DNA from: Oscillatoria princeps RMCB-10
Lineage (GTDB): Bacteria; Cyanobacteriota; Cyanobacteriia; Cyanobacteriales; Oscillatoriaceae
Direction of reading: 5' to 3'
Assembly (NCBI GenBank): GCA_019359235.1
Contig: JAHHHT010000012.1
Location: forward strand, 195,648-240,019
Length of the DNA stretch: 44,372 nt
In this document: one piece after another, positions 1 to 44,372 of the stretch
How the letters are laid out: every line of letters begins with the position of its first letter
How positions within the stretch are numbered: position 1 is the first letter of the stretch
The notes under the pieces: model-generated
Database searches by the model: none
Seen by the model: only the letters and a program-made list of their open reading frames with translations
What the model was told of the DNA's origin: nothing
Program-made: the position numbers and the translations under genes

Positions 1-1008
1 CGGACATTTTCAATGGAGGCGTCGATAAAGTCTTCTTGGCGGAAAGTCACTCGCACCTGAACATCTTTGGGCAAGCCGGCTCTCACTTCTTCCATTGCCG
101 CCTCAATGGCGCGAGTGACGGCGGGAGTGTCCGCTTGGGGCTGTTTGTTGACCATCACCACAACGGCTTTTTTGCCATTCAAGCTGCCGTCGCCGCGCTT
201 GAGGGCAGCCCCGATTTGCACTTCGGCAACATCTCCCAATCTGACGGGCGTGCCGGTGCGAGAGGTGATGGCAGATTGCTTCAAGTCGTCAATGGATTCA
301 ATCCGCCCGACTCCCCGGATTAGCAGTTCTTGGTCTGGGTTGATGAGGAATCCGCCAGGAGCGTTGACGTTAGCCGCAGCGGCTGCTTCTGTAACGTCTT
401 GCAAGGAGACATCAAAGGCTTTCAGCTTGGCTGGGTCAACTAATACTTGATACTGGCGGATGTCGCCGCCATACGCGATTACTTGGGAGACGCCGGGGAC
501 AGCCAGCAGCCGGTTTGTGACTTGCCAGTCAACAATTCGCCGCACTTCCATGAGGGAAGTGGTTTCGGAGGTGAGCGCATATTGCAATACCGTGCCGATG
601 GGGGAGCTGATGGGGGAAATTTGCGGGGAATCTGCGCCTTCTGGCAGTTTTTCTTGCGCTTGCTGCAATCGCTCGGTGACCAGTTGGCGAGCTTGGTAGA
701 TGTCGGTTTGCCAGTTGAAGATGACTCTCACAACAGAAAGACCGACGGCTGAGGCGGAGCGCACTGTTGTGACGCCGGGAGTGCCATTAATGGCGCTTTC
801 AATGGGTAAGGTGACGAGGGATTCGACTTCTTCTGGCGCTAAGCCGGCGGCTTCTGTTTGGATTTCCACTTGCGGTGGGGCAAAGCTGGGGAAGACATCC
901 ACCGGCATTTGCGAGGCGACGCGAAATATCCAAAGGGTGATCAGGATGCCGGCGAGGATAACTAGCCAGCGTTGCGCAATTGACCATTTGATGATAGCAC
1001 TGAGCATT
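1..1008 (-). CDS. Heavy-metal efflux RND transporter, CzcA/CusA/NrsA family. Only the N-terminal ~336 aa are present; the gene runs off the 5' edge of the window.
   Basis: Reverse-complement translation begins with ATG at 1008..1006 and reads MLSAIIKWSIAQRWLVILAGILITLWIFRVASQMPVDVFPSFAPPQVEIQTEAAGLAPEEVESLV..., the characteristic HME-RND N-terminus (TM1 followed by a large periplasmic loop). It is not in the ORF track because it has no stop codon inside the window. The plus-strand ORFs listed between 36 and 1074 are antisense artefacts of this gene. Confidence 0.75.
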
Positions 1009-1056
1009 GGGCCGGTGTCCAGTCGTGATAACTCCCTCGTCAATTGTTGGCAGGGG

Positions 1057-1077
1057 AAAATGAAATCAGGATGAAAT
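1057..1077. promoter_or_regulatory. Direct-repeat motif AAAATGAAATCAGGATGAAAT, containing two ATGAAAT units 11 bp apart, ~50-70 bp upstream of the czcA-like start.
   Basis: An identical 21-mer recurs at 4443..4463, at the same distance upstream of the czcB-like adaptor gene. Confidence 0.45.
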
Positions 1078-1261
1078 GCGCTCGACTTGTTCCGGAAGTT
1101 CCCTCAGACTGCTCTCCGTGGGTGGCCTGTGCCCCTACCATAAAAGGGGCGCTACCCTCTTCCCCCCACTTTGTAATGTCCGGCCCTGTCAAGCCGCGCC
1201 CCGCTCTCCCTGCTGTTCTTCAAGGCTCTCATCTGCCAGTCAATCACCAATCAACTTTGTT

Positions 1262-1741
1262 ATGACTCCAGATATCATCTCTGAAAATCACATCCAGACG
1301 TTAAACTTTATTATATCAACTCTCCACCGGCACAAGATTAAGTATCAAGTGACCGGCGGATTAGCCGGCAATCTCTACGGCTCGGCATGGCCCCTGCACG
1401 ATATCGACCTTGAGGTGGCCCAAAAAGACATGGAGCGAGTGGCGTCTCTGTTTAGAGACTGTACGATTCGCCCTCTGGCAAGGTTTGTCGATGAAGAGTT
1501 TGATTTGATGCTTTTGACCCTGCGCGTCGGTGAGGTTGAGGTTGACATCAATCAAGCTGAGGATGCCTTTGTCTTCACCAAAGAGGGGATCAGGATTCAA
1601 CTGGATACAGATTTATCTAGAGCTAAGGAAATCAGCTTCCTGGGATTAACTCTGTACGTTCAGCCGTTAGAGGAGCTGATTAAATATAAAGACTTGCTGG
1701 GCAGGAAGGAGGATGTCCTCGACCTGAGCCGGTTGAGATAA
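1262..1741 (+). CDS. Nucleotidyltransferase-fold protein of ~159 aa, Lnu/ANT(2'')-like.
   Basis: From ATG 1262 the product reads MTPDIISENHIQTLNFIISTLHRHKIKYQVTGGLAGNLYGSAWPLHDIDLEV... The GG...G...hDIDh motif and the length resemble lincosamide/aminoglycoside nucleotidyltransferases. The listed ORF 1076..1741 is probably an over-extension. Confidence 0.45.
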   Translation: MTPDIISENHIQTLNFIISTLHRHKIKYQVTGGLAGNLYGSAWPLHDIDLEVAQKDMERVASLFRDCTIRPLARFVDEEFDLMLLTLRVGEVEVDINQAEDAFVFTKEGIRIQLDTDLSRAKEISFLGLTLYVQPLEELIKYKDLLGRKEDVLDLSRLR

Positions 1742-1894
1742 AGGAAGCTCACCTAAACCTAACAGATGCCCTCTCTTTTAGAGGGCAGCCCTAAACTGTT
1801 AAACATAAATATCCCCTCACCACCTTTGTTTGACGAACAGCTATTCTTAGACTTGTAGGACTGCCCAATAGAGTGCAGCCATCAGAAGTGATTT

Positions 1895-2167
1895 TCACTC
1901 TATCACCCTGAGCGCTCCTTTGCGGAGATCTGCGTAAATTCGGTTAACCAACTTCTGTTCTTCTTCCCCGAGTGAACTGCTAGACAGCAGCGATATTATC
2001 AAGCGCTGATCTTTGGGGGTAATTCGGCGAGTGTCGAAAATTCGCTTAGCAACCTGAGCAATAGTCAGTTGGCAGAAAGGGGCTTGGCTATCCATATAAT
2101 TACGGAAGATATCAACGTATATACTAATTATAGTCCGTAATTTATCGGTTGACAGCAGTGATTTCAA
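1895..2167 (-). CDS. Hypothetical small protein (90 aa).
   Basis: The ORF is intact, with no recognisable domain. It lies between the czc-like genes. Confidence 0.25.
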   Translation of the reverse strand: MKSLLSTDKLRTIISIYVDIFRNYMDSQAPFCQLTIAQVAKRIFDTRRITPKDQRLIISLLSSSSLGEEEQKLVNRIYADLRKGALRVIE

Positions 2168-2237
2168 GCTTTACGGCGATGTGATAATTCCAGTCTGAGT
2201 CAGTGATGCAAGTCACGGGGATGGGACAGTATATCCG

Positions 2238-2260
2238 TAGGGCAGGCGTCTCGCCTGCCC
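2238..2260. repeat. Family-B hairpin (gtagggcaggcgtctcgcctgccc), followed by a second palindrome gtaggtgggtcgctctaggagcaacccaccctac up to about 2315.
   Basis: A perfect inverted repeat. Related copies are at 9717, 19428, 19467, 22998, 23106 and 25429. Confidence 0.6.
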
Positions 2261-2323
2261 TCAATGTCTAATGCTAGAGTAGGTGGGTCGCTCTAGGAGC
2301 AACCCACCCTACAAACTCAGCAG

Positions 2324-4393
2324 TTAGTCTTTACCGGCAACTGATGAGTGATGGTGATTTTTCTCAGCCAGCACCGGCAACTCACAAAACTCGCCAATGT
2401 AAGATGCCGGCAATTGACGCTTGCCATTGCCGGTTTCAGAAACTGAGTGCAGAGACGCCAGATGTACCGTCTCAACGGCTGCCGGCTTGCTGCGCCGGCC
2501 CGCCCAAAAAGCGCCGGCTGCGATCGCCCCCCCGGCAGGTATCGCCCACCACCAAGGCAAGGATGAAGGATTGAGGGTAAAAGCTGAAAAATTCTCCTTT
2601 GCTCCCTTGCTCGCCTGCTCCTTTGCTCCCTTGCTCGCCTGCTCCCCTGCTTTCTTGCTGCCACCGCGCAACGATTGCGCGTACAGCTGAATTGCGCCTT
2701 GGGTGACGATGCTATCTCCCTCAAATAAACCGTTTTTCACCTCAACTGTATCACCGGCAGTTTGACCTAAAGTGACTTCCACCGGCTCGAAATTCTGACC
2801 GTTTTGCGCGTAAACCAGCGCCTTGCCATTCGCCTCCACCACCGCAGCGGCGGGAATCGCCACAACAGCAGCCGGTGTTTTGTCGGTTATCACTTCCAAT
2901 TCCGCAAACATCCCCGGTTTTAACTGTCCGCTGGCATTCTCCAATTCCGCTCTCACCGGCACCACCCGCGTTTCCCCATCCACCACAGAACCAATCACCG
3001 CAATTCGTCCCGTGAAAGTGCGCTCCGGCAAACTCGCCACCCTCACGCGCACCTGCTGACCAATCTCTACCTTACTCAAGTCTTTTTCATATATATTTGC
3101 CGTCGCCCAAACGCGACTGTCATCCAAAATCGTCATCAAAGGTTTGCCGGCGGCATCAACCGATTCCCCGGGAGTAATATCTCTGTGCGCAACCCTGCCG
3201 GCAATCGGCGCTGTGACCGTAACAGTGCCATCCTCACTAGCCGCCGTTCCCAGCTGTTTCAGGCGAGTTCGGTAAGCCGTGTCGCTCAGCTGCAAGCGGG
3301 ATAAAGCCACCTCCACCGCAGCAGTCGCCCGTTTGACTTCTGCCTCAGCTTCCAGAACGTCCCGGCGCTGGTTTGCCTTAGTTAATTGCGCTTGCGCTTC
3401 AGCCAATTTTGCTTGCGATTCCCGCAACTCCCGCACCGGCAACTCCACCTCAGCCCGCTTGACTTCGGTTTCCGCTTGCAAAACATCCGGACGGCTTTTT
3501 GCCCTAGCCAGTTGGGCTTGACCTTCTGCCAAATGCGCTTGCGACTCCAGCATCTGCCGGCGCGGAATCGCTCCTGATTCCGCCAGTTCTTTATCCCGCT
3601 CGTACTGCTCCCGCGCCACTGCCAATTCAGTTTCGGCTCGCGCTATTTCCGCTTCGGCTATCTCAACATGACGCTGGTAGTTTTCTTTTGCCACCGCCAA
3701 AACTGCTCTCTCATCCACCAGAGCTTTATCTCTCTCGTACTGCGCCCGAAACGCAGCCAGTTGGGTTTGGGCTTGTTCTATCTCCGCAGAGGCTATTTTT
3801 CCCTGACGCTCCAAGTTTTCTTTAGCGAGTTTCAAGTTCGCCTCGGCTTCCTTCAGATCCGCCTCCGCCTCGGCGCGTTTCGCCAGAGATTCGACGCGCA
3901 AATTCACCAAATCAGAACTTGACAAAATTGCCACAGTCTGATTTTTTTTCACCGCATCACCCGGCTCTACCAGCAGCCGCACCAGCTTGCCGGCAACTGG
4001 CGCTGTCACCTCCACTTTTTGGCTGGGCAGAGTTTCAATCTCGCCGGTAGTTTTAATGCCAACATCCAGCTGCTGCTTGGTCACGGGTTTAACCTCAATC
4101 CCCATCCGTTTTGCGGTTTGGGCGTCCACCGCAATCCCTTCCGGGGTGGTGGCTTCCGAGCTGCTGTGGAACTCGTCCCCGTGACCGGCGTGGGCTTTCA
4201 CAGCTGCCGGTGCGACAGAAGTCAGAAGTAAAACGCTAAAAGTAAAAACAAAGACTTCTTTTATCTGGGCGCTGAGCCGGCTCTGCCTCCCAACTCTCGC
4301 TTTCGGGCGGTAGGGGCGAGCCTTGCGCCCGCCCGGAGCGGGGCTGACCATTTCTGTTTGTGCCTTGTTTTGGGAGAGAGTCTGCAACCGCAT
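2324..4393 (-). CDS. RND efflux periplasmic adaptor (HlyD/CzcB/CusB family) with a His-rich N-terminus and a long coiled coil.
   Basis: The protein is 689 aa. It has a TM segment VFVFTFSVLLLTSVAPAAV, then HAGHGDEFH, a lipoyl/beta-barrel segment, an extended coiled coil, and a C-terminal barrel ending in SKGAKEQASKGAKE repeats. Confidence 0.85.
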   Translation of the reverse strand: MRLQTLSQNKAQTEMVSPAPGGRKARPYRPKARVGRQSRLSAQIKEVFVFTFSVLLLTSVAPAAVKAHAGHGDEFHSSSEATTPEGIAVDAQTAKRMGIEVKPVTKQQLDVGIKTTGEIETLPSQKVEVTAPVAGKLVRLLVEPGDAVKKNQTVAILSSSDLVNLRVESLAKRAEAEADLKEAEANLKLAKENLERQGKIASAEIEQAQTQLAAFRAQYERDKALVDERAVLAVAKENYQRHVEIAEAEIARAETELAVAREQYERDKELAESGAIPRRQMLESQAHLAEGQAQLARAKSRPDVLQAETEVKRAEVELPVRELRESQAKLAEAQAQLTKANQRRDVLEAEAEVKRATAAVEVALSRLQLSDTAYRTRLKQLGTAASEDGTVTVTAPIAGRVAHRDITPGESVDAAGKPLMTILDDSRVWATANIYEKDLSKVEIGQQVRVRVASLPERTFTGRIAVIGSVVDGETRVVPVRAELENASGQLKPGMFAELEVITDKTPAAVVAIPAAAVVEANGKALVYAQNGQNFEPVEVTLGQTAGDTVEVKNGLFEGDSIVTQGAIQLYAQSLRGGSKKAGEQASKGAKEQASKGAKENFSAFTLNPSSLPWWWAIPAGGAIAAGAFWAGRRSKPAAVETVHLASLHSVSETGNGKRQLPASYIGEFCELPVLAEKNHHHSSVAGKD

Positions 4394-4442
4394 AACCAGA
4401 AGCCTCTTGTGGGAGATAGGACATACTGTAGAGTTACATAAG

Positions 4443-4463
4443 AAAATGAAATCAGGATGAAAT
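4443..4463. promoter_or_regulatory. Second copy of the AAAATGAAATCAGGATGAAAT direct-repeat motif, 50-70 bp upstream of the adaptor start at 4393.
   Basis: A 21/21 match to the copy at 1057..1077, at identical spacing to its start codon. Confidence 0.45.
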
Positions 4464-4528
4464 CCCTCAACTGTATTTCTGGGTATCCCAAATAGTATGA
4501 TGCTGAATAAAGAATCAGGAGGCGCAGA

Positions 4529-6046
4529 ATGTCAACAATGTCAGCGGAATCACAACCCCCTAAAGTAGTCGTCGTCGGTGCCGGTTGGGCCGGCTTGGGG
4601 GCGACCCATCACCTAGCCAAACAAGGCTACGACGTGACGCTGCTGGAAGCGGGTTCCTATCCGGGGGGCTTGGTTGCAGGCTGGAAAACTGCCGGCGGGC
4701 GTTCCGTAGAAGCAGGCATTCATGGCTTCTGGTATCCCTACCGGAATATCTTCTCGCTCGTGCGAGAATTGGGACTCAATCCTTTCACCCCTTGGACTCG
4801 TTCCGCGCAGTATTCACCGGCAGGGTTGGAAGTTGAATCGCCCATTTTCCAAGAAGAACCGCGACTCCCCACCCCGCTGGGGACTTTTCTCTACCCCCAA
4901 TTCAAGCGTTTGCCTTTGATTGACCGGCTTTCTGCTTTGCCCCTGCTTCACACACTCGCTGATTTTGACAATTCCGATGAAGCTTGGCGGCGGTACGACT
5001 CCGTTACCGCACGAGAACTTTTCAAACAGTTTGGCGTCTCGGCGCGACTGTACCGCGATTCCTTCGAGCCAATGCTGCTGGTGGGACTGTTTGCGCCGGG
5101 AGAGCAGTGTTCGGCAGCGGCAGCTTTGGGAATGCTTTACTATTTTATTTTAGCGCACCAGCCGGATTTTGATGTAGTTTGGTGCCGGGGAACGGTGGGA
5201 GAGAAGATATTTCGCCCGTGGTGTTCCGCTATCGAAAAAGCCGGTGGGCGCACGCTCACCCAGCGGCGAGTCAGCGATATCAGGACTGACAGTGCCGGTA
5301 AGGTGACAGGTGTTGTTTGCGGCGATGAAGTGTTTGAGGCGGATGCGGTTATCTTTGCAGTTGGGATAACCGGCATGAAAAAGATTGTCGCCAGTAGCCG
5401 CACTCTGCAAAGCCGCAAGGAATTCCAGAACATTATGAATCTGGGGGCGGTTGACGTGCTAGCAACTCGGCTGTGGTTTGACCGCAAAATTTCCATTCCC
5501 CGCGCTTCTAATGCTTGCTTCGGGTTCGACGCGACAACCGGCTGGACGTTTTTTGACCTCAACGCGCTGCACGACGAGTTCCGCGACGCACCGGGAACGG
5601 TTGTGGAAGCGGATTTTTACCACGCCAACCAGCTTATTCCATTGAGCGATGAGGAAATTGTCCGGAAAGTACAGGGGGATTTAGCGACCTGTGTGCCGGC
5701 TTTTGGGGGAGCGAAGGTTATCGACAGCAGTGCGATTCGTTTGCGGCAAGCTGTCACGCACTTTTTTCCGGGTAGCTACCAGTATATGCTGCCTGCTGTG
5801 ACAAGTTTTGAGAATGTGCTGGTGAGCGGGGATTGGATTGTCAGCCGGCACGGTTCGTGGTCGCAGGAAAAGGCGTATGTGACGGGTTTGGAGGCGGCGA
5901 ATTTGGTGGTTGAGCGTTTCGGGCGCGGGAGTAAGGCGGAGATTGTGCCGGTGGAGCCTGATGAGCCGCACATACAAGTTGCGCGGACTGTGAACAAGAC
6001 AGTGCGGGAATTGGGGAAAGCTTTCTTGCCGGATTTTTGGCTATAG
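4529..6046 (+). CDS. FAD-dependent oxidoreductase of the amine-oxidase / carotenoid-desaturase-like family.
   Basis: N-terminal Rossmann motif VVVVGAGWAGLGATHHLAKQGYDVTLLEA, then GIHGFWYPYRNIFSLVRELGL. At 505 aa its length is typical of the PDS/ZDS/HpnE-like family. Confidence 0.65.
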   Translation: MSTMSAESQPPKVVVVGAGWAGLGATHHLAKQGYDVTLLEAGSYPGGLVAGWKTAGGRSVEAGIHGFWYPYRNIFSLVRELGLNPFTPWTRSAQYSPAGLEVESPIFQEEPRLPTPLGTFLYPQFKRLPLIDRLSALPLLHTLADFDNSDEAWRRYDSVTARELFKQFGVSARLYRDSFEPMLLVGLFAPGEQCSAAAALGMLYYFILAHQPDFDVVWCRGTVGEKIFRPWCSAIEKAGGRTLTQRRVSDIRTDSAGKVTGVVCGDEVFEADAVIFAVGITGMKKIVASSRTLQSRKEFQNIMNLGAVDVLATRLWFDRKISIPRASNACFGFDATTGWTFFDLNALHDEFRDAPGTVVEADFYHANQLIPLSDEEIVRKVQGDLATCVPAFGGAKVIDSSAIRLRQAVTHFFPGSYQYMLPAVTSFENVLVSGDWIVSRHGSWSQEKAYVTGLEAANLVVERFGRGSKAEIVPVEPDEPHIQVARTVNKTVRELGKAFLPDFWL

Positions 6047-6072
6047 TGCGTCTAAATCATTCGTGTAAATTT

Positions 6073-6129
6073 CAGACCCCCGGAAGAGGGCGGGCACGGG
6101 GGCCCGCCCCTACGAAACCGGGGGTCTGG
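6073..6129. repeat. Family-E nested GC-rich hairpin (cagacccccgg...gggcgggcacgggggcccgcccctacgaaaccgggggtctg).
   Basis: Has inner and outer inverted repeats. Related copies are at 24858..24889 and 37066..37099. Confidence 0.6.
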
Positions 6130-6297
6130 GCCAAGAGCGGTTGCGCCAATCATTTAGAACTGCTATATTATAGAAATAATCCCTAGGAAGTGCGGTTGCC
6201 GGTTGAGCCTCGAAGGGGCGAGCTATCAACCAGTAGATGCGCGACGTTGGGGAAAGTTTTAAACCGGCTTTTTGGCTGTATTAACAGGAGTCCCGAC

Positions 6298-6501
6298 ATG
6301 CAGTTTGAACTGTACCAGAGTGTAGCCTTGCGCCGTGACTTGCCACAATCTAACCTGAAAAAGGGGGATGTGGTGACGGTGGTTGACTTCGTTCCTTACC
6401 CGCTCGAAGGTTGTGAGGAGTGCTACATCCTGGAAAGATTTAACGCTGCAGGAGATAGGGAGCTAGTGGCTGTCTCCGGTTCGGATTTGGCAGCGGTGTG
6501 A
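6298..6501 (+). CDS. DUF4926-like small protein (67 aa).
   Basis: Reads MQFELYQSVALRRDLPQSNLKKGDVVTVVDFVPYPLEGCEECYILERF.... An AGGAG Shine-Dalgarno lies 8 bp upstream. The same fold recurs in the N-terminus of the 25026..25409 product. Confidence 0.5.
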   Translation: MQFELYQSVALRRDLPQSNLKKGDVVTVVDFVPYPLEGCEECYILERFNAAGDRELVAVSGSDLAAV

Positions 6502-6518
6502 GCCAGCCGGTGAAATAA

Positions 6519-6606
6519 ACTACAAACTTTTGGGCTAAAGCCCAAATACAAACTTTTGGGCTAAAGCCCAAATACAAACTTTTGGGCTAAAGCCCAACTA
6601 CAAACG
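6519..6606. repeat. Family-G tandem repeat: three copies of a ~27-bp unit, tacaaacttttgggctaaagcccaaa.
   Basis: Tandem copies containing the near-palindrome ttgggctaaagcccaa. Reverse-complement copies are at 13036..13188 (x6) and 38113..38136 (x1). Confidence 0.8.
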
Positions 6607-6798
6607 GGATGGGCGCTCCCTCCCTGTGAGCGCCCACCTTCTCAAGGAACCCCACGGCAAGTTAAAATCAGTGTCGCGCCCGTCGTGGTGTCCCTAAACT
6701 ATTGCTGTTCCGGCACTATTTTCCAAATTTAGTGCCGGCATTTCTCGCCTTCTGGGGCTGGTGTGTGGTAGAATAGCCACATCACCAGAGGTGAAACC

Positions 6799-6999
6799 AT
6801 GCGGCAAGTGCTTATCTATACTGATGAAGATGGCAACTGGGTGGCCGAATGTCCCAGCCTACCGGGTTGCGTCAGCCAAGGACAGACCAAAGAAGAAGCC
6901 ATTATTAATATCAAAGAGGCGATTAATTTATATATCTCCGCATTAGAAGAGGACGGTCTGCCCGTTCCCGAAGAACGTTTTGATGCCCTCTTGGTTTGA
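6799..6999 (+). CDS. hicB: HicB-like antitoxin (UPF0150 family).
   Basis: Reads MRQVLIYTDEDGNWVAECPSLPGCVSQGQTKEEAIINIKEAINLYISALEEDGLP. It overlaps the downstream HicA gene by 20 nt. Confidence 0.65.
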   Translation: MRQVLIYTDEDGNWVAECPSLPGCVSQGQTKEEAIINIKEAINLYISALEEDGLPVPEERFDALLV

Positions 7000-7219
7000 G
7001 AGCAAATTACCTAGAATTTCGGGCCGAGAGTGCGTCAAGGCTCTATCAAAGATTGGTTTCTATGTCAAGCGACAGGAAGCCAGCCATATTGTTTTGCGTC
7101 GGGATGAGCCATTTTCTCAGTTCGTCGTGCCCGACCATCAGGAACTTCACAAAGGCACACTCCGCGCTATCATTCGCGACGCTGACCTCAGTGTCGATGA
7201 GTTTATCCAGCTGCTGTGA
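6980..7219 (+). CDS. hicA: HicA-family toxin (YcfA-like mRNA interferase).
   Basis: Reads ...ECVKALSKIGFYVKRQEASHIVLRRDEP...VVPDHQELHKGTLRAIIRDADLSVDEF, carrying the conserved S-H-hydrophobic motif. Confidence 0.65.
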   Translation: MMPSWFESKLPRISGRECVKALSKIGFYVKRQEASHIVLRRDEPFSQFVVPDHQELHKGTLRAIIRDADLSVDEFIQLL

Positions 7220-7368
7220 GGGGGGATGGGTTGGCAATCTGAATGAAGGACGCTTAATCGAAACCCCAAGCTCTTAAGATGCGTTGGGCTGGGCCGAACG
7301 ACCCTATTTACTGCCGTGACACTTCAGAGCTATCCTGAAAAATGGGTTTCTCTAGATATTTCCCTGAA

Positions 7369-7710
7369 ATGGCAGTCTATCAAGTCCGGCTGGTGAATCC
7401 AGCGCTCAAACTCGACCGCACCATCGCAGTACCAGACGACCAGTACATCCTCGATATCGCTGAAGACGCCGGCATCCGATTGCCGGCTGGCTGCAAACAA
7501 GGCGACTGCTCCGCCTGTGTCGCCAAACTGGTAAGCGGTGAGGTCGATCAGAGCGAGCAAAAATTTCTCCGCCCCTCAGAAATAGCCGCTGGGTACATCG
7601 TGACCTGTGTGACTTATCCCCTCTCTGATTGCACACTGGAAACCCACCAAGAACAAGTCCTCTATCAATCCTCTCTTTACTTTAAGCCTGAAGCCGCCCC
7701 ATCTGAGTGA
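7369..7710 (+). CDS. Plant-type [2Fe-2S] ferredoxin.
   Basis: Reads MAVYQVRLVNP...IRLPAGCKQGDCSACVAKLVSGEVDQSEQ...YIVTCVTYP. The C-x4-C-x2-C ... C spacing is the plant-type ferredoxin signature. The listed ORF start at 7342 is probably too far upstream. Confidence 0.8.
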   Translation: MAVYQVRLVNPALKLDRTIAVPDDQYILDIAEDAGIRLPAGCKQGDCSACVAKLVSGEVDQSEQKFLRPSEIAAGYIVTCVTYPLSDCTLETHQEQVLYQSSLYFKPEAAPSE

Positions 7711-7780
7711 TTCTCTCTAGTCGGGGATATAATTTAACGTAAAATCGCATCAAGACACAGCCAAGAAACAGCCAAAGACC

Positions 7781-7813
7781 AGAAACCAGATTTCTTTAAG
7801 AAACCTGGTTTCT
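7781..7813. repeat. Family-D palindrome (agaaaccagatttctttaagaaacctggtttct), with degenerate half-sites (tttcttgac) continuing to ~7865.
   Basis: Inverted repeat. Near-identical copies are at 9744, 17211, 30622, 30670 and 33061. Confidence 0.6.
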
Positions 7814-7960
7814 TGACTTACCCGCCTAGGGACTCCCCCGTTTCTTGACTTCCCTATTTCTTGAGTCCCTACTGCAAACTGCCTCACAGCAGGCGACTTC
7901 CGGCAAATGCACGCTATACTCTTCCATTAAATTAAATCCCCCAGCACGGTCGAGATAGAT

Positions 7961-8653
7961 ATGTCCAAACTGCCGGCATTCCACGATGAAAAGCTCCTGC
8001 GCCGCGCACTCACCCACAGCTCCTATGTCGAAGAACACCCGGAAGCGCGAGAAAACAACGAGCGCCTAGAATTCCTCGGCGACGCCGTGCTAAATTTTCT
8101 CTCTGGCGAGTTTCTCTATAACCGCTACCCCAACATGAGCGAAGGCGAACTGACTCGCCGGCGTTCCGCGCTGGTGGAGGAAAAGCAGCTCGCCAAATTC
8201 GCAACCGACTTGGGAATCGGCAAACTGATGCGCTTGGGCAGAGGCGCAGCAGCAAAAGATAAAGGCCGGCACAACCCCTCCTTACTCAGCGACGCCTTTG
8301 AAGCCATCATCGGCGCGTACTTTCTCGACTCCGGAATTGATGCCGTCCGCGCCTTTGTCGAACCCCTGTTTATCTCCGTTGCTGACAGCATCCCCTCTTC
8401 AAAACCCAGTGCAGATCCCAAAAGTTTGTTTCAGCAGTGGGCGCAGGCTCACACCGGCAAAACCCCTCAATACCTGATCGTCGAGCAATCTGGCCCAGAA
8501 CACGCCAGAAAATTCACCGCCGAAGTCCGCGTTGCCGGCAAATCCTACGGTAGAGGCACCGAACGCAGCAAGCTAGCCGCCGAAAAACTCGCCGCCGAAG
8601 CCGCGCTCAAAAAAGTCCGGCAACCCACTGACCGGCCCACTTTACGCCCCTGA
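7961..8653 (+). CDS. rnc: Ribonuclease III.
   Basis: Carries the RNase III signature ERLEFLGDAVLNFLSGEFLY, a catalytic EAIIGAYFLD segment and a C-terminal dsRBD. Confidence 0.9.
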   Translation: MSKLPAFHDEKLLRRALTHSSYVEEHPEARENNERLEFLGDAVLNFLSGEFLYNRYPNMSEGELTRRRSALVEEKQLAKFATDLGIGKLMRLGRGAAAKDKGRHNPSLLSDAFEAIIGAYFLDSGIDAVRAFVEPLFISVADSIPSSKPSADPKSLFQQWAQAHTGKTPQYLIVEQSGPEHARKFTAEVRVAGKSYGRGTERSKLAAEKLAAEAALKKVRQPTDRPTLRP

Positions 8654-8773
8654 CTCCTGTCAAAACTTCTCGTGATAAAATCCCTTTAAAATACTGAAAC
8701 GTCACCCCCCACACCCCCACACTACCGCCTACCGTTTATACACATCTTAGGCACGGGCGACAGCGTGTAACTC

Positions 8774-8808
8774 GTAGGGTGCGTTCCCTAAGAGGGAACG
8801 CACCCTAC
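8774..8808. repeat. Family-A hairpin (gtagggtgcgttccctaagagggaacgcaccctac).
   Basis: A perfect 15-bp stem. Copies are at 9309..9343 and 25466..25500. Confidence 0.7.
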
Positions 8809-8853
8809 CCCCTGAAAAACCACCCCCACAAACCCCCCACACTCTCCCAGAAA

Positions 8854-9306
8854 ATGAAAATGATCCGGTTTCTTTACGAAAAATCAGTTTCCTATAAAGG
8901 ACATCTCATCATCCCCTTTGTTTTTGTGCTGGCCGGTGGCCAGCACATATATTCCTATGCCTTACTCTCTGACTCCGGGCATAAAGGGCGATTTCACAAA
9001 GCAGAAAACCCTGCCGGCATCTATTCAGACAGCCTGGATGGCATCGTCGAGATTGCCAAAGAACATCTCTACCGACATTGCCCCGCTGCCGGTGCCGGTG
9101 ACAATTTTAAGTCTCGCTACACCTATCGCGACAACCTGATCATCGTCTGCCAACTCGCCGGCAAATTTTTCTACGACCATTATAAACCCGACAGTTTAAC
9201 CAATGTCGCCGCCCCCAAACTATTCACAACCGAAAGCGAGTGCCTCAACTGGATAAAACAGGGACTCGACGGCTCACCTACTGACTCCCTCCCCCAAACC
9301 CAGTAA
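8854..9306 (+). CDS. Hypothetical protein (~150 aa).
   Basis: Intact ORF reading MKMIRFLYEKSVSYKGHLIIPFVFVLAGG.... No recognisable domain. It is flanked on both sides by family-A hairpins. Confidence 0.35.
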   Translation: MKMIRFLYEKSVSYKGHLIIPFVFVLAGGQHIYSYALLSDSGHKGRFHKAENPAGIYSDSLDGIVEIAKEHLYRHCPAAGAGDNFKSRYTYRDNLIIVCQLAGKFFYDHYKPDSLTNVAAPKLFTTESECLNWIKQGLDGSPTDSLPQTQ

Positions 9307-9308
9307 AA

Positions 9309-9343
9309 GTAGGGTGCGTTCCCCCCAGGGGAACGCACCCTAC
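9309..9343. repeat. Family-A hairpin (gtagggtgcgttccccccaggggaacgcaccctac).
   Basis: Inverted repeat with the same arms as the copies at 8774 and 25466. Confidence 0.7.
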
Positions 9344-9360
9344 TAACTCGCACGCTAAAC

Positions 9361-9645
9361 CTATTTAGACTTGGAGCGCGCCTCCTTAACCATTGCAATT
9401 AAAGTGTGGTGAGCGTCTTCCGCACCTTCTAGAGTGCGCTCGAACTCAATGCGCACCGGCACAGCAGCACCACTCACCTGTGCGGTTAAATTCATCCCCT
9501 TTGCGTCAATTGAAACCATCTCCGCTGCAGTCGCCTCCGGAGATCCGCCAAATGCCTGGGCGTAAAGAAGCACAGCATTGGCGTGATCTTCGTTCATGTG
9601 CTGGCAGATGCGCTCGCTAACTTCAGCAGTGATCTGTTCAGACAT
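9361..9645 (-). CDS. DUF2470-like small protein (94 aa).
   Basis: Carries HMNEDHANAVLLY, which matches the MNxDHxD motif typical of DUF2470. Confidence 0.5.
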   Translation of the reverse strand: MSEQITAEVSERICQHMNEDHANAVLLYAQAFGGSPEATAAEMVSIDAKGMNLTAQVSGAAVPVRIEFERTLEGAEDAHHTLIAMVKEARSKSK

Positions 9646-9716
9646 TCAGACACTCCTTTTATCTAAAATCACGTCAGACTGAATCCCCATAATACCAGCA
9701 AACAGCAGAATTCCTC

Positions 9717-9777
9717 GTAGGACAGGCGTCTCGCCTGTCCATTAAGAAACCCGGTTTCTTTAAGAAACCGGGTTTCT
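9717..9777. repeat. Family-B hairpin (gtaggacaggcgtctcgcctgtcc) immediately followed by a family-D palindrome (aagaaacccggtttctttaagaaaccgggtttct).
   Basis: Two inverted repeats lying just 3' of the AcrB-type pump gene. They may act as a terminator. Confidence 0.6.
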
Positions 9778-9824
9778 GGGGCGTACTTCATCCAAGTGCA
9801 AACCGCTATATACCGGCCTGCTTA

Positions 9825-12800
9825 TCAAACGAGCTCAGAAGCTCCCTCAGACTCCCCCTCCCCTGCCTTCGCGGAAGCCGATTTCCCCATCAGCCGCATT
9901 TGAGCCGTCGTGGCGATCGTGTAAAACACCGGCACCACATACAAACTCAAAAACGTCGAGACAAACATCCCCCCAACAACCGACATCCCGATAGACACCC
10001 TCGCCGCCGCACCGGCACCCGTCGCTAGCGCCAGAGGAATCAACCCAAAAATCGTCGAAAAAGCCGTCATCAAAATCGGGCGAAACCGGATTTTCCCCGC
10101 CTCAATCGCCGCCTTGGCAACCGGCATCCCCTTCTCCCGCAGCTGATTTGCAAACTCCACAATCAAAATCGAGTTTTTCGTCGCCAGCCCAATCAGCATA
10201 ATCAGCCCAATCTGGCTGTAGACATTCAAATCCAAACCCGCCAGCAACAGCGCCGCAAACGCGCCCAGCAGCGACAGGGGCACCGCCAGCAAAATAATGA
10301 TCGGGTCGAGATAGCTCTCAAACTGAGCCGCCAAAACCAAGAAAATAAACGCCAGCGCCAGCAGAAAAATAGCGCCCGTCGCTTGTCCCGCCTCTTTAAA
10401 CTCCAGAGACTGCCCCGCATACGATACCCGAATCTCTGCCGGCAGCACCTCCTTCGCTAACCCCTCCAAAGCATCCAGCGCTTGCCCCAACGTATATCCC
10501 GGTGCGGGGCTGCCTTCAATGGCAGCCGCCCGGAAGCGGTTAAAGTGATTGATTTGCGGCGGCGTCGTCGCAGAACTCACCGACACCACATTGCTCAAAG
10601 GAACCACTTGCCCCTGGCTCGTGCGGATATACAGCTGGCGAATATCCTCCGGACTCGCCCGAAATTCTTTTTCAGCTTGAACAACCACCATCAAGCGCCG
10701 GTTGCCCCGGTTGAAACTCGTAATTTTCTGACTTCCCAAAAGGATTTGCAGCGTCCGAGAAATCTCCTGCACCGAAATCCCCAAATTCGCCGCTTGCGCC
10801 CGGTCTACGCTGACAGTCAGCTCCGGTTTATTCAGCTTTAAATTCGTGTCGATATTCACCAACTGCGGCAGCTGCCGCGCCCGACCGGCAAACTCAGCAG
10901 AAACTTGAGCCAGCGTTTCTAAATCGCTGCCTTGCAGCACAAACTGAACCGGCTGCCCGAAACCGCCCCCCGGCAAAGCAGGCGGATTGATTGGCAGCAC
11001 AAAAGCGTCCGTAATTGCGGCAAACCGGCCAAAAAGCTGGCCAATAACCGCTTTTTGCGACTGCTGCGGCTCCTTGCGCTCCTCCCAAGGCTTCAGCCGG
11101 ACAAACGCAAATCCCTGATTCACCTGACCGGGCGCACCCCCACCAAACGCACCAATGGTAAAATAAGTATTAACGTCCTTCACCTGGCTGAGCGTCTGTT
11201 CAATTTCCCCCATCACCTTGTCGGTGTAGTTGATAGTCACCCCTTCCGGTGCCCGCACAATCGTAAAAACAGCCCCCCGATCCTCCGCAGGCAAAAATTC
11301 CAGCGGCAGCTGTTTGAACAGCTGAAACGTCAGCCCCAGCGACACAAAAAACCCCAGAATAACGACCGCCTTTAAAGGCATCAAAATCCGGATAGAGCGG
11401 TCGTAAATCGCCTGCATCACCTTGACGATCCCCTCAAACAATGCCAGAGGCGCACTGAAAAGAGCCGCCAGAGGATTTTTTCTTTCTTCTTTCGCCCACT
11501 CCGGTTTAGCCGGCTTGAGAATGCGGGCGCACATTGCAGGTGCCAGCGTCAGGGCGACAAAGGCAGAGATCAGCACAGAACCGGCAATCGTGATCGCAAA
11601 TTCTGTAAACAGCCGCCCCGTCGTGCCGGCGGAAAACCCCACCGGCACAAACACCGCAATCAGCACCACCGTGGTAGCAATCACCGCAAACACCACCTCA
11701 CCCGTTGCGGCAAAGGTCGCTTGCCTGGGTTTCATGCCCTTTTCTTCGATGTAGCGGATAATATTTTCCAGCACCACGATCGTGTCGTCCACCACCAGCC
11801 CCGTACACAGCGTCAGGGCAAACAGGGTGAGGGTATTAATAGAATACCCCAAAAAGAACATGATGCCAAAGGCACCGATGAGCGAAACGGGAATCGTCAC
11901 GGCTGGAATCAGAGTTGCCCGCCAGTCTCGCACGAAAAAGAAGATAATCAGAATCACCAGAAAAATCGAGAGGTAGAGCGACCCCCAAACCTCCTCAATG
12001 GCCAGCCGGATAAACTCCGAATTGTCCACCGCCAGCTGGTAGCTCATCCCCTCTGGGAACGACTTCGCGAGTTCCGCCATTTTTTCTTTGGCTTGTTTGG
12101 CTACGTCCAGGGTATTGGCATTGGATAGTTTAACCACCCCTAAACCCACTGCCGGTTTGCTATTAAACCGCACGAAAGAGCGCTCGTCTTCCGCGCCAAT
12201 TTCCGCCCGACCGACATCTTTTAACCTCACTTGCGAGCCGTCTGAATTGCGCTTAATCACCAGAGCTTCATATTCCTCCGGATTCTGGAGCCTTCCGAGG
12301 GTTCGCACGGAATATTCCGAGGTTTGCCCTTCAATGATGCCGCTGGGAATCTCGACATTTTCCCGCCGCAGCGCCTGCTCTACATCCAAAACAGTCAGGT
12401 TGCGGGCGGCGAGTTTCACCGGATCGACCCACAGGCGCATGGCATATTTGCGCTCGCCGCCAATAATAACGGTGCTGACGCCCGGAACAGTTTCCAGCGC
12501 GTCTACGATCGACCGGTCCGCGTAGTCGCTCAACTCCAGCGTGGAGAATTTGCTCTCCGGGCTGTAGAGAGCAAACCACACAATCGGAGAGGCGTCGCTC
12601 GATTGCTTGTTGACAATTGGCGCTTCGATCTCGTCGGGAAGTTTGCCCCGCACTCGGTCCACGCGAGAGCGCACGTCTTGCGCCGCTTCCTCAATGGGCC
12701 GGCTCAGTTCAAACTGGACGGTAATCGCACTCACTGACTCCCGACTTTGTGAGGTGAGGGTTTTAATCCCCTCAACCCCATTAATTTCAGCTTCTAATAT

Positions 12801-12992
12801 TTCAGTGACTTCCGTCTCTACAACTTGGGGGTTGGCACCCGGATAAACCGTAGTTACGCTCACCACCGGCGGGTCAATTGTGGGGTATTCCTGCACCGGC
12901 AGCCGGGTGTAACCCACCAGCCCCACCAAGATAATCAGCAGGGAACACACTGATGAGAAGACCGCTCGCTTGATGAAAAAATTGGTGAACAT
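9825..12992 (-). CDS. Multidrug efflux RND transporter permease (HAE1/AcrB family).
   Basis: The protein is 1055 aa with 12 TM segments and two large periplasmic loops. Diagnostic motifs are ...VVLENIIRYIEEKGMKPRQA... and AAARVSIGMSVVGGMF. Confidence 0.9.
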   Translation of the reverse strand: MFTNFFIKRAVFSSVCSLLIILVGLVGYTRLPVQEYPTIDPPVVSVTTVYPGANPQVVETEVTEILEAEINGVEGIKTLTSQSRESVSAITVQFELSRPIEEAAQDVRSRVDRVRGKLPDEIEAPIVNKQSSDASPIVWFALYSPESKFSTLELSDYADRSIVDALETVPGVSTVIIGGERKYAMRLWVDPVKLAARNLTVLDVEQALRRENVEIPSGIIEGQTSEYSVRTLGRLQNPEEYEALVIKRNSDGSQVRLKDVGRAEIGAEDERSFVRFNSKPAVGLGVVKLSNANTLDVAKQAKEKMAELAKSFPEGMSYQLAVDNSEFIRLAIEEVWGSLYLSIFLVILIIFFFVRDWRATLIPAVTIPVSLIGAFGIMFFLGYSINTLTLFALTLCTGLVVDDTIVVLENIIRYIEEKGMKPRQATFAATGEVVFAVIATTVVLIAVFVPVGFSAGTTGRLFTEFAITIAGSVLISAFVALTLAPAMCARILKPAKPEWAKEERKNPLAALFSAPLALFEGIVKVMQAIYDRSIRILMPLKAVVILGFFVSLGLTFQLFKQLPLEFLPAEDRGAVFTIVRAPEGVTINYTDKVMGEIEQTLSQVKDVNTYFTIGAFGGGAPGQVNQGFAFVRLKPWEERKEPQQSQKAVIGQLFGRFAAITDAFVLPINPPALPGGGFGQPVQFVLQGSDLETLAQVSAEFAGRARQLPQLVNIDTNLKLNKPELTVSVDRAQAANLGISVQEISRTLQILLGSQKITSFNRGNRRLMVVVQAEKEFRASPEDIRQLYIRTSQGQVVPLSNVVSVSSATTPPQINHFNRFRAAAIEGSPAPGYTLGQALDALEGLAKEVLPAEIRVSYAGQSLEFKEAGQATGAIFLLALAFIFLVLAAQFESYLDPIIILLAVPLSLLGAFAALLLAGLDLNVYSQIGLIMLIGLATKNSILIVEFANQLREKGMPVAKAAIEAGKIRFRPILMTAFSTIFGLIPLALATGAGAAARVSIGMSVVGGMFVSTFLSLYVVPVFYTIATTAQMRLMGKSASAKAGEGESEGASELV

Positions 12993-13035
12993 GAGTCGCT
13001 CATTTACACTCTATAATTGCTACCTTTTATCGTTC

Positions 13036-13188
13036 AAGTTTGTAGTAGGGCTTTAGCCCAAAGGTTCGTAGTAGGGCTTTAGCCCAAAGTTTGTAGTAGG
13101 GCTTTAGCCCAAAGTTTGTAGTAGGGCTTTAGCCCAAAGTTTGTAGTAGGGCTTTAGCCCAAAGTTTGTAGTAGGGCTTTAGCCCAAA
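13036..13188. repeat. Family-G tandem repeat: ~6 copies of a ~25-27-bp unit (gtttgtagtagggctttagcccaaa).
   Basis: A perfect tandem array inside the 300-bp adaptor-pump intergenic spacer. It is the reverse complement of the 6519 array. Confidence 0.85.
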
Positions 13189-13200
13189 ACGCATAAGGAG

Positions 13201-13246
13201 GAGGCAGAGCCTCCTGGAAAGGGTTCCCAGGCGGAGCCTGGGAACC
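13201..13246. repeat. Family-C element (gaggcagagcctcc ... gttcccaggcggagcctgggaac).
   Basis: Other copies at 23033..23079, 24908..24952 and 26930..26975 carry the same two modules in the opposite order. Confidence 0.6.
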
Positions 13247-13294
13247 AGATTAAAAAAGAAAAGGGCGTTTTTCTCCCTTTTCCCTTCTCCCCTC

Positions 13295-14932
13295 TCACTT
13301 CTCCCGTGCTCCCTTGCTCCCTTTCCCCTCACCGCTGGGGAGGGGCATAATAGGCGCACCGTCAGCCAGCTTTTGGATGCCGGAAACAATAATAGTGTCA
13401 CCGGGCACAAGTCCTTCGATGACTTCCGCACGATCCCCATTAACCAAGCCCAGTTTCACCGGCTGCCGTTTCGCCACCGCCGGCTCGTCGGGTCCTGGAG
13501 CCACAAACACAAATCGCTCCTGACCTTGGAAAACCACAGCCGTTGCCGGCACCACAGCACTAGAGCGCCGGTTCCAAATCACCTTGGCCCGCACGAACTC
13601 GCCATTCAGCAGCTGCCCTTGGGGATTGTCAAACGCCGCTTTTGCCAGAACCGTTTGCGAGTCAGTCACCGTTGGGGAAATAAAGCTAACCCGACCTGTC
13701 CCCAAGGATTTCCCTTGCGAGTCGCTCAGCTCCACCGGCAGCCCCTCACGCAAATCCGACGCCCGCTCCAAAGGAACCGGCATGCGCAGTTCCAGAAATT
13801 CGTTCTGCGTCACCGTGGTGATCTCGTCCCCTTTTTTGACATAATCTCCCAATTTCACGGGAATATCGCCGATTTTCCCGGCAAAAGGGGCCACTACCGC
13901 CGCCCTTTCCAGCTGGGATTCCGCGTTCCGCACTTGGGCTGCCGCTTGGGCCACTTGCGCTTCCGCTTGCGCGATCTCCTCTGGGCGGGAGCCATTCTGC
14001 AGTTGCAGCAGGGCTTGCCGCTGCTGTTCCACTTCCGCTTTCAGCCGCTCAATGTCGGAAGTCCTGCCCTTTCGCACTTGAGCCAAGCGCCTTTCGGCTT
14101 CTTGCAACTGGGCGGCGGCGCTGCGGTCTTCTTTTATATATTGATCCAGCGTGTCCTGAGCAATCGCCCCCTGCTGCGCCAATTCCCCATACCGGCTCAC
14201 CCGCTGCTTGGTGAGTTCTGCAGCGGCTTTTGCCGACTCCAATCGCGCTTCAGCTTGAGCGATCTCTTCCGGTGCCGCCCCAGCTTGCGCATCGGCGAGG
14301 CGGGTTTCCGCTGCGGCTAAACTGGCTTTGGCTCTGGCAATTTCCTCCGGGCGGCTGCCGGCTTGCAGCTCTTTGAGCCTAGCTTCGGCACCGAGCTGGT
14401 TCGCCTTGGCTTGGCGGAGCTCGGCTTGCAGGGAGTCGCTCTCTATGCGAGCCACCGAGGTCCCTTTTGCCACCTGCGAGCCGGATTTGACATAGATTTC
14501 CCTGACTAAACCGTCGATTTCTGCCTTCAGCCCCACTGACTTCTGGGCCTCTAGGGTGCCGACAAACTCCGAGGACTCTTCCACAGGGGCGAGCGCCACT
14601 CGCGCTAGCTTCACCGGCACTCCGCGAGGTTTGCTCAGGGCTGCCGGTGGGCCGCCCGCCGCCCCCTGGCTGCGCGACTGCCACCACTGCCAGCCGAAAA
14701 CCCCACCTCCTGCCAGCAGCAGCAGCCCCACCGCCATCAGCGCAGGCAGCAGCAGCGATCCGGATTTTGGTGGCGGCTGTTCTGCCGGCGGCTCATCTGG
14801 CTCGTATTCCCCCGCATCCTCTGGAGAGAGGACGTAGCCGGTCTTTACATCATCCTGAATGCGAGCCGGTTTCTCCTCGGCTTCAGCTAACCCCTCAGGG
14901 TTCTTAACATGATTGGTTTTCGTCATCAGCAA
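13295..14932 (-). CDS. RND efflux periplasmic adaptor subunit (HlyD family).
   Basis: The protein is 545 aa, with a TM anchor LLLPALMAVGLLLLAGGGVFGW, a coiled-coil hairpin and a beta-barrel. It lies upstream of the pump on the same strand. Confidence 0.85.
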   Translation of the reverse strand: MLMTKTNHVKNPEGLAEAEEKPARIQDDVKTGYVLSPEDAGEYEPDEPPAEQPPPKSGSLLLPALMAVGLLLLAGGGVFGWQWWQSRSQGAAGGPPAALSKPRGVPVKLARVALAPVEESSEFVGTLEAQKSVGLKAEIDGLVREIYVKSGSQVAKGTSVARIESDSLQAELRQAKANQLGAEARLKELQAGSRPEEIARAKASLAAAETRLADAQAGAAPEEIAQAEARLESAKAAAELTKQRVSRYGELAQQGAIAQDTLDQYIKEDRSAAAQLQEAERRLAQVRKGRTSDIERLKAEVEQQRQALLQLQNGSRPEEIAQAEAQVAQAAAQVRNAESQLERAAVVAPFAGKIGDIPVKLGDYVKKGDEITTVTQNEFLELRMPVPLERASDLREGLPVELSDSQGKSLGTGRVSFISPTVTDSQTVLAKAAFDNPQGQLLNGEFVRAKVIWNRRSSAVVPATAVVFQGQERFVFVAPGPDEPAVAKRQPVKLGLVNGDRAEVIEGLVPGDTIIVSGIQKLADGAPIMPLPSGEGKGSKGAREK

Positions 14933-14959
14933 GGACTCCTGACCTTTGGCCTACTGTGA

Positions 14960-14977
14960 GCAGCAAAGCTTTGCTGC
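14960..14977. promoter_or_regulatory. Perfect 18-bp palindrome GCAGCAAAGCTTTGCTGC, ~30 bp upstream of the adaptor start.
   Basis: Self-complementary sequence lying between the PadR remnant and the adaptor gene. It could be an operator or an attenuator. Confidence 0.4.
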
Positions 14978-15130
14978 GACAGCGTGCGGTGCGGGCGGCA
15001 AGCTTGTTCAGTCCCTCTCTGTGCTGGCGTCCGCTCGACAGCCTGTCTGTCCACTCCCCAGCGCTCGCGCCCTGGTAAATTGTGCGGGAGCATCCCGCTG
15101 CAGCTCTGCCAAATCAATGCGATAATGATT

Positions 15131-15470
15131 TCAGCCTGCGGCAGGAGAGAATATTTTTTGCCAGCTGAATCCCGGCAACGGGATTGAAATGACCCAGCTC
15201 TCTCGCGGATGCTCCAGCATTTTTTGCCGCCAGCGGGCCCGTCCTTTGGCCATGATGCTGTAGATTTTGCGGCAGGGGCCGCTTTCTGACTCCTCCTCCC
15301 CAATGGCGACAATCTCGCCCCGCTCTTGCAAGCCCTTCAGAGCGCGGATAAATCGCTCCGTAGCTGACACTGATGCAGCCGCTCATCAACAGCTCCAGCT
15401 GCTGCTTCAGCCGGTAGCCGTGCGTGGGTTCGCGCTACAATTGGCCCTGTGCGGATAGCTCTAGCTTTTA
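15131..15470 (-). pseudogene. Decayed PadR-family transcriptional regulator.
   Basis: Frame B reads KLELSAQGQL*REPTHGYRLKQQLELLMSGCISVSYGAIYP, with an in-frame TAG where the conserved AEGPMHGY helix is expected. A 1-nt frame change then leads into frame A, which reads ALKGLQERGEIVAIGEEESESGPCRKIYSITAKGR, the PadR wing and helix alpha-4. No ATG starts the reading frame. Confidence 0.55.
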
Positions 15471-15474
15471 TATC

Positions 15475-15497
15475 ATACTGATATACCATATTAGTAT
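15475..15497. promoter_or_regulatory. AT-rich inverted repeat ATACTGATAT-acc-ATATTAGTAT in the divergent promoter region.
   Basis: A 10-bp inverted repeat with one mismatch, directly upstream of the PadR remnant. The surrounding region 15440..15560 is strongly AT-rich. Confidence 0.4.
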
Positions 15498-15769
15498 TAT
15501 AGGCCCAATTTGAAACCACTTAAAAAATTTTTATTAAACTTAATAAAGCGTCATAAAATTTAAACATAAAGGGCCAAGCGGGACAGGCCATGTCAGCTCA
15601 CAGAAGCCGCTCCGCCAGCGTCCTGACCTGCGACCGGTGGCCAACACATCCCGGCGGGGGAGGCAGACGCGCATATAATCTGCTGTTTGATCAAGTTGGG
15701 GGCAAACGTCAATCGCTATACCCATATACGCATAGCCCTCTCTACCCCTCGTTAGTCAATGTAAATTAA

Positions 15770-17137
15770 ATGCTTAAGAGTTTAGATGCCCCCCCTCCAG
15801 TCATGACTCTAAGGATTTGCCGCCTAGTAGCGTTCGCCGGCTTGCTGGCAGCAGCCTCTGGTTGCGGCTGGCTGCCCAAGGAAGCCGCTGACGCCCAAAC
15901 CCGCGCCCCCAGGGCGGAAAGGCCCGCCGCTGCAACGCCGGTCGATGTTGCCATCGCCCGCACCGGCTCGGTGAGCGAGCCGCTGGAGTCCACCGGCACC
16001 ACCCTCCCCGTGCGGGAAGTCTCCCTGCGCCCCCAAGTCGAGGGCAAGCTGCTGGAACTCAACGCCGATGTGGGGGACACCGTACAGAAAGGCCAAGTCC
16101 TCGCCCGACTGGACGACGCCTTGCAGATGAGTGCCGTCGTCGGGGCGGAAGCCGAACTCGCCGCCCGCAAGTCCGAGGTGGCGCGTGCTGAGGCCGAAGT
16201 GAGCAACGCTCGCACCAAAGTCGAAGAGGCGAGACTGCAACTGCAGCAAGCGCAAGCAGACGCCAACCGGCTCGAACAGCTGTTCAAAGAAGGAGCGATT
16301 TCAGCCCAAGCAGCAGAACAGGAGCGGACAGCGGCGCGAACAGCCGAGCAGGCTCTGCGCTCCGCCCAAACGCAAGTTGCCACACAGCAGCAAGCCGTCG
16401 CAGCGGCGCAGGGGCGCGTCGTCGCCCAGCAAGCCATCCTCGCCCAAGTGCGAGAGCGACTCTCCTACTCCGTCTTAACCTCCCCGATCGCCGGCACCGT
16501 GCTCCAGCGCGTCACCGAACCGGGCAATCTCGTGCAGCCCGGGAGCGAACTCCTTAAACTAGGCGACTTCAGCGAGGTGAAAGTCGCCGCCGATATCTCG
16601 GAACTGGAACTGAGCAACATCCGGGTGGGGCAAAGGGTGGGAGTCAAGCTAGACGCCTATCCGCAAGAAAGCTTCACCGGCGAGGTGACGCGCATTTCCC
16701 CCGCCGCCGATCCGCAAGCTCGCCTCGTGCCGGTGGAAGTCACCATTTCCAACAGCAGCGGCAAAATTGGCAGCGGCTTGCTGGCGCGAGTCAGCTTTTC
16801 CTCACGCCAAGCTCAGCGCGTGCTCGTGCCGGTGGCGGCGCTGGAAGCCGGTGGAAGAGGCAGAGGCGGCGCTGGGGGACAGGGCAGCAAAGGCGCAGGG
16901 GAGCCGAAAGGCAGGGGTGCGGGGGAGCAAAGGAGCAGTGAGGGGGTTGTGTTTGTGGTGAGTGGCGAGGGGAAGGAGGTCAAGGTTTCCGCTCGCAGCG
17001 TTCAGCTTGGCGAACGCGCCAACGGGCAGGTCGAAATCCTGTCGGGATTGAATGCGGGAGAGCGATTCGTCGCCCGCGCCGGCAAACCCCTGAAAGACGG
17101 CGACGCCGTTAGCTTAAGTATTCTGTCGGAAAAGTAG
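15770..17137 (+). CDS. RND efflux periplasmic adaptor subunit, a lipoprotein of the HlyD family.
   Basis: Signal peptide with a lipobox (LLAAASGC), a coiled coil and a beta-barrel. A Gly/Lys-rich insert (GGRGRGGAGGQGSKGAGEPKGRGAGEQ) lies near the C-terminus. Confidence 0.85.
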   Translation: MLKSLDAPPPVMTLRICRLVAFAGLLAAASGCGWLPKEAADAQTRAPRAERPAAATPVDVAIARTGSVSEPLESTGTTLPVREVSLRPQVEGKLLELNADVGDTVQKGQVLARLDDALQMSAVVGAEAELAARKSEVARAEAEVSNARTKVEEARLQLQQAQADANRLEQLFKEGAISAQAAEQERTAARTAEQALRSAQTQVATQQQAVAAAQGRVVAQQAILAQVRERLSYSVLTSPIAGTVLQRVTEPGNLVQPGSELLKLGDFSEVKVAADISELELSNIRVGQRVGVKLDAYPQESFTGEVTRISPAADPQARLVPVEVTISNSSGKIGSGLLARVSFSSRQAQRVLVPVAALEAGGRGRGGAGGQGSKGAGEPKGRGAGEQRSSEGVVFVVSGEGKEVKVSARSVQLGERANGQVEILSGLNAGERFVARAGKPLKDGDAVSLSILSEK

Positions 17138-17210
17138 TCGGGTGTGCCGGCAGTGCCAGCTGTGAAATATGCCGGCCAAAATATAGCGTTTCTCATATTC
17201 GTCAGGTGCT

Positions 17211-17245
17211 GAGAAACCCGGTTTCTTTAAGAAACCGGGTTTCTC
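17211..17245. repeat. Family-D palindrome (gagaaacccggtttctttaagaaaccgggtttctc).
   Basis: Inverted repeat between the convergent adaptor and kinase genes. It may act as a bidirectional terminator. Confidence 0.6.
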
Positions 17246-17402
17246 ATGCGTACTGAGATACGAGTTTCTCGCCGCGAGTCTTCTGCCGTAAAACTTGTTG
17301 CGCTGCGGCGCACCCTGTTAACATTTTGCCGATTTTTGTAAAAATATTTCTGCTTAATTAGTGGTGTAACATTTAGCCAGCGGCAAGACGCGATTCGGCG
17401 CT

Positions 17403-19283
17403 CTACAAGAGCGATAAGTGCGGCTGCGATGGTGCGGAGAGAGAAGCTTGCGATGGGTGTGCGGGAAATTCAATGATAAACTCGGTTCCCTTTTTTGGCC
17501 GGCTTTCCATCCAAATGCGACCCTGATGCACCTGCACCACAATCTGATAGGTAATGGCCAGCCCCAAACCCGTGCCTTTGCCAATCGGTTTGGTGGTAAA
17601 AAAGGGGTCAAAAATTTTTGATTGAATCTCAACCGGCACGCCTGTGCCACTATCGCGCACGCCAATGCGCACCAGCAAATTGCCGGCAGTTTCAACCACC
17701 CCGGTTGTAATTTCAATCAGCTTTTCCGGTTGGGGGGAATCGCTGACAGCATCAATAGCATTGCTGAGCAGGTTCATAAAAACCTGATTCATTTGGCTGG
17801 GGTAGCACTCCACCAGAGGCAGATTGCCGTAGTGCTTGAGTACCCCGATTTTGTCCTTCAGCCGGTGGTGCAGCAGCAGCAGCGTGCTGTCGATGCCTTC
17901 GTGCAGGTCAACTTCTTTTTTTTCCGCCTCATCGAGCCGGGAAAAATTGCGCAGCGACAGGACAATCTGGCGGATGCGATCGGTTCCCACCTTCATAGAA
18001 GCGAGCGTGTCCGGTAAATCTTGCTGGACAAATTCAAAGTCTATCTCCTGTTCAAAGTCGCCTATTTCTGGCGGCAAAGCCGGCAGGGCGGCTCTGTACA
18101 AGCTGAGGAGCTGCATTAAGTCTCGCACATATTCGGTAGTGTGGGGCAGGTTGGCATAAATAAAATTCACGGGGTTGTTAATCTCGTGAGCAATCCCCGC
18201 CACCATTTGCCCCAAGCCAGACATTTTCTCGCTCTGGACGAGCTGCGCCTGGGTTTGTTTCAGTTGGGCTAGGGCTTGGTTGAGTTCTGCTGCTTTTTCG
18301 GCGAGGAGTTTGACTTGTTCTTGAGATTTTTCAAATAACCGCACCTGACGCCACGCCCCAAGAATAGCAATCGCCAGCAACCCGCCCAAAACGCAGGCGA
18401 GCACATTCAGCGCCAGAAGCTGGGATTCGAGATTCTCGCGAGGAATCACCAAAGCAACTGACCAGTTCGCTTCTTGCAGGGGAGAGCAGGCAACATAGTA
18501 CCAGTTCCCATCAAGTTGCGTTAATTCAATGGCTCGCTGCTGGCTCACCATCCGCCGGGCGATCGCCGCTAGGTTGGAGTCTGTGACTTCCAGCAAACTG
18601 GGAGCGGGTTTTTCTAGGGTTCCCCTCAGTTTTGGGTCAGGATGGACAATTGCCCTGCCTTGAGAATTGAGGGCAAAGGCATAACTGTTTGGCCCTTGCT
18701 CGATATGGCTCACAACCTGTTCCAGGCGATCTATTTTAATGGCACCTCCCAGCACGGCTTGCGGCTGGGAGCGCTCGCCAACCGGCGCAGCCACGAGCAC
18801 CTGGACAATGCCGGTGGTGCGGCTAGTCAGGGGATCTGAAACGTAAACTTGTCCCGCCATTGCCCTTTGAAACCACAGCCGGTCTAGAATATTTTGTCCC
18901 TGAGCGTAACCGACTTTGGTCGTGTAAAACGAGCCGTCAGAATAGGCGAAAGTGAAATGGTGGTATTCTTTGAGCCGCTCCACTTCTGACTTGAGATAAG
19001 AGCCAGAAACTTCCCAGTCAAGCGAACCCACCACCGGCGTGTTGGCGATGGTTTCCACCTCAGCTTTGCGCGTGGCTAGCCACCGGTCGATTTCATTGAT
19101 GCCTTGCTGGACTTCTAGCAGAGCTTTTTCCCGCAGCTGTTGCAGGATCAGCTCCCGCACCACCTGATAGCTAGCCAGGGCGATCGCACCCACTGCCAGC
19201 GTCGTGCCTGCAAGAATAGAGAGTACAGCTAAGTTGCGCGGTTTCCGCCGTTGCTGATAGCGGCGCTGCCTGGATTGGAACAT
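17403..19283 (-). CDS. Sensor histidine kinase with a periplasmic double-Cache domain.
   Basis: N-terminal TM segment, a ~250-aa extracytoplasmic dCache-like region, a second TM segment and a coiled coil. The HisKA H-box is MVAGIAHEINNP, followed by HATPase_c (GTGLGLAI). There is no receiver domain and no adjacent response regulator. Confidence 0.85.
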   Translation of the reverse strand: MFQSRQRRYQQRRKPRNLAVLSILAGTTLAVGAIALASYQVVRELILQQLREKALLEVQQGINEIDRWLATRKAEVETIANTPVVGSLDWEVSGSYLKSEVERLKEYHHFTFAYSDGSFYTTKVGYAQGQNILDRLWFQRAMAGQVYVSDPLTSRTTGIVQVLVAAPVGERSQPQAVLGGAIKIDRLEQVVSHIEQGPNSYAFALNSQGRAIVHPDPKLRGTLEKPAPSLLEVTDSNLAAIARRMVSQQRAIELTQLDGNWYYVACSPLQEANWSVALVIPRENLESQLLALNVLACVLGGLLAIAILGAWRQVRLFEKSQEQVKLLAEKAAELNQALAQLKQTQAQLVQSEKMSGLGQMVAGIAHEINNPVNFIYANLPHTTEYVRDLMQLLSLYRAALPALPPEIGDFEQEIDFEFVQQDLPDTLASMKVGTDRIRQIVLSLRNFSRLDEAEKKEVDLHEGIDSTLLLLHHRLKDKIGVLKHYGNLPLVECYPSQMNQVFMNLLSNAIDAVSDSPQPEKLIEITTGVVETAGNLLVRIGVRDSGTGVPVEIQSKIFDPFFTTKPIGKGTGLGLAITYQIVVQVHQGRIWMESRPKKGTEFIIEFPAHPSQASLSAPSQPHLSLL

Positions 19284-19427
19284 TTACCGCAATTTTTTAT
19301 AAAGAGTGGAATCTATTCTTAGGATAGCGCCGGCCTGCAACTCAGGACTGTCTGGCTTGCCAGCGCAGTCGCCGCCAGAGGCGGGGAAAACGGGAGCATC
19401 CCGATTTTGTAAGTCTATTCATTTTTT

Positions 19428-19491
19428 GTAGCACAGGCGTCTCGCCTGTGCCAGAAAAATAGCTGTGGGACAGGCAAGATGCCTGTCCTAC
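19428..19491. repeat. Two adjacent family-B hairpins (gtagcacaggcgtctcgcctgtgc ... gggacaggcaagatgcctgtcctac).
   Basis: Inverted repeats in the divergent region between the kinase and the pump gene. Confidence 0.6.
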
Positions 19492-19705
19492 AAGAGATGG
19501 GTTTACAAAAATGGGATGCTCCCGGGAAGACTCTGCCGGCCATACCCTTGAGGCTGCTGAATCGGATTCGCTATCGCGCAACAATCGGTGCCCCAGTCAC
19601 TGTGCCGGTTGCCACCGGCACAGGCGCTAATCCCCAATGGCGAATGGCACCGGGAAGAGGTACAATTCTGAAATATCAATTATCAATTAGAGATGCAAAA
19701 GAAGA

Positions 19706-22700
19706 ATGTCAGGATTTAGCGTCAGCGCAACTGCCATCCGCCAGCACATCGGCACCCTCATGCTCACCCTAACAGTAGTAGTGGTGGGGGTTTTCTTCCT
19801 CTCCCAGCTGCAGGTGGATTTATTGCCTAGCATCACCTACCCCCGGATTGGGGTGCGCCTCAGCGCCCCCGGCGTCTCCCCAGAAGTGGGAGTCGAGGAA
19901 ATTACCAAACCCCTGGAAGAAGCCTTCTCCGCCACAGAGGGAGTGGTGCAGATTTTTTCCCAAACCCGCGAGGGACAAATCAGTTTAGATTTGTTCTTCC
20001 AGCCGGGGGGCGATATTGAGCAAGCGCTCAACGACGCCACCGCTTCCTTTAACCGCGCCCGAGGGCGGCTCCCAGACACCATCGAACAGCCGCGCCTGTT
20101 TAAATTTGACCCCTCCCAGCAGCCGGTCTACGAATTTGCCCTCACTTCCCCCGGATTGCGGGATGTGGATTTGCGCGTGTTTGCCGATCAGCAACTGTCG
20201 CGGGAACTGGGCGTGGTTCCCGGCGTCGCGGGAGTCGATGTTGCCGGCGGGGTGAGAGAAGAAGTCAGGGTTTTGCTTGACCTCGACCGGCAGCAAGCTT
20301 TAGGAGTCGGCTTGAGGGATGTGCTCGACACTCTGAGAACCCGCAACCAGGACATTTCTGGCGGGCGCATCCTGGGGGAAAATTCCGAACCGCTAACCCG
20401 CACTGTGGGCAGGTTTAAAAATGCCGGTGAAATTAACACCCTGTCTTTTGATGCCGGGTCTTCAACCTCCAGCCGGCGCGTCTACCTGCGAGACTTTGCC
20501 GAAGTGATTGACGGCACCGAAGACCAGCGGGTTTTCGTTTCTCTCAACGGAGAGCCGGCAGTAAAAGTCAGCATCCAAAAGCAGCCAGACGCTAATACCA
20601 TCACCGTTGTGGACGGGGTTAAAAAACGCCTGGAAGAGCTGCGGGAGTCTGGCTTGATTCCGGAGGAAATGATTTTAATCCCGACCCTGGATGAGTCCCG
20701 CTTCATCCGCAACTCTCTCTCCGATGTGATTAATTCTGGCATTTCTGGAGCTTTGCTGGCTGCAGTGGCGGTGCTGTTCTTTTTGGGTTCGCTCCGCCAA
20801 ACTTTTATTATATCACTGACCATTCCCCTGTGCACACTTGCGGCGCTGATTTTAATGAAGCTGTTGGGCTTGTCCCTGAATTTGTTCAGTCTCGCCGGCC
20901 TAGCTTTGGGGATTGGTCAAGCCATCGACACCAGCGTCGTCATCTTGGAAAATATTGCCGTTGGCGTCAGCACCAATCCGGCAATCACCAGGCGGCGGAA
21001 AAAGAACGCACGCCAGATAATTGAAGAGGCTATCTCGCGGGGGAAAGAGGTAGAATCGTCCATGATTGCCTCCACCGGCGCGAACCTGATATCCGTGCTG
21101 CCATTTCTCCTGGTAGGCGGCTTTTTTTCGCTGCTGTTCAGCGAGTTAATTCTCACCATTTGCTTTGCCGTAGCCGCCTCACTTTTGGTGGCGCTGACTG
21201 TGACGCCGGTGCTGATGTCTCGCCTGCTGGGAATTTCCTGGTCGAGTCGCATCAGTGAGTTCTGGCTGCTGAAACAGTTTAACGCCCGGTTTGAGGACGC
21301 TAAACGCGCCTACGCTGGGGCTTTGAGTTGGGCGCTGCGCTACCGGCTGCTCGTGATAGCGCTCGCCTTCTTGGTGCTCGGCGGCGGCAGCTTGCAGCTC
21401 GCCGGTCAAATTCCCCAAGAAATTCTCCCCCGCATCAACACCGGCCAAGCTAATTTAGTCGCGCAGTTCCCTCCCGGAACGCCTCTGGAAACCAACCGCA
21501 AAGTCATGGGCATTGTCGATGAAATTCTCCGCAATCAGCCAGAAACAGACTATGTTTTTACCACTGCCGGCGGGTTTCTTTTCGGCAGCAACACCACTTC
21601 CAACGCCCTGCGGGCTTCTAGCACAATTACCCTGAAGCCAGGAACTGACGTTCAGGATTTTGTGCAGCGTGCGAGCGCGGAGTTTGACAAGCTGAACTTG
21701 GCTGGAATTCGCTTGCGGCTCAATCCGGGTCAGCTGCGCGGGATTATCCTGACCAACTCGCCGGTGCGGGGGGCTGATGTTGATATTATCCTCCAGGGGG
21801 ATGACGAGCAAAAACTGCGTCAGGCGGGGCGTCAGATACTGGCGGCGCTGGATGAGGGCGTGACGCAGGCGCGGTTTCGACCGGATGCTGATGACCGGCA
21901 GCCAGAAGTGCAAATTCATCCGGAATGGGAGCGTCTGGCGGCTTTTGGGCTGACGGCGCAAGATATTGGCGACACCATTCAGACGGCAATTCAAGGTTCT
22001 GTCCCGACTCAGCTGCAGCGGGGCGAGCGCTTAGTAGACGTGCGGGTGCAGCTCGCTCAGGAGTCGGTGCGCCGCCCTTCGCAGCTAGCACAAATTCCTT
22101 TATTTGTCAATGGCAACCGGCAAATTCGTTTGAGCGATGTGGCGGAAATTAAGGAAGGACAAGCGCCGGGGGAAATTCAGCGAATTAACCAGCGCAACAG
22201 TGTCCTGATTGCCGGCAGTTTGAACAAGGGGGCGACCCTGAGTGATGCGCTGGCGCAAGTGAATAAGGTGCTTGCCGGTGTGGAATTGCCCGAAGGGGTG
22301 ACGGTGCTGCCTTCTTCAGCCGGTCAGACGAATCAGGAATTGCAGAATTCTCTGAAAACTTTGGGGGGACTTTCGGCGTTTTTGGTATTTGTGGTAATGG
22401 CGGTGCAGTACAATTCTCTGCTCGACCCGCTGGCGATTATGTTCACGGTTCCGCTAGCGCTTGCCGGCGGGATTTTGGGGCTTTACGTCACTCAGACCGC
22501 CATCGGCGCAACAGTGCTCGTGGGTGCGGTGCTGCTGGTGGGTATTGTGGTGAATATCGGGATTATCATGGTGGAGCAGGCTAACCAAATTCGGGAAGAG
22601 GAAGGTGTTAGCCGGCAGGCGGCGATCTTGAAAGCCGCTCCCCAGCGGTTGCGCCCGATTATGATGACAACCATCACCACAGTTTTGGGGCTGTTTCCCC

Positions 22701-22945
22701 TGGCGCTGGGAATTGGGGAAGGTGCAGAATTTATGCAGCCCTTGGGGGTGGTGGTGTTTTCGGGGATGTCTGTATCGACGCTCCTGACGCTGTTTATTAT
22801 TCCCTGTCTGTACACTTTGCTGCACGACTTTCCCGCGCTATTTCGCGTGAGGAAGTTGAAGAAGTTGAAGGTGCCGGTGGCTGTTTCTGATGAGATTCCT
22901 GAGATTTCTCCTGAGATTCCTGAGATTCCTGTCGGGAAGAAATAG
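19706..22945 (+). CDS. Efflux RND transporter permease (AcrB/HAE family).
   Basis: The protein is 1079 aa with 12 TM segments and two large periplasmic loops. The C-terminal tail carries KLKKLK and EIPEISPEIPEIP repeats. Confidence 0.9.
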   Translation: MSGFSVSATAIRQHIGTLMLTLTVVVVGVFFLSQLQVDLLPSITYPRIGVRLSAPGVSPEVGVEEITKPLEEAFSATEGVVQIFSQTREGQISLDLFFQPGGDIEQALNDATASFNRARGRLPDTIEQPRLFKFDPSQQPVYEFALTSPGLRDVDLRVFADQQLSRELGVVPGVAGVDVAGGVREEVRVLLDLDRQQALGVGLRDVLDTLRTRNQDISGGRILGENSEPLTRTVGRFKNAGEINTLSFDAGSSTSSRRVYLRDFAEVIDGTEDQRVFVSLNGEPAVKVSIQKQPDANTITVVDGVKKRLEELRESGLIPEEMILIPTLDESRFIRNSLSDVINSGISGALLAAVAVLFFLGSLRQTFIISLTIPLCTLAALILMKLLGLSLNLFSLAGLALGIGQAIDTSVVILENIAVGVSTNPAITRRRKKNARQIIEEAISRGKEVESSMIASTGANLISVLPFLLVGGFFSLLFSELILTICFAVAASLLVALTVTPVLMSRLLGISWSSRISEFWLLKQFNARFEDAKRAYAGALSWALRYRLLVIALAFLVLGGGSLQLAGQIPQEILPRINTGQANLVAQFPPGTPLETNRKVMGIVDEILRNQPETDYVFTTAGGFLFGSNTTSNALRASSTITLKPGTDVQDFVQRASAEFDKLNLAGIRLRLNPGQLRGIILTNSPVRGADVDIILQGDDEQKLRQAGRQILAALDEGVTQARFRPDADDRQPEVQIHPEWERLAAFGLTAQDIGDTIQTAIQGSVPTQLQRGERLVDVRVQLAQESVRRPSQLAQIPLFVNGNRQIRLSDVAEIKEGQAPGEIQRINQRNSVLIAGSLNKGATLSDALAQVNKVLAGVELPEGVTVLPSSAGQTNQELQNSLKTLGGLSAFLVFVVMAVQYNSLLDPLAIMFTVPLALAGGILGLYVTQTAIGATVLVGAVLLVGIVVNIGIIMVEQANQIREEEGVSRQAAILKAAPQRLRPIMMTTITTVLGLFPLALGIGEGAEFMQPLGVVVFSGMSVSTLLTLFIIPCLYTLLHDFPALFRVRKLKKLKVPVAVSDEIPEISPEIPEIPVGKK

Positions 22946-22997
22946 GGAGAGGAACCCCACCCCCTAGCTCCCTCCCCGGAAGCGGGAAGGGGGGATA

Positions 22998-23130
22998 AGG
23001 GACAGGCGAGACGCCTGTCCTACGTCTTTTCTCGTTCCCAGGCGGAGCCTGGGAACGCACACAGGGAGGCTCTGCCTCCTTTTTTTGCCTGGGAAGGGAC
23101 AGGCGGGACGCCTGTCCTACGTCTTTTTTT
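22998..23130. repeat. Cluster of three elements: family-B hairpin, family-C element, family-B hairpin.
   Basis: The three pieces are gggacaggcgagacgcctgtcctac (22998..23023), cgttcccaggcggagcctgggaacg...gggaggctctgcctcc (23033..23079) and gggacaggcgggacgcctgtcctac (23106..23130). Confidence 0.65.
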
Positions 23131-23205
23131 TGTTTCCTAGAGCGGGAAAATCGGAAAGCAGAATTTTGGCCTATTTTTTCTGGCGAAACCTAGCAAGGCA
23201 AAGCC

Positions 23206-23985
23206 TTACCAAGAATCATAGTCCGTCACGTCGATAGTGGTTCCCGTTTTTAAGTCTTCCACTTTAACGGAAAAGCCGGTGGGCCCGATACTAACCTGGC
23301 CGAACTTATAGATATATCTAGATGTTAGCGCCTCTTCGCCCACCCAGTTGGGCCAAGCAACCAGATTCTGATATTCTCGATCGGCAATTTTGCAAATCAG
23401 CTGTGCGTTTCGCTTTCCAGTCCAAGGATGGGACAATTCCTCATCCGTTACATAGGGTAAAAATGAATACTGAATTTCCGTTTCTCTCGCCCACTCAGCT
23501 TGTTCCTCTGGACGGCTGAGCGGCCTGATTAACTCTAAAGCTTCTTGGGCGAGGCTATGCCACACTTTCAGCTTGCAGCGACCGGCATCCAAAATTTGAA
23601 AGCAGTAAATACAGGCACCGCTGCTGCCACCCGCTCCATAATAAGGCAGGATTTTACCCGCTTTTTTTGCCTGTTTCATCAATTCTAATATACTCCTGTC
23701 CACTGGAAATCTCCCCCGGTAATAGCCAGTCGCTAGCTGTTCTTCAAACACTTGGGTGTCAACTTCGCGCTCCCACTGATAAATTTTGTCTAATTCCTCA
23801 CCGGCAGCCACCCGAAATCCAATTTCGCCGTTTAAATGCTGAACTTCTATCACCGGTTGCTCCCTCCTAGATGATTTATTGATAGCGGTTCTCAGTTTGT
23901 GATGGTACGCCTGTCCAAAACAAAACAGTTTGCTTTTTGACGATAATTTCCAGCCCCACGGCGCAGTGTCGCTCGTGCCGGTCAT
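23206..23985 (-). CDS. Hypothetical protein (259 aa).
   Basis: Intact ORF with no recognisable domain. It contains GAGGSSGACIYC. It is divergent from the PIN toxin module. Confidence 0.4.
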   Translation of the reverse strand: MTGTSDTAPWGWKLSSKSKLFCFGQAYHHKLRTAINKSSRREQPVIEVQHLNGEIGFRVAAGEELDKIYQWEREVDTQVFEEQLATGYYRGRFPVDRSILELMKQAKKAGKILPYYGAGGSSGACIYCFQILDAGRCKLKVWHSLAQEALELIRPLSRPEEQAEWARETEIQYSFLPYVTDEELSHPWTGKRNAQLICKIADREYQNLVAWPNWVGEEALTSRYIYKFGQVSIGPTGFSVKVEDLKTGTTIDVTDYDSW

Positions 23986-24144
23986 TTGTAAACGAGGCGC
24001 TTTGGTGAGCCAGTCAGACGCCTTCCCCTACCACCGGCTCCTGGCCACTTCTAATCAGTAGCTCGGTTCAACTAGCAGGGCATTGCGCCTTACCGACAGC
24101 TGTGCTATCATTATAATATGTTTTTAAGGGAAAAGGTAGGAATA

Positions 24145-24380
24145 ATGCCAGCCCTCACATTAACCGACGACCAGGTGATTGAATTAGTCAAGCAATTGCC
24201 TCGTAGCAAACAAGAAGAATTGTGCAACTAGCGCAGCCTTGGTAATCCTGGGCGAACTTGGCGCAGGATGCACCAGAGAAGGCGCGGCGTGCTGCTGCGA
24301 AACGGGGGCGAGACTGGGATGCCATGACAGAGGATGAGCGCGAAGAGTTTATTGATGAAGTGCTCCACGAGGAAGAATGA
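24145..24380 (+). pseudogene. Candidate antitoxin gene upstream of the PIN toxin, with a broken reading frame.
   Basis: ATG 24145 opens the frame MPALTLTDDQVIELVKQLPRSKQEELCN, which stops at TAG 24229. In a different frame a plausible C-terminal half follows, (L)AQDAPEKARRAAAKRGRDWDAMTEDEREEFIDEVLHEEE*. Its TGA overlaps the PIN ATG as ATGA. Confidence 0.4.
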
Positions 24381-24793
24381 CAGCCCCCACAGTTGTGTTC
24401 GGCACGAACATCCTGATATCTGCCGTCCTCTCACTGGCTGGCAAACCGTTTCAATGTACAGCACTGGCGAAAAGGGGTTTAGTAAAATCTGTCACCTGTC
24501 AGGAAATTCTTAATGAGTTTCAAGAAAAACTTACAGTCAAGTTCGAGTATGAGCCTCAACGCGCTCAAGCCTTTGTTCAAGAGGTACTCGACTATTCAGA
24601 GCTGGTGACGCTGACAAATACTCTCAGAGTAGTCGATGCTGACCCTGACGATGATATGGTTTTAGAGTGCGCCGTTGTCGGAGATGCTAGTTATATTATT
24701 ACAGGAGACCGGCATCTCCTGACCCTCGTCAGTTATCATGGTATTTCTATTCTTAAAGCAGCCGATTTTCTCGCTCTGCTTTTCCAGGGGTGA
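24377..24793 (+). CDS. PIN-domain toxin (putative toxin-antitoxin system toxin component, PIN family).
   Basis: Reads MTAPTVVFGTNILISAV...VVDADPDDDMVLECAVVGDASYIITGDRHLL. Acidic residues sit at PIN-like positions and there is a C-terminal ITGD motif. Confidence 0.65.
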   Translation: MTAPTVVFGTNILISAVLSLAGKPFQCTALAKRGLVKSVTCQEILNEFQEKLTVKFEYEPQRAQAFVQEVLDYSELVTLTNTLRVVDADPDDDMVLECAVVGDASYIITGDRHLLTLVSYHGISILKAADFLALLFQG

Positions 24794-24857
24794 GGTAGAT
24801 TATAAACAGCGAACGCGCTCATCTCGCCTGTCCTCTCGCCTGTCCAAAACACAACAC

Positions 24858-24952
24858 CGGGGGCGGCCACGGGGGGCCGCCCCTATAGGCTGTGGGCCAT
24901 TTTCTCGTTCCCAGCCTCAGGCTGGGAACGCACAGAGGGAGGCTCTGCCTCC
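24858..24952. repeat. Family-E hairpin (ccgggggcggccacggggggccgcccctatagg) followed by a family-C element (gttcccagcctcaggctgggaac...gggaggctctgcctcc).
   Basis: Inverted repeats. Confidence 0.6.
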
Positions 24953-25025
24953 TTTTCCTCGCCGCAACACCGGCGCTTCCCAGCTAAACCAGCAACTAGC
25001 GCTGATATAGCAGCAGTCATATTGG

Positions 25026-25409
25026 TTAGGACAATAGGAGCAACGGGAGCCGGGGAGCCGGGGAGCCGGGGAGGCCGGAATGTACGTTCCCTAAGTGCCT
25101 ACTGCTATATAAGAACCGGGCAAAGTCCAGCACTTCCCGCCGGCGCTCCTCAGAGAGATGAGCGATCGTCGCCGCGATCTTCTCCGATACTGACAGCCAA
25201 GTTTTGGTTTTCGCCTTCCAGACGACAATAAATTGCTCTGACGACAGCCGGCAGAGAGCTAAAGTTTCTCCCTCTTGATTGCTAAACTCCACCTCCCAGG
25301 TACTGTCGGGGTAACACTCCACTATCGCCCCTTGAACTCCTGAACGCAGGTTATGTTCAGGCAAGTCGGCTAGCAATTCTATCACATCGAACAGTTCTGG
25401 CTCAGTCAT
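25026..25409 (-). CDS. DUF4926-like N-terminal domain fused to a DUF2281-like (antitoxin-type) C-terminal segment. The 3' end of the ORF is uncertain.
   Basis: Reads MTEPELFDVIELLADLPEHNLRSGVQGAIVECYPDSTWEVEF, then EKIAATIAHLSEERRREVLDFARFL. The last ~25 codons run through a ggagccgg x4 simple repeat at 25036..25070. Confidence 0.45.
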   Translation of the reverse strand: MTEPELFDVIELLADLPEHNLRSGVQGAIVECYPDSTWEVEFSNQEGETLALCRLSSEQFIVVWKAKTKTWLSVSEKIAATIAHLSEERRREVLDFARFLYSSRHLGNVHSGLPGSPAPRLPLLLLS

Positions 25410-25465
25410 CGTCGCCTCCGTACATATAGGCGTCTCGCCTGTCCTCTCCTACCCCACACAGATTT

Positions 25466-25541
25466 GTAGGGTGCGTTCCCTCTTCGGGAACGCACCCTAC
25501 CCCTACGAAGCATTACTCCCCTCCCCGCCGGCGGGGAGGGG
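25466..25541. repeat. Family-A hairpin (25466..25500) followed by a family-F hairpin (cccctccccgccggcggggagggg, 25518..25541).
   Basis: Inverted repeats. A family-F copy is present in reverse orientation at 38061..38085. Confidence 0.65.
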
Positions 25542-25554
25542 TTGGGGGTGGGGT

Positions 25555-26886
25555 TTACCCAATACACCGCTCAATCAACTCTTCCACCCCACTCACCGGC
25601 ACAATCCTCACCCCCAACTTCCCCGCAACTTCCCCCACCGTCATATCATCCAAAAACTTCGCCTCCCCATGCTTCAGCATCACCGAAGGCAGCAGAATCC
25701 CATCCCCCAAATCTTTCCCCTCCAAATTATACAGCAAATCCTCCCCAGTCAGCAAGCCGGTGACAGTAATATTTTGCCCCCAGTACCGGCTGGGAAAAGC
25801 CGCCATCTTCACCTCCAGCCCTTCAACCTGATTCAACCGGCACACAATCGGCCCAAACGCCCTCTCAACCGCATTCCCCACCACCCAAGTCAGCCGGCGC
25901 GGCGGAGATACAGCCGCCGGCAATAACCGCTCAGCAGCCCCTTCAAACTCTTTGAGAAACAGCCGAATCGAACCCACCCCATTGCCAATCTGGGGATAAT
26001 CTTCATACTCCGATTCTGCCGGCAACTCCTGACCGGCAATCAAAAACCACTCATCCGCCAGCCAAGCGCAATTCGACTTCATCTCCCGGCGAAACTTCTC
26101 TTGCAAAGCTCGCACTTGCGCAATCACTTCCCGCGCCTTTTCCGGAGTCACCGGCACCAGCTCATCCGCTGCCGGCCTGAACCTCGTCAGACCGGCAGGC
26201 ACCACCGCCACCGACGCCACAGCCGGCACCTTGCCGGTGTGAAACTTCGCCAAATCTAGCAAAGTCCTCTCCAAATGCTCCCCATCATTAATCCCCGGAC
26301 AGACAACCACCTGCGCGTGAACTTGCAACCGCCGCTTTTTAAACCACTTCAGCTGCTCCAAAATCTGACCGGCGCGCAAATTCTTCAGCAAGCGAACCCG
26401 CACCTCTGGCTCAGTCGCGTGCACCGACACATACAGCGGAGACAGCCGCATCCTCTCAATTCTATCCCATTCCTTCTGCGTCAAATTCGTCAGCGTCAAA
26501 TAGCTGCCATAAAGAAAACTCAGCCGGTAGTCATCATCCTTCAGATAGAGAGTTTCCCGCTTTCCCGGCGGCTGCTGGTCGATAAAGCAGAAAGGGCAGC
26601 GATTGTTGCACTGCATCAACCCATCAAATAGCGCCGTTTCAAACTCCAGCCCCAAATCCTCATCGAAATCCTTTTCAATTTCCAGCCGGTGCGTTTTCCC
26701 CTTGACATCTAAGACTTCTAGTGCTAAAATTTCATCAGCGCACAAGAATTTGTAGTCGATCAGGTCGCGGGGGCGCTCGCCGTTTATCGCCACGAGCCGG
26801 TCGCCCGGTTCAAACCCAATTTCCGCTGCTATCGAGTCGGGCAGCACCTTAGTGATTACGGCAGGACGAATTGAACTTTCACTCAT
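25555..26886 (-). CDS. DUF512 protein: N-terminal PDZ domain plus a radical-SAM-like core.
   Basis: PDZ segment (VITKVLPDSIAAEIGFEPGDRLVAINGE), then the Cys motif CNNRCPFCF. The length and architecture match the DUF512 family, which is common in cyanobacteria. Confidence 0.7.
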   Translation of the reverse strand: MSESSIRPAVITKVLPDSIAAEIGFEPGDRLVAINGERPRDLIDYKFLCADEILALEVLDVKGKTHRLEIEKDFDEDLGLEFETALFDGLMQCNNRCPFCFIDQQPPGKRETLYLKDDDYRLSFLYGSYLTLTNLTQKEWDRIERMRLSPLYVSVHATEPEVRVRLLKNLRAGQILEQLKWFKKRRLQVHAQVVVCPGINDGEHLERTLLDLAKFHTGKVPAVASVAVVPAGLTRFRPAADELVPVTPEKAREVIAQVRALQEKFRREMKSNCAWLADEWFLIAGQELPAESEYEDYPQIGNGVGSIRLFLKEFEGAAERLLPAAVSPPRRLTWVVGNAVERAFGPIVCRLNQVEGLEVKMAAFPSRYWGQNITVTGLLTGEDLLYNLEGKDLGDGILLPSVMLKHGEAKFLDDMTVGEVAGKLGVRIVPVSGVEELIERCIG

Positions 26887-26929
26887 ACCAATTACTTCTT
26901 TCTCTTCTCAACCGGCAACAATTACAGAT

Positions 26930-26975
26930 TTCGTCTCTCGTTCCCAGGCTCTGCCTGGGAACGCAATCTGGAGGC
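26930..26975. repeat. Family-C element (gttcccaggctctgcctgggaac ... ggaggctctgcctcc).
   Basis: Inverted repeat with the same modules as at 13201, 23033 and 24908. Confidence 0.6.
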
Positions 26976-27085
26976 TCTGCCTCCTTTCAACGGAAAAGCA
27001 GATTAAAAGCCTAACAGCTTAAACCGCCAAGGACGCCAAGAACTCTTGGCGCTCGCAGGGAGGGAGCGGTTCCTTCTTAAAGACA

Positions 27086-28108
27086 TCAGCTATTTTGCAG
27101 CGCCCCACCGGCAATCGCACTCAGAATCGCCACCCCAAACGCCAAGCGATACCAAATAAACACCCAAGTGCTCTGGGTTTGCAGGAAGCGCAGCAGCCAC
27201 GCAATCGAAGCGTAAGAAAACACCGCCGCTGAAATCACGCCCACCACTAGCTCCACAGCACCGACACCGGCAAACCCCTTACTGAGCACGCCCTTGAGCT
27301 CGACTAGCCCCGCCAGGGTAATAGCAGGGATGCCCAGCAAAAAGGAAAACCGCGCTGCTGCAGCCCGCTCTAACCCCATGAACAGCCCTGCAGTTAGGGT
27401 TGAGCCAGAGCGAGAGACGCCAGGGATGAGCGCCATTGCTTGCGCCAAACCCATCAAGACGCCATCTTTCAGATCCAGCTGGCTGTAGTCGCGCTTACGC
27501 GTGCCAATACGCTCTGCAACGCCCAACAGCAAGGACATGACAATCGAGGCGCAGGCGATCGCCGCCAGACTGCGCAGGGGTGACTTGTCAAAATCTTCAA
27601 CCAGCAGCTTAATCAGCAACCCGCCCGCGAGAATCGGCACGGTTCCCAAAGCAATCCCCAGCCCCAGGCGGAAGTCTTTGTCCTCGTAGTCGCGCCGCTG
27701 CAGCGCCCCCAGTGCGCCGGTGACGACCTGAGTCAGATCCGCCCAGAAATACCACAGCACCGCCGCAATGCTGCCCAGCTGGATCACCGCTGTGAAGGCC
27801 ACACCCGGATCGCCCCAGCCCAGCACCACCGGCACCACCTTCAAATGAGCGCTGCTGCTGATCGGCAAAAACTCTGTCAGCCCTTGCACGATGCCTAAAA
27901 CGAACGCCTGAACGACATTGAGCCCGCCGGCACCGGCGGCTGGTTCCGCTGCCGCCCCCACCGCTTGCGCCACTGCCGGTGCGGGCTGGGTGCCCAGCGC
28001 CTTTAGGGGGGAGGCGAGCACCGCACCGGCAGCACCGGCACCCAAAAGCGTGAAAAATTGACCGCGTGATAAACCCATGAACTTGCCCTGTCCTATTTTT
28101 GAGCCCAA
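27086..28108 (-). CDS. uppP: Undecaprenyl-diphosphate phosphatase (UppP/BacA).
   Basis: Signature GIVQGLTEFLPISSSAHL and multiple TM segments. The ORF as listed carries a ~60-aa Ala/Gly-rich N-terminal extension. The true start may lie further downstream. Confidence 0.8.
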   Translation of the reverse strand: MGSKIGQGKFMGLSRGQFFTLLGAGAAGAVLASPLKALGTQPAPAVAQAVGAAAEPAAGAGGLNVVQAFVLGIVQGLTEFLPISSSAHLKVVPVVLGWGDPGVAFTAVIQLGSIAAVLWYFWADLTQVVTGALGALQRRDYEDKDFRLGLGIALGTVPILAGGLLIKLLVEDFDKSPLRSLAAIACASIVMSLLLGVAERIGTRKRDYSQLDLKDGVLMGLAQAMALIPGVSRSGSTLTAGLFMGLERAAAARFSFLLGIPAITLAGLVELKGVLSKGFAGVGAVELVVGVISAAVFSYASIAWLLRFLQTQSTWVFIWYRLAFGVAILSAIAGGALQNS

Positions 28109-28239
28109 CTGAACTAGACGTTCGCTAGACCGCTATCCTATCCGTTACAATTTAATCACTCCCAAAATACCCCCCGGGGGGATATTTCTTGTGATACCTT
28201 AAATAAGATGAAGTTAAGTTAAGTTTCTTAAAGAATCCC

Positions 28240-28968
28240 TTGTTTAACCCTATTTTGTCCCCTCACACCTCTACCGCCACCCCGCTCCTGTCCGGAAGCC
28301 ATCCTCTGAGCTTTGTTTTGGGCTTCCTGAGATGGAGCCAGCGCAGGTTAGTAATGGCTGCGTCTGTGTTCCTGGTTTCAGTGCCGGTGTTTTTCCAAGC
28401 GCCCCTGGTGCGGCAGCTGCCCTGGCTGAGTTTAGCCCTCACCGCCGGCATCTTGTGGCTGAGCTTCTGGCTGCAATCGCGCTCCAAAACCAAACTGTGG
28501 GGGGATTTATTGCTGGGGTTCACCGGCAGCTGGCTAGCGGGGTCACTGTACTGGGGCTGGCTGCGCTGGGAGCCGGTGCTGCACCTGCCGGTGGAGGCCA
28601 TCTGCCTGCCGGTGGCCCTGTGGTGCGCCATGCGCCGGCGGTGCCAAGTGGGAGCCTGGTTTTATCTGGGCTCCCTGTTCGGCACCGCCATTACCGACCT
28701 GTATTTTTACCTCGCGGATCTGATCCCGCACTGGCGCAAAATCATGCAAGTTGACCCAGCGCTGGCGCTGCCGGTGTTTCAGAGCGCCATAAGGCAAGTG
28801 CAGACCCCCTGGGGAATCAGCTGGGCTGCAGTGCTGCTCGCCGTTCTCCTCGCTGCCGGTCTTGCTCCCCTAAAATCCAAGCAGCTGCACTGGTGGGCAT
28901 TCGGCGGAGCCGTCTTGAGCACAATTTTGGTGGATGGCTTGTTCTGGATTGCCGCCTCCGCAGTCTGA
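28240..28968 (+). CDS. Cyanobacterial integral membrane protein (DUF3120-like).
   Basis: The protein is 242 aa with ~6 predicted TM helices and a Trp/Leu-rich composition. The family assignment is from memory only. Confidence 0.45.
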   Translation: MFNPILSPHTSTATPLLSGSHPLSFVLGFLRWSQRRLVMAASVFLVSVPVFFQAPLVRQLPWLSLALTAGILWLSFWLQSRSKTKLWGDLLLGFTGSWLAGSLYWGWLRWEPVLHLPVEAICLPVALWCAMRRRCQVGAWFYLGSLFGTAITDLYFYLADLIPHWRKIMQVDPALALPVFQSAIRQVQTPWGISWAAVLLAVLLAAGLAPLKSKQLHWWAFGGAVLSTILVDGLFWIAASAV

Positions 28969-29070
28969 GGGCATCCCGCCGCCAAAAGCATCTATTGCAG
29001 GCAAACCTTGGCTAGGATCTACTCGAACAACTCGAGTTAGCAAACGACGTCTCGTCGGTAGCCCCCGCCT

Positions 29071-30057
29071 GTGGTGAATTTTCAACCCACTCCTCATCTG
29101 GTACTGCAGCTCGAAACTGGCACTCGCTATCTGCCTTTAGCTAGCGGTAACTGCTGGACTGTCGGTCGAAGTGAAGACAACCATTTCGTGCTCACAGACC
29201 GGTGGATCTCCCGCACCCACGCCATGTTGCAGCGCATGGACAACGGAGAGTTCTATATCATTGATTTGGGAAGCCGCAATGGAACATTTGTCAACGGGCG
29301 ACGGGTGAGCATTCCCCTGACTTTACAGAATGGCGACCACCTGACCTTCGGCCAGACCGAGTTACAGTTCTTCTGTCAGTTCCGCAGGAAAACCGGTGCC
29401 CCGGCGGAGTTGGACGAAGATGAGGCGGTAACAGCAACCTTGCTGGAACGCCGGCTGATCTCCGTGATGGTGGTTGACATCCGCAACTTCACAGTTCTGA
29501 CTCGCCAGATGGACGAACAGATCCTCTCTGAAGTGATTGGCACCTGGTTCCGCCGGTCTGGGCAAATCTTGCGAGATCACGGCTCTTGGGTTGATAAATA
29601 TATTGGGGATGCGGTGATGGCCGTTTGGTTCCACAGCACCCAAAAGGTCAGCAATCAGGAGGTGATTCAGATTTTGCAGACGCTCAGCGCCCTGCACCTG
29701 GTCACCGAGGAGCTCAGCGCTCGCTATCCCCTGCCCTTTCCCTTGCGCATCGGTGCCGGTGTCAATACTGGCTATGCGATGGTGGGCAACACCGGCAGCG
29801 GCGACCGCCCCGACTATACCGCCCTGGGGGATACCGTCAACGCCGCCTTTCGCCTGGAATCTTCCACCAAAGAAATTGGCGCGGACATCGCAATGGGCGA
29901 AACGACCTACCAGTATGTGGCAGCCCTCGGAGTTCGCTCAACCCCCTTCAAGCAATATAAGGTCAATCTCAAAGGCTATGACTTGCCCACACTCACCTAT
30001 GCCAGCACCTTTGCCGGCTTGGACAGGTTTTTGCAGGCCCTCCCACAAGGCCAGTAG
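29071..30057 (+). CDS. FHA-domain adenylate/guanylate cyclase (class III).
   Basis: N-terminal FHA domain (WTVGRSEDNHFVLTDRWISRTHAML...YIIDLGSRNGTFVNG). The cyclase homology domain follows (ISVMVVDIRNFT...YIGDAVMAVW...RIGAGVNTGYAMVGNTGS...YTALGDTVNAAFRLES). Confidence 0.85.
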   Translation: MVNFQPTPHLVLQLETGTRYLPLASGNCWTVGRSEDNHFVLTDRWISRTHAMLQRMDNGEFYIIDLGSRNGTFVNGRRVSIPLTLQNGDHLTFGQTELQFFCQFRRKTGAPAELDEDEAVTATLLERRLISVMVVDIRNFTVLTRQMDEQILSEVIGTWFRRSGQILRDHGSWVDKYIGDAVMAVWFHSTQKVSNQEVIQILQTLSALHLVTEELSARYPLPFPLRIGAGVNTGYAMVGNTGSGDRPDYTALGDTVNAAFRLESSTKEIGADIAMGETTYQYVAALGVRSTPFKQYKVNLKGYDLPTLTYASTFAGLDRFLQALPQGQ

Positions 30058-30162
30058 CGCCAGCTACCTGAGAGCCAGATACGCCCGACTTCTAGATTTG
30101 TAAAGAAATTTGGTAATCTCTCTAATATATAAATGCTGTGTGAGTTAGGGAGGAATTAAATC

Positions 30163-30591
30163 ATGAGACGACTGTTTCGCTTGCTGACAGTCTTGTGCCT
30201 GCTGGCTAGCTGCACCGGGTGGCTGGGGCTGCCCCAGAACGCATACGCTGCCGGTCTGAGCGGTGTGGCGTTCGCCCAACAGCCCGTTTTGGCAGAGGCA
30301 CCGCTCCGCAATGTGGTTGACGAGAAGCTAAACACCGAGTATGGCAAAAAGCTTGACCTCAACAACACCAACGTGCGGGCATTTCGCAAATATCCCGGGC
30401 TGTACCCAACCCTAGCTGGCAAAATTGTTCAAAATGCTCCCTACAAAGAGGTCGGGGACGTGCTGGACATTCCCGGACTCAGCGAACCCGAGAAAACAGT
30501 CCTGCAAGCCAACCTCGGCAACTTCACCGTGACTGAGGTGGAATCAGCCTTAAACGAAGGCGACGACCGGATCAACAACGGTCTGTACTAA
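30163..30591 (+). CDS. psbU: Photosystem II 12-kDa extrinsic protein PsbU.
   Basis: Signal peptide followed by [62 protein letters not shown], a close match to the PsbU core. A GGGAGG Shine-Dalgarno lies upstream. Confidence 0.9.
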
Positions 30592-30621
30592 GCAGTCCCC
30601 GCCCCAGAACGCAGTTCATAC

Positions 30622-30705
30622 CAGAAACCCGGTTTCTCCAAGAAACCGGGTTTCTTCACTCCGTGGCCAAGAAACCCGGTTTCTCAGAGAAACCGGGTTT
30701 CTTCA
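30622..30705. repeat. Two tandem family-D palindromes (agaaacccggtttctccaagaaaccgggtttcttcactc, twice).
   Basis: A pair of strong hairpins immediately 3' of psbU. They are likely a rho-independent-style terminator. Confidence 0.7.
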
Positions 30706-30869
30706 CTCGGTAGCTTGACAGTTTTATCTTTTTGTGATATAAGCACTAAAAAATAGCCGGGGCAGTAGGGCCAGCGAAGTGGGGAAACTCTGCAGCCGGC
30801 TCGTGCCGCCCTTTGTACAGTAAGGTAACATAAAGCCACAGTGGCTCAACCGACGAGGGCAATTTTTAA

Positions 30870-32606
30870 TTGGTGAATCCTTCCACAGCTGATACCTCAC
30901 CCCAACCTAACCTGAACGACCAGTTTGATGTGCTGGTGGTAGGTGCAGGCGCAGCGGGCTTGTATGCGGCGCTTTGCCTTCCCGAGTGCTACCAGGTGGG
31001 CTTGATCGCGAAAGACAGCCTGCCCCTGTCCGCCAGTGACTGGGCCCAAGGGGGTCTGGCGGCGGCTATCGCGCCAGAAGATTCCCCATTACTGCACATC
31101 GAAGATACCCTGAAAGCCGGTGCCGGCTTGTGCGATTTAGAGGCGGTCAAATTTCTGGCGCAGCAAGCGCCTCAGTGCGTCCAGTCTCTGGTGCGGCTGG
31201 GGGTGGGTTTCGACCGGCAGGGGGACACCCTGGCCCTAACCCTGGAAGCTGCCCACTCCCGCCGGCGCGTTCTCCACGCCGCAGACACCACCGGGCGCAC
31301 GATCGTCAGCACCCTCACCGCTGAAGTCCTCAGGCGCAAGAACATCCAGGTCATACAGCAAGCTTTTGCCCTCAGTCTTTGGACAGACCCTCAAACGCAG
31401 CGCTGTCAGGGGGTGAGTTTAGTTTATCAGGGTCAAATCAGCTGGGTGCGGGCCCGTGCGGTGGTGCTGGCAACCGGCGGGGGTGGCCAGGTTTTCGCGC
31501 AGACCACCAATCCAGCAGTGAGCACCGGCGATGGCGTGGCGATGGCGTGGCGTGCCGGTGCCGTCTTGCGAGACTTGGAATTTGTCCAGTTTCACCCCAC
31601 CGCCCTCACGAAAGCCGGCGCACCCCGATTTCTGATCAGTGAGGCGGTTCGGGGAGAAGGTGCCCACTTGGTTGACGCTCGGGGGCGGCGGTTTGCCTTT
31701 GACGACCACCCCGCCGGCGAACTCGCCCCTAGAGATGTGGTCAGCCGCGCTATCTTCAGGCATTTCCAGCGCACCGGTCTTGACCCAGCTGCAGCCAATG
31801 TCTGGCTGGATTTGCGACCCATTCCAGCAGATCGAATTCGCCACCGCTTTCCCAATATTATCCAGGTCTGCCAGCGCTGGGGGATTGATGTGTTCTCCGA
31901 ACCCGTGCCGGTCGCGCCGGCAGCTCACTACTGGATGGGCGGCATTATGACAGATTTGATCAACCGGACGTCAATTGCCGGTTTGTATGCAGTGGGGGAA
32001 ACCGCCAGCACCGGCGTGCACGGCGCTAATCGTCTGGCGAGCAATTCTCTGCTGGAATGTGTTGTTTTTGGCGCTCAGTTCGCTCACCTCGAACTTTCCC
32101 CGGAAGCGTCGGGAGATTCTCCCCTGAAGCCAACCGCCTCTGAGCCCCCTCTCGCCGACGGGCTCGCTCAGCTAGCAAAAATCGAAGCAATGCGGCAAGA
32201 GTTACCCCGCTTGGTGTGGCACAGTGCCGGCATCTGTCGCGAACAGCAAGCGCTAGAAGCGGCGCTGGCTAAGGTGGAATGCTGGCAAGCGGAATTTGCG
32301 GCGCTGCCAATCAGTGAGTGTTTGCTTTCTTTGCAACCCAACGAGCCGGTCAAGTTCGCGCTACCCGATGCCGGCACAGTGTTGAGGATTTGGGGAGAAA
32401 CCCGCAATTTACTGGATGTGGCGTATTTAATTCTCAAAAGTGCGGCTTTTCGCACCGAAAGTCGCGGCGGACACTACCGTGCGGACTTCCCTAACCCAGA
32501 ACCAAGCTGGCTAGCGCACACGCTGGTGCAACAGGAAAACTGGTGGAAGTCTGCTGCAGTAACTCTATCGCAGCCCGCCTCAGCTGAAACCGCTGTGTCT
32601 TCCTAA
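30870..32606 (+). CDS. nadB: L-aspartate oxidase.
   Basis: FAD-binding motif DVLVVGAGAAGLYAAL, the fumarate reductase/succinate dehydrogenase flavoprotein fold, and conserved RxxxAxGG/HYxMGG motifs. The start is a non-ATG codon (TTG/GTG). Confidence 0.9.
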   Translation: MVNPSTADTSPQPNLNDQFDVLVVGAGAAGLYAALCLPECYQVGLIAKDSLPLSASDWAQGGLAAAIAPEDSPLLHIEDTLKAGAGLCDLEAVKFLAQQAPQCVQSLVRLGVGFDRQGDTLALTLEAAHSRRRVLHAADTTGRTIVSTLTAEVLRRKNIQVIQQAFALSLWTDPQTQRCQGVSLVYQGQISWVRARAVVLATGGGGQVFAQTTNPAVSTGDGVAMAWRAGAVLRDLEFVQFHPTALTKAGAPRFLISEAVRGEGAHLVDARGRRFAFDDHPAGELAPRDVVSRAIFRHFQRTGLDPAAANVWLDLRPIPADRIRHRFPNIIQVCQRWGIDVFSEPVPVAPAAHYWMGGIMTDLINRTSIAGLYAVGETASTGVHGANRLASNSLLECVVFGAQFAHLELSPEASGDSPLKPTASEPPLADGLAQLAKIEAMRQELPRLVWHSAGICREQQALEAALAKVECWQAEFAALPISECLLSLQPNEPVKFALPDAGTVLRIWGETRNLLDVAYLILKSAAFRTESRGGHYRADFPNPEPSWLAHTLVQQENWWKSAAVTLSQPASAETAVSS

Positions 32607-32821
32607 GTCGCGGTTCCCCCAGATCCGCCATCCCCACCGGTCGGTGGCTTCTTGGGTGGCGGTTCTTCCTCGTAAATAGTGGTTGGCCCTAAAGAAGGCC
32701 GGTTGAATGCAATCTCCCCCGACAGGCTGGGTAACGCTGTGGCAGACGCTATTCCAGATGCGCTCAGCTGCACCCCAACCGCCAGCGCTGCTACACTTGC
32801 TAATTTAAGTAAAGTACCCAT
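32603..32821 (-). CDS. Small secreted hypothetical protein (72 aa).
   Basis: Signal-peptide-like N-terminus MGTLLKLASVAALAVGVQLSASG and a Pro/Gly-rich tail. Its stop overlaps the nadB stop by 4 nt. Evidence is weak. Confidence 0.25.
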   Translation of the reverse strand: MGTLLKLASVAALAVGVQLSASGIASATALPSLSGEIAFNRPSLGPTTIYEEEPPPKKPPTGGDGGSGGTAT

Positions 32822-33060
32822 AACATTTTTGACCCCATAACACCCTTGGCCTCAAAACACCTATCAGTTAGACGCGCCCCTCAGGAGTTCATTATATCAG
32901 TGAATTCACTTACCTGTCTGCAAAAAATCTGCGCAACCCGTACATTCACGTAAATATACTTTAATTTACAAAAATACACAATGGAGGCTTAACCCGTCAT
33001 CTTTGTTAAGAAAAGGGAGAGCGGGGCGTCAATCTGAGCGGGCTGGCTGAGCGGAACGTC

Positions 33061-33094
33061 AAGAAACCAGGTTTCTTTAAGAAACCCGGTTTCT
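33061..33094. repeat. Family-D palindrome (aagaaaccaggtttctttaagaaacccggtttct).
   Basis: Inverted repeat in the spacer downstream of the GGDEF gene. Confidence 0.6.
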
Positions 33095-33251
33095 GGTGGT
33101 GGCTCTCTTCAACTTAATGATGTCCGCCGGCGCTCGCCCAGCTTTTCAAGAAGATAAGAGGCAATATTAATAAATGTAAAGCCCGCTCGCCGCACAGTCA
33201 GTAGTTTTGCTGACCGGCACAGCACTTGAGTGGGGCGAGCCCGGGTGTTAT

Positions 33252-35414
33252 TTACGAAAATTCATATTTGTTTTTGCCCTGTTGCTTAGCGCGATACATG
33301 GCAGCATCCGCCGCATTAATCAAAGTATCGGCGTCTTCGCCGTGGAGGGGGTACAGACTGATGCCAATACTGCAGGACACCGAAACCGCGTGTCCGTCGA
33401 TTAAATACTTTTGGGACAAAGTGTCCAGAATTTTGTCGGCAACTTTAGCCGCATCCGGCATTCCCGGGATAGCCGGCAGGATTACGGTAAACTCGTCACC
33501 GCCGAGGCGAGATACGGTATCGCTGGCTCGCAAGCAGCCGGTCAGCCGCAGAGCGACGGCTTTGAGCAGCGAGTCGCCCATCTCGTGTCCCAGGGTGTCA
33601 TTGACGCCCTTAAAGCCATCGAGATCCAGGAACAGGAGGGCGACGAGCCGGCTGTTGGTGCTGGCCCATTCTAGAGCCTGACTCAGGCGTTCGTAGAACA
33701 GTTTGCGATTGGGCAAGCCGGTGAGGGGATCGTGATAAGCCAGATGGCGCAAGCGATGCTCTGAAACTTTTAATTCTTCATTGGAACGGGCTAGCTCAGC
33801 TGCGGTGCGTTTCAAATCTTCTTCCATCCGCTTGCGCTCCGTGATATCTCGGATGACTCCGACCAAGAACAGATTGCCGGCGGCATCTTTGTGGAGCGAG
33901 CGCTTTGTGGCAATCAGATAAGTTTTGCCCCGCGCGTCGGTAAATTTTTCTTCATTTTCCAGGGGTTGGCTGCTGTTAAATACCAACTCATCTTGAAGCA
34001 AAAAAACTTCTGCTTCCTGCGGGGTAAAAAAGTCGGGCTCGGATTTCTCTATTAACTCGTCGCAGGGGCGACCGATGAATTGGCAAAAGGCTTGATTTAA
34101 AACAATCCAGCGGCGGTGTTTATCTTTGACAAAAATCGGGTCTGGAATGGTGTTGATCACCGTAGACAAAAATTCTTTAGATTTTTTCAATTCTTGTTCC
34201 AGATGGGCGAAATAGCTGGTTACCGCCACTGCAGAGCCGAAAAGCGCCAGCACCGGCGGCGCAAAAGGCAGCCACCAGCCGGCGGCAAACGCCAGGTAAC
34301 AAATGCCCGTCAGCGTCACAGCCGCCAGTACCATACTCAGGGCTTGCCATTTGCTAGAACGCACTCTCCAGCTGAGCGCCGCACCTGTCCAAGACCAGAC
34401 AAAAATCCACAAACCTTCCACTGGGTCGGGCCAGATATTGATAAAAGTTCGCCCATCCAGGGCGGCGCTCAGCAACTGGCTGACGAAATGGGCGTGCACT
34501 TCTACGCCATAGGTGCGAGAAGGAGCGCTGTAGGGGGTGTAGAATAAATCTTTAAGGCTTTCTGCAGTTGAACCGATCAGCACCACCCGGTTGCGAAAAA
34601 CTGATTCCGGCACCCGGTTGGAAAGCACGTCAGAGATTGACAGCGTGCGAAAGCTGCCAGCCGGCCCGCGAAAGTTCACCAAAACTTGGTAGCCGCCATC
34701 ATCCTCCCGCACATAAGCGCCGTCATTGCCCTCAAAGATGCGAAATGTGCCGCGCCCCAGCCGCCACAGACTGGAATTACCTGTGTCATATTTAAGGGTA
34801 ATGTCTTGTGGTTCTAGATACATTAAAGCTAGTTGCAGCGCCAAACTTTTGCGAGCTTTGCCGTCAACATGCCAGTACAGGACGCTGCGGCGAATTTTGC
34901 CATCCGAGTCAGCGAGCAGGTTGCTGAAACCAACTTTATTAATCGGGCTTAAACCCGGCAGGGGTGGAATGCCGGTGTCATCTTGAGAGGCAATTTTTTC
35001 AATGGCCACCACATTGGGCATCGATGCCAGCGTCTTTTTTAATTCGACAGATCCGGGCTCAACGGGTTGGAACCGATAAATGTCCAGACCGATGGCGCGT
35101 GGCTTGAGCGCTTGCAACTTCTGCAGCAGCTGCGCCAAGACGGCATCCGGCACCGGCAGCCCCAGCTTCTGCAAGGCTGCCTCATCAATGCCCACAATCA
35201 CCACTCGCTCGTCACGGGGTTCTGGGGGGCGAAAGCGAAAGCACTGATCGAGGGCGGCTAGCTCAACCGGCTGCAACAGACCGGCAAAACGCAGGATGAG
35301 GATGCCGGTGGCAATACTGGCCGATGTTAGCAAAACTCTGCGCCCCAGCCATATTTGTTGCTTGAGGGAAGCCCATATCGTTGATTTGGGGTGTCTGTCT
35401 GGCTGCGCGATCAT
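33252..35414 (-). CDS. CHASE2 sensor, PAS domain and GGDEF diguanylate cyclase.
   Basis: N-terminal CHASE2 domain (LRFAGLLQPVELAALDQCFRFRPPEPRDERVVIVGIDEAAL) and three TM helices. A PAS domain follows (FVKDKHRRWIVLNQAFCQF). The GGDEF domain has an RLGGDEF active site and an RxxD I-site context. Confidence 0.85.
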   Translation of the reverse strand: MIAQPDRHPKSTIWASLKQQIWLGRRVLLTSASIATGILILRFAGLLQPVELAALDQCFRFRPPEPRDERVVIVGIDEAALQKLGLPVPDAVLAQLLQKLQALKPRAIGLDIYRFQPVEPGSVELKKTLASMPNVVAIEKIASQDDTGIPPLPGLSPINKVGFSNLLADSDGKIRRSVLYWHVDGKARKSLALQLALMYLEPQDITLKYDTGNSSLWRLGRGTFRIFEGNDGAYVREDDGGYQVLVNFRGPAGSFRTLSISDVLSNRVPESVFRNRVVLIGSTAESLKDLFYTPYSAPSRTYGVEVHAHFVSQLLSAALDGRTFINIWPDPVEGLWIFVWSWTGAALSWRVRSSKWQALSMVLAAVTLTGICYLAFAAGWWLPFAPPVLALFGSAVAVTSYFAHLEQELKKSKEFLSTVINTIPDPIFVKDKHRRWIVLNQAFCQFIGRPCDELIEKSEPDFFTPQEAEVFLLQDELVFNSSQPLENEEKFTDARGKTYLIATKRSLHKDAAGNLFLVGVIRDITERKRMEEDLKRTAAELARSNEELKVSEHRLRHLAYHDPLTGLPNRKLFYERLSQALEWASTNSRLVALLFLDLDGFKGVNDTLGHEMGDSLLKAVALRLTGCLRASDTVSRLGGDEFTVILPAIPGMPDAAKVADKILDTLSQKYLIDGHAVSVSCSIGISLYPLHGEDADTLINAADAAMYRAKQQGKNKYEFS

Positions 35415-35708
35415 GGTTGAGAGTCTCCTGCAGTGGTTCAGATGACACCCCAGTTGTGACGCCGGTTGCCTGTAGTTGCCGGTTGTGCCAAAGCCGAAAT
35501 CCCGTGGCTAGTGCCTTGAGCGACTTCCACCGGCTCGGAACGCCCCCACACTTAAAGTTCGAGAGAAAGGGGGACAAACCGGGTTTCTGGCTGTAGAAAA
35601 CCCAGCTGTGTTCAGACGCGACGGGCGCGTTCCACTGTAGGAAACAGGGTTTCTTTTAATTGCTCAGGGGGTTTTCAAGGGCAGGCTCTCAGTAGCAGCA
35701 GATTGCCG

Positions 35709-36002
35709 TCAGCGCGGTGGCGAGGGGGTTGGCGAATCCTCCGCAGTCGGGGATTCGGACGCCCGGTCGGAATAGTCCGCGATCGCAAAAATGTAAATCG
35801 CGTGAGCTAGCAAAAGCAGCGCCCAGCTGCCCGTCACCCAAGGAGTCCATATCCAGGGTGACGGCTGCAAGATCCGGAAAAACCACATGCTGGAATTGCT
35901 AGCGCCAAAAATGGCCACATGCACGGCAAAATTCATCCGGTCGTCCAAGCGGCGGTAGGCTGGGTCGCGGCGGTCGGGTTTGCGGGGCCAACGAGGGGGC
36001 AT
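35709..36002 (-). CDS. 2TM-domain membrane protein.
   Basis: Reads DPAYRRLDDRMNFAVHVAIFGASNSSMWFF...WIWTPWVTGSWALLLLAHAIY, which matches the 2TM architecture. The probable start is at the Met of MPPRWP, and the ORF may extend to 36086. Confidence 0.45.
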   Translation of the reverse strand: MPPRWPRKPDRRDPAYRRLDDRMNFAVHVAIFGASNSSMWFFRILQPSPWIWTPWVTGSWALLLLAHAIYIFAIADYSDRASESPTAEDSPTPSPPR

Positions 36003-36193
36003 AGAGAACCTTTGAGTAGGGTGCTGGGATTGAGCGGTGACTTCAATTGTAGAGCTATTGCCGGTGCGGGCGGATCTGCTGGCCACCTGAGGCCACCGAT
36101 AAGATTAACTTGTTGTGAAACCCGCTCATCGGGGCAGGGACTAGCGTTAGAATTCAAGAAGACCCTAAAAATCTGCGTTTACAGACGAGTTTT

Positions 36194-36724
36194 GTGACTG
36201 CCGAGCAATTCCTGGGCACCGCTTCCCCAAAGCGCCACAATTACCTGGCCATCATCGCACTCCCCGATGAAGCCTCCGCCTTCCAAGCCTATCGCCTGCT
36301 GCAATATCACGGGATTTCCCCCGAGCATTTGGCGATTGTCGGTCAGGGCTACAGCTCTCCTGAAGGGGTGGGGCTATTGCAGCCGGTGCAAATCGCACTC
36401 CGCAACGCCCGCCGCTTGGCCATGCTGGCCGGCTCTTTGGGGCTGGCGATGGGAGTCGTTTCTTTTACGGTGTTGAATTTGGCATTTAAGGTGCCACTCA
36501 CTCTCAGCTTGCTGCTCTTGATTCCAGCAGCCGGCACCGTTGGCGGCTTCTGTGGGGCTGTCGTGGGAGCCTTATTCGGCTTTTTGGGAGAGGGCAGCAC
36601 GGCTGGAATCTACCGGCATCACCTGCGTCAGGGGCATTACTTGCTGATGATGGAAGGGCCAGAAAAGATCGTCCGCTTGGGGCAGCAAGTCCTCAAACAG
36701 TATTGCTCGCCTAAAGCCCGCTGA
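36194..36724 (+). CDS. Stress-protein-like membrane protein (YflT/DUF1269-like N-domain plus a Gly-rich TM region).
   Basis: Reads NYLAIIALPDEASAFQAYRLLQYHGISPEHLAIVGQGY, followed by two hydrophobic Gly-rich helices. Confidence 0.4.
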   Translation: MTAEQFLGTASPKRHNYLAIIALPDEASAFQAYRLLQYHGISPEHLAIVGQGYSSPEGVGLLQPVQIALRNARRLAMLAGSLGLAMGVVSFTVLNLAFKVPLTLSLLLLIPAAGTVGGFCGAVVGALFGFLGEGSTAGIYRHHLRQGHYLLMMEGPEKIVRLGQQVLKQYCSPKAR

Positions 36725-37065
36725 ACTCTGCCGGCGATTCGACAGTGCCGGTAAATTCAGGGCATGTACAAGAAGTGCTGGACAGTTCGATAACTCCCAT
36801 CTTGGCCCGCCCAACGTGAAAGGCCGCAGGGGAACTCTGTCGCGTCTGGGGCTGGATCTGTCTGGGATGTCGGTGATCTCCTTGAAAGAGAGTAGGGGCG
36901 GGGCGAACCCAGAATCTTGGCCACAAAACCCGCATCTATATAAACCCCCCCGGCACTGGCCTTGTCCTAAACTGACTGTTTATTGCGCTCATTGCTGATA
37001 TAGCGTTTCTCAAATAAGTGTGCTGGGGAGAAACCGCTCCTAACGGAGCAGCTACGCTAACGGTA

Positions 37066-37099
37066 GGGGCGGAAGGGCCCGCCCCTACGAAATCGGGTT
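37066..37099. repeat. Family-E hairpin (taggggcggaagggcccgcccctacgaaatcggg).
   Basis: Same core (gggcgg..gcccgcccctacgaaa) as the copy at 6090. Confidence 0.6.
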
Positions 37100-37192
37100 G
37101 ATGGGCCATAGCGCAAAGCCTCTATATGTAGGGTGGGTTAGCGATAGCGTCACCGGCACCACACCAGATTAAGTGTCGCTGCGTAAGTCCTG

Positions 37193-37215
37193 CAAACTCT
37201 AAACTCTAAACTCTA
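37193..37215. repeat. Heptamer tandem repeat (aactcta x3).
   Basis: Direct repeats at the 3' end of the GT2 gene. Confidence 0.5.
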
Positions 37216-37983
37216 AAATTGCTCTGTCTGGTTTTTCCGCCGCAAGGAAAACCGGCCAATAATTTGCACGTCCAGTTCGTACTGTTCAGCAAGTCCGCGA
37301 CGCTCTATCGCCCGCCGGCTCGCCACAGCCGACCAATTGATTAAATCGATTTGCCGGCGGGTCAAATTCGAGTCATGTATGCGATAATAGTAGAGGGCTT
37401 TATCCAGGTGCCTGATTTGGGTTATCTCTGAAAGTCGCAAGCACAAATCATAATCTTCCGCCAGTTCCATTGAGGGGTCAATCCCACCGGCAGCCAAGTA
37501 GGCATCCGTCCGCATCAATCGGAAGTGGAATGTCATGAAGTCAATCAGCAGCCGGTTTTTGGAATAGGGAATTTGGCTGCGCTGTCCGATTCCTTTGACA
37601 TTGCCAAACGCATCGATGACGAGATAGTCGGTGTAGACGAGTCCCACTTTTGGGTTGGCATCCAGAAAACCGGCAGTTTCTTCAAGTGCTGTGGGCTCTA
37701 GCAAATCGTCACTATCTACCCAGCCGGTGTGAGTTCCAGAACACATGGCGTGAGCCGCTTTGAGAGCCGGCGCTCGCCCTTGATGGGGGGCAGCAATTAT
37801 TTTCACTCGTTCGTCTAGTTTAGCATAATTGCCGGCAATATCTAAAGAACTGTCGGTGGAGCCGTCATCCCACACCAGAAGCTCGAAGTCTTTTCTCGTC
37901 TGCGCCAAGACACTTTCTATCGCAGCGCCCAGGTAGCGCTCTCGATTGTAGACCGTCATTATTAGGGAAATTGTGGCTGTCAT
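37213..37983 (-). CDS. Family 2 glycosyltransferase.
   Basis: Reads MTATISLIMTVYNRERYLGAAIESVLAQTRKDFELLVWDDGSTDSS...GWVDSDDLL, carrying the DxD motifs and the GT-A fold. The listed ORF extends to 38055, but the likely start is the Met at ~37983. Confidence 0.8.
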   Translation of the reverse strand: MTATISLIMTVYNRERYLGAAIESVLAQTRKDFELLVWDDGSTDSSLDIAGNYAKLDERVKIIAAPHQGRAPALKAAHAMCSGTHTGWVDSDDLLEPTALEETAGFLDANPKVGLVYTDYLVIDAFGNVKGIGQRSQIPYSKNRLLIDFMTFHFRLMRTDAYLAAGGIDPSMELAEDYDLCLRLSEITQIRHLDKALYYYRIHDSNLTRRQIDLINWSAVASRRAIERRGLAEQYELDVQIIGRFSLRRKNQTEQF

Positions 37984-38060
37984 GGGGGGTGAGAGAGGTT
38001 TTGGCTTGAAAAAATTGGGGTGTACTCTGGCGTTGCATATTCCTGAACCCGGCACCCCAA

Positions 38061-38136
38061 CCCCTCCCCGCGTGCGGGGAGGGGGAGAAAGAGATGGAGT
38101 TTCTCCAAACAGGTTTGTAGTAGGGCTTTAGCCCAA
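38061..38136. repeat. Family-F hairpin (cccctccccgcgtgcggggaggggg, 38061..38085) plus a single family-G unit (gtttgtagtagggctttagcccaa, 38113..38136).
   Basis: Inverted repeat plus one unit of the 27-bp tandem family. Both sit exactly at the point where the PAP2-like reading frame loses its homology. Confidence 0.65.
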
Positions 38137-39517
38137 CCGGCACTCCTCGCAAGACGGGTCGCCAGAAATCGTAGGCGTATTTGGCGTCCCAAGCGACAAT
38201 GCCGGCGTCTGCTAGGGCGATATTTAGCAGGGCGAACATGCGGGCGTCTTCTAACAGGGTGCTGCCACTTTTTAAGGAGGCTTGTTGGGCAATTTGGTTC
38301 CAGTGTCCGGGCGGGGTGTAGGTGCCGGCACCGTCCGCCCAGAAGAGAGCGATTTCTGTCCCTTCAGGGGTGCGGGCGCTGCTGTTTTTTTCGCCCAATT
38401 CTTTGACTTGATTGAACTCTATGGTATAATCAGAACTGGTGAGGGGAGGGAGTCCGCTTGGGCGAAATTGGGAGTCGCTTGTGATGGCAAAGGGGGCGAG
38501 ATTCGCCCACTGGGGGAGGAGTGCCGGTTGAAAACCGGGAGGTGTGGGAATCCAATTGCCGGCACTGGGTTGTGGGGTGTAGGGCACTTTGGTTGCGGAA
38601 CCATCCGCACTTCTGGCGGCTAAAATTTGAGCGGCTGCGATTTGCCCTATGGTGACGCCATCTGTTTCGGATTTGCTGTCGGGAATTGCTGCGAGAGAGT
38701 CGGTGAGTGCGGTGTCGAAGATGGCGGATTGGTTGGGGTATAAATTGATGAGAGTGCGGTGCGCTGCTGTGGCTGCGGCGGCTTCTGGGTCGGCGTTTGG
38801 CGGCGCTTCTAGGTTGGCTTTGTATAGAGTGCCGGTTTTGGCGATTGCCGTGACGGCATCGTATATTGCTGTGTGGAGTATGGCTAAGTTTCTTGCGGCT
38901 AAGGGGGGTGCTGTTTTGTCTGTTTGGATGGCGTTTAATGCTGTCTGGTTCCAGTCAATGATGGGGTTGGTGGGGTCTGCGGAAAGGAAGCGGTTGAGTT
39001 GCCGGTCGAATTTGAAGGCGGGTGAACAGCTTCGCCCTTCTGCTATGCCGTGGGTTTGGAGGTGCTGTAATGCTAGATTTCGGCTGCCGGTGCAAGCTTG
39101 ATTGACATCGGGGTTGTTGGATAAATAGTAGTCTAAACTGACGTAAGGCGAGAAAGCGCGTCCCTCTGCGATGCCGAATGTTTGCAGGTGTTTGAAGAGT
39201 TGCTCGCTGTCGAATCCGGCTAAGTCTGGGTGGCTGGCGCGATAGAAGTTTAGGTCTATTAAGGGGGAGAATTGCCGGTTTTATGCTAGGCCAAATTGTT
39301 CTAAGTGGTTGAAGAGTTGCTCGTTTGTTAAGCCGGCTATGTCGGGGTTTTTGGCGCGGTAGTAGTTGAGGTCGGCATTGGGGGAGAATTGCCGGTTTTC
39401 GGATAAGCCCTTGGTTTGGAAGTGCTGGAGTAATTGTTGGGGGGTGGTTATGCCGGCGGCTGTCAGGTCGGGGTTGCCGGTGGCGTAGAAATCGGGGTCA
39501 AATAGTTGGACGGACAT
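38110..39517 (-). pseudogene. Vanadium-dependent haloperoxidase / PAP2-superfamily-like gene with an N-terminal array of ~38-aa repeats. It is inactivated by an in-frame TAA and truncated at the 3' end.
   Basis: ORFs 39281..39517 and 37865..38587 share one frame and are separated only by a TAA near 39281. In other repeat copies that position is GAA (..GLSENRQFSP vs ..GLA*NRQFSP). Four repeats of the type DPDFYxxxNPDLAxAGxxxxQLxxHxQxxGxxEGRxFSP precede TPPGHWNQIAQQ...ALLNIALADAGIVAWDAKYAYDFWRPV, which contains the PAP2 motif 1 (K-x6-RP). After RPV the frame runs into the family-G repeat and the GT2 gene. The expected PSGH and SRxxxxxHxxxD motifs are absent. Confidence 0.55.
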
Positions 39518-39693
39518 AGTGTTCCTGATTTACAAATGATAAAAAAAGATCGCTAATTCTTCAATTTTTCACCCCCGCTGGCTAATGCTTATTCTAATTA
39601 ACCGGGCCATAAAAGCAATTATGAAAGCTTGAATCAAACAGTTTATCAATCGCCTTAAAAAATTGCCTCAAAGCCCGGTCTAGGAAATCTGTA

Positions 39694-40293
39694 TCAGCCT
39701 AAGTCAATAAGACTTTTCCCGTCGTTGGTAAACGAGTTGCGGAGCCGTGACAAAAATTCTCTATCCAGTGTCTTGGCATTTCTCAAGTTCTCCAAGTCTT
39801 CGCGTTGCTTGGCTAGTTCTCTGAGCGTCCAAGGGTGATTTACCATCTCCTTCACAAGCCTTTGAAATATGTCGTCAGGCAGCGTATTATCACTGAAGTA
39901 ATATTCCGAATAAAGAGCTAAGTGAAGGGTTCTCAAAGCACAATTGACTACCTTGATAATACAACTCTTTGAAGGCTCGAGACATGCATCTAAAGTGTAA
40001 ATAATTGCTATAGCTGCTTCCTGCGCCTCCCCGTCGTATCTGGAGCCGGGGAAATCCTCTAAGTTGGGCATTACATCCTGACAATCATCTCTTAATTGGC
40101 GGATTCTTGCCGCATCCACTGGTTTTCCTTGCAAAATTTGCCAAATTTCATCCAGCGCCGTCTGTAACATAGAAAGATTTCCCCAATTTTCCGTCCGATA
40201 AAAAGCGGCATAGTTGGGAAGCATCCTCTCACAAATAGAAGCGGCAAACGCAATTATGTGAGGGTTTGGCAGTGCCTCTATTCCAGTTTCCAA
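39694..40293 (-). CDS. Candidate immunity or accessory protein of the RHS toxin (199 aa, soluble).
   Basis: Begins 3 nt after the RHS stop codon with a TTG start. It has no TM segment or known domain. Its position is typical of cognate immunity genes for polymorphic toxins. Confidence 0.35.
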   Translation of the reverse strand: METGIEALPNPHIIAFAASICERMLPNYAAFYRTENWGNLSMLQTALDEIWQILQGKPVDAARIRQLRDDCQDVMPNLEDFPGSRYDGEAQEAAIAIIYTLDACLEPSKSCIIKVVNCALRTLHLALYSEYYFSDNTLPDDIFQRLVKEMVNHPWTLRELAKQREDLENLRNAKTLDREFLSRLRNSFTNDGKSLIDLG

Positions 40294-40298
40294 GTCAT

Positions 40299-43028
40299 CT
40301 AATCTGAGAGGATACTCGAAAGGATTTTTAGTGGAAAAGTGTCAACAAACGGATTTAAGCTTTCAGAATTGAGAGAGCGATTTATCTGGTCTAAAGCATA
40401 CAATATCCCTATTCCTGCAAAAGCGATAGCAGCAACAGGTATTACTGCAAGCGGAATCGCAAACTCCCCTGATGGGTCTGTGTCATTAGTAGGACTATTC
40501 CCCACATACCGGTACAGATTAACATCCCCACCGGCAAACCCAATCGGGTCCTCACTAATAAATCTTCCTACCCCAGCATCATAATAGCGCGCCCGGTAGA
40601 AAGAAAGCCCCGTCTCCTCATCCAACTCCCGCCCCGTATAACCAAAGCGGAAGTCCAAATTCGGATTCGTCTCACCCGTTACCTTCCCAAAGCTATCATA
40701 CCTGAGGTGATTTTGTAAAGCCCCCGCCTCATTAACCAAATCCCGCACTGTCCCCTGGTTATCTGTCAGCGCCCACAGCACCTGGCCCGAAGCACTTTCA
40801 TCCGCCAAAATCTGGTCAAGCACCGGCCCGTGCAAATAGCGGTGAGTCTGGTTCCCACTCCCATCAAACGTCAGAGCAATGTGCTCCCCGTCATAGACAA
40901 AACGCTCCACTGATAGCCCAACCGGCCCCCCTCCATCCCCATCTATCTCCTTCCCAATCCGCCGGTCAAAAACATCGTAAACATACTCAACTGACTTAAT
41001 TATATCACCCCTGCTATTTTTAGTCACAGCTGCAATCAAACGGTTGCGGTAATCCCAGCTGTACTCTGTTACCTCACCCGTAGCAATCTTAACCCGCTTA
41101 GTCCGGTTCCCTTCAGCGTCATACTCGTAATTGTAAACTCCATCTGACTGCAGCTGGTTATTCGCCAGAGTCTGGTATCCCGTATTGGTGCGGTTGCCAT
41201 TGCCGTCATAACTATAAGCCTCATCATTTTGGTAACTGTGGTCTGTCCCCGTCACCTGGTTGCGGTCGTCGTAGCTGTAGCTGCTGCTGCCATCGCCAGA
41301 AGTAAACTGAGTAATCCGCGTTGCCGCATCGTAACTCCAATTATAATTCGCAAAAGTCGCCGTCCCTTTGCCATGAATTAATTGAGTCAGCCGGCCCGCA
41401 CTGTCATAAGTATAGCCGGTAGTCGCCACCTGTTGCGTCCCCGCCAAATCGCTGTAGCGAGAGACACCCGTCATCTGGCTAGCAGCATCATAGGCCATGT
41501 CCACTCGCTTGTTCGCAACCCCATTGCCGCTTTGAGTAATTCGAGTAACGCGGTTGAGGGCATCGTAAGTGAAAAATTCACTCCCCTTTACCTGACCATT
41601 AATTGTATCACTAACCGACAGCAAATTGTTGGGACTATCATAAGTGTAGTTCAGCAGAACATTCGGCGCAAAAGGCGTCCCCGCATTACTCACCGCAGTC
41701 ACGCGACCGGCACCATCGTAAGTGTAGTCGTAAGTAGAGTCGGGGTCGCTGACAATATCGAGCTGGTCCGCCGCATCATAAGTATAAGTAATTGTGCGGG
41801 CGGGATTGACACCGGCATCCAGCCACTGTTCAGAAGAAAGCCTGTTAAGTTCATCATAAACAAACTTGCAGACGCGATTATTGCGGTCAGAAGCTGTCAC
41901 CTGGTTGCCGGCGGCATCATAAGTGTAGGCACGCTTTAGCCCCAGCTGATTAGTTGACTCAATCAGCCGGTCTAACTCATCGTAAATAAACGCCGTAGTG
42001 TTCAGTCCTGGGTCAGTGACAGAAAGGACATTGCCGACAGCATCATAAGTTGTTGCCGTCGTTTGGTTGAGAGCGTCCGTAAACGCAATTTGGCGATTTA
42101 GAGGGTCGTAATTATAGCGAGTGACGTGCCCCAAAGCATCCGTAACCGCAATCGTATTGCCATTGGCATCATATTCTGTCCCAATCGTCTGACCCAGAGG
42201 ATCTCTGACAGCAGAAAGCCAGTTGCGACTGTTATAAGTGTACTCAGTAGTGCGCCCCAGTTCATCAGTGACAGCAATCAGATTGCCTATCGCATCATAC
42301 TTGGCAGCCGTTGTTTTCAAAAGCGCATCAATCGTGCCGGTGCGCCGGTTTAGCCTATCATAGACATACTGAGTTTTCCGTCCCAGCGCATCAGTCACTG
42401 ACAGCTGGTTGCTGGCGGCATCATACGTGTAGGCAGTGGTGTGCGAGAGGGGATCTGTAACACTCTTGCGGCGATTGCGGGCGTCGTAAATAAAGGAAGT
42501 CGTGCGGGTCAGTTCATCGGTAATAGCAGTCAGATTGCCGGCACCGTCATAATCAAACGCAGTAATACCATTCTTAGCATCGGTGATTTGGGTTTGCCGG
42601 TTGCGACTGTCATATGCGTGCAGAGTGGTTCGCCCGAGTTGGTCAGTTTCAGCAATAACATTGCCGGCGGCATCGTAACTCGTGGTAAAAACGCCATTTA
42701 AGGCATCGATTTCCTGAATCAGCCGGCCTAAATCGTCATACTCGTACTCAGTCCTGTGCCCGTTAGCATCTACTTGGGCAACCATTTGATTCGCCGCATC
42801 GTACTCAAAAGCCGTCGCCTTCCCCAGCGGGTCAATCTGCCGAATCAACCGACCGCGAGCGTCGAAAACCCTGTTATTTCGGTTCCCATTCGCATCGAAA
42901 GTAGAACTGACATTATTGTCGAAATCATACCGCATCTTATCCCGCGACCCATCGGGATTGACCGTCTCAATCAGACGATTCCGACTGTCATTCATACTCA
43001 TACTCCGTCCGATTGCCATTCTCATCAA
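40299..43028 (-). CDS. RHS/YD-repeat protein, the C-terminal ~909-aa part of a frameshifted polymorphic toxin gene.
   Basis: Dozens of YD repeats (xxGxxxxYxYDxxGRL). The RHS core ends YRARYYDAGVGRFISEDPIGFAGGDVNLYRYVGNSPTNDTDPSGE, which is the DPxG[L] cleavage/boundary motif. The C-terminal tip is only ~54 aa and hydrophobic (FAIPLAVIPVAAIAFAGIGILYAL...). Confidence 0.85.
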   Translation of the reverse strand: MMRMAIGRSMSMNDSRNRLIETVNPDGSRDKMRYDFDNNVSSTFDANGNRNNRVFDARGRLIRQIDPLGKATAFEYDAANQMVAQVDANGHRTEYEYDDLGRLIQEIDALNGVFTTSYDAAGNVIAETDQLGRTTLHAYDSRNRQTQITDAKNGITAFDYDGAGNLTAITDELTRTTSFIYDARNRRKSVTDPLSHTTAYTYDAASNQLSVTDALGRKTQYVYDRLNRRTGTIDALLKTTAAKYDAIGNLIAVTDELGRTTEYTYNSRNWLSAVRDPLGQTIGTEYDANGNTIAVTDALGHVTRYNYDPLNRQIAFTDALNQTTATTYDAVGNVLSVTDPGLNTTAFIYDELDRLIESTNQLGLKRAYTYDAAGNQVTASDRNNRVCKFVYDELNRLSSEQWLDAGVNPARTITYTYDAADQLDIVSDPDSTYDYTYDGAGRVTAVSNAGTPFAPNVLLNYTYDSPNNLLSVSDTINGQVKGSEFFTYDALNRVTRITQSGNGVANKRVDMAYDAASQMTGVSRYSDLAGTQQVATTGYTYDSAGRLTQLIHGKGTATFANYNWSYDAATRITQFTSGDGSSSYSYDDRNQVTGTDHSYQNDEAYSYDGNGNRTNTGYQTLANNQLQSDGVYNYEYDAEGNRTKRVKIATGEVTEYSWDYRNRLIAAVTKNSRGDIIKSVEYVYDVFDRRIGKEIDGDGGGPVGLSVERFVYDGEHIALTFDGSGNQTHRYLHGPVLDQILADESASGQVLWALTDNQGTVRDLVNEAGALQNHLRYDSFGKVTGETNPNLDFRFGYTGRELDEETGLSFYRARYYDAGVGRFISEDPIGFAGGDVNLYRYVGNSPTNDTDPSGEFAIPLAVIPVAAIAFAGIGILYALDQINRSLNSESLNPFVDTFPLKILSSILSD

Positions 43029-44372
43029 TCATAGCAGTCTGATTGCCGGCATCGTCATACTCCATCCGCTGCGCCGCCTCATCCGGAGTCCCTAAAGCAA
43101 AAGTCGTTTTAACCAGCCGGTTCATGGCATCGTACTCATACTCCGTCCGATTGCCATTCTCATCAATCATAGCCGTTTGATTGCCGGCAGCGTCATACTC
43201 CATCCGCTGCGACGCCTCATCCGGAGTCCCCTTCGCAAAAGTCACCTCAACAAGCCGGCCAAAATTATCATAATCGTAATCCGTCAACCGCCCCAGAGGG
43301 TCAGTCTCAGTATCAATCAGATTCTTGCTAGTATACGTGTAGCGAGTGATAACATCATCCCCACCGCCAACAGAACCCACCACGCGAGTTTCAGACAGCG
43401 TATTCCCAGTCAGCGTGTCAATTTCATAAAGCGTCTGCCGGCCTAACTCATCCGTCACACTCGTCACCTGATTGAAAATCGGGTCGTAAGTATAACTGCG
43501 CTTCCCAGTTCCCCCACCCCCCACAGAATTAGTCGTATTCAGCCTGACAGAAACATTATTGCTGAAACTGTTCCCCGTCACCAAATCCCTGTCGCCATCA
43601 AAATCCAGATCCGCCAGCGCCACAGATGCCGGCTGCGAACCGACAGCCACATCATTTCCGGCTACAAAAGAGCCATCTCCCTGACCCAAAAGCACCGATA
43701 CTTTGCTGTCAGAACGATTCGCGATAACAATATCTTTCTTGCTGTCCCCGTCAGCGTCTCCTACAGCTACTGCGACAGGTTCAGACCCTACCGTATAATC
43801 AGTCTGCACTCCAAAAGTTCCATTCCCAGAACCCAACCGCACTGACACCTTATTGGTAAAACGATTTGCCCCAATAAGATCCGAGTCGCCATCACTGTCT
43901 AAATCTGACAGGATCGCTGCGGAAATCCCAACCCCAAATGCCACCTGACTCCCAGCAGCAAAAGAGCCAGATCCATCCCCCAACAGCACCGACAAGCGGT
44001 CAGAATTGCTATTGGCGCTAACAATGTCAAAGTCGCCATCCCCATCCACATCTCCTATCGCCACTCCCACCGGAAAATACCCAACCGAGTAATCAGTTTC
44101 AGGCGCAAAAGTGCCATCTCCATTCCCCAGTCGAACTGACACGCGGTTCAAGGCGGCGCTAGTCGTAACCATGTCTAGATTCCCATCGCCATTCAAATCC
44201 TCTAAAGCCACAAAGTCAGACCCAACCGCCACCTCGTAGTCAGTAACAGTAAAATTGCCCTCGCCATCCCCCAATAAAACTGAGTAATAGTCCTTATCCA
44301 AACCATAACCCATGCCCCCAGCGGTGACAATATCGGAGTTTCCATCCCCGTTTACGTCTCCCGTTGCTACCG
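42988..44372 (-). CDS. N-terminal part of the same RHS protein, with FG-GAP/VCBS-type repeats then the first YD repeats. It continues beyond the 3' edge of the window.
   Basis: Repeats such as DGDGDFDIVSANSNSDRLSVLLGDGSGSF recur about 6 times, followed by YTYDPIFNQVTSVTDELGRQT. The frame is open upstream to the window end. It is separated from the 40299..43028 frame by a single extra base near 43000: ..TEYEYE* against expected ..TEYEYDDSRNRLIETV. Confidence 0.8.
   Translation of the reverse strand, partial: VATGDVNGDGNSDIVTAGGMGYGLDKDYYSVLLGDGEGNFTVTDYEVAVGSDFVALEDLNGDGNLDMVTTSAALNRVSVRLGNGDGTFAPETDYSVGYFPVGVAIGDVDGDGDFDIVSANSNSDRLSVLLGDGSGSFAAGSQVAFGVGISAAILSDLDSDGDSDLIGANRFTNKVSVRLGSGNGTFGVQTDYTVGSEPVAVAVGDADGDSKKDIVIANRSDSKVSVLLGQGDGSFVAGNDVAVGSQPASVALADLDFDGDRDLVTGNSFSNNVSVRLNTTNSVGGGGTGKRSYTYDPIFNQVTSVTDELGRQTLYEIDTLTGNTLSETRVVGSVGGGDDVITRYTYTSKNLIDTETDPLGRLTDYDYDNFGRLVEVTFAKGTPDEASQRMEYDAAGNQTAMIDENGNRTEYEYDAMNRLVKTTFALGTPDEAAQRMEYDDAGNQTAMIDENGNRTEYEYE
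43000..43250. repeat. Tandem duplication of ~120 bp inside the RHS gene, giving two near-identical copies of a YD-repeat segment.
   Basis: 43000..43125 and 43128..43250 differ at only a few positions. Both encode (A)MIDENGNRTEYEYDAMNRLVKTTFA(K/L)GTPDEA(S/A)QRMEYD(A/D)AGNQT. Confidence 0.8.

Follow-up and report, generated by a model that had tools for sequence, protein, structure and literature searches.

Putative CopR boxes at the separately promoted adaptor and pump genes of a cyanobacterial copper efflux system

The pho box, bound by PhoB in E. coli, pairs two CTGTCAT direct repeats of 7 bp at a period of 11 bp and is positioned 10 bp upstream of the -10 element, where it replaces the -35. 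The boxes of the proteobacterial regulators CusR, CopR and PcoR are usually described as inverted-repeat-like, of the AAAATGACAA-N2-TTGTCATTTT type. Within the cyanobacteria, the HLR1 element of RpaB consists of (G/T)TTACA(T/A)(T/A) direct repeats with a period of 10 bp and is associated with high-light genes. For copper, the cyanobacterial system of reference is that of Synechocystis PCC 6803, where pSYSX carries the gene order copM-copR-copS-copB-copA-copC and phosphorylated CopR binds upstream of copMRS and copBAC, activating both (PMC13421787). Two direct repeats in the copM promoter (PcopM) were noted by Giner-Lamia et al. (2012), as cited in PMC4890671, and secondary sources describe the repeats as “likely involved” and state that CopR “binds upstream.” From the copM transcription start site (TSS) to the start codon there are 26 nt (PMC4890671), which places the TSS at motif position 43, downstream of the box, and the 72-nt fragment in the literature evidence starts 4 nt ahead of the box. 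Searching the literature for the sequence of the box as a literal string returned no match.

The DNA analyzed here, referred to as the window, is a stretch of 44,372 nt from Oscillatoria princeps RMCB-10. The 21-mer AAAATGAAATCAGGATGAAAT has exact matches on its + strand at 1057-1077 and 4443-4463 only, where 0 are expected by chance; no further copy was found in the window with up to three mismatches allowed, and 100 dinucleotide-preserving shuffles gave 0 matches. The original prediction had described this identical motif as two ATGAAAT half-sites 11 bp apart, situated 50-70 bp upstream of minus-strand start codons. Indeed, ATGAAAT-N4-ATGAAAT (11 bp from start to start) occurs at the same two sites only, and both boxes lie at -70 to -50 relative to their minus-strand ATG codons, at 1007 for the pump and 4393 for the adaptor, with a box-to-ATG gap of exactly 49 nt in each. 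The functional strand of the box is the minus strand, such that its reading in gene orientation is ATTTCATCCTGATTTCATTTT, laid out as ATTTCAT-CCTG-ATTTCAT-TTT. This string is identical to the PcopM box of Synechocystis (L119 4717-4737), located 47 nt ahead of the copM start codon, and the box before Synechocystis copB, ATTTCATCTTGGTTTCATATT, is a near-match with 17 of 21 bases in common with the window 21-mer. Box 1 (4443..4463, minus strand) stands 5' of a copB-like adaptor gene and box 2 (1057..1077, minus strand) 5' of a copA-like pump gene, and both copies are direct repeats of the PcopM/PcopB half-site with the 11-bp period.

The downstream genes had initially been described as czc-like components of a heavy-metal RND system. 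Their assignment as RND components stands, and the metal is refined to copper, in that the pair is of the CopBAC type and not generic czc (Ni/Co/Zn). The 5' part of the pump gene occupies 1..1007 (minus strand, 335 codons); it matches ACR_tran, and its top NCBIfam is CusA/CzcA. The in-window fragment, which is truncated by the window edge, fits TIGR00914 best, and the full-length gene in the source contig encodes 1029 aa (L120 13387-16476). The pump shares 65% identity with Synechocystis CopA. The adaptor gene (2324..4393, minus strand, 689 aa) matches the HlyD_D23, RND_mfp and CzcB families and shares 44% identity with Synechocystis CopB over 524 aa; the protein also carries a repetitive C-terminal extension. 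By homology, the pair qualifies as HME-RND CopBAC-type copper efflux components, orthologous to Synechocystis CopA and CopB. In the source contig, the island continues downstream of the window's copper genes with a copC homologue (54% identity), a copper P1B-ATPase (TIGR01511, 652 bits), a cupredoxin and a protein of the CopM family (127 bits). A third box of identical sequence lies 8.2 kb past the left end of the window, making three copies in 22 kb. Short dispersed palindromic repeat families are abundant in the window.

Between copB and copA lie, as had been noted, a nucleotidyltransferase-like gene and a 90-aa open reading frame (ORF). The former (1262..1741, + strand, 159 aa) is a borderline PF10706 match (21.5 bits vs. 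a cut-off of 21, E = 2.8e-4) and has a homologue in none of the other copper loci compared. The latter (1895..2167, minus strand) reaches 90 aa from a TTG, the 66-aa version from the ATG at 2094 being more likely; it has its own sigma-70-like promoter (CTGTCA-17-TATAAT at 2155-2127), gave no match in a family search and is missing from the other copper loci compared. Directly 3' of the copB stop codon, two GC-rich hairpins with 13-bp and 10-bp stems (2230..2320, minus strand) have an RNA fold of -62.3 kcal/mol (z = -4.7 vs. shuffles) and lack a U-tract. They are probably 3'-end or terminator structures that would part the two transcription units.

The second repeat of the box is followed after 10 bp by an extended -10 (TG-N2-A-N3-T) that is conserved, and a -35 is lacking. 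In a promoter logo of 79 flank-de-duplicated cyanobacterial sites, T is found at motif positions 20-22, TG at 26-27 (69/79 and 67/79, respectively), A at position 30 in 76/79 and T at position 34 in 68/79; purines are enriched at 41-44, and conservation 5' of the box is absent. Both window copies sit just upstream of such a -10 in place of a -35. In the copB promoter, the extended -10 (TG-T-AACTCT, 4430..4438, minus strand) has TG 26-27, A 30 and T 34 all present. The copA promoter (TG-C-CAACAA, 1044..1052, minus strand) has TG 26-27 and A 30, with the T at position 34 replaced by A and followed by a T. This missing conserved T in the pump promoter counts against the CopR-promoter reading. By analogy with copM, the copB TSS is predicted at about 4421-4423, which would make the 5' UTR about 28 nt long and put box 1 at about -42 to -22, and the copA TSS is predicted at about 1035-1037. 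In a scan with the sigma-70 consensus, neither box gave a canonical promoter, the result expected of activator-dependent promoters.

The layout of box and -10 is that of the pho box, the arrangement used by activators of the OmpR/PhoB type. In both elements, a 4-bp spacer parts the 7-bp repeats, the -10 follows after a gap of 10 bp and a -35 is lacking; they also have in common the TCAT of the half-site and a winged-helix regulator of the OmpR/PhoB family. They differ in that the window half-site is ATTTCAT, the signal is copper and not phosphate, the phylum is another and the spacer is C-Y-T-R, where that of the pho box is A/T-rich. CusR, CopR and PcoR are alike in being OmpR-family two-component activators of copper efflux and oxidase genes, but their boxes are usually described as inverted-repeat-like whereas the cyanobacterial box is a tandem ATTTCAT repeat. 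HLR1, too, is a direct-repeat site that is conserved throughout the phylum and belongs to an OmpR-type regulator, but it is unlike the CopR box in half-site, period, regulator and regulon. The proposal of an OmpR/PhoB-type site, made on the half-site spacing, is borne out by the identity to the copM box and its placement 10 bp upstream of an extended -10 without a -35, and the suggested NrsR/CopR-type regulator is narrowed to the CopR/“RppA” subfamily.

A 19-mer core of the box is present at at least 118 genome loci, 107 of them cyanobacterial, covering most orders and including several on plasmids, against about 4 loci expected by chance on a uniform-composition estimate. Among the matches listed, the first downstream ORF, as called automatically, is a copper-homeostasis gene in 84 of 114 cyanobacterial occurrences: an RND adaptor (24), CopM/DUF305 (20), an HME-RND pump (14), a His-rich lipoprotein (7), a multicopper oxidase (6), an OmpR-type response regulator (6), a DUF326 Cys-rich protein (4) or a CopC-like protein (3). 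The downstream genes in the window belong to the same copper-resistance set. The test proposed with the original prediction, whether hits cluster upstream of metal-homeostasis genes, thus comes out positive in other genomes, which refutes a dispersed repeat at unrelated loci. The same loci hold 116 more near-consensus boxes with the spacer consensus CYTR; since the comparative set was picked by exact 19-mer, it is no gauge of conservation within the box, a bias that these 116 variants partly correct. For the CopR box of cyanobacteria together with its -10, the comparison yields a consensus fit for use, ATTTCAT-CYTR-ATTTCAT-TTT-N3-TG-N2-A-N3-T.

Set beside PcopM and PcopB (Giner-Lamia et al., 2012), the window promoters are alike in direct-repeat period, in the TG-extended -10 ten bp downstream, in a short 5' UTR and in orthologous downstream genes. 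The arrangement is not the same: in Synechocystis, copBAC forms one operon with one box and adjacent copRS, whereas in the window copB and copA are each boxed, unrelated cargo lies between them, copRS is not nearby, and the source island has its third box before a lipoprotein and outer-membrane-factor unit. In the genomes compared, an internal box is absent in 19 of 20 adjacent copB-copA pairs, and pairs at least 400 nt apart have a box in the gap in eight of nine cases, six of these eight boxes sitting directly before copA, 67-87 nt from the pump ATG. Together with a full box and -10 at each gene and the hairpins after copB, this rule for split pairs upholds the view of two separately promoted, co-regulated units.

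Judged from sequence comparison, the 21-mers are very probably CopR boxes in activator-dependent promoters that separately switch on a copper efflux adaptor and its pump. What identifies them is their identity to a Synechocystis promoter, the phylum-wide coupling of box and -10, the copper-gene context and the co-occurrence with copRS, and they clearly add a new case to a known element, the cyanobacterial CopR box, and not a new kind. For this organism, we infer CopR binding, copper induction, the TSS positions and termination after copB.

The regulator itself is taken to be encoded at a distance. The window encodes no OmpR-type regulator or CopS-like kinase, in agreement with the original prediction, and copRS was not found within 10 kb upstream or, in the 92%-identical block of Oscillatoria sp. 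PCC 10802 that was used to follow the region further, over 7.5 kb downstream. This counts against the CopR reading, and copRS is assumed to lie elsewhere in the source genome. A dCache histidine kinase at 17403-19283 was considered as a CopS candidate and rejected, being unrelated to CopS. In other genomes, CopR orthologues and CopS share the same 8-kb block with the box in about 20 loci; these orthologues show 57-87% identity and match the NCBIfam RppA equivalog at 384-420 bits. TIGR01387 (cztR_silR_copR) is the third-best family for cyanobacterial CopR, which falls below its cut-off (177 vs. 279 bits).

Among the alternatives, the one with most in its favor is that a paralogous “RppA”-subfamily OmpR regulator such as NrsR, or another metal sensor, acts at the boxes in response to nickel, cobalt, zinc or redox and not copper, which we consider improbable. 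NCBIfam places CopR under the “RppA” equivalog together with the nickel regulator NrsR, so that sequence does not separate the specificity of these paralogues; the pump is by profile a generic CusA/CzcA-family member, and in Synechocystis PcopM responds more weakly to Zn, Cd and Ni, and PcopB moderately to Zn (PMC4890671). However, the copper-induced promoter of copM carries the very same 21 bp, the genes of the regulon are specific to copper (multicopper oxidase, CopM, cupredoxin, Cu P1B-ATPase, DUF326), and the pump, 65% identical to CopA, is accompanied by orthologues of copC and copM.

A lower probability still attaches to control of the divergent + strand genes, the nucleotidyltransferase (1262) and an FAD amine-oxidase-like gene (4529), instead of or besides the efflux genes. 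Both copies do lie in divergent intergenic regions, and box 1 is only 66 nt from the + strand ATG at 4529, but the conserved -10 is found on the minus-strand side only, the other side being unconserved in the 79 sites, and the + strand neighbors are mutually unrelated and without a homologue at other copper loci. It is highly improbable that the copies are a genome-specific dispersed repeat or MITE devoid of regulatory role: dispersed palindromic families do fill the window, yet the 21-mer has two copies in 44 kb, is not palindromic, lacks flanking similarity and, as the 19-mer, recurs phylum-wide almost always at promoter distance before copper genes and not at functionally unrelated loci. 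Equally slight is the chance that the repeats are a relic of duplication or recombination, for instance att sites around a 3.4-kb mobile segment or the target-site duplication left by its insertion. Perfect direct repeats do bracket a segment (copB, nucleotidyltransferase) with apparently foreign cargo, but a third identical copy occurs 8.2 kb further on, each copy keeps its start-codon distance and its own -10, and the identity of the copies is that of the phylum-wide consensus, so that selection explains it. Moreover, identity stops exactly at 21 bp, and the flanks are 24-36% identical, the level of random sequence; on this ground, and because of the third copy, an origin by duplication or from att sites was rejected. 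Least probable of all is that the motif works in the transcript, whether as a 5'-UTR element, as a riboswitch or as the target of an sRNA, since the constant start-codon distance of the two window copies is set against a Synechocystis TSS downstream of the box, a start-codon distance that varies from 29 to 261 nt across loci while that to the -10 is fixed, and an Rfam scan of 900-4700 that gave, at a permissive threshold, one irrelevant sub-threshold match only, at the hairpins.

We therefore favor the CopR-box reading, under which the following mechanism is proposed. CopR, an OmpR/PhoB-family regulator with the NCBI subfamily name “RppA,” would bind both boxes as a phosphorylated dimer, arranged head to tail on two ATTTCAT half-sites with an 11-bp period. 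As the box would sit at about -42 to -22, where the -35 is missing, and 10 bp from the extended -10, RNA polymerase would be recruited only with CopR bound, as happens at class-II activator promoters of the pho-box type. CopS, encoded with CopR elsewhere in the 8.6-Mb chromosome, would sense excess copper and give rise to CopR~P, which would drive two parallel, separate transcripts. One would carry copB, the adaptor; the other would start at copA and probably run on through copC, the copper P-type ATPase, the cupredoxin and copM. The third identical box would drive the lipoprotein and outer-membrane-factor unit. The pump would need a box of its own because the cargo (nucleotidyltransferase and small ORF) and the strong hairpins part it from copB.

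Two further readings are put forward together, tentatively and with somewhat less than even confidence. First, one filamentous cyanobacterial lineage may have gained a second CopR box before copA, which may have uncoupled the genes and rendered the copB/copA junction tolerant of insertion, and the junction may then have been colonized repeatedly by unrelated, often selfish cargo, in this window the nucleotidyltransferase. At other loci, the cargo at this junction comprises Uma2 with GUN4, Fic/DOC, DUF4351, PAP2, and glycosyl- and acyl-transferases. Second, the near-invariance of the 19-21-bp box, spacer included, in most orders of cyanobacteria may reflect the horizontal spread of copper islands, often plasmid-borne, along with their regulator, in contrast to vertical conservation alone.

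The finding does not open a new biological question. It does assign a specific regulator, signal and promoter architecture, at the strength given above, to two genes of an unannotated cyanobacterial window, and places both in a three-promoter copper-resistance island. The consensus could be of use in annotation and in designing promoters that respond to copper in filamentous strains. More broadly, the predicted copper regulon of the cyanobacteria reaches well past the two Synechocystis operons, to multicopper oxidase, DUF326 and His-rich lipoproteins, and in some genomes would include FtsH and a GGDEF-fused regulator as well.

The motif AAAATGAAATCAGGATGAAAT occurs in the 44-kb window as exact copies at 1057-1077 and 4443-4463, with no third copy in the window when up to three mismatches are allowed and none in any of 100 shuffles; the pattern ATGAAAT-N4-ATGAAAT is confined to the same two places. 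Both copies are set in divergent intergenic regions, and each promoter, taken in the direction of its gene, has the form ATTTCATCCTGATTTCATTTT-N49-ATG. On the minus strand they lead to a copA-like pump gene starting at 1007 (the fragment matches ACR_tran, with CusA/CzcA as the best NCBIfam model) and a copB-like adaptor gene starting at 4393, whose 689-aa product is an RND membrane-fusion protein by profile families. The original description of an identical 21-bp motif upstream of two non-adjacent genes is borne out, down to the plus-strand nucleotidyltransferase-like gene (159 aa) and the small minus-strand ORF (1895-2167, no family match) that lie between them. Since a near-consensus sigma-70 promoter (CTGTCA-17-TATAAT, 2155-2127) falls inside the annotated 5' end of this small ORF, translation from the ATG at 2094 into 66 aa is likelier than use of the 90-aa TTG ORF. 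The adaptor itself ends in an unusual extension of ~110 aa (window 2324-2724, minus), in which GEQASKGAKE is repeated in tandem (2592-2662 in the DNA), a hydrophobic segment, LPWWWAIPAGGAIAAGAFWAG, is predicted and HHH stands near the end.

The pump gene is truncated by the window edge. An 8.63-Mb JGI contig (itself 92% identical to Oscillatoria sp. PCC 10802 over ~950 bp) contains the window at 100% identity and continues downstream of the pump with a homologue of CopC at 54% identity, an HMA-domain copper P1B-ATPase, a cupredoxin, a member of the CopM family, a 124-aa ORF and then a third exact 21-mer. This copy (21545-21565 of L120, the source-contig block) lies 8.2 kb past the window's left end and ~110 nt ahead of a His-rich lipoprotein gene (MNRFVSAF...), which in the Oscillatoria sp. 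PCC 10802 block (L108) is followed by a small membrane protein and a TolC-like outer-membrane factor. Identity between the two window copies stops exactly at 21 bp, and outside the box the three promoter regions are 24-36% similar, that is, random, so the identity of the copies reflects selection for a consensus site and not duplication. A relic of duplication or of att sites is ruled out: there is a third copy, the promoter geometry is fixed and the flanks are unrelated.

When the 19-mer core was scanned in one genome per prokaryotic species, at least 118 loci were obtained, against about four expected by chance (our own estimate, uniform composition). Among the matches listed, 107 loci are cyanobacterial, several of them plasmid-borne, and are drawn from Nostocales, Oscillatoriales, Coleofasciculaceae, Chroococcales, Pleurocapsales, Pseudanabaena, the Leptolyngbya and Nodosilinea groups and Thermosynechococcaceae; the 11 non-cyanobacterial loci look like chance matches, inside reading frames wherever context was read. 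With every site oriented as ATTTCAT..., the first downstream ORF belongs to one of eight copper-homeostasis classes in 84 of the 114 cyanobacterial occurrences among the matches listed: RND adaptor (24), DUF305/CopM (20), HME-RND pump (14), His-rich YtkA-like lipoprotein (7), multicopper oxidase (6), OmpR-type response regulator (6), DUF326 Cys-rich protein (4) and CopC-like protein (3). The proposed clustering upstream of metal-homeostasis genes is thus found across genomes, and the contrary possibility raised with it, a dispersed repeat at unrelated loci, is ruled out by the number of copies, the lack of flanking similarity and the copper-specific context. Control of the plus-strand neighbours is unsupported, as conservation lies on one side of the box only and neither neighbour has a homologue at the other copper loci.

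In roughly 20 loci, orthologues of the response regulator CopR (57-87% identity, all 'RppA' equivalogs by NCBIfam) and its kinase CopS share an 8-kb block with a box. An exact box also precedes a single ORF of 600-706 aa with the architecture REC - winged helix (Trans_reg_C) - REC - REC - GGDEF in Microcoleus and a related MAG (blocks L002 572-2686, L099 3273-5390 and L005 560-2368); its first 225 aa are 37-38% identical to CopR, and the fusion hints that copper may be linked to c-di-GMP through a CopR-box-controlled gene. Exact boxes also lie ahead of an FtsH-type AAA protease gene (L072 3457-4872, L102 2093-3085) and of a 2OG-Fe(II) oxygenase gene adjoining copRS (L059 and L060), both of them possible further members of the copper regulon.

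Promoter anatomy was derived from 79 sites with flanks less than 60% identical to one another. No position upstream of the box is conserved in these sites, whereas the logo retains T at motif positions 20-22 (67, 56 and 47 of 79), T at 26 (69/79), G at 27 (67/79), A at 30 (76/79) and T at 34 (68/79), with purine enrichment at 41-44. This sample was picked by exact match and is blind to variation inside the box; 116 further near-consensus boxes from the same loci show hardly any variation in the half-sites and have C-Y-T-R as spacer (most commonly CCTA, CCTG and CTTG). The conserved downstream bases are an extended -10 (TG-n-nAnnnT) starting 10 bp past the second repeat, with no -35-like hexamer 17 bp upstream of it. 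The present box agrees with the pho box of PhoB in the length of its direct repeats (7 bp), their period (11 bp) and the distance to the -10 (10 bp), a geometry that points to a winged-helix regulator bound as a head-to-tail dimer, which would stand in for -35 recognition in a pho-box-like manner. In the window, the copB promoter (TG-T-AACTCT, 4438-4430, minus) has all four conserved downstream bases, and that of copA (1052-1044, minus) keeps TG and A30 with A replacing T34. By analogy with the mapped Synechocystis copM start site at motif position 43 (PMC4890671), transcription is predicted to start at ~4421-4423 (copB) and ~1035-1037 (copA), with 5' UTRs of ~28 nt. An RNA element is unlikely: the mapped Synechocystis start falls downstream of the box, the spacing between box and -10 is constant whereas that between box and start codon ranges over 29-261 nt, and Rfam gives no match.

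On the Synechocystis PCC 6803 plasmid pSYSX the gene order is copM-copR-copS-copB-copA-copC. Its copM promoter holds exactly ATTTCATCCTGATTTCATTTT (4717-4737 of the pSYSX block L119) and its copB promoter ATTTCATCTTGGTTTCATATT; a published 72-nt fragment starts 4 nt ahead of the box, and phosphorylated CopR activates copMRS and copBAC by binding upstream of both (2026 review, PMC13421787). The two window promoters agree with CopR-dependent promoters in sequence, geometry and gene context, and form a predicted CopR-dependent pair, a type originally described from Synechocystis. There, however, copBAC is one operon with one box, whereas here the operon is split, the pump has its own promoter, a third unit is predicted to be box-driven and the presumed regulator is distant. 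copRS was found neither in the window nor within ~10 kb to its left and right; the regulator would have to be encoded elsewhere and act in trans, as originally supposed.

The split would account for the second box. Across 30 loci carrying both genes, copB and copA lie on the same strand less than 400 nt apart in 20, with a box in the gap in one, and at least 400 nt apart in nine, with a box in eight; the remaining locus is divergent. Six of the eight gap boxes sit 67-87 nt before the pump ATG, as in the window. Gap cargo varies from genome to genome (L047, L020, L044, L117, L043): a GUN4-like protein with a Uma2 endonuclease, DUF4351, a PMT_2 glycosyltransferase with an acyltransferase, PAP2, or Fic/DOC. 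This variety suggests that, where the pump is preceded by a box of its own, the gap has been a repeated target of insertion. The window's own cargo has no counterpart in any other copper locus compared. Two strong GC hairpins are possible in the transcript directly 3' of the copB stop codon (z = -4.7); no U-tract follows, so that termination there is inferred only. Together, gap boxes, varied cargo and hairpins support the two separately initiated, co-regulated units first put forward.

The window also contains two multidrug-type RND adaptor and pump systems by NCBIfam (9825-14932, minus; 15770-17137 and 19706-22945, plus) with an orphan dCache histidine kinase between them (17403-19283, minus), none with a CopR box. 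A HicA/HicB toxin-antitoxin pair and a DUF4926 gene (6799-7219, plus; L120 7175-7595, minus) are flanked by FAD amine-oxidase-like and 2Fe-2S ferredoxin genes. Intergenic regions also hold short palindromic repeats of several families, either dispersed or in tandem (6518-6605, 13007-13213, 7781-7825, 9745-9789, 17212-17256, 30623-30714, 33062-33106, 8774-8811, 9309-9346, 25466-25503), including 25-26-nt tandem units with GGGCTTTAGCCC, AGAAACCCGGTTTCT pairs and GTAGGGTGCGTTCCC...GGGAACGCACCCTAC; they are MITE-like or terminator-like elements of a sort typical of cyanobacteria and have no relation to the CopR box.

Of the rival readings, just one carries some weight, namely that a paralogous regulator binds the box, given that NCBIfam does not tell CopR from the nickel regulator NrsR; yet the box is identical to that of the copper-induced copM promoter, and the regulon is of copper type. 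Our literature search, which did not include the primary Synechocystis paper, found no publication printing the motif or its phylum-wide conservation. The predicted CopR-dependent promoter pair is what a specialist would expect here.

Follow-up and report, generated by a model that had tools for sequence, protein, structure and literature searches.

The 44,372-nt stretch of Oscillatoria princeps RMCB-10 DNA analyzed here (the window) carries, among other genes, rnc, psbU and a HlyD-AcrB operon, and the spacers between its genes contain small, dispersed palindromic repeats of several kinds. An earlier note on this DNA sorted the repeats into seven families, A through G. All seven are present, at or no more than ~10 nt from the sites it listed, with a few corrections: the B copy placed at 23106 actually occupies 23097-23120, the C copy placed at 26930 occupies 26940-26984, and the family G unit, given as ~27 bp, measures 25-26 bp. 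Not in that listing were an extra GTAG family, H (GTAGGGTGGGTT...), which has copies at 2275-2312 and 37128-37170; fragments of the B right arm (24822-24845); a hairpin resembling F (22969-22992); and degenerate D units at 35574 and 35640. Each family is represented by 3-11 copies within the 44 kb window. The individual elements, together with one gene fragment, are as follows.

2237-2261, plus strand: family B REP, GTAGGGCAGGCG-TCT-CGCCTGCCCT
2275-2312, minus strand: family H REP, GTTTGTAGGGTGGGTTGC...GCGACCCACCTAC
6073-6135, minus strand: family E REP TTTCGTAGGGGCGGGCC..GCCCGCCC (6088-6113), nested in a second palindrome, CAGACCCCCGG..CCGGGGGTCTG
6519-6605, minus strand: family G head-to-tail array, 3.3 units of 26 bp (6521-6605)
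7781-7813, unstranded: family D dimer, two 15-bp palindromes AGAAACCNGGTTTCT with an 18-bp period; kept in a relative's locus (L108)
8774-8808, unstranded: family A double-headed REP, GTAGGGTGCGTTCCC-loop-GGGAACGCACCCTAC; site without A in a MAG locus (L109)
9309-9343, unstranded: family A, convergent genes on either side
9717-9740, plus strand: family B REP
9745-9777, unstranded: family D dimer, 4 nt past the B copy
13036-13188, plus strand: family G head-to-tail array, 6.1 units of 25 bp, in the HlyD-AcrB operon spacer
13200-13245, minus strand: family C, hairpins GTTCCCAGGC..GCCTGGGAAC and GGAGGC-TCT-GCCTCC
17212-17244, unstranded: family D dimer; PCC 10802 has a single unit here plus B and C copies
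19392-19530, unstranded: 139-bp REPIN-like element, outer inverted repeat GGGAGCATCCC
22969-22992, unstranded: F-like hairpin, CCCTCCCCGGAAGCGGGAAGGGG
23000-23023, minus strand: family B REP, with a T-run after it on the plus strand; kept in PCC 10802
23034-23079, plus strand: family C; second hairpin plus T7 resembles an intrinsic terminator
23097-23120, minus strand: family B REP, with a T-run after it on the plus strand
24822-24845, plus strand: B right arm twice in tandem (TCTCGCCTGTCC), slippage product
24858-24885, minus strand: family E with degenerate head (TATAG)
24907-24952, plus strand: family C, GCC..GGC stem variant
25426-25447, plus strand: truncated family B copy
25466-25500, unstranded: family A; site without the element in PCC 10802
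25518-25541, unstranded: family F perfect palindrome; site without the element in PCC 10802
26940-26984, plus strand: family C; kept in PCC 10802 with the stem and loop of the other subfamily
30623-30655, unstranded: family D dimer, psbU 31 nt upstream; missing in PCC 10802
30670-30702, unstranded: family D dimer; kept in PCC 10802
33062-33094, unstranded: family D dimer; kept in PCC 10802
37063-37088, unstranded: family E double-headed REP, GTAGGGGCGG..CCGCCCCTAC
37128-37170, plus strand: H-like copy, GTAGGGTGGGTTAGC..., poorly palindromic
38061-38084, unstranded: family F palindrome
38113-38136, plus strand: lone family G unit, next to the broken 3' side of the haloperoxidase fragment
38146-38587, minus strand: vanadium haloperoxidase (PAP2 superfamily) fragment, both ends cut (4cit_A, E = 8e-14)

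The repeats are concentrated outside genes and exceed what chance would produce. Of the perfect hairpins whose stem is 8 bp or longer, 34 lie in the ~10 kb of non-coding DNA and nine in the ~34 kb of coding DNA (34 of 43 intergenic). Nineteen perfect hairpins carry a GTAG tag, whereas 50 shuffles gave 3.9 on average and never more than 8; 17 of these 19 are intergenic, as expected of extragenic GTAG REPs. The family-A arm, allowing up to three mismatches, finds 8 matches where 1.0 is expected. Stems span 8-17 bp, and the elements have the short stem-loop form (20-40 bp) of REPs. DNA folding gave z-scores of -3.7 to -12.6 in 9 of 11 element-bearing stretches, those with the clearest elements; folding was weaker (z = -2.1) in the stretch with E at 37063 and the H-like copy. 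That said, the claim that almost every intergenic region contains an element was too strong: about 18-19 of ~28 spacers do, while the remainder, mostly short or divergent (promoter) spacers, are empty.

Families A, B, E, G and H share a head, (T)TTN-GTAG-GG, followed by a GC-rich palindrome. Because a GT(A/G)G head at the end of a GC-rich palindrome is the signature of REPs, these families are, as judged from their sequences, members of the GTAG-tagged REP super-family. No such head occurs in families C, D and F, which were therefore not filed as GTAG REPs; they are untagged palindromes that lie in the same clusters as the tagged families and show the same turnover. The unifying head, which marks four of the original seven families as REPs, had been overlooked in the first reading. 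The elements occur as single units, double-headed units (A and E), an inverted REPIN-type doublet, head-to-tail arrays (G), and mosaics (B-C-B). Across 17 distinct B copies the stem is paired in 98.7% of cells; four of its nine pairs show double changes, and there are no one-sided or G-T changes. Stem symmetry is thus maintained in strictly Watson-Crick fashion, which fits constraint on a DNA palindrome. Earlier papers describe GTAG REPs from cyanobacteria together with cognate TnpA_REP subclasses (PMC3733652; PMC6006769), and 1,055 REPs have been reported in one filamentous cyanobacterium (PMC12306157). The hairpin repeats of the window are genuine but belong to an already-known kind of genome component, and most are ordinary REP-type elements.

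The elements were compared with those of Oscillatoria sp. PCC 10802, which is syntenic with the window over 21 kb at 83-96% identity depending on segment, mostly ~90%. Roughly 16 family elements lie in the common 21 kb; ~7 are conserved in PCC 10802, two are partial and ~7 are absent (among them the 139-bp doublet, A at 25466, F at 25518 and D at 30623). PCC 10802 in turn carries its own B and C insertions at orthologous spacers. Copies of the A, B, C, D and F types are found in scattered blocks of its chromosome (0.69-5.4 Mb), and arrays of G are found in Oscillatoria sp. Prado101 as well as in metagenome contigs of Oscillatoria-like character. Short-read contigs of close relatives end within elements (L002 in C and D, L108 and L109 in A), as expected of high-copy repeats. 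Among the matches listed, the family-A arm is multi-copy in cyanobacteria only, and the B hairpin, GTAGGACAGGCG-N3-CGCCTGTCC, has exact matches in upwards of 120 metagenome contigs, whose flanks are unrelated and whose GC contents range from 32% to 72%.

These comparisons support the suggestion that the families include miniature mobile elements, for they recur at dispersed, non-syntenic sites in relatives, and the comparison of filled and empty sites that the earlier note proposed reveals clear presence and absence at orthologous spacers in PCC 10802. Copies are present in other Oscillatoria-like assemblies too. Relative to PCC 10802, about half of the elements are conserved and half have been gained or lost, one gain being the 139-bp element. 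Differences in presence could also stem from deletion or recombination between copies rather than transposition.

Some copies had been said to coincide with points where genes are disrupted. One of them, the G unit at 38113-38136, indeed adjoins a haloperoxidase (PAP2-superfamily) gene where it is broken on its 3' side; the remnant at 38146-38587, which matches residues 187-340 of a 458-aa vanadium haloperoxidase, is a truncated pseudogene. The family-A pair at 8774 and 9309 likewise brackets the ORF at 8854-9306. The pair and the ORF were considered as a composite element, an idea rejected because a related MAG keeps the ORF without the upstream A copy. It is doubtful that this ORF is coding, since differences by codon position (9/9/10) lack the pattern seen in rnc (1/3/16).

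The elements lie predominantly 3' of genes and between convergent genes, as the first reading had it: 15 fall in 2.5 kb of convergent spacers (5.9 per kb) and two in 1.5 kb of divergent spacers (1.3 per kb), a placement typical of REPs. Position of this kind would also be expected if the elements were primarily RNA 3'-end signals, either terminators or stabilizing hairpins, fixed downstream of genes in an organism without Rho, with their repetition a by-product. Rho is absent from cyanobacteria, in which many transcript ends lack an explanation (PMC12642595); three of four C copies have a T-rich tail, and the B-C-B triplet after the second AcrB gene, which is kept in PCC 10802, provides the three best terminator-like sites of the window. 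The earlier proposal of terminators therefore holds for a few copies such as this triplet, but not for the elements as a group, which lack the intrinsic-terminator layout of a GC hairpin followed by a T-run on the upstream gene's strand. A T-run follows only ~5 of 37 elements: B-C-B after the second AcrB gene, C at 24907, and a hairpin at 13258. Nor does the window show an enrichment of terminator-like sites relative to shuffles (30 versus 26.5; 33 versus 26.6). Moreover, genomes that are ~90% identical do not share about half of the elements, both orientations occur, copies sit inside the operon spacer at 13036-13245, and stem changes pass through no G-U intermediates. In Synechococcus, U-less transcript ends are mostly unstructured (PMC12642595). 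A primary role in forming RNA 3' ends is unlikely.

The 139-bp element at 19392-19530 deserves separate consideration. It consists of two inverted B REPs, their GTAG heads facing outward, within 11-bp outer inverted ends, and folds at -45.8 kcal/mol (z = -11). It is wholly missing from the orthologous PCC 10802 site, and it is the one element of the window with the REPIN character of inverted REPs that form a single long hairpin and behave as a unit. Its flanks, GGGAAAAC and GGGAAGAC, match at 7 of 8 positions. This match, seen at a single site, could represent an 8-bp target duplication, albeit an imperfect one; such duplications mark DDE-type MITEs as opposed to RAYT/IS200-type movement. Of the target-site duplications suggested as a check, this possible one is the yield; the other clear insertion, ~99 bp in PCC 10802 that include a B copy, has none. 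The element's size, inverted ends and absence from the orthologous site, along with the possible duplication, are what one would look for if the repeats were MITEs, that is, deletion derivatives of insertion sequences whose terminal inverted repeats are recognized by a DDE transposase that leaves target-site duplications. Yet only this element combines MITE size (70-300 bp) with inverted ends; the remaining families are too short, most copies being 24-46 bp. No second copy of the 139-bp composite was found in any fetched locus, no IS with matching ends was seen, and the conserved GTAG head is a mark of REPs. We consider a MITE origin for the families improbable.

That the elements might be small regulatory RNA genes or precursors, or the G arrays CRISPR-like, is very improbable: strong predicted structure and regular G spacing invite the idea, but nothing supports the small-RNA precursors earlier proposed, with no Rfam family matched at gathering score, no apparent promoter association and palindromes identical on both strands, and the G units adjoin at a 25-26 bp period without unique spacers, in a window with no cas genes, for which reason a CRISPR array was rejected.

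Movement as REPs is the favored reading. Families A, B, E, G and H are probably REPs copied and excised by a RAYT (REP-associated tyrosine transposase, of the Y1 HUH type) whose gene would lie elsewhere in the genome, with the C, D and F palindromes alongside. Such an enzyme would recognize the GTAG head and hairpin on single-stranded DNA, while changes in unit number and swaps between subfamilies would arise through replication slippage and gene conversion between copies. Insertions would persist mainly where they are harmless, on the 3' side of genes and in convergent spacers. In transcripts, some copies probably serve as 3' hairpins that stabilize mRNA, and the few with T-tails, such as B-C-B after the second AcrB gene, probably terminate transcription. 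NCBI gives the name "REP-associated tyrosine transposase" to a cyanobacterial RAYT family of 183-aa proteins with 2680 homologues; repeats of the form GTAGG(A/G)TGCGTTA...TAACGCA(T/C)CC flank its genes in Kovacikia, Gloeocapsa and Microcystis. No RAYT gene was found in the window or in further loci from Oscillatoria (~200 kb) and from metagenomes (700 kb), and none of the best 120 of the 2680 homologues lies on source or PCC 10802 contigs. A bolder scheme, which we regard as a long shot, is that all GTAG families share one RAYT lineage with loose hairpin specificity, that the B hairpin represents a cross-phylum REP lineage, and that U-less hairpins of convergent spacers have been co-opted in Rho-less cyanobacteria; if so, these hairpins would be mobile modules with a part in forming or insulating the 3' ends of transcripts.

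Among known systems, one of the closest is the GTAG-tagged REP super-family of Di Nocera, De Gregorio and Rocco (2013, PMC3733652), which includes the cyanobacterial GTAG-12, -15 and -16. Its members likewise have a GTAG head followed by a GC-rich stem of 6-13 bp and a short loop, are extragenic, occur as several families per genome in the form of singletons, head-to-head dimers and clusters, and may be inserted in another palindrome, as E is at 6073-6135. Head-to-tail dimers are described there as rare, whereas G arrays here reach six units, and the double-headed A and E have GTAG itself within their stems, of 15 and 10 bp respectively. The search for known families urged by the earlier note succeeded in part: the family A head resembles RAYT-flanking REPs and the G core equals a Haemophilus REP, but the present consensus sequences have no match in the text or supplements of PMC3733652, although they may be identical with one of its listed families.

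For family A the comparison is with the repeats that flank genes of the 183-aa RAYT family (TnpA_REP class 2; Quentin 2018, PMC6006769). Those of Microcystis have their first 12 nt, GTAGGGTGCGTT, in common with family A, and those of Kovacikia and Gloeocapsa 11 of the 12 head nucleotides. Past GCGTT the flanking repeats continue A...T, unlike the CCC...GGG of family A, and their loops are 8-12 nt as against 3-5 nt. The 139-bp element is like the REPINs of Pseudomonas fluorescens (Bertels and Rainey 2011, PMC3116915) in being a pair of inverted REPs that forms one hairpin and is present or absent as a whole; unlike the situation there, the window has one doublet, and most copies are singletons or members of mixed clusters. 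Finally, the Haemophilus influenzae REP GTAGGGTGGGCTTTAGCCCACC (Nunvar 2010, PMC2817692) has the hairpin core of family G, GGGCTTTAGCCC, and the head of family H, GTAGGGTGGG, although it comes from another phylum, and here head and core reside in separate families and G is tandemly arrayed.

The short palindromic and tandem repeats that populate the spacers of this window are dispersed elements, as the earlier note had surmised in naming mobile elements as one possibility: scattered copies occur in related genomes, and both filled and empty orthologous sites are seen in comparison with Oscillatoria sp. PCC 10802. All seven families originally described, A through G, were recovered, none more than about 10 nt from its assigned positions. 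The sites themselves were right, but two of the start positions are out by about 10 nt and the length of the G unit is 25-26 bp. The picture of repeats in almost every intergenic region was overdrawn, since by our own count about two-thirds of spacers carry an element and the rest, chiefly short or divergent spacers, are empty. Of perfect hairpins with a stem of 8 bp or more, the non-coding sequence (about 10 kb) holds 34 and the coding sequence (about 34 kb) holds 9; the repeats account for about 15% of the window's non-coding DNA. The following features were absent from the earlier inventory:

2275-2312 and 37128-37170: family H (GTAGGGTGGGTT...), an eighth family
24822-24845: B-arm fragments
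22969-22992: an F-like hairpin

Families A, B, E, G, and H share a common head. Read on the proper strand, each starts with GTAG, followed by GG and a GC-rich palindrome, often with a T-rich lead in front:

Family A: (ATTT)GTAGGGTGCGTTCCC
Family B: (GAC)GTAGGACAGGCG-TCT-CGCCTGTCC
Family E: (TTTC)GTAGGGGCGGGCC
Family G: (GTTT)GTAGTAGGGCTTTAGCCC
Family H: (GTTT)GTAGGGTGGGTTGC

The window contains 19 instances of GTAG joined to a perfect hairpin, against 3.9 in shuffled sequences, and 17 of the 19 are intergenic. Judged by sequence, this architecture is the one that defines the GTAG-tagged super-family of repetitive extragenic palindromes (REPs), a super-family already reported in cyanobacteria (PMC3733652). 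The GTAG head is missing from families C, D, and F, which share their clusters with the tagged families; the decamer GTGCGTTCCC is common to C and A.

The hairpin-forming character of the repeats was borne out by folding. As single-stranded DNA, representative elements fold far better than shuffled controls, with z-scores of -3.7 to -12.6 in nine of eleven stretches; folding is weaker (z = -2.1) in the stretch that holds the E element at 37063 and an H-like copy. In the Oscillatoria group, pairing holds for 98.7% of stem cells over 17 distinct B copies, a percentage inflated by the choice of copies with at least 7/9 pairs. Both-side changes are present in 4 of the 9 stem pairs and one-sided or G-T states in none, an absence that the choice of copies does not inflate. 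This pattern fits constraint on a DNA palindrome, or its templated repair, better than a constraint acting on RNA only.

Dispersal extends well beyond the window. Among the matches listed from 596 Gb of sequence, a 15-mer from the A arm occurs in multiple copies in cyanobacteria alone (PCC 10802, two Oscillatoria MAGs, many Microcystis, Cylindrospermum, Lyngbya, and Limnospira); the single matches outside this group are about as many as chance would give for a 15-mer. The PCC 10802 chromosome carries copies of the A, B, C, D, and F types in blocks from 0.69 to 5.4 Mb. G arrays are also found in Oscillatoria sp. Prado101 and in Oscillatoria-like metagenome contigs, fourteen of which contain D units at 0.38 per kb. 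In both near-identical and related short-read assemblies, contigs end inside copies of C, D, and A, the usual effect of high-copy repeats on assemblies. A phage origin was rejected, as neither a D dimer nor a full A element has a match in IMG/VR.

Two observations concern the arms of individual families. In Microcystis (L010 2300-2720 and L046), A arms GGTGCGTTCCCC...GGGAACGCACCCTAC surround a loop of ~35 nt holding HIP1 (GCGATCGC) sites, and these units form 94-bp tandem arrays, so that the same arms are found in another architecture. The exact B hairpin GTAGGACAGGCG-N3-CGCCTGTCC, present in the window at 9717, 23000, and 23097, recurs in more than 120 metagenome contigs (L114-L233) with unrelated flanks and GC contents from 32% to 72%, often near variant hairpins with compensatory stems; none of about 60 named non-cyanobacterial 8-kb blocks contains it. 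With only about 8 free stem positions, this recurrence may be due in part to the limited sequence space of REPs.

The gene content of the window provides the framework for comparison with relatives. The G+C content of the window is 54%. The window encodes PsbU, DUF3120, a TIGR03279 radical-SAM protein, RNase III, two AcrB/HlyD efflux systems, sensor kinases, and several small toxin-antitoxin genes. The PsbU protein is also present on an 8,634,711-bp JGI record (3300057162 Ga0558713_001), 20.4 kb of which is 100% identical to the window. The nearest named genome is PCC 10802 (Kamptonema formosum in NCBI), whose radical-SAM protein is 96% identical and whose chromosome is syntenic with window ~15,200-36,350, at 83-96% nucleotide identity by segment and mostly about 90%. 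Synteny stops near 15,200 (L105 21008-21332 in PCC 10802), and a TnpB/Cas12f-like gene lies ~1.3 kb past that point.

Several other features of the window are of separate interest. An unlisted HicB/HicA-like toxin-antitoxin pair occupies 6800-7220, a stretch first treated as spacer, and the matching place in a related contig (L108 436-2422) holds a gene for a 475-aa HicB-like protein and a HIRAN-domain gene. Short-period repeats lie within or at the 3' end of two HlyD-family genes (8-bp CTCCCTTG-type units at 2594-2659 in the first, 7-8 bp TTCTCCC / CTCCCGTG-type units at 13271-13327 in the second), and each of the two genes contains similar sequence. A 117-bp tandem repeat (39173-39424, ~2.2 copies, 74-80% identity) overlaps a 78-aa ORF at 39281-39517. 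Two large adjacent ORFs of 909 and 441 aa on the minus strand (40299-44313), made up of internal DNA repeats of periods 126, 138, and 147 bp, probably encode repeat-domain surface proteins.

Orthologous spacers, compared as empty and filled sites, revealed clear presence/absence differences. By our own tally, the shared 21 kb contains ~16 family elements, and about half of these differ in presence between the two genomes. One element of 139 bp, at 19392-19530, is missing in PCC 10802; it is made up of two inverted B REPs within an outer inverted repeat, folds as one long hairpin, and is flanked by a possible 8-bp target duplication, a single imperfect case. After psbU, the first of two D dimers in the window is missing in PCC 10802, which has about 99 extra bp with a B copy 80 bp further on. 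The HlyD455 / histidine kinase spacer holds a D dimer in the window and B, C, and one D unit in PCC 10802. Similarly, the DUF4926 / radical-SAM spacer has a truncated B along with A and F in the window, and a full B with slipped right-arm copies in PCC 10802. The elements kept in PCC 10802 include two D dimers, the C copy at 26940, and the B-C-B triplet (23000-23120) that follows AcrB2, the second AcrB gene. The orthologous C copies at 26940 differ by a stem swap and a loop change that together equal the other C subfamily. Inversion of the hairpin core was rejected as the source of this difference, since the sequence is that of the other subfamily, and gene conversion or replacement is the better explanation.

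Larger differences were also seen among the relatives. A 1.8-kb segment (23131-24960) is missing at the orthologous site in PCC 10802; it contains genes for a 259-aa hypothetical protein and a PIN-domain toxin, a 40-aa ORF, and E and C elements, and a hairpin followed by TTTTCCTC stands at both of its junctions. Conversely, the DUF3120 / FHA spacer of PCC 10802 (L105 7450-7916) carries an insertion of ~365 bp, with two tandem repeats of ~150 bp, that the window does not have. A JGI metagenome contig that is ~92% identical (L107 4712-4830) runs from the radical-SAM gene through B and C1 directly into the first ~16-20 nt of AcrB2, and so is without about 5.8 kb of the window (AcrB2 to DUF4926). 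Repeats lie at the junction, and the gap is due either to deletion mediated by the repeats or to chimeric assembly.

Some copies had also been linked to points of gene disruption. The coincidence of a G unit (38113-38136) with the truncation of a PAP2-like gene is real, and the repeat may or may not have caused the truncation. The minus-strand ORF that runs from 38587 down to about 38146 aligns (E = 8e-14) with residues 187-340 of a vanadium haloperoxidase, a PAP2-superfamily protein of 458 aa, a homology visible only against solved structures; Pfam gave no match to the fragment even at E = 1. The alignment breaks off at the conserved W-R-P, within a few bases of the G unit; the ~180 N-terminal residues are missing from the fragment as well. 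A pair of A elements does bracket the orphan ORF at 8854-9306 as described. A composite A-ORF-A transposon was rejected, as a related MAG (L109) keeps the ORF without the upstream A. The two copies of the ORF differ about equally at the three codon positions (9/9/10 sites; 17 codons non-synonymous, 5 synonymous), compared with 1/3/16 for the neighboring rnc, and on these counts purifying selection may not be acting on the ORF as a gene. The DUF4926-like ORF at 6190-6501 was rejected as a second truncated gene; an ATG at 6299 yields 67 aa, taken as full-length for the family.

The placement of the repeats between convergent genes was upheld, with 15 elements in 2.5 kb of convergent spacers versus 2 in 1.5 kb of divergent ones. 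Such placement is usual for REPs and would follow from the removal of insertions that hit promoters. The proposal that the elements act as terminators probably holds for the B-C-B triplet: it supplies the three best terminator-like sites and is conserved, so that it probably terminates transcription. In all, a T-run lies behind only about five elements, the triplet included, and terminator-like sites are not enriched. A recent preprint reports that canonical termination accounts for a minority of operons in a model cyanobacterium and that its U-less transcript ends are mostly unstructured (PMC12642595), which by analogy would allow repeat hairpins some role in repeat-rich species while lending such a role no direct support. 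The suggestion of small-RNA precursors found no Rfam match at gathering score, and a tRNA/tmRNA scan of the window was likewise negative. RNA-level roles are taken to be secondary and local. The G arrays were rejected as CRISPRs because they have no spacers.

These repeats break short-read assemblies in this cyanobacterial group and are located at rearrangement and pseudogene junctions. Because at least eight families coexist and about half of the copies differ between genomes ~90% identical, the pair provides a natural system for the study of REP turnover, in which birth, death, slippage, and gene conversion are measurable outside the Proteobacteria. The same pair could also tell whether U-less hairpins shape transcript ends without Rho.

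Knowledge of the element kind is unchanged by these findings. REPs, their inverted doublets (REPINs), and the REP-associated tyrosine transposases (RAYTs) are well described, cyanobacteria included (PMC3733652; PMC6006769; PMC3116915), and about a thousand REPs have been reported in one filamentous cyanobacterium (PMC12306157). The window families are new in sequence and of a kind already described; their unusual traits are the coexistence of at least eight families, one head common to several, the head-to-tail arrays of G, and the double-headed A and E. Searches with phmmer and with a small profile that combined E. coli RayT with two RAYTs from L050 and L070 detected no RAYT in the Oscillatoria loci or across 700 kb of metagenome loci. 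Families A and G can nevertheless each be linked to a known REP-RAYT system. When plasmids were searched by tblastn with a RAYT query, cyanobacterial homologues were identified in Kovacikia and Gloeocapsa. The Kovacikia protein in turn found 2680 relatives, many named "REP-associated tyrosine transposase", and the best 120 of these include none on source or PCC 10802 contigs. Inverted GTAGGATGCGTTA...TAACGCATC repeats bracket the Kovacikia gene, and the interrupted Gloeocapsa gene has a perfect copy of this type upstream and a degenerate one downstream. Supplements of two REP/RAYT surveys contained none of the family sequences, and the only one found in the literature was the G core (Nunvar 2010, PMC2817692): the G hairpin GGGCTTTAGCCC is the core of the Haemophilus influenzae REP listed there with its RAYT. 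Family A has a comparable counterpart in Microcystis, where a RAYT gene carries GTAGGGTGCGTTA...TAACGCACC on its flanks, a repeat whose first 12 nt are shared with A.

Follow-up and report, generated by a model that had tools for sequence, protein, structure and literature searches.

An RND efflux operon on the minus strand of Oscillatoria princeps RMCB-10 carries six tandem copies of a short palindromic unit between its adaptor and pump genes. Is this array a device of the efflux operon, or a repeat of wider distribution that has come to lie there? We analysed the array within a stretch of 44,372 nt (the window, from contig JAHHHT010000012.1) and searched for its unit in other genomes.

The array and the spacer that holds it

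The sequence itself, TRF and a pattern search all bore out the six units that had been predicted in the adaptor-pump spacer. TRF on the window reported positions 13036-13188 with a period of 25, 6.1 copies and 96% matches, and the pattern search (up to 3 mismatches) gave 10 matches to the unit in the window and 0 in 100 shuffled sequences. Units repeat every 25 bp (26 once) rather than every 27 bp as in the original prediction, whose own quoted unit string has 25 letters. Nor is the array perfect, as had been claimed: unit 2 is the variant GTTCGTAG, and an extra G stands just before it at 13063. The spacer of about 300 bp between minus-strand genes was found as expected, at 302 nt, and the array takes up 151 nt of it. 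The features of the operon and the other units of the window are as follows.

9825..12992, minus strand: RND (AcrB/HAE1-type) pump gene (PF00873, E=0)
12993..13294, minus strand: adaptor-pump spacer, 302 nt, a mosaic of repeats
12993..13037, minus strand: leader, from the last unit to the pump ATG
13038..13188, plus strand: array of six head-to-tail units, 25-bp unit GTTTGTAGTAGGGCTTTAGCCCAAA
13038-13062, 13064-13088 and 13089-13113, plus strand: array units 1-3
13114-13138, 13139-13163 and 13164-13188, plus strand: array units 4-6
13200-13214: hpB, dispersed palindrome GGAGGCAGAGCCTCC
13222-13246: hpA, dispersed palindrome GGTTCCCAGGC-GGA-GCCTGGGAACC
13252..13282, minus strand: terminator-like hairpin GAAAAGGG/CCCUUUUC, 8 bp, 9-nt loop, then U6 (by eye and from folds)
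13295..14932, minus strand: membrane-fusion (HlyD-type) adaptor gene (ORF; the JGI gene call starts at 14926)
6520-6527, minus strand: orphan tail GTTTGTAG beside the three-unit array
6529-6553, 6555-6579 and 6581-6605, minus strand: three-unit array, period 26 (TRF, pattern search)
38113-38137, plus strand: single unit GTTTGTAGTAGGGCTTTAGCCCAAC (pattern search)

Read 5′ to 3′ on the mRNA, the spacer consists of the terminator-like hairpin, hpA, hpB, the six-unit array and the 45-nt leader. The terminator-like hairpin starts 12 nt past the adaptor stop codon and is kept in the Prado101 lineage. Nothing promoter-like came out of a promoter and terminator scan of 12700-13600, and its single terminator-like site, at hpB, is within chance expectation; the hairpin at 13252-13282 was missed because the loop limit of the scanner is 8. 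The pair of hpB and hpA (composite 13200..13246) recurs in the window at 23033-23079 and 26939-26984, and the loop of hpA is flipped (TCC/GGA) relative to its Prado101 ortholog. O. princeps and the Prado101 lineage do not differ in the 37 nt adjoining the pump ATG. A tandem heptamer tract found by TRF at 13271-13327 abuts the spacer. The 67-aa gene that JGI calls across the spacer (L001 5661-5864, corresponding to 13129-13332 of the window) was rejected as spurious.

Each unit had been proposed to contain a near-palindrome able to form a stem-loop. Every unit can indeed fold, but the palindrome of this array is only GGGC/GCCC (4 bp) because its units read TAGGGC. The predicted hairpin of this unit variant has a 4-bp stem and a 4-nt loop at −6.6 kcal/mol (z = −1.6), against −8.7 for the family consensus described below. 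The whole array is predicted to fold at −55 kcal/mol (z = −6.2) with alternative nested pairings, and the whole spacer much better than shuffled sequence (z = −6.1). The operon mRNA would carry the complement, UUUGGGCUAAAGCCCUACUACAAAC. No Rfam match at gathering score and no tRNA or tmRNA gene was found in the whole window, and permissive E-values gave only sub-threshold chance matches in 12900-13400. An NtcA-type site (GTA-N8-TAC) was considered by eye and rejected, its spacing being wrong.

Two further sites in the window hold the unit. The reverse array of three units lies downstream of the plus-strand ORF 6190-6501, in a tract of 6520-6605 that includes the orphan tail, and its stem TTTGGGC/GCCCAAA (7 bp) is longer than that of the efflux array. 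This array is where the original prediction put it, but the DUF4926 match of the ORF before it scores below the Pfam cut-off (24.7 against 29.1 bits). The single unit predicted at 38113 was also confirmed. Its 3′ flank, CCGGCAC(T/C)CCT, is found as well in longer composite copies (Prado101 L042 and PCC 10802 L005).

A family of GTAG-tagged palindromes in Oscillatoria

The search for further arrays of the unit, suggested by the original prediction, found many in the sampled stretches, and these belong to a genome-wide family. From at least 389 cores in 96 sampled stretches and the window, its consensus is GTTYGTAG-T(T/A)GGGC-TTTA-GCCC-AA. The core of about 22 nt comprises an unpaired 5′ tail GTTYGTAG, a stem T(T/A)GGGC / GCCC(A/T)A (6-7 bp in the consensus) and a loop of 4 nt that reads TTTA or, when flipped, TAAA. 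The GTAG letters, at positions −6 to −3, recur in these copies with frequencies of G 0.95, T 0.93, A 0.96 and G 0.96; the pattern used for the search did not fix the last G, which is 96% conserved nonetheless. The tail is almost always followed by the GGGC...GCCC stem, and variation falls mainly in the loop. Compensatory pairs are almost lacking in the stem GGGC/GCCC, which hardly varies at all, and the tail is equally conserved.

The family was found in O. princeps RMCB-10, Oscillatoria sp. PCC 10802, Prado101 and M33_DOE_052, in an uncultured Oscillatoria and a tar-biofilm MAG, and at low copy in Dapis. When one genome per species was scanned, at least 96 stretches contained the unit, nearly all of them in PCC 10802, Prado101, M33_DOE_052, the uncultured Oscillatoria, the tar-biofilm MAG and Dapis, against a chance expectation of about 1 match at 20 specified bases. 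Across at least six genomes, the 22-nt core occupies more than 130 separate sites, and the flanks of these are unrelated. A literature search for the core sequence returned only unrelated primer matches.

Among the stretches listed, 238 neighbouring pairs were head-to-tail and 29 opposite (at least 89% head-to-tail), same-orientation spacing was most often 26 bp (121 cases), then 25 bp (37 cases), and clusters held 1-13 units. For some of the opposite pairs, nothing but the loop is flipped. Linkers are array-specific and give periods of 22-34 bp (including 22, 25, 26, 28, 29, 32 and 33), and higher-order repetition, at 104 bp and at about 79 bp, is seen in some arrays. In some arrays (L012) the cores are perfectly kept and the linkers differ. 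Loop flips occur inside arrays (L060, L197), and their frequency would be explained by hairpin or cruciform extrusion. It makes a clean case of a GTAG-tagged palindrome that exists for the most part in head-to-tail arrays.

The loci were chosen by pattern match in at least 96 stretches and the gene models are crude longest-ORF calls, which makes the abundance and positional statistics rough. With this in mind, 101 of the 111 assessable clusters (91%) were intergenic, and 76% of the sampled DNA lies in ORFs. In O. princeps RMCB-10 and its relatives, the family lies scattered in non-coding DNA as singletons and mostly head-to-tail arrays. The sampled clusters had no significant orientation bias relative to flanking genes (34:20, p = 0.076). 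Units occupied 21% of tandem, 24% of convergent and 18% of divergent gaps in the sampled DNA, with no preference under these gene models (p = 0.34-0.67). Along the 6.9-Mb contig of PCC 10802, unit orientation followed no pattern that would indicate a replication-strand bias.

At two orthologous sites of PCC 10802 and Prado101, 1 unit in one genome corresponds to 3 units and to at least 3 units, respectively, in the other, and the ortholog of the 38113 site sets 1 unit against a five-unit array of long period. Singletons are not bordered by target-site duplications: at 63 of them, direct repeats of 3-5 nt did not exceed shuffled controls.

The efflux junction and the RAYT of a sister lineage

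The spacer is 302 nt with six units in the window and 318 nt with six units in the Prado101 lineage. In Oxynema aestuarii the same junction measures 10 nt, in another distant relative 46 nt, and no array is present there. By this comparison the gene junction was ancestrally tight; its expansion to about 300 nt is lineage-specific, and the array helped to stretch it. The change from a junction of 10-46 nt to a structured spacer of 300 nt offers a natural test of the effect of repeat invasion on operon expression.

Five of the six window units contain CCCTACTACAAAC, which none of the six units of the Prado101 lineage (contig L100) has, and CCCAACTACGAAC is found in five of the six L100 units and in none of the window. 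On these variants, the six spacer units have been homogenised differently in the two sister lineages. The differences between O. princeps and the Prado101 lineage are array-wide and therefore indicate concerted evolution, of which, together with hairpin-loop flipping, the family is an example. The loop of the pump-proximal unit also differs between strains, being TTTA in L100 and L103 and TAAA in L101, L102 and L104.

The comparison of copy number between genomes gave a divided answer: counts differ at the other orthologous sites, but at the efflux spacer both lineages have six units. Short-read assemblies break or mis-join at arrays of this unit. Contigs L002, L003, L103 and L104 end inside the array, and copy number is unreadable from Logan and MAG short-read contigs because they end there. 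The ENA contig L102, in which 7.5 units are joined to an unrelated upstream flank, is a probable assembly chimera and was not taken as evidence of variation.

The unique parts of the spacer are 139/146 (95%) identical between the lineages, against an expected 85.5% (p = 1.6e-4); identity at four-fold degenerate sites is 85.7%. Since these parts are more conserved than synonymous sites, some function of the whole spacer is suggested. Such a function may belong, for example, to the terminator-like hairpin or the pump leader, and the conservation does not single out the array. With six units kept in both lineages as well, a selected role at the locus cannot be dismissed.

We also looked for an enzyme that might mobilise the unit. 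Searches by phmmer and tblastn with E. coli RayT (a query verified 100% against PDB 4ER8), IS608 TnpA and a Kovacikia RAYT found no Y1/HUH transposase in 757 kb around 135 repeat sites, and a regular expression for HUH...YxxNP had no match in the sampled loci. A RAYT (P0163) of the Prado101 lineage was recovered by scanning metagenomes with a RAYT alignment and then searching proteins; it lies on contigs L196 and L197, which also carry the unit. The REP that flanks this gene is a different one, of the GTAGGGTGG... type, in a long head-to-tail array with a 53-bp period; the closest array of the unit is about 2 kb off, in another gap. Other cyanobacterial RAYTs are flanked by REPs of the GTAGG(G/A)TGCGTTA type. 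No RAYT flanked by copies of the unit, the arrangement of a REPtron, was found in the 757 kb around the 135 sites or on L196 and L197. Because the sister-lineage RAYT is flanked by a different REP, membership of the unit family in a RAYT system is unsupported. An extended tail shared by the two REP families was considered and rejected, as only 3/69 copies of the GTAGGGTG type are preceded by GTTT. The protein database held no homologue more than 67% identical to P0163, and O. princeps RMCB-10 and PCC 10802 may therefore lack this RAYT. The coexistence of the unit family with a RAYT that is flanked by another REP invites the question whether non-cognate GTAG hairpins, too, can be substrates of RAYTs.

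Origin of the array

The array probably arose by local amplification, in tandem, of a small GTAG-tagged palindrome, a dispersed and extragenic repeat that is REP-like in anatomy and behaviour. Because the unit is dispersed through the non-coding DNA of the lineage, the array is best read as an ordinary REP-like repeat rather than as a dedicated efflux-pump switch, and in annotation it should be masked or labelled as a lineage-specific repeat and not as an efflux-specific regulator. Units would spread to new sites by being copied with no duplication of the target, and a tyrosine (HUH) transposase acting on the GTAG-plus-hairpin signal is a possible copier. Once in place, units would be gained and lost locally through slippage during replication, unequal exchange or gene conversion. 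The array would contribute six weak stem-loops to the adaptor-pump transcript, downstream of the terminator-like hairpin. An effect on the operon at the RNA level is possible: the array may have a modest influence on how stable the adaptor segment is or on read-through into the pump gene. Any such effect would be a side effect of a repeat that is selfish or neutral, and would not explain why the array exists.

The unit bears comparison with several known kinds of repeat. GTAG-tagged REPs are stem-loops of 20-40 bp with an unpaired GTAG at one end, present in more than 90% of copies, a stem of usually 6-9 bp and a loop of 2-4 nt; they are of high copy, extragenic and restricted to species or lineages, and include E. 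coli REP/BIME and the cyanobacterial families GTAG-12, -15 and -16 (PMC3733652). Their clusters reiterate the unit in tandem with flanking DNA of variable length, and they lie preferentially downstream of coding regions, where the flanking genes are co-directional or convergent (PMC3733652). In stem-loop size, unpaired GTAG and dispersed extragenic copies our unit has the structure of such REPs, and it resembles them also in its 4-nt loop, its many copies, its restriction to a lineage and its tandem clusters with linkers of variable length. It differs in that the stem, at 4-7 bp, is at the short end, the conserved tail is of 8 nt (GTTYGTAG) and not 4, and no co-directional or convergent preference is detectable with the crude gene models. 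Classical REPs, moreover, occur mostly in inverted pairs, unlike this mainly head-to-tail family.

In the REPIN-RAYT system, the replicative unit is an inverted doublet (PMC3116915). The unit shares with this system (PMC3116915; TnpA-REP, PDB 4ER8) a GTAG-plus-hairpin signal of the kind that RAYTs bind and cleave, the lack of target-site duplication at its sites and a RAYT encoded in the host lineage (P0163), and tandemly ordered REP clusters exist in P. fluorescens SBW25 as well. However, inverted unit pairs are rare rather than predominant (29 opposite against 238 same), no RAYT lies near any of the 135 sampled unit sites, and the RAYT of the sister lineage sits beside another REP.

It is also conceivable, though unlikely, that the array is a selected intercistronic RNA element that sets the ratio of adaptor over pump, either by shielding the adaptor segment from 3′-5′ decay or by attenuating read-through into the pump gene or its translation, in the manner of the malE-malF REP/BIME. 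Tripartite RND pumps use more adaptor than pump protomers (AcrA6:AcrB3), and this stoichiometry would suit such an element. So would the place of the array directly between the two cistrons, the predicted folding of spacer and array beyond shuffled sequence, the hairpin with U6 just past the adaptor stop that is conserved in the sister lineage, the conservation of the unique spacer segments above synonymous sites and the six units retained in both lineages. In addition, the CTAC strand is presented to the local mRNA at all three sites of the window. Across the family, however, neither the orientation nor the gap counts show a preference, and this counts against the RNA element because a strand-specific element would be expected to have one. 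The array consists of the weak-stem variant, distant relatives manage with a junction of 10-46 nt and no array, and co-transcription of adaptor and pump is only putative. Furthermore, the stem is conserved as sequence with almost no compensatory pairs, so that copying or sequence recognition is favoured over selection for RNA structure. The intercistronic REP of E. coli malE-malF stabilises mRNA, as Newbury (1987) and Stern (1988) reportedly found; it protects the upstream message and gives differential expression. The efflux array is similar in that palindromic repeats lie between two cistrons of one transport operon, but any such role of it is putative, the efflux hairpins are much weaker per unit, and here a separate terminator-like hairpin with U6 already follows the upstream adaptor gene. 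An intercistronic REP of this type is mentioned in a review (PMC3184786).

Less probable again is that the arrays are clustered binding sites at the DNA level for a nucleoid-associated protein, gyrase, polymerase or a domesticated RAYT, with the core as recognition sequence. The core is conserved beyond mere pairing, with a tail as conserved as the stem, and in L012 the cores are kept despite differing linkers. Units have no strand bias relative to transcription, and the loop orientation is free, as expected if the symmetric stem is read; binding of IHF, Pol I and gyrase to REP/BIME is documented (PMC3184786). But recent copying equally predicts high sequence identity, copy number and period vary freely between orthologous sites, unlike a tuned binding array, and no candidate protein was identified. 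We would give similarly little weight to the idea that an enzyme inserts the GTAG-tagged hairpin beside an existing copy (self-targeting) and that the arrays so built were retained as intercistronic RNA or DNA elements tuning or insulating neighbouring genes. The enzyme could be the RAYT of the lineage acting on a non-cognate repeat, another HUH or another nuclease, and such propagation, if true, would be distinct from that of REPINs. Hints of it are the conserved cores and variable linkers of L012, the head-to-tail order of the RAYT's own REP and the above-neutral conservation of the spacer.

A purely local, microsatellite-like expansion in situ, unrelated to any dispersed or mobile family, is very improbable. 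Slippage alone can expand near-identical tandem units such as these, and array-specific variants are present, but the dispersal data contradict it: the core recurs at more than 130 sites with unrelated flanks in at least six genomes, and at three sites in the window. The array does resemble satellite or minisatellite arrays evolving in concert, with its array-specific variants, higher-order repeats, copy-number change and homogenisation relative to the ortholog; unlike satellites, the unit occurs also as a singleton at many unrelated sites and has a recognition signature of the transposase type. Most improbable of all are a CRISPR-like array that has degenerated and a tandem repeat that is coding. 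The tandem arrangement of short palindromes and the JGI gene call might suggest one or the other, but the units abut at a 25-26-bp period with no spacers between them and no cas genes were among the ORFs examined, and all six frames have stops within three units of a period that is not a multiple of 3.

Two other classes of repeat were rejected. MITEs are usually longer than 50 bp, compared with 22-25 nt for the unit, which also lacks target-site duplication at the 63 singletons. The cyanobacterial STRR heptamer repeats consist of tandem 7-nt units, compared with the 25-26-bp period found here, and the heptamer tract abutting the spacer is separate from the array. The small dispersed repeats (SDR, 21-27 nt) of Nostoc and Anabaena, described by Elhai et al. 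in 2008, are reportedly mainly single insertions, often in larger conserved contexts and near tandem heptamer repeats. The unit differs from them in its host, Oscillatoriales rather than Nostocales, and in its arrays of up to 13 units. It resembles them in being about 25 nt long, hairpin-capable, dispersed and intergenic in filamentous cyanobacteria, and heptamer repeats abut the efflux spacer too, at 13271-13327.

Repeat units and the adaptor-pump gap

Sequence inspection, Tandem Repeats Finder and a pattern search agreed that the six-unit array of the original prediction is real. Tandem Repeats Finder reported it at 13036-13188 (period 25, 6.1 copies, 96% matches). A pattern search of the window that tolerated mismatches gave 10 matches against 0 in 100 shuffles. 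The measured period is 25 bp rather than the claimed 27 bp, and the array is not perfect as had been stated: unit 2 is a variant, GTTCGTAG, with an extra G ahead of it. Each unit does hold the proposed near-palindrome, but in this array only GGGC/GCCC is perfect. The stem reaches 7 bp in the second array, which was found as predicted with three reverse-oriented units at 6529-6605 (minus strand, period 26), and a single unit is present at 38113-38137.

The six-unit array indeed lies between the adaptor and pump genes, where it makes up half of a 302-nt gap. The window matches, without differences, a segment of an 8.63-Mb contig of JGI sample 3300057162, and its pump protein is 100% identical to one that NCBI lists under O. 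princeps RMCB-10 (MAG). On the mRNA strand the gap consists of the U6 hairpin, an 11-bp palindrome, a 6-bp palindrome, the array and a 45-nt leader, in that order.

Features of the gap and the repeat arrays
13295-14932, minus strand: HlyD-type adaptor ORF
13252-13282, minus strand: terminator-like hairpin GAAAAGGG/CCCUUUUC then U6, beginning 12 nt past the adaptor stop
In the gap, mRNA strand: 11-bp palindrome GGTTCCCAGGC-nnn-GCCTGGGAACC
In the gap, mRNA strand: 6-bp palindrome GGAGGC-nnn-GCCTCC
13038-13188, plus strand: six head-to-tail units of GTTTGTAGTAGGGCTTTAGCCCAAA
9825-12992, minus strand: AcrB-type RND pump ORF
6520-6527: orphan tail beside the three-unit array

The 6-bp and 11-bp palindromes, about 12 nt apart, form a pair that occupies three intergenic sites (13200-13246, 23033-23079 and 26939-26984). 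The general form of the 11-bp member is (C/G)GTTCCCAGGC-nnn-GCCTGGGAAC(G/C), and the loop triplets differ or flip among copies and among species. Since the pair recurs at two further window sites, the adaptor-pump gap is a mosaic of several dispersed repeats. A heptamer-like G/A-rich tandem tract (13271-13327, minus strand; eight copies of TTCTCCC on the plus strand) spans the adaptor stop codon, encodes the last residues of the adaptor (...GEGKGSKGAREK) and leads into the U6 hairpin.

The array is non-coding: each of its six frames is interrupted by stops. Rfam searches gave no match for it. A 67-aa gene annotated by JGI (L001 5661-5864, window 13129-13332, minus strand) crosses the hairpins and 2.4 units; this call is almost certainly spurious, because the period is not divisible by three and three units are enough to close every frame. 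Longer tandem repeats also occur in the window, one of 117 bp in 2.2 copies (39173-39424) and one of 138 bp in 2.1 copies (42992-43285), the latter inside large minus-strand ORFs or where they meet.

Ahead of the operon, a PadR-family regulator gene is intact in the Prado101 lineage, the sister lineage of O. princeps (191 aa), as it is in Oxynema (170 aa) and another genome (193 aa). In the window only a 79-aa remnant is left (15131-15370, minus strand; PadR profile positions 37-73, E = 0.0037), and about 600 nt of Prado101 sequence have no counterpart at this site. The operon of O. princeps RMCB-10 may have lost its repressor. A HicA/HicB toxin-antitoxin pair (about 6799-7219, plus strand; JGI genes L001 11774-12194) lies directly downstream of the 6529 array. 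The Prado101-lineage contig lacks the block of DUF2470, ferredoxin, HicAB and DUF4926-like ORF, and there an RNase III gene directly follows the pump.

The dispersed family and its arrays

The predicted further copies were found. Our scan of one genome per species (596 Gb) with the exact pattern TTGTANTNGGGCTTTAGCCCAA, whose 20 specified bases would give about one match by chance, recovered at least 96 stretches in genomes of Oscillatoria and relatives. Nearly all came from Oscillatoria sp. PCC 10802, Oscillatoria sp. Prado101, Oscillatoriaceae M33_DOE_052, an uncultured Oscillatoria and a tar-biofilm MAG; among the matches listed, three Dapis genomes carry a few copies. The consensus of 389 cores, from these stretches and the window, is G-T-T-Y-G-T-A-G-T-(T 84%/A 15%)-GGGC-TTTA-GCCC-A-A. 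The final G of GTAG is 96% conserved although the pattern left it free, the GTTYGTAG tail nearly always precedes the same stem, and the loop varies most (TTTA, TTCA, TAAA, TAAT). This anatomy is that of the GTAG-tagged REP (repetitive extragenic palindrome) in the definition of Di Nocera et al. (PMC3733652). The kind of repeat is already known, but the family itself appears to be undescribed. In the more distant Dapis and tar-biofilm MAG genomes (L040, L076) each side of the hairpin carries a tail, making a complete palindrome of 32 nt, GYTYGTAG-TWGGGC-loop-GCCCWA-CTACRARC, which may be the ancestral form.

With crude longest-ORF gene models, clusters were intergenic in 101 of 111 assessable cases, against 76% of the sampled DNA in ORFs. 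By the same models, occupancy differed little among gap types (21% in same-direction, 24% in convergent and 18% in divergent gaps; p = 0.34-0.67), and unit orientation relative to co-directional neighbour genes was 34:20 (p = 0.076). On the PCC 10802 chromosome, the strand on which units lie showed no relation to replication. Flanks were unrelated among sites, save a few recurrent composite contexts, and no target-site duplication was found around 63 singletons.

Clusters ranged from singletons (n = 62) to 13 units, and neighbouring pairs were head-to-tail in 238 cases versus opposite in 29. Same-orientation neighbours were mostly 26 bp (n = 121) or 25 bp (n = 37) apart, with minor classes from 22 to 34 bp. 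Linker and period are array-specific (33 bp in L005, 32 in L072, 28 in L004 and 22 in L055), higher-order repeats occur (104 bp in L007, about 79 bp in L033), and loops flip between TTTA and TAAA with the tail orientation unchanged (L060, L197). These features point to local amplification rather than repeated insertion of a fixed-length element. They indicate amplification and homogenisation, with slippage, unequal exchange or conversion as the likely routes, together with hairpin extrusion in DNA. The identical cores and differing 9-10-nt linkers of L012 leave some room for insertion beside existing copies.

Orthologous sites and constraint on the spacer

The Prado101-lineage pump is 95.7% identical in protein to that of the window, and its 318-nt gap likewise has six units; the hairpins and leader beside them are shared with the window. 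Copy number is equal in the two lineages at this gap and differs at other orthologous sites: PCC 10802 and Prado101 have 1 versus 3 units at one and 1 versus at least 3 at another, and the single window unit at 38113 corresponds in Prado101 to an array of five units repeating about every 60-70 bp. The variant ...CCCTACTACAAAC is read by five of six window units and by none in Prado101, whereas ...CCCAACTACGAAC is read by five of six Prado101 units and by none in the window; an ancestral-looking variant is kept as window unit 5 and Prado101 unit 1. Such lineage-specific variants with one survivor each indicate concerted evolution. The loop of the pump-proximal unit is flipped in Prado101-lineage samples L100 and L103 and unflipped in L101, L102 and L104, and the 11-bp palindrome has opposite loop orientations in the two species. 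The adaptor-pump junction is only 10 nt in Oxynema aestuarii (75% identity) and 46 nt, without repeats, in another relative (72% identity), so the spacer of about 300 nt is a lineage-specific expansion. Short-read assemblies (L002, L003, L103, L104) end inside the array, and ENA contig L102, in which 7.5 units join an unrelated upstream flank with an FHA-domain gene, probably arose as a chimera through the repeat.

Taken together, the array is likely a dispersed REP-like repeat with a GTAG tag that was amplified in place. On this reading, O. princeps and the Prado101 lineage inherited it from their common ancestor, it is evolving in concert, and any effect on the adaptor:pump ratio would be a by-product. 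A purely local microsatellite is contradicted by the dispersal data and is very improbable; a CRISPR-like or coding repeat is also contradicted, and we give it next to no weight.

A selected intercistronic RNA element, compatible with the amplified-repeat reading, is rather unlikely. The mRNA-strand unit has a 4-bp stem (-6.6 kcal/mol; consensus unit -8.7), and the whole array is far more stably folded than shuffled sequence (z = -6.2), in part because of nested inter-unit pairing. The unique spacer parts are identical at 139 of 146 positions between the two lineages (p = 1.6e-4), while four-fold degenerate sites are 85.7% (pump) and 84.8% (adaptor) identical, and the 37 nt ahead of the pump ATG are the same in both. 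By this comparison the spacer as a whole looks constrained, with the terminator-like hairpin and the pump leader as obvious candidates; nothing in it points to the array in particular. A putative cluster of protein-binding sites in the DNA is less probable still.

RAYT transposases and other palindrome families

RAYTs, the tyrosine (HUH) transposases associated with REPs, were searched for with E. coli RayT (100% identical to PDB 4ER8), IS608 TnpA and a Kovacikia RAYT, and none of these queries matched in the 757 kb sampled around repeat sites. A conserved 183-aa RAYT is present in cyanobacteria; GTAGG(G/A)TGCGTTA...TAACGCAC REPs flank it in Kovacikia, Okeania and two further genomes. Our metagenome scan found a RAYT, P0163, in each of the three samples with the Prado101-lineage RND locus, and its contigs carry unit arrays, which assigns it to that lineage. 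The repeat preceding its gene is not the unit but a different REP, of the GTAGGGTGG... type, in at least 9-11 head-to-tail copies with a 53-bp period (L196 9400-10000, L198 1-624). With this other REP beside P0163 and no RAYT match in the 757 kb around unit sites, membership of the unit in a REP-RAYT system is not established; mobilisation in trans via the common GTAG-plus-hairpin signal is possible. No protein in the database is more than 67% identical to P0163, so this RAYT may be missing from O. princeps RMCB-10 and from PCC 10802. The head-to-tail habit and the coexistence with a RAYT flanking a different REP are worth following up.

The window also holds copies of the REP type found beside P0163 (8774-8808, 9309-9343, 25466-25500 and about 2272-2316). 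This second GTAG-tagged family has the form GTAGGGTGCGTTCCC-loop-GGGAACGCACCCTAC, and GTAGGGTGGG occurs as a variant. It is similar to the REPs flanking cyanobacterial RAYT genes (L109, L111, L113, L114, L196), and the 8-nt tail is not common to it and the unit (3 of 69).

Another dispersed palindrome, AAGAAACC(C/G)GGTTTCTT, lies at 9745-9777, 17210-17246, 30623-30703 and 33049-33107, usually in back-to-back pairs, with 109 matches in 713 kb of related loci. Among 8-mer palindromes, TGCCGGCA is the most frequent in the window by a wide margin (21 copies in 44 kb); GCCGGC has 101 copies, and the usual cyanobacterial HIP1, GCGATCGC, only five. PCC 10802 loci rank alike, with 95 copies of TGCCGGCA versus 36 of HIP1.

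What the first reader, a model, noticed from the sequence alone, without database searches (positions are those of the whole stretch)
14933..15560. Decayed PadR regulator with candidate operators at the head of an adaptor-pump efflux operon
Upstream of the minus-strand HlyD adaptor + AcrB pump operon lies a PadR-like reading frame. It carries an internal TAG where the conserved recognition-helix residues should be, no ATG start, and a 1-nt frame change before the wing segment (ALKGLQERGEIV...CRKIYSITAKGR). Two symmetric elements flank it. One is a 10-bp inverted repeat ATACTGATAT-N3-ATATTAGTAT in the AT-rich divergent promoter. The other is a perfect 18-bp palindrome GCAGCAAAGCTTTGCTGC between the PadR remnant and the adaptor start. 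PadR-type repressors such as LmrR classically autoregulate multidrug pumps through such palindromes. Loss of the repressor would predict constitutive pump expression. The divergent plus-strand adaptor gene at 15770 could share this control region.
Basis: partly seen in the sequence, partly recalled or inferred. Interest (0 to 1): 0.55.

Follow-up and report, generated by a model that had tools for sequence, protein, structure and literature searches.

The report
Dead PadR repressor before efflux pump
A cyanobacterial gene for a PadR-type repressor that normally sits in front of a drug-efflux pump operon has been destroyed in this genome, while its conserved binding site and the pump genes survive, so the pump is probably permanently switched on; this is an ordinary kind of event.

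Summary
The PadR remnant is real: the stitched translation scores 59 bits against Pfam PadR. It is a true pseudogene. Three closely related lineages (L123, L002, L121/L122) carry an intact 191-aa padR at the same locus, and every lesion is specific to this window. The lesions are ATG>AAG at the start, CAG>TAG at codon 11, a +1 nt frameshift in codon 42, and replacement of the whole C-terminal dimerisation domain by about 104 nt of unrelated sequence (net loss 277 nt).

On the window's own branch the remnant changed at the neutral rate (14 changes in 276 nt, 11 non-synonymous). The two flanking adaptor genes stayed under purifying selection.

Neither proposed operator holds up. The 18-bp palindrome is perfect only in this genome and is not conserved. 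The 10-bp inverted repeat is 9/10 and window-specific. The conserved element is ATATCA-N3-TGATAT, present 66 times in 1.02 Mb of orthologous loci, always within 66 nt upstream of padR and 61 times at exactly -17. The window keeps a perfect copy at 15469-15485.

The regulator belongs to two-domain PadR subfamily 1, not the LmrR type. Likely consequence: constitutive pump expression (inferred). Ordinary biology, modest interest.

The parts
15190..15467 (-). Remnant of the padR N-terminal winged-helix domain (ancestral codons 1-92), inactivated
   Evidence: PF03551 at 59.2 bits on the stitched translation. About 91% nt identity to intact padR in L002. Aligned to L123, L002, L121 and L122.
15465..15467 (-). 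Former start codon, ATG>AAG
   Evidence: All four relatives have ATG here. Coordinates.
15435..15437 (-). Nonsense codon TAG replacing Gln11 (CAG) at the end of helix alpha1
   Evidence: Helix positions from the model.
15342..15344 (-). Site of the +1 nt insertion (with adjacent substitutions) in codon 42, inside recognition helix alpha3
   Evidence: Alignment blocks (gap at 15343; CCGC-TGCTG in relatives, CCGCGCTCTG in the window).
15086..15189 (-). About 104 nt of filler of unknown origin. It stands where relatives have 381 nt: codons 93-191 (the C-terminal dimerisation/effector domain), the stop codon and the 3' flank.
   Evidence: No similarity to relatives or to the rest of the window.
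15131..15370 (-). 79-aa GTG ORF that the source annotation calls a PadR regulator (P0002). It is the post-frameshift fragment plus a tail read from the filler.
15469..15485 (.). Conserved operator candidate TATATCA-GTA-TGATATA (core ATATCA-N3-TGATAT at 15470-15484), ending 2 nt before the former start codon
   Evidence: It is the only match with up to 2 mismatches near the locus, and an exact one. There are 66 exact copies in 1.02 Mb of orthologous loci, all within 66 nt upstream of padR and 61 at -17. It is identical in L123 and L002.
15496..15501 (-). -10-like hexamer TATAAT, 29-34 nt upstream of the former start codon; TATAAT or TATACT at the same place in the close relatives
   Evidence: Read from the alignment; coordinates. 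The consensus promoter scan did not call it, so this is inference.
15475..15497 (.). It overlaps the conserved operator by one arm and is not conserved.
14960..14977 (.). 18-bp palindrome in the leader of MFP1. It is perfect only in this genome and lies inside a stretch conserved among close relatives.
13295..14926 (-). MFP1, periplasmic adaptor (543 aa from ATG 14926), intact
   Evidence: Pfam HlyD_3 and HlyD_D23. 96% identical to P0121. 17 synonymous and 12 non-synonymous changes on the window branch.
9825..12992 (-). RND1, AcrB-type inner-membrane pump (1055 aa), intact
   Evidence: PF00873 at 1114.8 bits, full length.
15803..17137 (+). MFP2, divergent adaptor with a lipoprotein-type N-terminus (MTLRICRLVAFAGLLAAASGC), intact
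   Evidence: Pfam. 14 synonymous and 10 non-synonymous changes on the window branch. Start position.

Best explanation
This is the wreck of an autoregulated two-domain (subfamily-1) PadR repressor gene.

In related filamentous cyanobacteria the gene is the first in a padR-adaptor-RND pump operon, and often faces a second, divergent adaptor/pump pair. The ancestral protein most likely bound as a dimer to the palindrome ATATCA-N3-TGATAT, which ends 2 nt before its own start codon and lies just downstream of a TATAAT-like -10 box. That would block transcription of padR and the pump genes until an unknown ligand released it.

In this genome padR was inactivated early on its own branch and has since drifted neutrally. 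The lesions are loss of the start codon, a nonsense codon at position 11, a frameshift in the recognition helix, and loss of the dimerisation/effector domain. The promoter, the operator and the pump genes are intact, and the pump genes are still under purifying selection.

The expected result is constitutive, repressor-free transcription through the pseudogene into MFP1-RND1, and possibly of the divergent MFP2.

Shown: the pseudogene, its lesions, synteny, operator conservation and the selection pattern. Inferred: repression, autoregulation, co-transcription and the derepressed state.
For: Family and fold:
- PadR HMM match on the stitched remnant.
- 257 homologues, nearly all 170-200 aa cyanobacterial PadR proteins.
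- The closest solved sequence is M. tuberculosis Rv0047c, 8jxk, at E=8e-18 over residues 1-170.
- The AlphaFold model has a winged helix plus three long C-terminal helices. It gives full-length Foldseek hits to subfamily-1 structures 8jxk, 8ioi, 5x11 and VanR, but matches LmrR only over about 80 columns.

Intact orthologues at the same locus:
- L002, L121/L122 and L123. L123's adaptor is 96% identical to the window's.
- All lesions are window-specific.

Selection:
- 14 window-branch changes in 276 nt of padR (5.1%), of which 11 are non-synonymous.
- Fourfold-site rates on the same branch are 15/286 in MFP1 and 11/248 in MFP2.
- Synonymous to non-synonymous counts are 17:12 for MFP1 and 14:10 for MFP2. 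Fisher p=0.017 against padR.
- Ten window residues are never seen in 23 orthologues.

Synteny:
- padR is followed by MFP1-like and RND1-like genes in most of the 80 loci.
- The padR-to-MFP gap is as short as 8-25 nt in several.
- No terminator-like site was found in the window's gap.

Operator:
- 66 exact ATATCA-N3-TGATAT copies in 1.02 Mb, none away from padR's upstream region, 61 at -17. The motif survives in 19 loci whose upstream flanks are otherwise less than 60% alike.
- The window has one exact copy.
- The same truncated 79-aa product was seen on two contigs.
Against: - No expression or binding data exist for any member of this clade. Three literature searches found no study of a cyanobacterial PadR-RND pair.
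- The operator arms are invariant, so nothing distinguishes protein binding from another constraint, such as promoter or translation-start context, except the two-fold symmetry and the lack of compensating changes in variant copies.
- The half-site spacing (6-bp arms, 3-bp spacer) differs from the B. subtilis PadR operator (6-bp arms, 6-bp spacer; PMC5728393).
- A paralogous PadR elsewhere in the 8.6-Mb genome could still occupy the operator. Only the window could be searched, and it holds no other PadR.
- The 85 nt upstream of MFP1 are very conserved among close relatives. They might carry an independent promoter or control element that I could not identify.
Confidence: 0.72

Rival explanations
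1. Assembly or sequencing artefact: the organism really has an intact padR, and the lesions are errors in a long-read assembly.
For: The source is a single 8.63-Mb contig, which suggests long reads. One lesion is a 1-nt indel.
Against: - There are four different kinds of lesion, including two point substitutions and a 277-nt net loss with replacement sequence.
- Eleven further window-specific substitutions fit the neutral rate of the branch.
- The neighbouring ORFs of 543, 1055, 444, 626 and 1079 codons are uninterrupted.
- The exact 79-aa product, which depends on both the frameshift and the filler, occurs on two contigs.
Confidence: 0.03
2. The annotated 79-aa ORF (15131-15370) still makes a functional truncated protein (end of alpha3, wing and alpha4) that retains some regulatory or other role.
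For: The source annotation calls it a PadR regulator. Window-branch changes are fewer in codons 46-92 (3) than in codons 1-45 (11), one-sided binomial p=0.024.
Against: - It lacks alpha1, alpha2 with the conserved HGY tyrosine, and half of the recognition helix.
- It lacks the whole dimerisation domain that subfamily-1 proteins need (PMC5728393).
- Its last 20 residues come from unrelated filler.
- The 11-to-3 imbalance is weak and was noticed post hoc.
Confidence: 0.05
3. One reading: the 18-bp palindrome and/or the 10-bp inverted repeat are operators, for PadR or for another regulator that now controls the pump.
For: - Both are present.
- The palindrome lies 33 nt upstream of the MFP1 start, in an 85-nt stretch that is almost invariant among the close relatives.
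- The window-specific A>T change made it more symmetric.
Against: - The symmetry is not conserved. L123 and L002 have a 12-bp core with a mismatch beyond it, and L121 breaks the core.
- No comparable inverted repeat occurs upstream of MFP1 in about 60 other loci.
- A palindrome this long appears in 15% of shuffles.
- The leader folds no better than shuffles, z=+0.8 and +0.15.
- The inverted repeat's left arm sits in sequence that differs in all four lineages.
Confidence: 0.08
4. The whole cassette is being lost: the promoter is dead and the pump genes are silent and will decay next.
For: Regulator loss can be the first step of operon decay. The consensus scan called no sigma-70 promoter in the region.
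Against: - MFP1 and MFP2 have about four-fold fewer non-synonymous than synonymous changes per site on the same branch on which padR drifted neutrally.
- RND1 is a full-length 1055-aa ORF.
- The -10-like TATAAT and the operator are unchanged.
Confidence: 0.07

Closest known systems
PadR subfamily-1 repressors (B. subtilis PadR/padC; Listeria LadR; C. glutamicum VanR; V. cholerae AphA)
   Same: - Orthologues have the N-terminal winged helix plus the three-helix C-terminal dimerisation domain.
- The HGY, IYP and RK motifs sit where Tyr20, Tyr42 and Lys67 of B. subtilis PadR lie (PMC5728393).
- A palindromic site lies next to the regulated genes.
- From my own knowledge, LadR also represses an efflux pump gene.
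   Different: - The target is an MFP + RND tripartite-type pump in cyanobacteria.
- The candidate operator has 6-7-bp arms with a 3-bp spacer, against 6-bp arms with a 6-bp spacer for B. subtilis PadR (PMC5728393).
- The ligand is unknown.
- In this window the gene is dead.
M. tuberculosis Rv0047c / NapM (PDB 8jxk) and Rv1176c (8ioi)
   Same: They are the closest solved structures to the intact orthologue. 8jxk: E=8e-18 by sequence and TM 0.67-0.77. 8ioi: TM 0.70.
   Different: About 28-30% identity for 8jxk and 16-18% for 8ioi. NapM is described as a pleiotropic regulator or nucleoid-associated protein (bioRxiv 10.1101/2024.11.29.625984), not a dedicated pump repressor.
LmrR-LmrCD of Lactococcus lactis
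   Same: A PadR-family repressor that controls a multidrug transporter through a palindromic operator and is released by drugs.
   Different: LmrR is single-domain subfamily 2 (11-13 kDa), with an inter-subunit drug pocket (PMC5728393). It aligns to the model only over the 80-residue winged helix. It regulates an ABC transporter, not an RND pump.
Loss-of-function mutations in local efflux repressors (for example acrR, mexR, nfxB, ramR in Gram-negative pathogens; my own knowledge)
   Same: The repressor gene next to an RND pump is inactivated while the pump is kept, giving constitutive efflux.
   Different: Those cases are TetR, MarR or LysR-type repressors in clinical isolates under antibiotic selection. 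Here it is a PadR-type repressor in an environmental cyanobacterium, with no known selective agent and no expression data.

Membership tests
PadR family (Pfam PF03551) | [quoted passage not shown] | tested here: met
   The stitched remnant scores 59.2 bits against a cutoff of 27, E=4e-16. Orthologues carry PF03551.
PadR family (Pfam PF03551) | An intact, translatable gene | tested here: not met
   Start codon lost, TAG at codon 11, +1 frameshift at codon 42, C-terminal half replaced. It is a pseudogene of the family, not a working member.
PadR family (Pfam PF03551) | Conserved DNA-contact residues (Tyr20, Tyr42, Lys67 of B. subtilis PadR; PMC5728393) | tested here: inconclusive
   Y18 (HGY), Y40 (IYP) and K67 (RK) are invariant or nearly so in 23 orthologues and are still encoded in the remnant. 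Equivalence to the B. subtilis residues rests on motif position. I did not inspect a residue-level alignment.
PadR subfamily 1 (two-domain) | C-terminal helical dimerisation/effector domain, total size about 19-22 kDa | tested here: met
   For the orthologues:
- Length is 167-217 aa.
- Several carry PF10400.
- The model has helices at 91-103, 110-132 and 140-168.
- There are full-length Foldseek hits to 8jxk, 8ioi and 5x11.

In the window itself this domain is deleted.
PadR subfamily 2 (LmrR/Pex type) | Single-domain protein of about 110 aa that dimerises through terminal helices | tested here: not met
   Orthologues are two-domain proteins. LmrR structures align over only about 80 columns, TMq 0.32-0.35.
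Autoregulated repressor-pump operon | Regulator gene adjacent to, and co-oriented with or divergent from, the transporter genes across species | tested here: met
   78 of 81 loci with padR show an MFP and/or RND gene next to it. Intergenic gaps are as short as 8-25 nt.
Autoregulated repressor-pump operon | Symmetric operator in the regulator's own promoter region, conserved across species | tested here: met
   ATATCA-N3-TGATAT: 66 of 66 exact copies in 1.02 Mb lie within 66 nt upstream of padR. The window's copy is at 15470-15484.
Autoregulated repressor-pump operon | Demonstrated binding of the protein to the operator and ligand-dependent release | not testable with these tools
   Needs EMSA or footprinting and expression assays. 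No published work on this clade was found.
RND efflux system (MFP + AcrB-type pump) | Full-length ACR_tran transporter and an HlyD-type adaptor | tested here: met
   RND1 matches PF00873 at 1114.8 bits over profile positions 2-1019 of 1021. MFP1 matches HlyD_3 and HlyD_D23.

The most novel reading that the evidence does not exclude
This genome may be a natural knock-out of a so far uncharacterised PadR clade that is widespread in filamentous cyanobacteria. The clade would gate RND pumps through a start-codon-proximal ATATCA-N3-TGATAT operator. Loss of the repressor would then have been selected because constitutive efflux was advantageous, and the pump has since been maintained for about 5% neutral divergence without its regulator.
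Probability: 0.4. Interest if true: 0.4.

Novelty: new member of a known kind. Interest (0 to 1): 0.3.

Why it matters
The case gives a clean, datable example of repressor loss with pump retention in an environmental cyanobacterium. As a by-product it yields a testable operator (ATATCA-N3-TGATAT at -17) and a regulon prediction for a PadR clade found next to RND pumps in many Oscillatoriales-type genomes, for which I found no published study. It also corrects the source annotation, which calls a 79-aa fragment a PadR regulator. It does not reveal a new kind of mechanism.

Tried and rejected
- **Rfam.** A scan of 14700-15900 at E<=1 gave no hit.
- **Promoter and terminator scan.** The consensus scan of 14800-15900 called nothing. 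The -10 box I name is therefore read from the alignment only.
- **RNA folding of the MFP1 leader.** The window (z=+0.77) and L002 (z=+0.15) fold no better than shuffles. No compensatory changes occur in the palindrome stem.
- **Metagenome DNA-pattern scans.** The operator-plus-start pattern found nothing. The palindrome pattern found 38 unrelated chance matches.
- **Origin of the 104-nt filler.** I found no similarity elsewhere in the window, in 80 orthologous loci or in the close relatives. It contains two small hairpins, one being AATCCCG-TTGC-CGGGATT at 15168-15185, which is unique in the window.
- **A second operator copy.** No copy lies upstream of MFP1, MFP2 or RND2. Nothing with up to 2 mismatches turned up, and the next best matrix score was 13-14 against 32 for the real site. 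That matrix was built from only 10 sites.
- **Substitution asymmetry.** Against L002 alone, codons 1-45 had 1 synonymous and 13 non-synonymous changes, while codons 46-92 had 7 and 1 (Fisher p=3.5e-4). This looked as if the 3' half were still under selection. After polarising with L123 and L121, most 3'-half changes fall on other branches. The window-branch imbalance is only 11 to 3, p=0.024.
- **A new ORF over the padR N-half.** A window-specific ATG at 15489 opens a 50-aa ORF in the +1 frame. That frame is also open in L002, and the changes in it are about 4 synonymous to 6 non-synonymous (my own count from the alignment, not scripted), which is unremarkable. I did not pursue it.

Full report
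**What is at the coordinates**

The three minus-strand frames across 14900-15600 show a PadR-like sequence split between two frames. One frame reads KLELSAQGQL*REPTHGYRLKQQLELLMSGCISVSYGAIYP. One base on, another reads ALKGLQERGEIVAIGEEESESGPCRKIYSIMAKGRARWRQKMLEHPRESWV.... Stitched together, these hit Pfam PadR (PF03551) at E=4e-16 and 59.2 bits, against a cutoff of 27.

Downstream on the same strand lie an HlyD-type adaptor (MFP1, 13295-14926) and an AcrB-type pump (RND1, 9825-12992). Upstream and divergent lies a second adaptor (MFP2, from ATG 15803). The window is part of an 8.63-Mb JGI contig. Its annotation calls only a 79-aa ORF (15131-15370) a PadR regulator.

**It is a real pseudogene, and its history can be read**

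A protein search with the stitched sequence returned 257 homologues. Nearly all are cyanobacterial PadR proteins of 170-200 aa, and the best is 87% identical (P0001, 191 aa).

Four loci from three closely related lineages carry the same gene order and an intact 191-codon padR. The order is histidine kinase, MFP2, padR, MFP1, RND1, RNase III. The loci are:
- L002;
- L121 and L122;
- L123, whose MFP1 is 96% identical to the window's.

In the five-way alignment every lesion is specific to the window:
- ATG>AAG at the start (15465-15467);
- CAG>TAG at codon 11 (15435-15437);
- one extra base, with neighbouring substitutions, in codon 42 (about 15343);
- from codon 93 onward, 381 nt of the relatives (the C-terminal domain, the stop codon and the 3' flank) are represented by only about 104 nt (15086-15189) that match nothing I could find.

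I modelled the intact orthologue from 23 sequences (mean pLDDT 76.6). The model places alpha1 at residues 2-12, alpha2 at 17-28, recognition helix alpha3 at 36-48, the wing at 52-71, alpha4 at 73-83 and three C-terminal helices at 91-168. So the TAG lies at the end of alpha1, not in the recognition helix. The frameshift is in the recognition helix, and the whole dimerisation/effector domain is gone.

**Selection**

With L123 as sister and L121 as outgroup, the window's own branch carries 14 substitutions in the 276 alignable nt of padR (5.1%). Eleven are non-synonymous, and ten produce residues never seen in 23 orthologues.

On the same branch, fourfold-degenerate sites changed at 15/286 in MFP1 and 11/248 in MFP2. 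Those genes show 17 synonymous to 12 non-synonymous and 14 to 10 changes respectively. Assuming about a quarter of sites are synonymous, omega is roughly 0.25 for the adaptors and about 1.3 for padR. The contrast gives Fisher p=0.017.

padR therefore died near the start of this lineage's private branch and has drifted neutrally since, while the pump components stayed under purifying selection.

This, together with the variety of lesions, rules out a simple assembly error. The same 79-aa product was also seen on two contigs.

**What the regulator is**

The closest solved sequence is M. tuberculosis Rv0047c/NapM (8jxk, E=8e-18 over residues 1-170). Foldseek gives full-length matches to the two-domain subfamily-1 structures:
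- 8jxk (TM 0.67-0.77);
- Rv1176c, 8ioi (TM 0.70);
- B. subtilis PadR, 5x11;
- VanR.

Single-domain members such as LmrR align only over about 80 residues. According to PMC5728393, subfamily 1 dimerises through the C-terminal domain and binds its effector in the interdomain pocket. Losing that domain is by itself inactivating.

**Conserved context**

A scan of one genome per species returned 80 loci with intact orthologues. In about 60 of them padR is followed in the same orientation by MFP1-like and RND1-like genes. In nine it lies divergent to such a pair. In four (L029, L060, L069, L079) its only partner is a divergent MFP2/RND2-like pair. L003, like the window, has both.

The gap between padR and the adaptor gene is as short as 8-25 nt in several loci, which fits one operon. 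No terminator-like site lies between the remnant and MFP1 in the window.

**The operator**

Lining up the 110 nt upstream of each padR start showed one conserved element, ATATCA-N3-TGATAT.
- In 1.02 Mb of orthologous loci there are 66 exact copies.
- Every copy lies within 66 nt upstream of padR.
- 61 copies begin at exactly -17, so the site ends 2 nt before the ATG.
- The motif persists in 19 loci whose upstream flanks are otherwise less than 60% alike, with conservation extending to T...A on either side.
- Variant copies carry single-arm changes without compensation. This favours a protein site over an RNA hairpin.

The window has one exact copy, TATATCA-GTA-TGATATA at 15469-15485. It is the only such site in 44 kb and is identical in L123 and L002. 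A TATAAT or TATACT hexamer sits at -34 to -29 in all four close lineages (window 15496-15501). The site would therefore lie just downstream of the likely transcription start; that placement is inference.

Its geometry (6-7-bp arms with a 3-bp spacer) differs from the B. subtilis PadR operator (6-bp arms with a 6-bp spacer; PMC5728393).

The inverted repeat at 15475-15497 is 9/10 complementary. Its right arm overlaps the conserved operator. Its left arm lies in the 10-12 nt between the -10 box and the operator, a stretch that differs in all four lineages.

The 18-bp palindrome at 14960-14977 is perfect only here. L123 and L002 read GCAGCAAAGCTTTGCAGT and L121 reads GCAGCAAAGCTTTACAGC. About 60 other loci have no comparable repeat upstream of MFP1. 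Palindromes of 18 bp or more arise in 30 of 200 shuffles of the window. The leader RNA folds no better than shuffles, and Rfam finds nothing.

The roughly 85 nt before the MFP1 start are nevertheless almost invariant among the close relatives. I cannot explain that.

**Mechanism and verdict**

The best reading has two parts.
- Ancestral state: an autoregulated PadR dimer sat on the start-proximal palindrome. It held padR-MFP1-RND1, and possibly the divergent MFP2, off until a ligand arrived.
- State in this genome: the repressor is gone, while the promoter, operator and pumps remain. Transcription should run unchecked through the pseudogene into the pump genes.

The pseudogene, the lesions, the synteny, the operator conservation and the selection contrast are shown. 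Binding, autoregulation, co-transcription and derepression are inferred. A paralogue elsewhere in the genome could still compensate.

Three literature searches found no study of this cyanobacterial clade. Repressor loss next to an efflux pump is a familiar event, so interest is modest. The useful by-products are the operator prediction and the corrected annotation.

Noticed in passing
window 1056-1077 and 4442-4463 (+): An identical 22-mer, GAAAATGAAATCAGGATGAAAT, occurs twice. It contains the direct repeat ATGAAAT-N4-ATGAAAT (11-bp period, response-regulator-like). The copies lie about 70 nt upstream of a third RND gene (3-986, minus, cut by the window edge) and about 50 nt upstream of a third adaptor gene (2324-4393, minus).
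   Followed up: partly
window 3-986, 2324-4393, 15803-17137, 17403-19283, 19706-22945: The window holds three adaptor/RND sets. In two of them the adaptor and pump genes are separated by an opposite-strand gene. MFP2 and RND2 are split by a dCache histidine kinase (17403-19283, minus). MFP3 and RND3 are split by a 221-aa ORF with no Pfam hit (1076-1741, plus). The kinase-MFP2 arrangement is kept in L121.
   Followed up: partly
window 15086-15189: The 104-nt segment that replaces the padR C-terminal domain has no detectable source. It carries two short hairpins: AATCCCG-TTGC-CGGGATT at 15168-15185 and GCGGGA-TGC-TCCCGC near 15085-15099. It could be the footprint of an insertion/deletion event.
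   Followed up: partly
L121 about 3660-3870 (and L122): The padR-MFP1 intergenic region of this relative has a roughly 200-nt insertion absent from the window, L123 and L002. It includes CCCCCCTTAAAAAGGGGGG, so the spacer is an indel hot spot.
   Followed up: no
window 14930-15015: About 85 nt before the MFP1 start are almost invariant among four lineages, although the neighbouring spacer is variable. The stretch contains two HindIII-centred palindromes, CAAGCTTG (about 14999-15006) and GCAAAGCTTTGC. No -10-like hexamer or stable conserved RNA fold was found.
   Followed up: partly
window 25518-25541: A 24-bp perfect palindrome, CCCCTCCCCGCCGGCGGGGAGGGG, lies just 3' of the radical-SAM/DUF512 gene (25555-26886, minus). 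It is probably a terminator hairpin.
   Followed up: no
window 15803-15865: MFP2 most likely starts at ATG 15803, giving MTLRICRLVAFAGLLAAASGC, a lipoprotein-type signal with a lipobox cysteine. The source annotation's 431-residue call maps to a start about 40 nt downstream, and the longest ORF starts at 15770.
   Followed up: partly
window 15337-15489 (-): A window-specific ATG at 15489 opens a 50-aa ORF in the +1 frame over the dead padR N-half. The frame is also open in L002, but without a start codon. There is no evidence that it is a gene.
   Followed up: partly
L021, L022, L057 (Laspinema), 2-3 kb upstream of padR: A second, more distant PadR-like hit (37-46% identity to part of the query) lies near the padR-MFP-RND cassette in these genomes. 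Paralogues can therefore sit close by.
   Followed up: no

What the first reader, a model, noticed from the sequence alone, without database searches (positions are those of the whole stretch)
24145..25409. PIN-toxin module with a broken antitoxin frame, facing a DUF4926::DUF2281-like fusion
The PIN-domain gene (24377..24793) has the classic ATGA start/stop overlap with an upstream reading frame, but that upstream gene is not intact. An N-terminal piece (MPALTLTDDQVIELVKQLPRSKQEELCN*) stops at TAG 24229. A plausible C-terminal piece (..AQDAPEKARRAAAKRGRDWDAMTEDEREEFIDEVLHEEE*) lies in another frame. Either the antitoxin is degraded, leaving a possibly orphan toxin or ongoing decay, or it is made by an unusual start or a frameshift. 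Convergent to the PIN gene is a 127-aa protein that fuses a DUF4926-like domain to a DUF2281-like segment, and DUF2281 is a recognised antitoxin partner of PIN toxins. A second stand-alone DUF4926 gene (6298..6501) sits directly upstream of the HicB/HicA pair. DUF4926 recurring next to toxin-antitoxin modules, once physically fused to an antitoxin-type domain, hints at a role in toxin-antitoxin biology.
Basis: partly seen in the sequence, partly recalled or inferred. Interest (0 to 1): 0.5.

Follow-up and report, generated by a model that had tools for sequence, protein, structure and literature searches.

The report
Decaying toxin-antitoxin gene cluster
This stretch of an Oscillatoria genome is a small graveyard of toxin-antitoxin modules: a PIN toxin that has lost its catalytic aspartate beside a twice-broken antitoxin, and an antitoxin-type DUF4926 gene whose own DUF6883 toxin has been deleted. 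This is ordinary gene decay, not a new system.

Summary
The gene upstream of the PIN_3 gene (24377..24793) is a broken copy of a conserved antitoxin of about 80 aa. It carries two lesions: a 7-nt deletion at 24227/24228, which creates TAG 24229..24231, and a GAA->TAA nonsense codon at 24243..24245.

All 119 homologs have the catalytic Asp there, and so does a 45-nt remnant of the same gene in a close relative. Toxin and antitoxin are therefore both disabled, and the module is a relic.

The convergent 127-aa "fusion" is not a new fusion. It belongs to an abundant family, typically 103 aa, made of DUF4926 plus a C-terminal helix. The cognate partner is a DUF6883 (BECR-Tox3) gene directly upstream, seen in 60 of 73 testable loci. 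In the window that toxin gene is deleted; only about 27 nt remain. A 97-nt MITE-like insertion replaced the last two codons, giving 127 aa.

The second DUF4926 gene (6298..6501) has also lost its syntenic DUF6883 partner and is unrelated to the adjacent HicAB pair.

A role for DUF4926 in toxin-antitoxin biology is supported, but it was already proposed in a 2026 preprint. Interest is low.

The parts
24145..24231 (+). Antitoxin pseudogene, N-terminal piece (28 codons, then TAG 24229..24231). A 7-nt deletion lies between 24227 and 24228.
   Evidence: sequence; profile match E 1e-13. DNA alignment with the nearest homologs shows the 7-nt gap.
24228..24380 (+). Antitoxin pseudogene, C-terminal frame (LAQPW * SWANL...HEEE), ending in TGA 24378..24380. 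An in-frame TAA at 24243..24245 replaces GAA in the three nearest homologs. TTG 24258 is the start of the 40-aa ORF that JGI annotates.
   Evidence: profile match E 3e-21. Restoring 7 nt and reverting TAA to GAA gives an 80-aa protein that matches the family profile end to end at 127 bits.
24377..24793 (+). PIN_3/TIGR00305 toxin gene with an intact ORF. Codon 9 is GGC (Gly, 24401..24403) where the family has the catalytic Asp.
   Evidence: domain hits. Asp in 119 of 119 homologs; among 53 columns conserved at 90% or more, the window deviates only at D9G and V108I; the orthologous remnant in L182 has GAC.
24833..24883 (.). G+C-rich hairpin repeat downstream of PIN. It is 98% identical to the sequence upstream of DUF6883 in L182, and a related copy lies at 6088..6110.
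24900..24956 (.). 57-nt dispersed repeat. Its other copy is at 23027..23083 (91% identity). The deletion breakpoint in L182 (24943/24944) falls inside it.
25010..25106 (.). 97-nt MITE-like insertion. It has imperfect terminal inverted repeats and an internal GGGAGCCG x3 repeat, and is flanked by a TATAT duplication at 25005..25009 and 25107..25111. It is absent from the 96%-identical relative L182. It replaces the codons Gln-Arg-stop with a 26-residue tail.
25026..25409 (-). Orphan antitoxin/immunity-type gene of the DUF4926 family (typically 103 aa), here 127 aa because of the insertion. The predicted fold is an SH3-like barrel (about residues 9-65) plus two C-terminal helices carrying the LSEERRREVLDFARFLY motif.
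   Evidence: 86 of 120 homologs are exactly 103 aa. AlphaFold2 pLDDT 95 for the 103-aa homolog P0121..
25406..25434 (-). Last ~27 nt of the deleted DUF6883 toxin gene, including the ATGA overlap with the DUF4926 start. Upstream of it are only dispersed repeats, then the DUF512 gene, which ends at 25555.
   Evidence: L182 412..738 matches window 25434..25107 at 96%. (no DUF6883 coding sequence in the window).
23942..23986 (-). Older 15-codon remnant of a second DUF6883 gene (NDRHERHCAVGLEII against toxin residues 68-82). It overlaps, in another frame, the spurious 5' extension of the 259-aa ORF.
   Evidence: blastn E 4e-8; tblastn E 2e-4; homologs of the 259-aa ORF are about 213 aa and align only from query residue ~46.
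6298..6501 (+). Second orphan DUF4926 gene (67 aa; homologs are mostly 81-84 aa). It is truncated at the C-terminus, and its syntenic DUF6883 partner is missing.
6799..7219 (+). Apparently intact HicB (6799..6999) and HicA (6983..7219) pair. It is unrelated to the DUF4926 gene.
   Evidence: HicB_lk_antitox 40.3 bits. HicA_toxin 62.6 bits.

Best explanation
The interval holds two toxin-antitoxin modules at different stages of decay.

(1) A VapBC-like operon: an unnamed antitoxin of about 80 aa followed by a PIN_3 toxin.
- The toxin's first catalytic Asp has mutated to Gly (GAC->GGC). By analogy with VapC D->A mutants, this should abolish Mg2+-dependent RNase activity (inferred).
- The antitoxin has since accumulated, or alongside this acquired, a 7-nt deletion and a nonsense codon (shown).
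- The operon therefore most likely makes no functional antitoxin and a harmless PIN protein.

(2) A toxin-first DUF6883 (BECR-Tox3 RNase)/DUF4926 module on the other strand.
- The toxin gene has been deleted down to its last ~27 nt (shown).
- The DUF4926 gene survives as an orphan, with its 3' end rewritten by a 97-nt MITE-like insertion (shown).

The two modules are neighbours because toxin-antitoxin genes cluster, not because they interact. The same toxin loss happened at the second DUF4926 locus (6298..6501).

In every case the toxin was disabled or lost while antitoxin sequence persisted. That is the order expected from standard toxin-antitoxin logic, because loss of an antitoxin while its toxin is still active is counter-selected (inferred).
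For: Antitoxin:
- Both fragments match the family profile. The nearest homolog is 81 aa.
- 78 of 80 loci with PIN relatives carry an antitoxin homolog, typically 79-83 aa where the ORF could be read.
- The 7-nt gap and the GAA->TAA change are visible in the DNA alignment.
- Repairing both lesions gives an 80-aa protein that matches end to end at 127 bits.

Toxin:
- Asp is present at position 9 in 119 of 119 homologs; the window has Gly. Only one other, conservative, deviation occurs in 53 conserved columns.
- A 45-nt remnant of the same gene in a close relative (L182, 93% identical) still has GAC.

DUF4926:
- 201 homologs were found, and 86 of the best 120 are exactly 103 aa.
- DUF6883 lies directly upstream in every full-context locus among five homologs looked up and in 60 of 73 metagenome loci with room for it.
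- L182, 96% identical, carries DUF6883+DUF4926 and fixes the deletion and insertion boundaries in the window.
- No DUF6883 coding sequence is detectable in the window.

Second locus: relatives show the order amine oxidase-DUF6883-DUF4926. The window has the oxidase (80% identity) and DUF4926 but no DUF6883.

Literature: a preprint describes DUF6883 as BECR-Tox3 with a downstream DUF4926 as a toxin-immunity arrangement (bioRxiv 10.64898/2026.08.28.747851).

Assembly: an independent assembly is identical across the lesions.
Against: - No activity was measured. Loss of nuclease activity through D9G is inferred from general PIN/VapC knowledge.
- Apart from D9G the PIN ORF is well preserved, so inactivation is recent, or the protein keeps a non-catalytic role.
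- The conserved C-terminal 40 codons of the antitoxin remain open behind a TTG (24258), and JGI annotates them as a gene. A truncated neutralising peptide is not excluded.
- pN/pS of the DUF4926 gene against L182 is 0.35, from only 13 differences. This hints that the orphan is still under some constraint and is not simply junk.
- The Logan contig may come from the same read set, so read-level error is not fully excluded.
- The metagenome loci are partly redundant, so 60 of 73 overstates the number of independent contexts.
Confidence: 0.8

Rival explanations
1. The module is still active in a reduced form. The 40-aa C-terminal fragment (TTG 24258..24380), which holds the most conserved part of the antitoxin, is translated and neutralises a PIN protein that keeps residual or altered activity. 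This would be a split or truncated antitoxin.
For: - The C piece covers the best-conserved profile positions 60-102 (E 3e-21).
- JGI calls it a gene.
- The ATGA overlap with PIN is preserved.
- The PIN ORF is otherwise intact.
- A TATAAT box is visible at 24112..24117.
Against: - The start would be TTG with no Shine-Dalgarno-like sequence before it.
- No full sigma-70-type promoter was called.
- The catalytic Asp is lost in the toxin, though 119 of 119 relatives keep it.
- None of the upstream antitoxins read is a comparably short C-terminal-only gene with a full-length PIN, apart from truncated contigs.
Confidence: 0.08
2. The lesions are sequencing or assembly errors, and the real genome has an intact antitoxin and an Asp9 PIN.
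For: The record is a MAG-type single 8.6-Mb contig. Long-read assemblies can carry indel errors.
Against: - Three independent differences of three kinds (a 7-nt deletion, a G->T substitution and an A->G substitution) are not typical error patterns, and none lies in a homopolymer.
- A separately assembled Logan contig is identical over 1785 nt.
Confidence: 0.04
3. The orphan DUF4926 genes are retained on purpose as stand-alone immunity genes against incoming DUF6883/BECR-Tox3 toxins, for example phage MuF-fused effectors or plasmid modules. Alternatively, the 127-aa protein substitutes for the broken PIN antitoxin through its DUF2281-like helix.
For: - Two orphan copies are kept as open reading frames in one 44-kb window.
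- pN/pS is 0.35.
- 13 of 73 related loci also lack an upstream DUF6883.
- The preprint reports DUF6883 fused to Phage_Mu_F.
- hhalign aligns the C-terminal helix of the DUF4926 family with residues 10-31 of the PIN_3 antitoxins (probability 67%, E 5e-5).
Against: - Both orphan copies have damaged 3' ends: a MITE-derived tail in one, truncation and partial divergence in the other.
- The shared helix corresponds to the antitoxin's N-terminus, not its conserved C-terminal half, which by analogy with VapB is the toxin-binding part.
- The PIN protein needs no antitoxin if D9G kills it.
Confidence: 0.12

Closest known systems
VapBC-type type II toxin-antitoxin modules with PIN_3/TIGR00305 toxins (e.g. 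Synechocystis slr8014 PIN3 with ssr8013 DUF2281; Kopfmann et al. 2016, PMC4963859)
   Same: - Antitoxin-first operon with overlapping stop and start (ATGA).
- PIN_3 toxin of 138 aa.
- Small acidic-tailed antitoxin.
- Abundant in cyanobacteria.
   Different: - The antitoxin family (about 80 aa, MPxLTLSNEQVIELVKQLP...DWDxMTEEEREAFIDDVVHED) matches no Pfam or NCBIfam model above threshold.
- In this copy the antitoxin is a pseudogene and the toxin lacks the first catalytic Asp.
DUF6883 (BECR-Tox3) / DUF4926 predicted toxin-immunity pair (bioRxiv 10.64898/2026.08.28.747851)
   Same: - The 127-aa gene and the 67-aa gene are DUF4926 proteins.
- Their homologs sit directly downstream of DUF6883, usually with a 4-nt overlap.
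   Different: - In the window both toxin genes are gone.
- The 103-aa subfamily carries an extra conserved two-helix C-terminal extension that Pfam's DUF4926 model does not cover.
DUF2281 (PF10047, COG5559) antitoxins of PIN toxins
   Same: A helix of about 25 residues (LSEERRREVLDFARFLY) resembles the N-terminal motif of DUF2281 and the N-terminus of the PIN_3 antitoxins.
   Different: The score is below the gathering threshold (21.7-25.2 against 26.5), only 25-27 of 64 profile positions are covered, and there is no PIN partner. This is a shared motif, not membership.
Orphan antitoxin/immunity genes and toxin-antitoxin pseudogenes in bacterial chromosomes (general phenomenon)
   Same: Toxin lost or inactivated first, antitoxin remnants persisting, repeats and MITEs at the breakpoints.
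   Different: Nothing unusual. This is a well-documented example because a close relative (L182) keeps the complementary parts.

Membership tests
PIN_3 / TIGR00305 toxin (VapC-like) | PIN_3 domain match above the curated threshold | tested here: met
   PF13470 63.6 bits (cutoff 27); TIGR00305 50.1 bits (cutoff 29.15).
PIN_3 / TIGR00305 toxin (VapC-like) | Conserved acidic active-site residues, including the first Asp in the (V/I)FDTN motif | tested here: not met
   Gly9 (GGC 24401..24403); Asp in 119 of 119 homologs. The other invariant acidic positions (D89, D91, D92, E97, D111) are present.
PIN_3 / TIGR00305 toxin (VapC-like) | Intact cognate antitoxin gene immediately upstream | tested here: not met
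   Homologous sequence is present but broken by a 7-nt deletion and a TAA codon.
PIN_3 / TIGR00305 toxin (VapC-like) | Toxicity, and neutralisation by the antitoxin | not testable with these tools
   Needs expression assays.
DUF6883/DUF4926 (BECR-Tox3 toxin-immunity) pair | DUF4926 domain above threshold | tested here: met
   127-aa protein: PF16277 82.7 bits (cutoff 29.1). The 67-aa protein scores only 26 bits, but its homologs score 42-44 bits.
DUF6883/DUF4926 (BECR-Tox3 toxin-immunity) pair | DUF6883 gene directly upstream on the same strand | tested here: not met
   Only ~27 nt of its 3' end remain at 25406..25434, and there is none at 6047..6297. Relatives have it.
DUF2281 (PF10047) antitoxin | Match to the Pfam model above the gathering score over most of the domain | tested here: not met
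   21.7 bits (cutoff 26.5), profile positions 1-25 of 64. The intact 103-aa homolog scores 25.2 bits.
DUF2281 (PF10047) antitoxin | Partnered with a PIN toxin in one operon | tested here: not met
   The PIN gene is convergent and has its own upstream antitoxin remnant. Family members pair with DUF6883.
HicAB | HicB and HicA domains in adjacent overlapping genes | tested here: met
   PF15919 40.3 bits at 6799..6999; PF07927 62.6 bits at 6983..7219.

The most novel reading that the evidence does not exclude
The two DUF4926 genes are not leftovers. They are retained, toxin-less immunity genes that protect the cell against DUF6883/BECR-Tox3 RNases delivered by phages (MuF fusions) or mobile elements. 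Their conserved C-terminal helix, shared with PIN_3 antitoxins, would be a common regulatory or oligomerisation module of cyanobacterial antitoxins.
Probability: 0.12. Interest if true: 0.5.

Novelty: new member of a known kind. Interest (0 to 1): 0.22.

Why it matters
Mostly for annotation. The PIN gene should not be counted as an active toxin. The 40-aa and 259-aa gene calls are artefacts of decay. The '127-aa fusion' is a 103-aa family member with a MITE-derived tail.

The locus is a clean natural example of the order of toxin-antitoxin decay: toxin first, antitoxin later. A close relative keeps the complementary halves, an intact DUF6883-DUF4926 pair and a nearly erased PIN module.

It also gives independent neighbourhood support (60 of 73 loci) for the recently proposed DUF6883/DUF4926 pairing. 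It points out two things that current domain models do not describe: the ~80-aa antitoxin family of PIN_3 toxins, and the helical extension of the 103-aa DUF4926 subfamily.

Tried and rejected
- Programmed frameshift or readthrough: rejected. Two unrelated lesions would need bypassing, and upstream antitoxin ORFs in relatives are uninterrupted.
- The middle reading frame (NKKNCATSAALVILGELG...) as part of the antitoxin: no profile match.
- DUF6883 remnants next to either DUF4926 gene: tblastn and a custom HMM found none, apart from the 27-nt end seen by blastn and a 15-codon older remnant at 23942..23986.
- PADLOC defence models: no hits for any of the proteins.
- PDB by sequence for the PIN family, the antitoxin family and the DUF4926 family: nothing significant.
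- First AlphaFold2 run with a 17-sequence alignment of the 127-aa protein: pLDDT 54, unusable. A 128-sequence alignment gave pLDDT 95, but Foldseek against the PDB returned only generic SH3 barrels at E >= 0.015.
- Consensus promoter scan: none called.
- Other copies of the 97-nt insertion, in the window or in the fetched loci: none.
- Its single-strand fold is not exceptional (z = -1.6).
Full report
**Origin and observation**

The window's PIN protein is identical to a protein of the Oscillatoria princeps RMCB-10 MAG (JGI 3300057162, an 8.63-Mb contig).

- ATG 24145 opens a 28-codon frame that ends at TAG 24229..24231.
- A second frame reads ...LAQPW*SWANLAQDAPEKARRAAAKRGRDWDAMTEDEREEFIDEVLHEEE and ends in TGA 24378..24380.
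- That stop overlaps the PIN start (ATG 24377) as ATGA.

PIN (24377..24793) matches PIN_3 (63.6 bits) and TIGR00305 (50.1 bits). A Logan contig assembled separately (SRR35645343; window 23101..24885) is 100% identical.

**The antitoxin is a twice-broken copy of a conserved ~80-aa family**

The nearest PIN homolog (72% identity) is preceded by an 81-aa gene: MPTLTLTLTDDQVIELAEKLPDRKKQQLLKLLLMQPWESWAKLTYDGPDKARQAAAQRGKNWDAMTEDEREEFIDELLHED.

Of 80 genome loci encoding PIN relatives, 78 carry a homolog of this antitoxin. Where the upstream ORF could be read it is typically 79-83 aa and abuts or overlaps the PIN start.

A profile built from these antitoxins matches both window fragments:
- the N piece at E 1e-13, profile positions 14-50;
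- the C piece at E 3e-21, profile positions 60-102.

A DNA alignment with the closest relatives shows two lesions:
- a 7-nt gap in the window between 24227 and 24228, which creates AAC-TAG;
- GGTAATC where the three nearest relatives have GGGAATC, that is GAA->TAA at 24243..24245.

Restoring the 7 nt and reverting TAA gives an 80-aa protein that matches the profile end to end at 127 bits. The family has no Pfam or NCBIfam match above threshold; there is only a weak resemblance to the VapB15 N-terminus.

**The toxin is disabled too**

In an alignment with 17 homologs, and then across all 119 retrieved homologs, position 9 is Asp (the VFDTNILIS motif). The window has Gly (GGC, 24401..24403).

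Among 53 columns conserved at 90% or more, the window deviates only there and at a conservative V108I. From established knowledge of PIN/VapC enzymes, this first Asp coordinates the catalytic metal, and its replacement (for example VapC D7A) gives non-toxic protein. Loss of activity is therefore inferred, not measured.

A 1006-nt Logan contig from a close relative (L182, SRR27560336) contains a 45-nt remnant of the same PIN gene, 93% identical, that still reads GAC. The change to Gly is thus specific to the window's lineage.

**The '127-aa fusion'**

Its homologs are numerous: 201 at E <= 1e-3, and 86 of the best 120 are exactly 103 aa. All share the DUF4926 domain plus a conserved C-terminal segment...SEQIAAxIxHLSEERxREVLDFARFLYQR.

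AlphaFold2 with a 128-sequence alignment gives a confident model (pLDDT 95). It is a five-stranded SH3-like barrel followed by two helices. Foldseek finds only generic SH3 domains.

The DUF2281 match is below threshold and covers one helix: 21.7 bits in the window protein and 25.2 bits in an intact homolog, against a cutoff of 26.5. Profile-profile comparison aligns this helix with residues 10-31 of the PIN_3 antitoxins (probability 67%, E 5e-5). This is a shared short motif, not domain membership.

**Its real partner is DUF6883**

Five homologs were looked up. In every recovered locus with enough upstream sequence, the gene is preceded by a 115-116-aa DUF6883 gene with a 4-nt overlap.

Among 73 metagenome loci with at least 330 nt upstream, 60 have a DUF6883 homolog directly upstream on the same strand. 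Some of these loci are redundant.

A 2026 preprint classifies DUF6883 as the BECR-Tox3 RNase family. It notes the conserved downstream DUF4926 as a toxin-immunity arrangement (bioRxiv 10.64898/2026.08.28.747851).

The 13 loci without a detectable DUF6883 often sit beside other toxin-antitoxin genes: PIN, PemK-like and HEPN-like by inspection.

**What happened in the window**

L182 is 96% identical over the DUF4926 gene and carries DUF6883 (92..439) plus DUF4926 (436..747).
- Similarity to the window starts only 27 nt before the DUF4926 ATG (window 25434). Upstream of that the window has only dispersed repeats, up to the DUF512/radical-SAM gene.
- No DUF6883 coding sequence is detectable anywhere in the window.
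- At the 3' end, L182 reads ...FLYQR*. The window has a 97-nt insertion (25010..25106) flanked by a TATAT duplication. It has imperfect terminal inverted repeats and an internal GGGAGCCG x3 repeat, and it replaces QR* with a 26-residue tail.
- Downstream, L182 continues with window 25009..24944, then jumps to the 45-nt PIN remnant (24421..24377), then to 23394..23232.

In that relative, therefore, the PIN module is almost erased while the DUF6883/DUF4926 pair is intact. The window shows the mirror image.

A further 15-codon DUF6883 remnant lies at 23942..23986 (minus strand). It overlaps the spurious first ~45 codons of the '259-aa' ORF. Homologs of that ORF are about 213 aa and align only from residue ~46.

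**The second DUF4926 gene**

The gene at 6298..6501 (67 aa) is named DUF4926 by NCBI, and its homologs are mostly 81-84 aa.

In relatives the gene order is amine oxidase (503 aa), DUF6883 (107 aa), then DUF4926. The window has the oxidase (4529..6046, 80% identity) and the DUF4926 gene, but no DUF6883 in the 250 nt between them.

The window copy is truncated at the C-terminus and matches only the first 26 of 57 Pfam positions. A 26-nt x3.3 tandem repeat follows it.

HicB (6799..6999) and HicA (6983..7219) look intact. They are a separate module about 300 nt downstream.

**Interpretation**

The best-supported reading (about 0.8) is ordinary decay of clustered toxin-antitoxin modules:
- the PIN toxin inactivated by D9G and its antitoxin then, or concomitantly, broken;
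- two DUF6883 toxins deleted, leaving orphan DUF4926 genes with damaged 3' ends.

Shown: homology of the fragments, the lesions, the invariant Asp, the partner association, and the deletion and insertion boundaries. Inferred: loss of nuclease activity, the order of events, and absence of function of the leftovers.

Rivals:
- a truncated but functional 40-aa antitoxin (0.08);
- sequencing error (0.04);
- retained orphan immunity or cross-talk (0.12; pN/pS 0.35 on 13 differences).

**Novelty**

Low. The PIN_3 module and the DUF6883/DUF4926 pairing are known kinds. The locus adds a decayed member of each. It also adds two small descriptive points: the unnamed ~80-aa PIN_3 antitoxin family, and the helical extension of the 103-aa DUF4926 subfamily, which shares a motif with it.

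Noticed in passing
window 25005..25111: A 97-nt MITE-like element with imperfect terminal inverted repeats and an internal GGGAGCCG x3 repeat, flanked by a 5-bp TATAT duplication. It is inserted at the 3' end of the DUF4926 gene and is absent from the 96%-identical relative L182. No other copy was found in the window or the fetched loci.
   Followed up: partly
window 23206..23985 (-): The 259-aa ORF is over-extended. Homologs are about 213 aa and align from query residue ~46, so the true start is near 23850. It has no Pfam, NCBIfam or PADLOC match. In L182 this gene is truncated at its 5' end by a deletion.
   Followed up: partly
window 23942..23986 (-): A 15-codon remnant of a second DUF6883 toxin gene (86% nt identity to the L182 toxin) lies between the 213-aa-family gene and the antitoxin promoter region. 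A co-linear 'TKAP' match about 12 codons upstream in another frame suggests a longer, frameshifted remnant.
   Followed up: partly
window 23027..23083 and 24900..24956; also 23000..23030 / 23097..23127 and 24822..24845 / 25428..25449: Dispersed hairpin-type repeats: a 57-nt unit at 91% identity, and the GGACAGGCGAGACGCCTGTCC palindrome family. They bracket the block that holds the 213-aa-family gene and the PIN module. They also lie at or near the deletion breakpoints seen against L182.
   Followed up: partly
window 6216..6278: A degenerate duplicate of the last ~21 codons of the amine-oxidase gene (4529..6046) lies just upstream of the orphan DUF4926 start. It is separated from the real gene end by a G+C-rich hairpin repeat (6088..6110). 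This is probably a scar of the rearrangement that removed DUF6883.
   Followed up: no
window 6521..6605: A 26-nt tandem repeat (3.3 copies, 98% matches; TACAAACTTTTGGGCTAAAGCCCAAA) lies immediately after the truncated DUF4926 gene.
   Followed up: no
L003 2756..4333 (and L004-L008): In the nearest relative the antitoxin-PIN_3 module is tandemly duplicated: two antitoxin/PIN pairs with 60-63% identical toxins. It lies next to an XisI gene, a PhdYeFM antitoxin and an MmeI-type restriction-modification gene, which is a typical defence/toxin-antitoxin island.
   Followed up: no
window 25555..26886 (-): A PDZ + radical-SAM-like + DUF512 protein (443 aa) lies immediately upstream of the position where the DUF6883 gene was deleted. 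It is an ordinary housekeeping-type neighbour.
   Followed up: no

Follow-up and report, generated by a model that had tools for sequence, protein, structure and literature searches.

Does the RHS polymorphic-toxin locus at 39694..44372 (minus strand), in which an unusually short hydrophobic C-terminal tip is closely followed by a small gene, encode a minimal toxin with its immunity protein, or is it what is left of a larger system? The question was addressed in the window, that is, the whole stretch of 44,372 nucleotides analysed here, and in related loci from other genomes. The comparison points, with a probability of roughly 0.75, to a recently inactivated RHS polymorphic-toxin gene affected by two deletions and followed by an orphaned DUF416 immunity gene.

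An RHS gene interrupted within its YD array

Two large overlapping ORFs of the minus strand (42988..44313, open to the window end, and 40299..43028 in the ORF list) form one RHS gene. The first-pass annotation had proposed a single interrupted gene with FG-GAP repeats followed by YD repeats, and the Pfam and TIGR03696 matches agree with this proposal. The gene contains the following features:

42991..44372, minus strand: RHS pseudogene, upstream part, with FG-GAP repeats and then the start of the YD repeats; its frame is still open at the window end
40467..42991, minus strand: RHS pseudogene, downstream part, a YD-repeat shell ending in the RHS-associated core
42992..43285, minus strand: in-frame tandem repeat inside the YD array, with a period of 138 bp (46 codons, about 2 copies), detected by TRF

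The upstream ORF matched FG-GAP_3 (E = 5.5e-35) and RHS_repeat (E = 2.6e-24), with FG-GAP_3/FG-GAP stretches followed by RHS repeats, and this part showed 94% nucleotide identity to positions 3190-4569 of locus L001 and 5073-6456 of locus L004. In the downstream ORF, 17 stretches matched RHS_repeat (E = 1.5e-106; TIGR01643, E = 5e-77), revealing the shell-forming YD/RHS repeat array of RHS/YD-repeat polymorphic toxins. The array ends in the RHS-associated core (TIGR03696, residues 777-854, E = 3.9e-23; 40467..40700, DPIGFAGG..DPSGE), and the autoproteolysis motif DPxG-(about 20 aa)-DPxG can be read directly at the boundary between shell and toxin (DPIGFAGGDVNLYRYVGNSPTNDTDPSGE). The reading frame is interrupted by a TGA codon (42988-42990) located after the junction of a 146-bp deletion. 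The downstream part extends for 2520 nt without stop codons and shows dN/dS values of 0.19-0.23 in comparison with its relatives; judged from these shell values and from the lack of further stops, the inactivation of the RHS gene is recent.

A near-perfect tandem duplication of about 120 bp had been described at the frameshift. A repeat does abut the frameshift, but its period is 138 bp (TRF: 42995..43243, 1.8 copies, 92% matches, score 442; alternatively, 42992..43285 at 83%). Comparison with orthologous RHS genes revealed that both copies are conserved in O. princeps (L001) and PCC 10802 (L004), and the duplication is ancestral because it is present in these two related genomes.

A deaminase-fold toxin in related loci

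Two orthologous loci in synteny with the window, L001 from O. princeps RMCB-10 and L004 from Oscillatoria sp. PCC 10802, showed 92-95% DNA identity to it. In L004 the RHS frame reads through a hydrophobic helix, a proline-rich linker and a deaminase domain, after which comes a DUF416 gene. The HAE and PCxxC motifs were invariant or near-invariant in the alignment of relatives of this domain, the one lost from the window, and the top four PDB matches of the toxin profile were all deaminases (best, 1VQ2, E = 0.006). With its deaminase fold and its zinc/catalytic motifs HxE and PCxxC, the domain of the relatives belongs to the cytidine-deaminase-like superfamily. The PCC 10802 copy reads HAQ instead of HAE, and this reference toxin may itself be inactive.

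The identity of the lost domain to known deaminase toxin structures was only 8-16%. Searches with the lost toxin gave exclusively sub-threshold matches in Pfam (OTT_1508_deam, E = 0.0016; XOO_2897-deam, E = 0.036; dCMP_cyt_deam_1, E = 0.038) and no match in NCBIfam. A word-indexed protein search with the toxin profile retrieved 4 proteins, and the clade comprised 21 clusters among 1.84 billion representatives. On the basis of its HAE and PCxxC motifs and of the PDB matches of the profile, the lost domain is classified as a deaminase of a rare clade missed by current Pfam and NCBIfam models.

The downstream gene encodes a DUF416 protein

The small gene downstream of the RHS gene had been described as encoding a 199-aa protein with no recognisable domain. 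This description did not hold, since the ORF matched Pfam PF04222 (DUF416) with 95.1 bits (cut-off 23.7; E = 5e-27), residues 5-196 aligning with positions 6-185 of the 188 in the profile:

39694..40332, minus strand: DUF416/YjaG gene, putative immunity gene for the lost deaminase (Pfam PF04222)

The protein matches the DUF416/YjaG family, which includes E. coli yjaG, in sequence and also in predicted structure: the AF2 model (pLDDT 91.5) displays the all-helical DUF416 fold, and Foldseek matched it to 2Q9R from Shewanella baltica (TM 0.81, E = 8e-8) and 3F7C from Marinobacter (TM 0.73). The TTG codon of the ORF is located at 40293, in a frame different from that of the RHS gene and 5 nt after the RHS stop codon (40299-40301), not 3 nt as previously given. 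DUF416 homologs are 205-214 aa long and begin MAENPFEYPLRLDDLE, close homologs starting MAENPFEYPLRLDD-LE. Native codons 3-14 are kept in the window with no ATG, GTG or TTG before the TTG at 40293; the gene has no native start, and a product initiated at this TTG lacks the first 14 codons. A promoter scan of the minus strand upstream of DUF416 revealed no promoter-like site, with counts not above those of shuffled sequences. Values of dN/dS for DUF416 were 0.43-1.16 in all pairs, intact ones included, and would fit a fast-evolving immunity gene and weak constraint equally well. The window copy is probably a 5′-truncated orphan immunity gene whose continued expression is uncertain.

Some DUF416 genes lie directly downstream of the deaminase domain

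This deaminase domain was found just upstream of DUF416, on the same strand, in 18 of 82 DUF416 loci (22%), with 27-115 nt between the end of the deaminase and the aligned start of DUF416, and nowhere else in those loci. The paired loci belong to three phyla (cyanobacteria, Thiobacillus and a Thermoanaerobaculia MAG), and their deaminase tips are borne by RHS proteins or by other carriers; the position is that of an immunity gene, directly 3′ of the toxin and on the same strand, across delivery contexts and taxa. Because the deaminase ends just upstream of DUF416 on the same strand in these loci from three phyla, DUF416 is probably its cognate immunity protein, and the role in immunity first suggested for the 199-aa protein is in line with this gene order. 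In addition, a protein found by the toxin profile alone (L084) has a DUF416 gene 10 nt downstream. The identities of the toxins vary together with those of the DUF416 proteins (Mantel r = 0.76, p = 2e-4, 13 pairs), a test that does not separate co-evolution from co-inheritance.

Retention of DUF416 after toxin loss or replacement was observed in L001, L002 and L003. L002 and L003 still carry, together with DUF416, what is left of the 3′ end of the deaminase, a classic footprint of toxin displacement.

The main alternative is that the RHS gene decayed as described, but that DUF416 is a conserved neighbour with some other role, its adjacency to the deaminase being incidental or linked to a chaperone or repair function. 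The deaminase is absent from 64 of the 82 loci, and in 50 of these the upstream genes are heterogeneous and unrelated to each other, housekeeping genes among them. The gammaproteobacterial context is conserved and non-toxin (nfi-yjaG-hupA), with yjaG present in single copy between nfi and hupA in E. coli, and DUF416 occupies a fixed position at the locus end while the upstream modules vary. On the other hand, incidental adjacency accounts poorly for the strict order and spacing maintained in the 18 loci with different delivery domains, for the recovery of the pairing in the reciprocal search and for the co-variation of both partners. Several genomes carry 2-4 DUF416 copies or tandem copies, three orphan copies lie beside Imm11 immunity genes, and the deaminase remnants of L002 and L003 accompany DUF416, all of which argues against a neighbour with an unrelated role. 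We consider this alternative unlikely.

We lean, with some reserve, towards the reading that the cyanobacterial DUF416 clade at least is the dedicated immunity protein of a small, unclassified clade of RHS-delivered deaminases, and that the window would represent a locus with the toxin deleted and the antidote kept. The nfi gene encodes endonuclease V, and the nfi-yjaG order hints that the wider family may handle base deamination. We infer from gene order and sequence comparison that DUF416 would bind and inhibit the deaminase, that the deaminase would be toxic, and that the orphan gene may be expressed.

Two deletions that probably inactivated the RHS gene

Pairwise alignments with the relatives revealed a first deletion at the frameshift site:

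42988..42996, minus strand: deletion junction 1 and frameshift site, between 42992 and 42991

At this junction 146 bp are missing relative to both L001 and L004, two related Oscillatoria genomes, and this is the sole frame-breaking indel in about 4040 bases aligned with either of them. A TATGA (Tyr-Asp) pentamer marks each of the two breakpoints, and the junction carries a duplication of 4 nt (ATGA). The first-pass annotation had attributed the interruption to a single extra base near 43000. The text that it read is indeed present (GAGTATGAATGACAGT at 42996..42985, containing the TGA stop), and dropping one A restores EYEYDDSRNRL, but the event is the junction of a 146-bp deletion and not a simple extra base. 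The suggested slippage within the duplication finds no support, as the duplication is ancestral and the missing 146 bp are unique sequence adjoining it. Programmed frameshifting at TATGAATGA was rejected, as the site is not conserved and the relatives have 146 more bases there. An insertion of the 146 bp in the relatives was also rejected, since regular YD repeats are encoded there, in frame, in two lineages.

The second junction was mapped against L001 and L004 at about 40331/40332, where the window lacks 699 bp that L004 has at 9265-9963; the gap extends from ..NPFVDTFP to codon 2-3 of DUF416. According to this alignment, the deletion took the deaminase together with its linker, the spacer behind it and the start codon (ATG) of DUF416. 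The toxin domain that follows the core in L001 and L004 is missing from the window: the deaminase was absent from all six frames (hmmsearch --max, best E 0.64), and no other toxin domain was seen in any frame. These data bear out the second option offered for the short tip, namely that the toxin had been lost or displaced. The tight coupling of the downstream gene, taken at first as a native feature, is a product of the 699-bp deletion.

Outside the two junctions the assembly seems reliable. Only in-frame indels were found in 3.1 kb downstream in comparison with the relatives, and the two AcrB genes of the window are full length. A neighbouring gene in the window carries an independent nonsense substitution. 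Neither deletion junction had an exact match among JGI metagenome contigs, and exact look-ups of the 199-aa product and the product of the neighbouring glycosyltransferase gene likewise found nothing.

The possibility that errors of assembly or sequencing account for one deletion or for both, the real genome having an intact RHS-deaminase-DUF416 operon, was weighed against these alignments. Junction 1 adjoins the 138-bp tandem repeat, repeated RHS modules confuse assemblers (L001, for example, contains a 620-bp core repeat), and the junctions of this strain are known from one assembly. However, collapse of the repeat would take 138 bp, whereas the missing 146 bp are unique and not a repeat unit, and junction 2 joins two unique sequences with a homology of 1-2 nt or less. 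Furthermore, about 7.2 kb of flanking alignment contained no other frame-breaking indel, the window's other long genes are intact, and the nonsense substitution in the neighbouring gene would fit real local decay. An artefact is thus improbable.

We regard as equally improbable a YD array that is legitimately shorter by 147 bp (49 codons) and in frame, with the frameshift arising from a separate single-A insertion or base-calling error at the same place. Such an array would agree with the restoration of the frame by removal of one A, 147 being a multiple of 3, but two events would then have to fall independently on a single nucleotide, whereas both are covered by one imprecise deletion that took 150 bp between the TATGA pentamers and duplicated 4 nt at the junction. 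In addition, no further 1-nt indels were present in the 7 kb compared.

The C-terminal stub

The tip that follows DPSGE is 54 aa long and strongly hydrophobic over residues 1-24 (Kyte-Doolittle mean over 19 residues up to 2.44). It consists of two parts of different origin:

40332..40463, minus strand: conserved 44-aa pre-toxin segment (hydrophobic helix and then NPFVDTFP), all that is left of the C-terminal toxin region
40299..40331, minus strand: ten-codon tail LKILSSILSD and stop codon, the DUF416 5′ coding region in the wrong frame

The pre-toxin segment is identical in L004 and near-identical in both modules of L001, main and orphan (one conservative L/V difference, SESL vs SESV). In the two modules of L001 and in L004 it leads into a proline-rich linker and toxin domains of 130 to about 230 aa. 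The ending ..LKILSSILSD corresponds to an alternative frame of the intact DUF416 5′ ends of L002 and L003. Conservation of the short tip among orthologs was thus confirmed for its first 44 residues but not for the 54-aa ending, as the relatives continue into linker and toxin domains. A search of 5.8 billion sequences, with the C-terminal 130 aa of the RHS ORF as query, retrieved only RHS-core matches at ≤80% identity, none of them with the stub tip.

A membrane-active tip had also been put forward. Short membrane-active or pore-forming tips end the protein as a self-sufficient hydrophobic toxin domain; in the related genes the hydrophobic segment is a pre-toxin segment that precedes larger toxin domains. 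That the 54-aa peptide is a functional short membrane-active RHS toxin, with the coupled 199-aa protein as its immunity protein, would agree with the transmembrane-like helix at residues 1-24 and with an ORF starting 5 nt past the RHS stop, but this reading is already disfavoured, to the point of being highly improbable, by the frameshift upstream of the tip, the two different, larger toxin domains that follow its first 44 residues in relatives, the out-of-frame DUF416 origin of its last 10, the loss of the DUF416 start codon at junction 2, the pairing of DUF416 elsewhere with a deaminase and not with a membrane peptide, and the lack of any protein sharing the tip among the 5.8 billion sequences.

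Proposed history of the locus

The ancestral state would have been similar to that of Oscillatoria sp. PCC 10802, with a multi-kb RHS protein composed of an FG-GAP/Ig-like N-terminal region, a YD shell and a DPxG..DPxG core. Its cargo would have begun with the hydrophobic pre-toxin helix and continued through a proline-rich linker into a deaminase-fold toxin of roughly 110 aa with HxE and PCxxC motifs, separated by an 18-nt spacer from DUF416, whose product would neutralise the deaminase. The loss of 146 bp from the YD array, from one Tyr-Asp codon pair to another, would have shifted the frame, and a 699-bp deletion would have fused the pre-toxin stub to the out-of-frame 5′ end of DUF416. With these two deletions, the RHS gene would therefore no longer be able to deliver a toxin. 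DUF416 would have been left as a 5′-truncated orphan that, if translated from the TTG at 40293, would protect only against the deaminase tips of related strains.

Comparison with known systems

Rhs/YD-repeat systems (enterobacterial Rhs, Pseudomonas protegens RhsA and Tc-toxin TcC; PMC3482391) share with the window the YD shell and the DPxG..DPxG core, and share with its relatives the variable C-terminal toxin and the immunity gene immediately 3′. Orphan core-toxin modules and toxin displacement by recombination, known from Rhs systems, likewise occur in sister genomes L001, L002 and L003. In contrast to those systems, the window copy is a frameshifted pseudogene lacking a toxin domain, its N-terminal region is FG-GAP/Ig-like and not linked to PAAR/VgrG, and the host is a filamentous cyanobacterium. 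The lost domain, as found in the relatives, has in common with deaminase toxins (DddA-DddI of Burkholderia cenocepacia, SsdA-SsdAI of Pseudomonas syringae and DddB/BaDTF3; PMC3239186, PMC7901873) the deaminase fold with HxE and PCxxC, the C-terminal place in a polymorphic toxin and an adjacent small immunity gene; it differs from the DddA/SsdA types in its low identity (8-16%), in matching no Pfam or NCBIfam deaminase family at threshold and in having DUF416 as its partner. Orphan immunity genes after toxin loss have been described for Rhs and T6SS effector-immunity pairs (PMC10539506), and the window, L001, L002 and L003 likewise keep the immunity gene where its toxin has been deleted, frameshifted or replaced, with the difference that in the window the deletion also took the start codon of the immunity gene, making its expression uncertain. 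Unlike E. coli yjaG, single between nfi and hupA, cyanobacterial DUF416 genes are multi-copy and patchy, and many are located 3′ of toxin domains.

The pairing of DUF416 with a deaminase appears to be unreported within the searchable literature. No paper there contained 'DUF416' as a whole word, a prefix search giving only DUF416x families, and matches to 'YjaG' were irrelevant. DUF416 is absent from the main text of Iyer et al. 2011 (PMC3239186) and is not mentioned in one supplementary text of Zhang et al. 2012 (PMC3482391).

Implications

The window locus is a case of ordinary polymorphic-toxin decay, and it warns against taking a short C-terminal stub for a new mini-toxin. As a by-product, the comparison offers a testable function for DUF416/YjaG, that of a deaminase-toxin immunity protein; we know of no function assigned to this family, although it includes an E. 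coli protein and two of its structures have been solved by crystallography. A second by-product is a rare clade of deaminase-fold toxins beyond current Pfam and NCBIfam models. New bacterial deaminase toxins are of practical value because DddA-type enzymes became base editors, and an inhibitor family would be a matching tool. To our knowledge, RHS systems have been little studied in filamentous cyanobacteria, and the locus adds a case of interbacterial-weapon turnover in these organisms.

Structure of the interrupted RHS gene

As the first-pass annotation had proposed, the minus-strand RHS sequences belong to a single interrupted gene, made up of two overlapping ORFs in which FG-GAP and RHS repeats run on into an RHS core. 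The features of this region and of its surroundings are the following:

42988..44313, minus strand: upstream RHS ORF, frame open to the window end, overlapping the downstream ORF
40299..43028, minus strand: downstream RHS ORF, overlapping the upstream ORF
42995..43243: 138-bp tandem repeat (Tandem Repeats Finder: 1.8 copies, 92% matches, score 442)
40293: TTG start of a 199-aa ORF, 5 nt past the RHS stop and in a different frame from RHS
37865..39517, minus strand: haloperoxidase-like gene (550 aa; VCPO_2nd/DUF6851 in O. princeps), adjoining the RHS locus
2324..4393, 9825..12992, 13295..14932, 15770..17137 and 19706..22945: AcrB-type RND and HlyD-type genes

Pfam analysis revealed FG-GAP_3/FG-GAP repeats followed by RHS repeats in the upstream ORF, and the downstream ORF contains 17 RHS_repeat stretches and an RHS-associated core (TIGR03696, E=3.9e-23) that terminates in DPIGFAGGDVNLYRYVGNSPTNDTDPSGE and is followed by 54 codons and a TAG stop at 40299-40301. 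The tandem duplication noticed earlier beside the frameshift borders on the stop codon of the upstream ORF, although its period is 138 bp and not ~120 bp. The inactivation of the gene was recent, since the RHS shell shows a dN/dS of 0.19-0.23 and no additional stop over 2520 nt. Opposite the YD repeats, an antisense 185-aa ORF (plus strand of the window, 41382..41939; minus strand of the syntenic O. princeps locus L001, 5768..6325) is conserved between genomes; most likely it is not a gene and arises from the codon pattern of the repeats.

Two deletions relative to syntenic loci

The RHS locus shares 92-95% DNA identity with the syntenic loci L001 (O. princeps RMCB-10) and L004 (Oscillatoria sp. 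PCC 10802), and two deletions set it apart from both. The first one, of 146 bp, lies between 42992 and 42991, exactly at the frameshift, and is the sole frame-breaking indel within ~4040 aligned bases. In both relatives, these 146 bp code in frame for regular YD repeats (..VMNQMVRMVEADPDGSGPQSAPVTSYTYDQSGNQVLVVDPLGRKTESRYD), which makes the window state the derived one. Its breakpoints fall at two TATGA pentamers, between which a clean 150-bp deletion would keep the frame; the window junction carries four additional bases (ATGA). The interruption is thus a deletion junction and not the extra base or slippage suggested before, and the 138-bp repeat, being present in both relatives, is old and not its cause. 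The L001 ortholog is split elsewhere (~4040, equivalent to window 43522), at a G-run that has one base less than its counterparts in the window and L004, reflecting either a separate inactivation or a sequencing error at this homopolymer in the L001 assembly.

The second deletion removes 699 bp relative to L004 (9265-9963) and ~2.6 kb relative to the more complex L001, and fuses ..NPFVDTFP to codon 2-3 of the downstream gene, which encodes a DUF416 protein. Beyond DPSGE, the RHS frame of L004 stays open through a hydrophobic helix and NPFVDTFP, a proline-rich linker and a ~110-aa deaminase domain, with the DUF416 ATG 18 nt further on; in L001, helix and linker occur twice, each time ahead of a different C-terminal domain, once in the main gene and once in an orphan module. 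Because these loci carry the same helix ahead of larger domains, tip residues 1-44 belong to a conserved pre-toxin segment. The ten that remain, LKILSSILSD, come from an out-of-frame reading of the 5′ region of DUF416, and also occur in an alternative frame of the intact DUF416 genes of L002 (a Logan SRR27480576 contig) and L003 (a second PCC 10802 locus). The proposed membrane-active mini-toxin is not sustained by this composition; the tip is instead a deletion scar, in line with the other option then considered, a lost or displaced tip. In L004 itself, the otherwise intact RHS-deaminase has HAQ (~9750-9760) where the other 11 aligned members have HAE; its catalytic glutamate appears replaced, and this toxin, too, may be inactive.

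Searches turned up neither reads nor a second assembly. Several findings speak for real events rather than assembly artefacts: the deleted 146 bp are unique sequence rather than a repeat unit, the sequences brought together at junction 2 are both unique, and the 7.2-kb flanking alignment contains only two indels, both in-frame. Away from this locus, the window has two full-length AcrB genes (>1000 aa each), and the adjacent haloperoxidase-like gene has an independent GAA-to-TAA nonsense change (codon 79, 39281-39283, relative to its ortholog) and no indels, being a second decaying gene near the RHS locus. The upstream part of the window encodes two full-length AcrB-type RND transporters and three HlyD-type adaptors, with no evident link to the RHS locus.

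DUF416 and its association with deaminase toxins

The 199-aa product, described initially as lacking a recognisable domain, matches Pfam DUF416 (PF04222; 95.1 bits against a cut-off of 23.7, E=5e-27) and, at sequence level, the DUF416 crystal structures 2Q9R and 3F7C; its AlphaFold model (pLDDT 91.5) superposes on 2Q9R with a TM of 0.81. The gene does lie directly downstream, with a gap of 5 nt and not 3 nt. Its nearest homologs, from filamentous cyanobacteria, have 205-214 aa and the N-terminus MAENPFEYPLRLDDLE; in the window, ..NPFEYPLRLDD is encoded in frame directly upstream of TTG 40293, with no start codon ahead of it.

The earlier suggestion of an immunity gene held as a possibility: among 82 DUF416 loci examined (L001-L082), 18 carry this deaminase domain directly upstream, always on the same strand, with its end 27-115 nt from the aligned start of DUF416, and nowhere else within those loci. 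They come from cyanobacteria, Thiobacillus denitrificans and a Thermoanaerobaculia MAG, with RHS or other proteins as carriers of the domain. Searching in the reverse direction, with the toxin as query, retrieved a metagenomic protein with a DUF416 gene 10 nt downstream, and the identities of toxin and DUF416 vary together (Mantel r=0.76, p=2e-4). Several genomes have two to four, or tandem, DUF416 copies, and in sister genomes DUF416 has stayed intact despite a frameshift in the toxin (L001) or a replacement of it that spared only its final ~80 nt (L002 and L003). Strict order, reciprocal match, co-variation, multiple copies and toxin loss with DUF416 retained are the standard toxin-immunity signature. 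Against this role, the toxin is absent from most DUF416 loci, where the genes upstream are unrelated (three times Imm11, and in the remainder housekeeping or miscellaneous genes), and E. coli yjaG is located between nfi and hupA. On balance, DUF416 is probably the immunity protein of the deaminase toxin (a probability of about 0.7, from genomic context). No report of this pairing was found in the searchable literature and, as far as that literature shows, it is unreported.

In E. coli K-12 (L083; NC_000913.3, 4198790-4200553), the DUF416 gene yjaG follows nfi after 43 bp and precedes hupA. The nfi product, endonuclease V, cuts at deaminated bases, a suggestive adjacency that would fit the deaminase link of cyanobacterial DUF416.

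Toxin exchange in related loci and status of the window locus

The closest relative of the window DUF416 gene (96% nt identity) is that of L002, where a tip with an SLT (lytic transglycosylase) domain (Pfam E=8.7e-8) and a hydrophobic ORF of 145 aa have taken the place of the deaminase (425-1727), a textbook toxin displacement. In L003 (8345-9796), an internally repetitive ORF of 484 aa (..VWD[IV][IL]EPWQATYWKTLPRAYRVRY.., twice) is flanked by an RHS core fragment on one side and an orphan DUF416 on the other. Plectonema radiosum (L009, 1549-4250) and Nostoc (L008, 9020-9943) share a common non-RHS carrier region with different tips: an HAE deaminase followed by DUF416 in Nostoc, and a CAE..C-x-x-C tip (recognized by eye), a 162-aa ORF and an orphan DUF416 in Plectonema. 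This arrangement indicates cassette shuffling on a second delivery scaffold.

Altogether, the comparisons indicate that the window locus, ordinary in itself, is most likely a recently decayed RHS polymorphic-toxin gene with its deaminase tip deleted, and that its putative DUF416 immunity gene survives as a 5′-truncated orphan.
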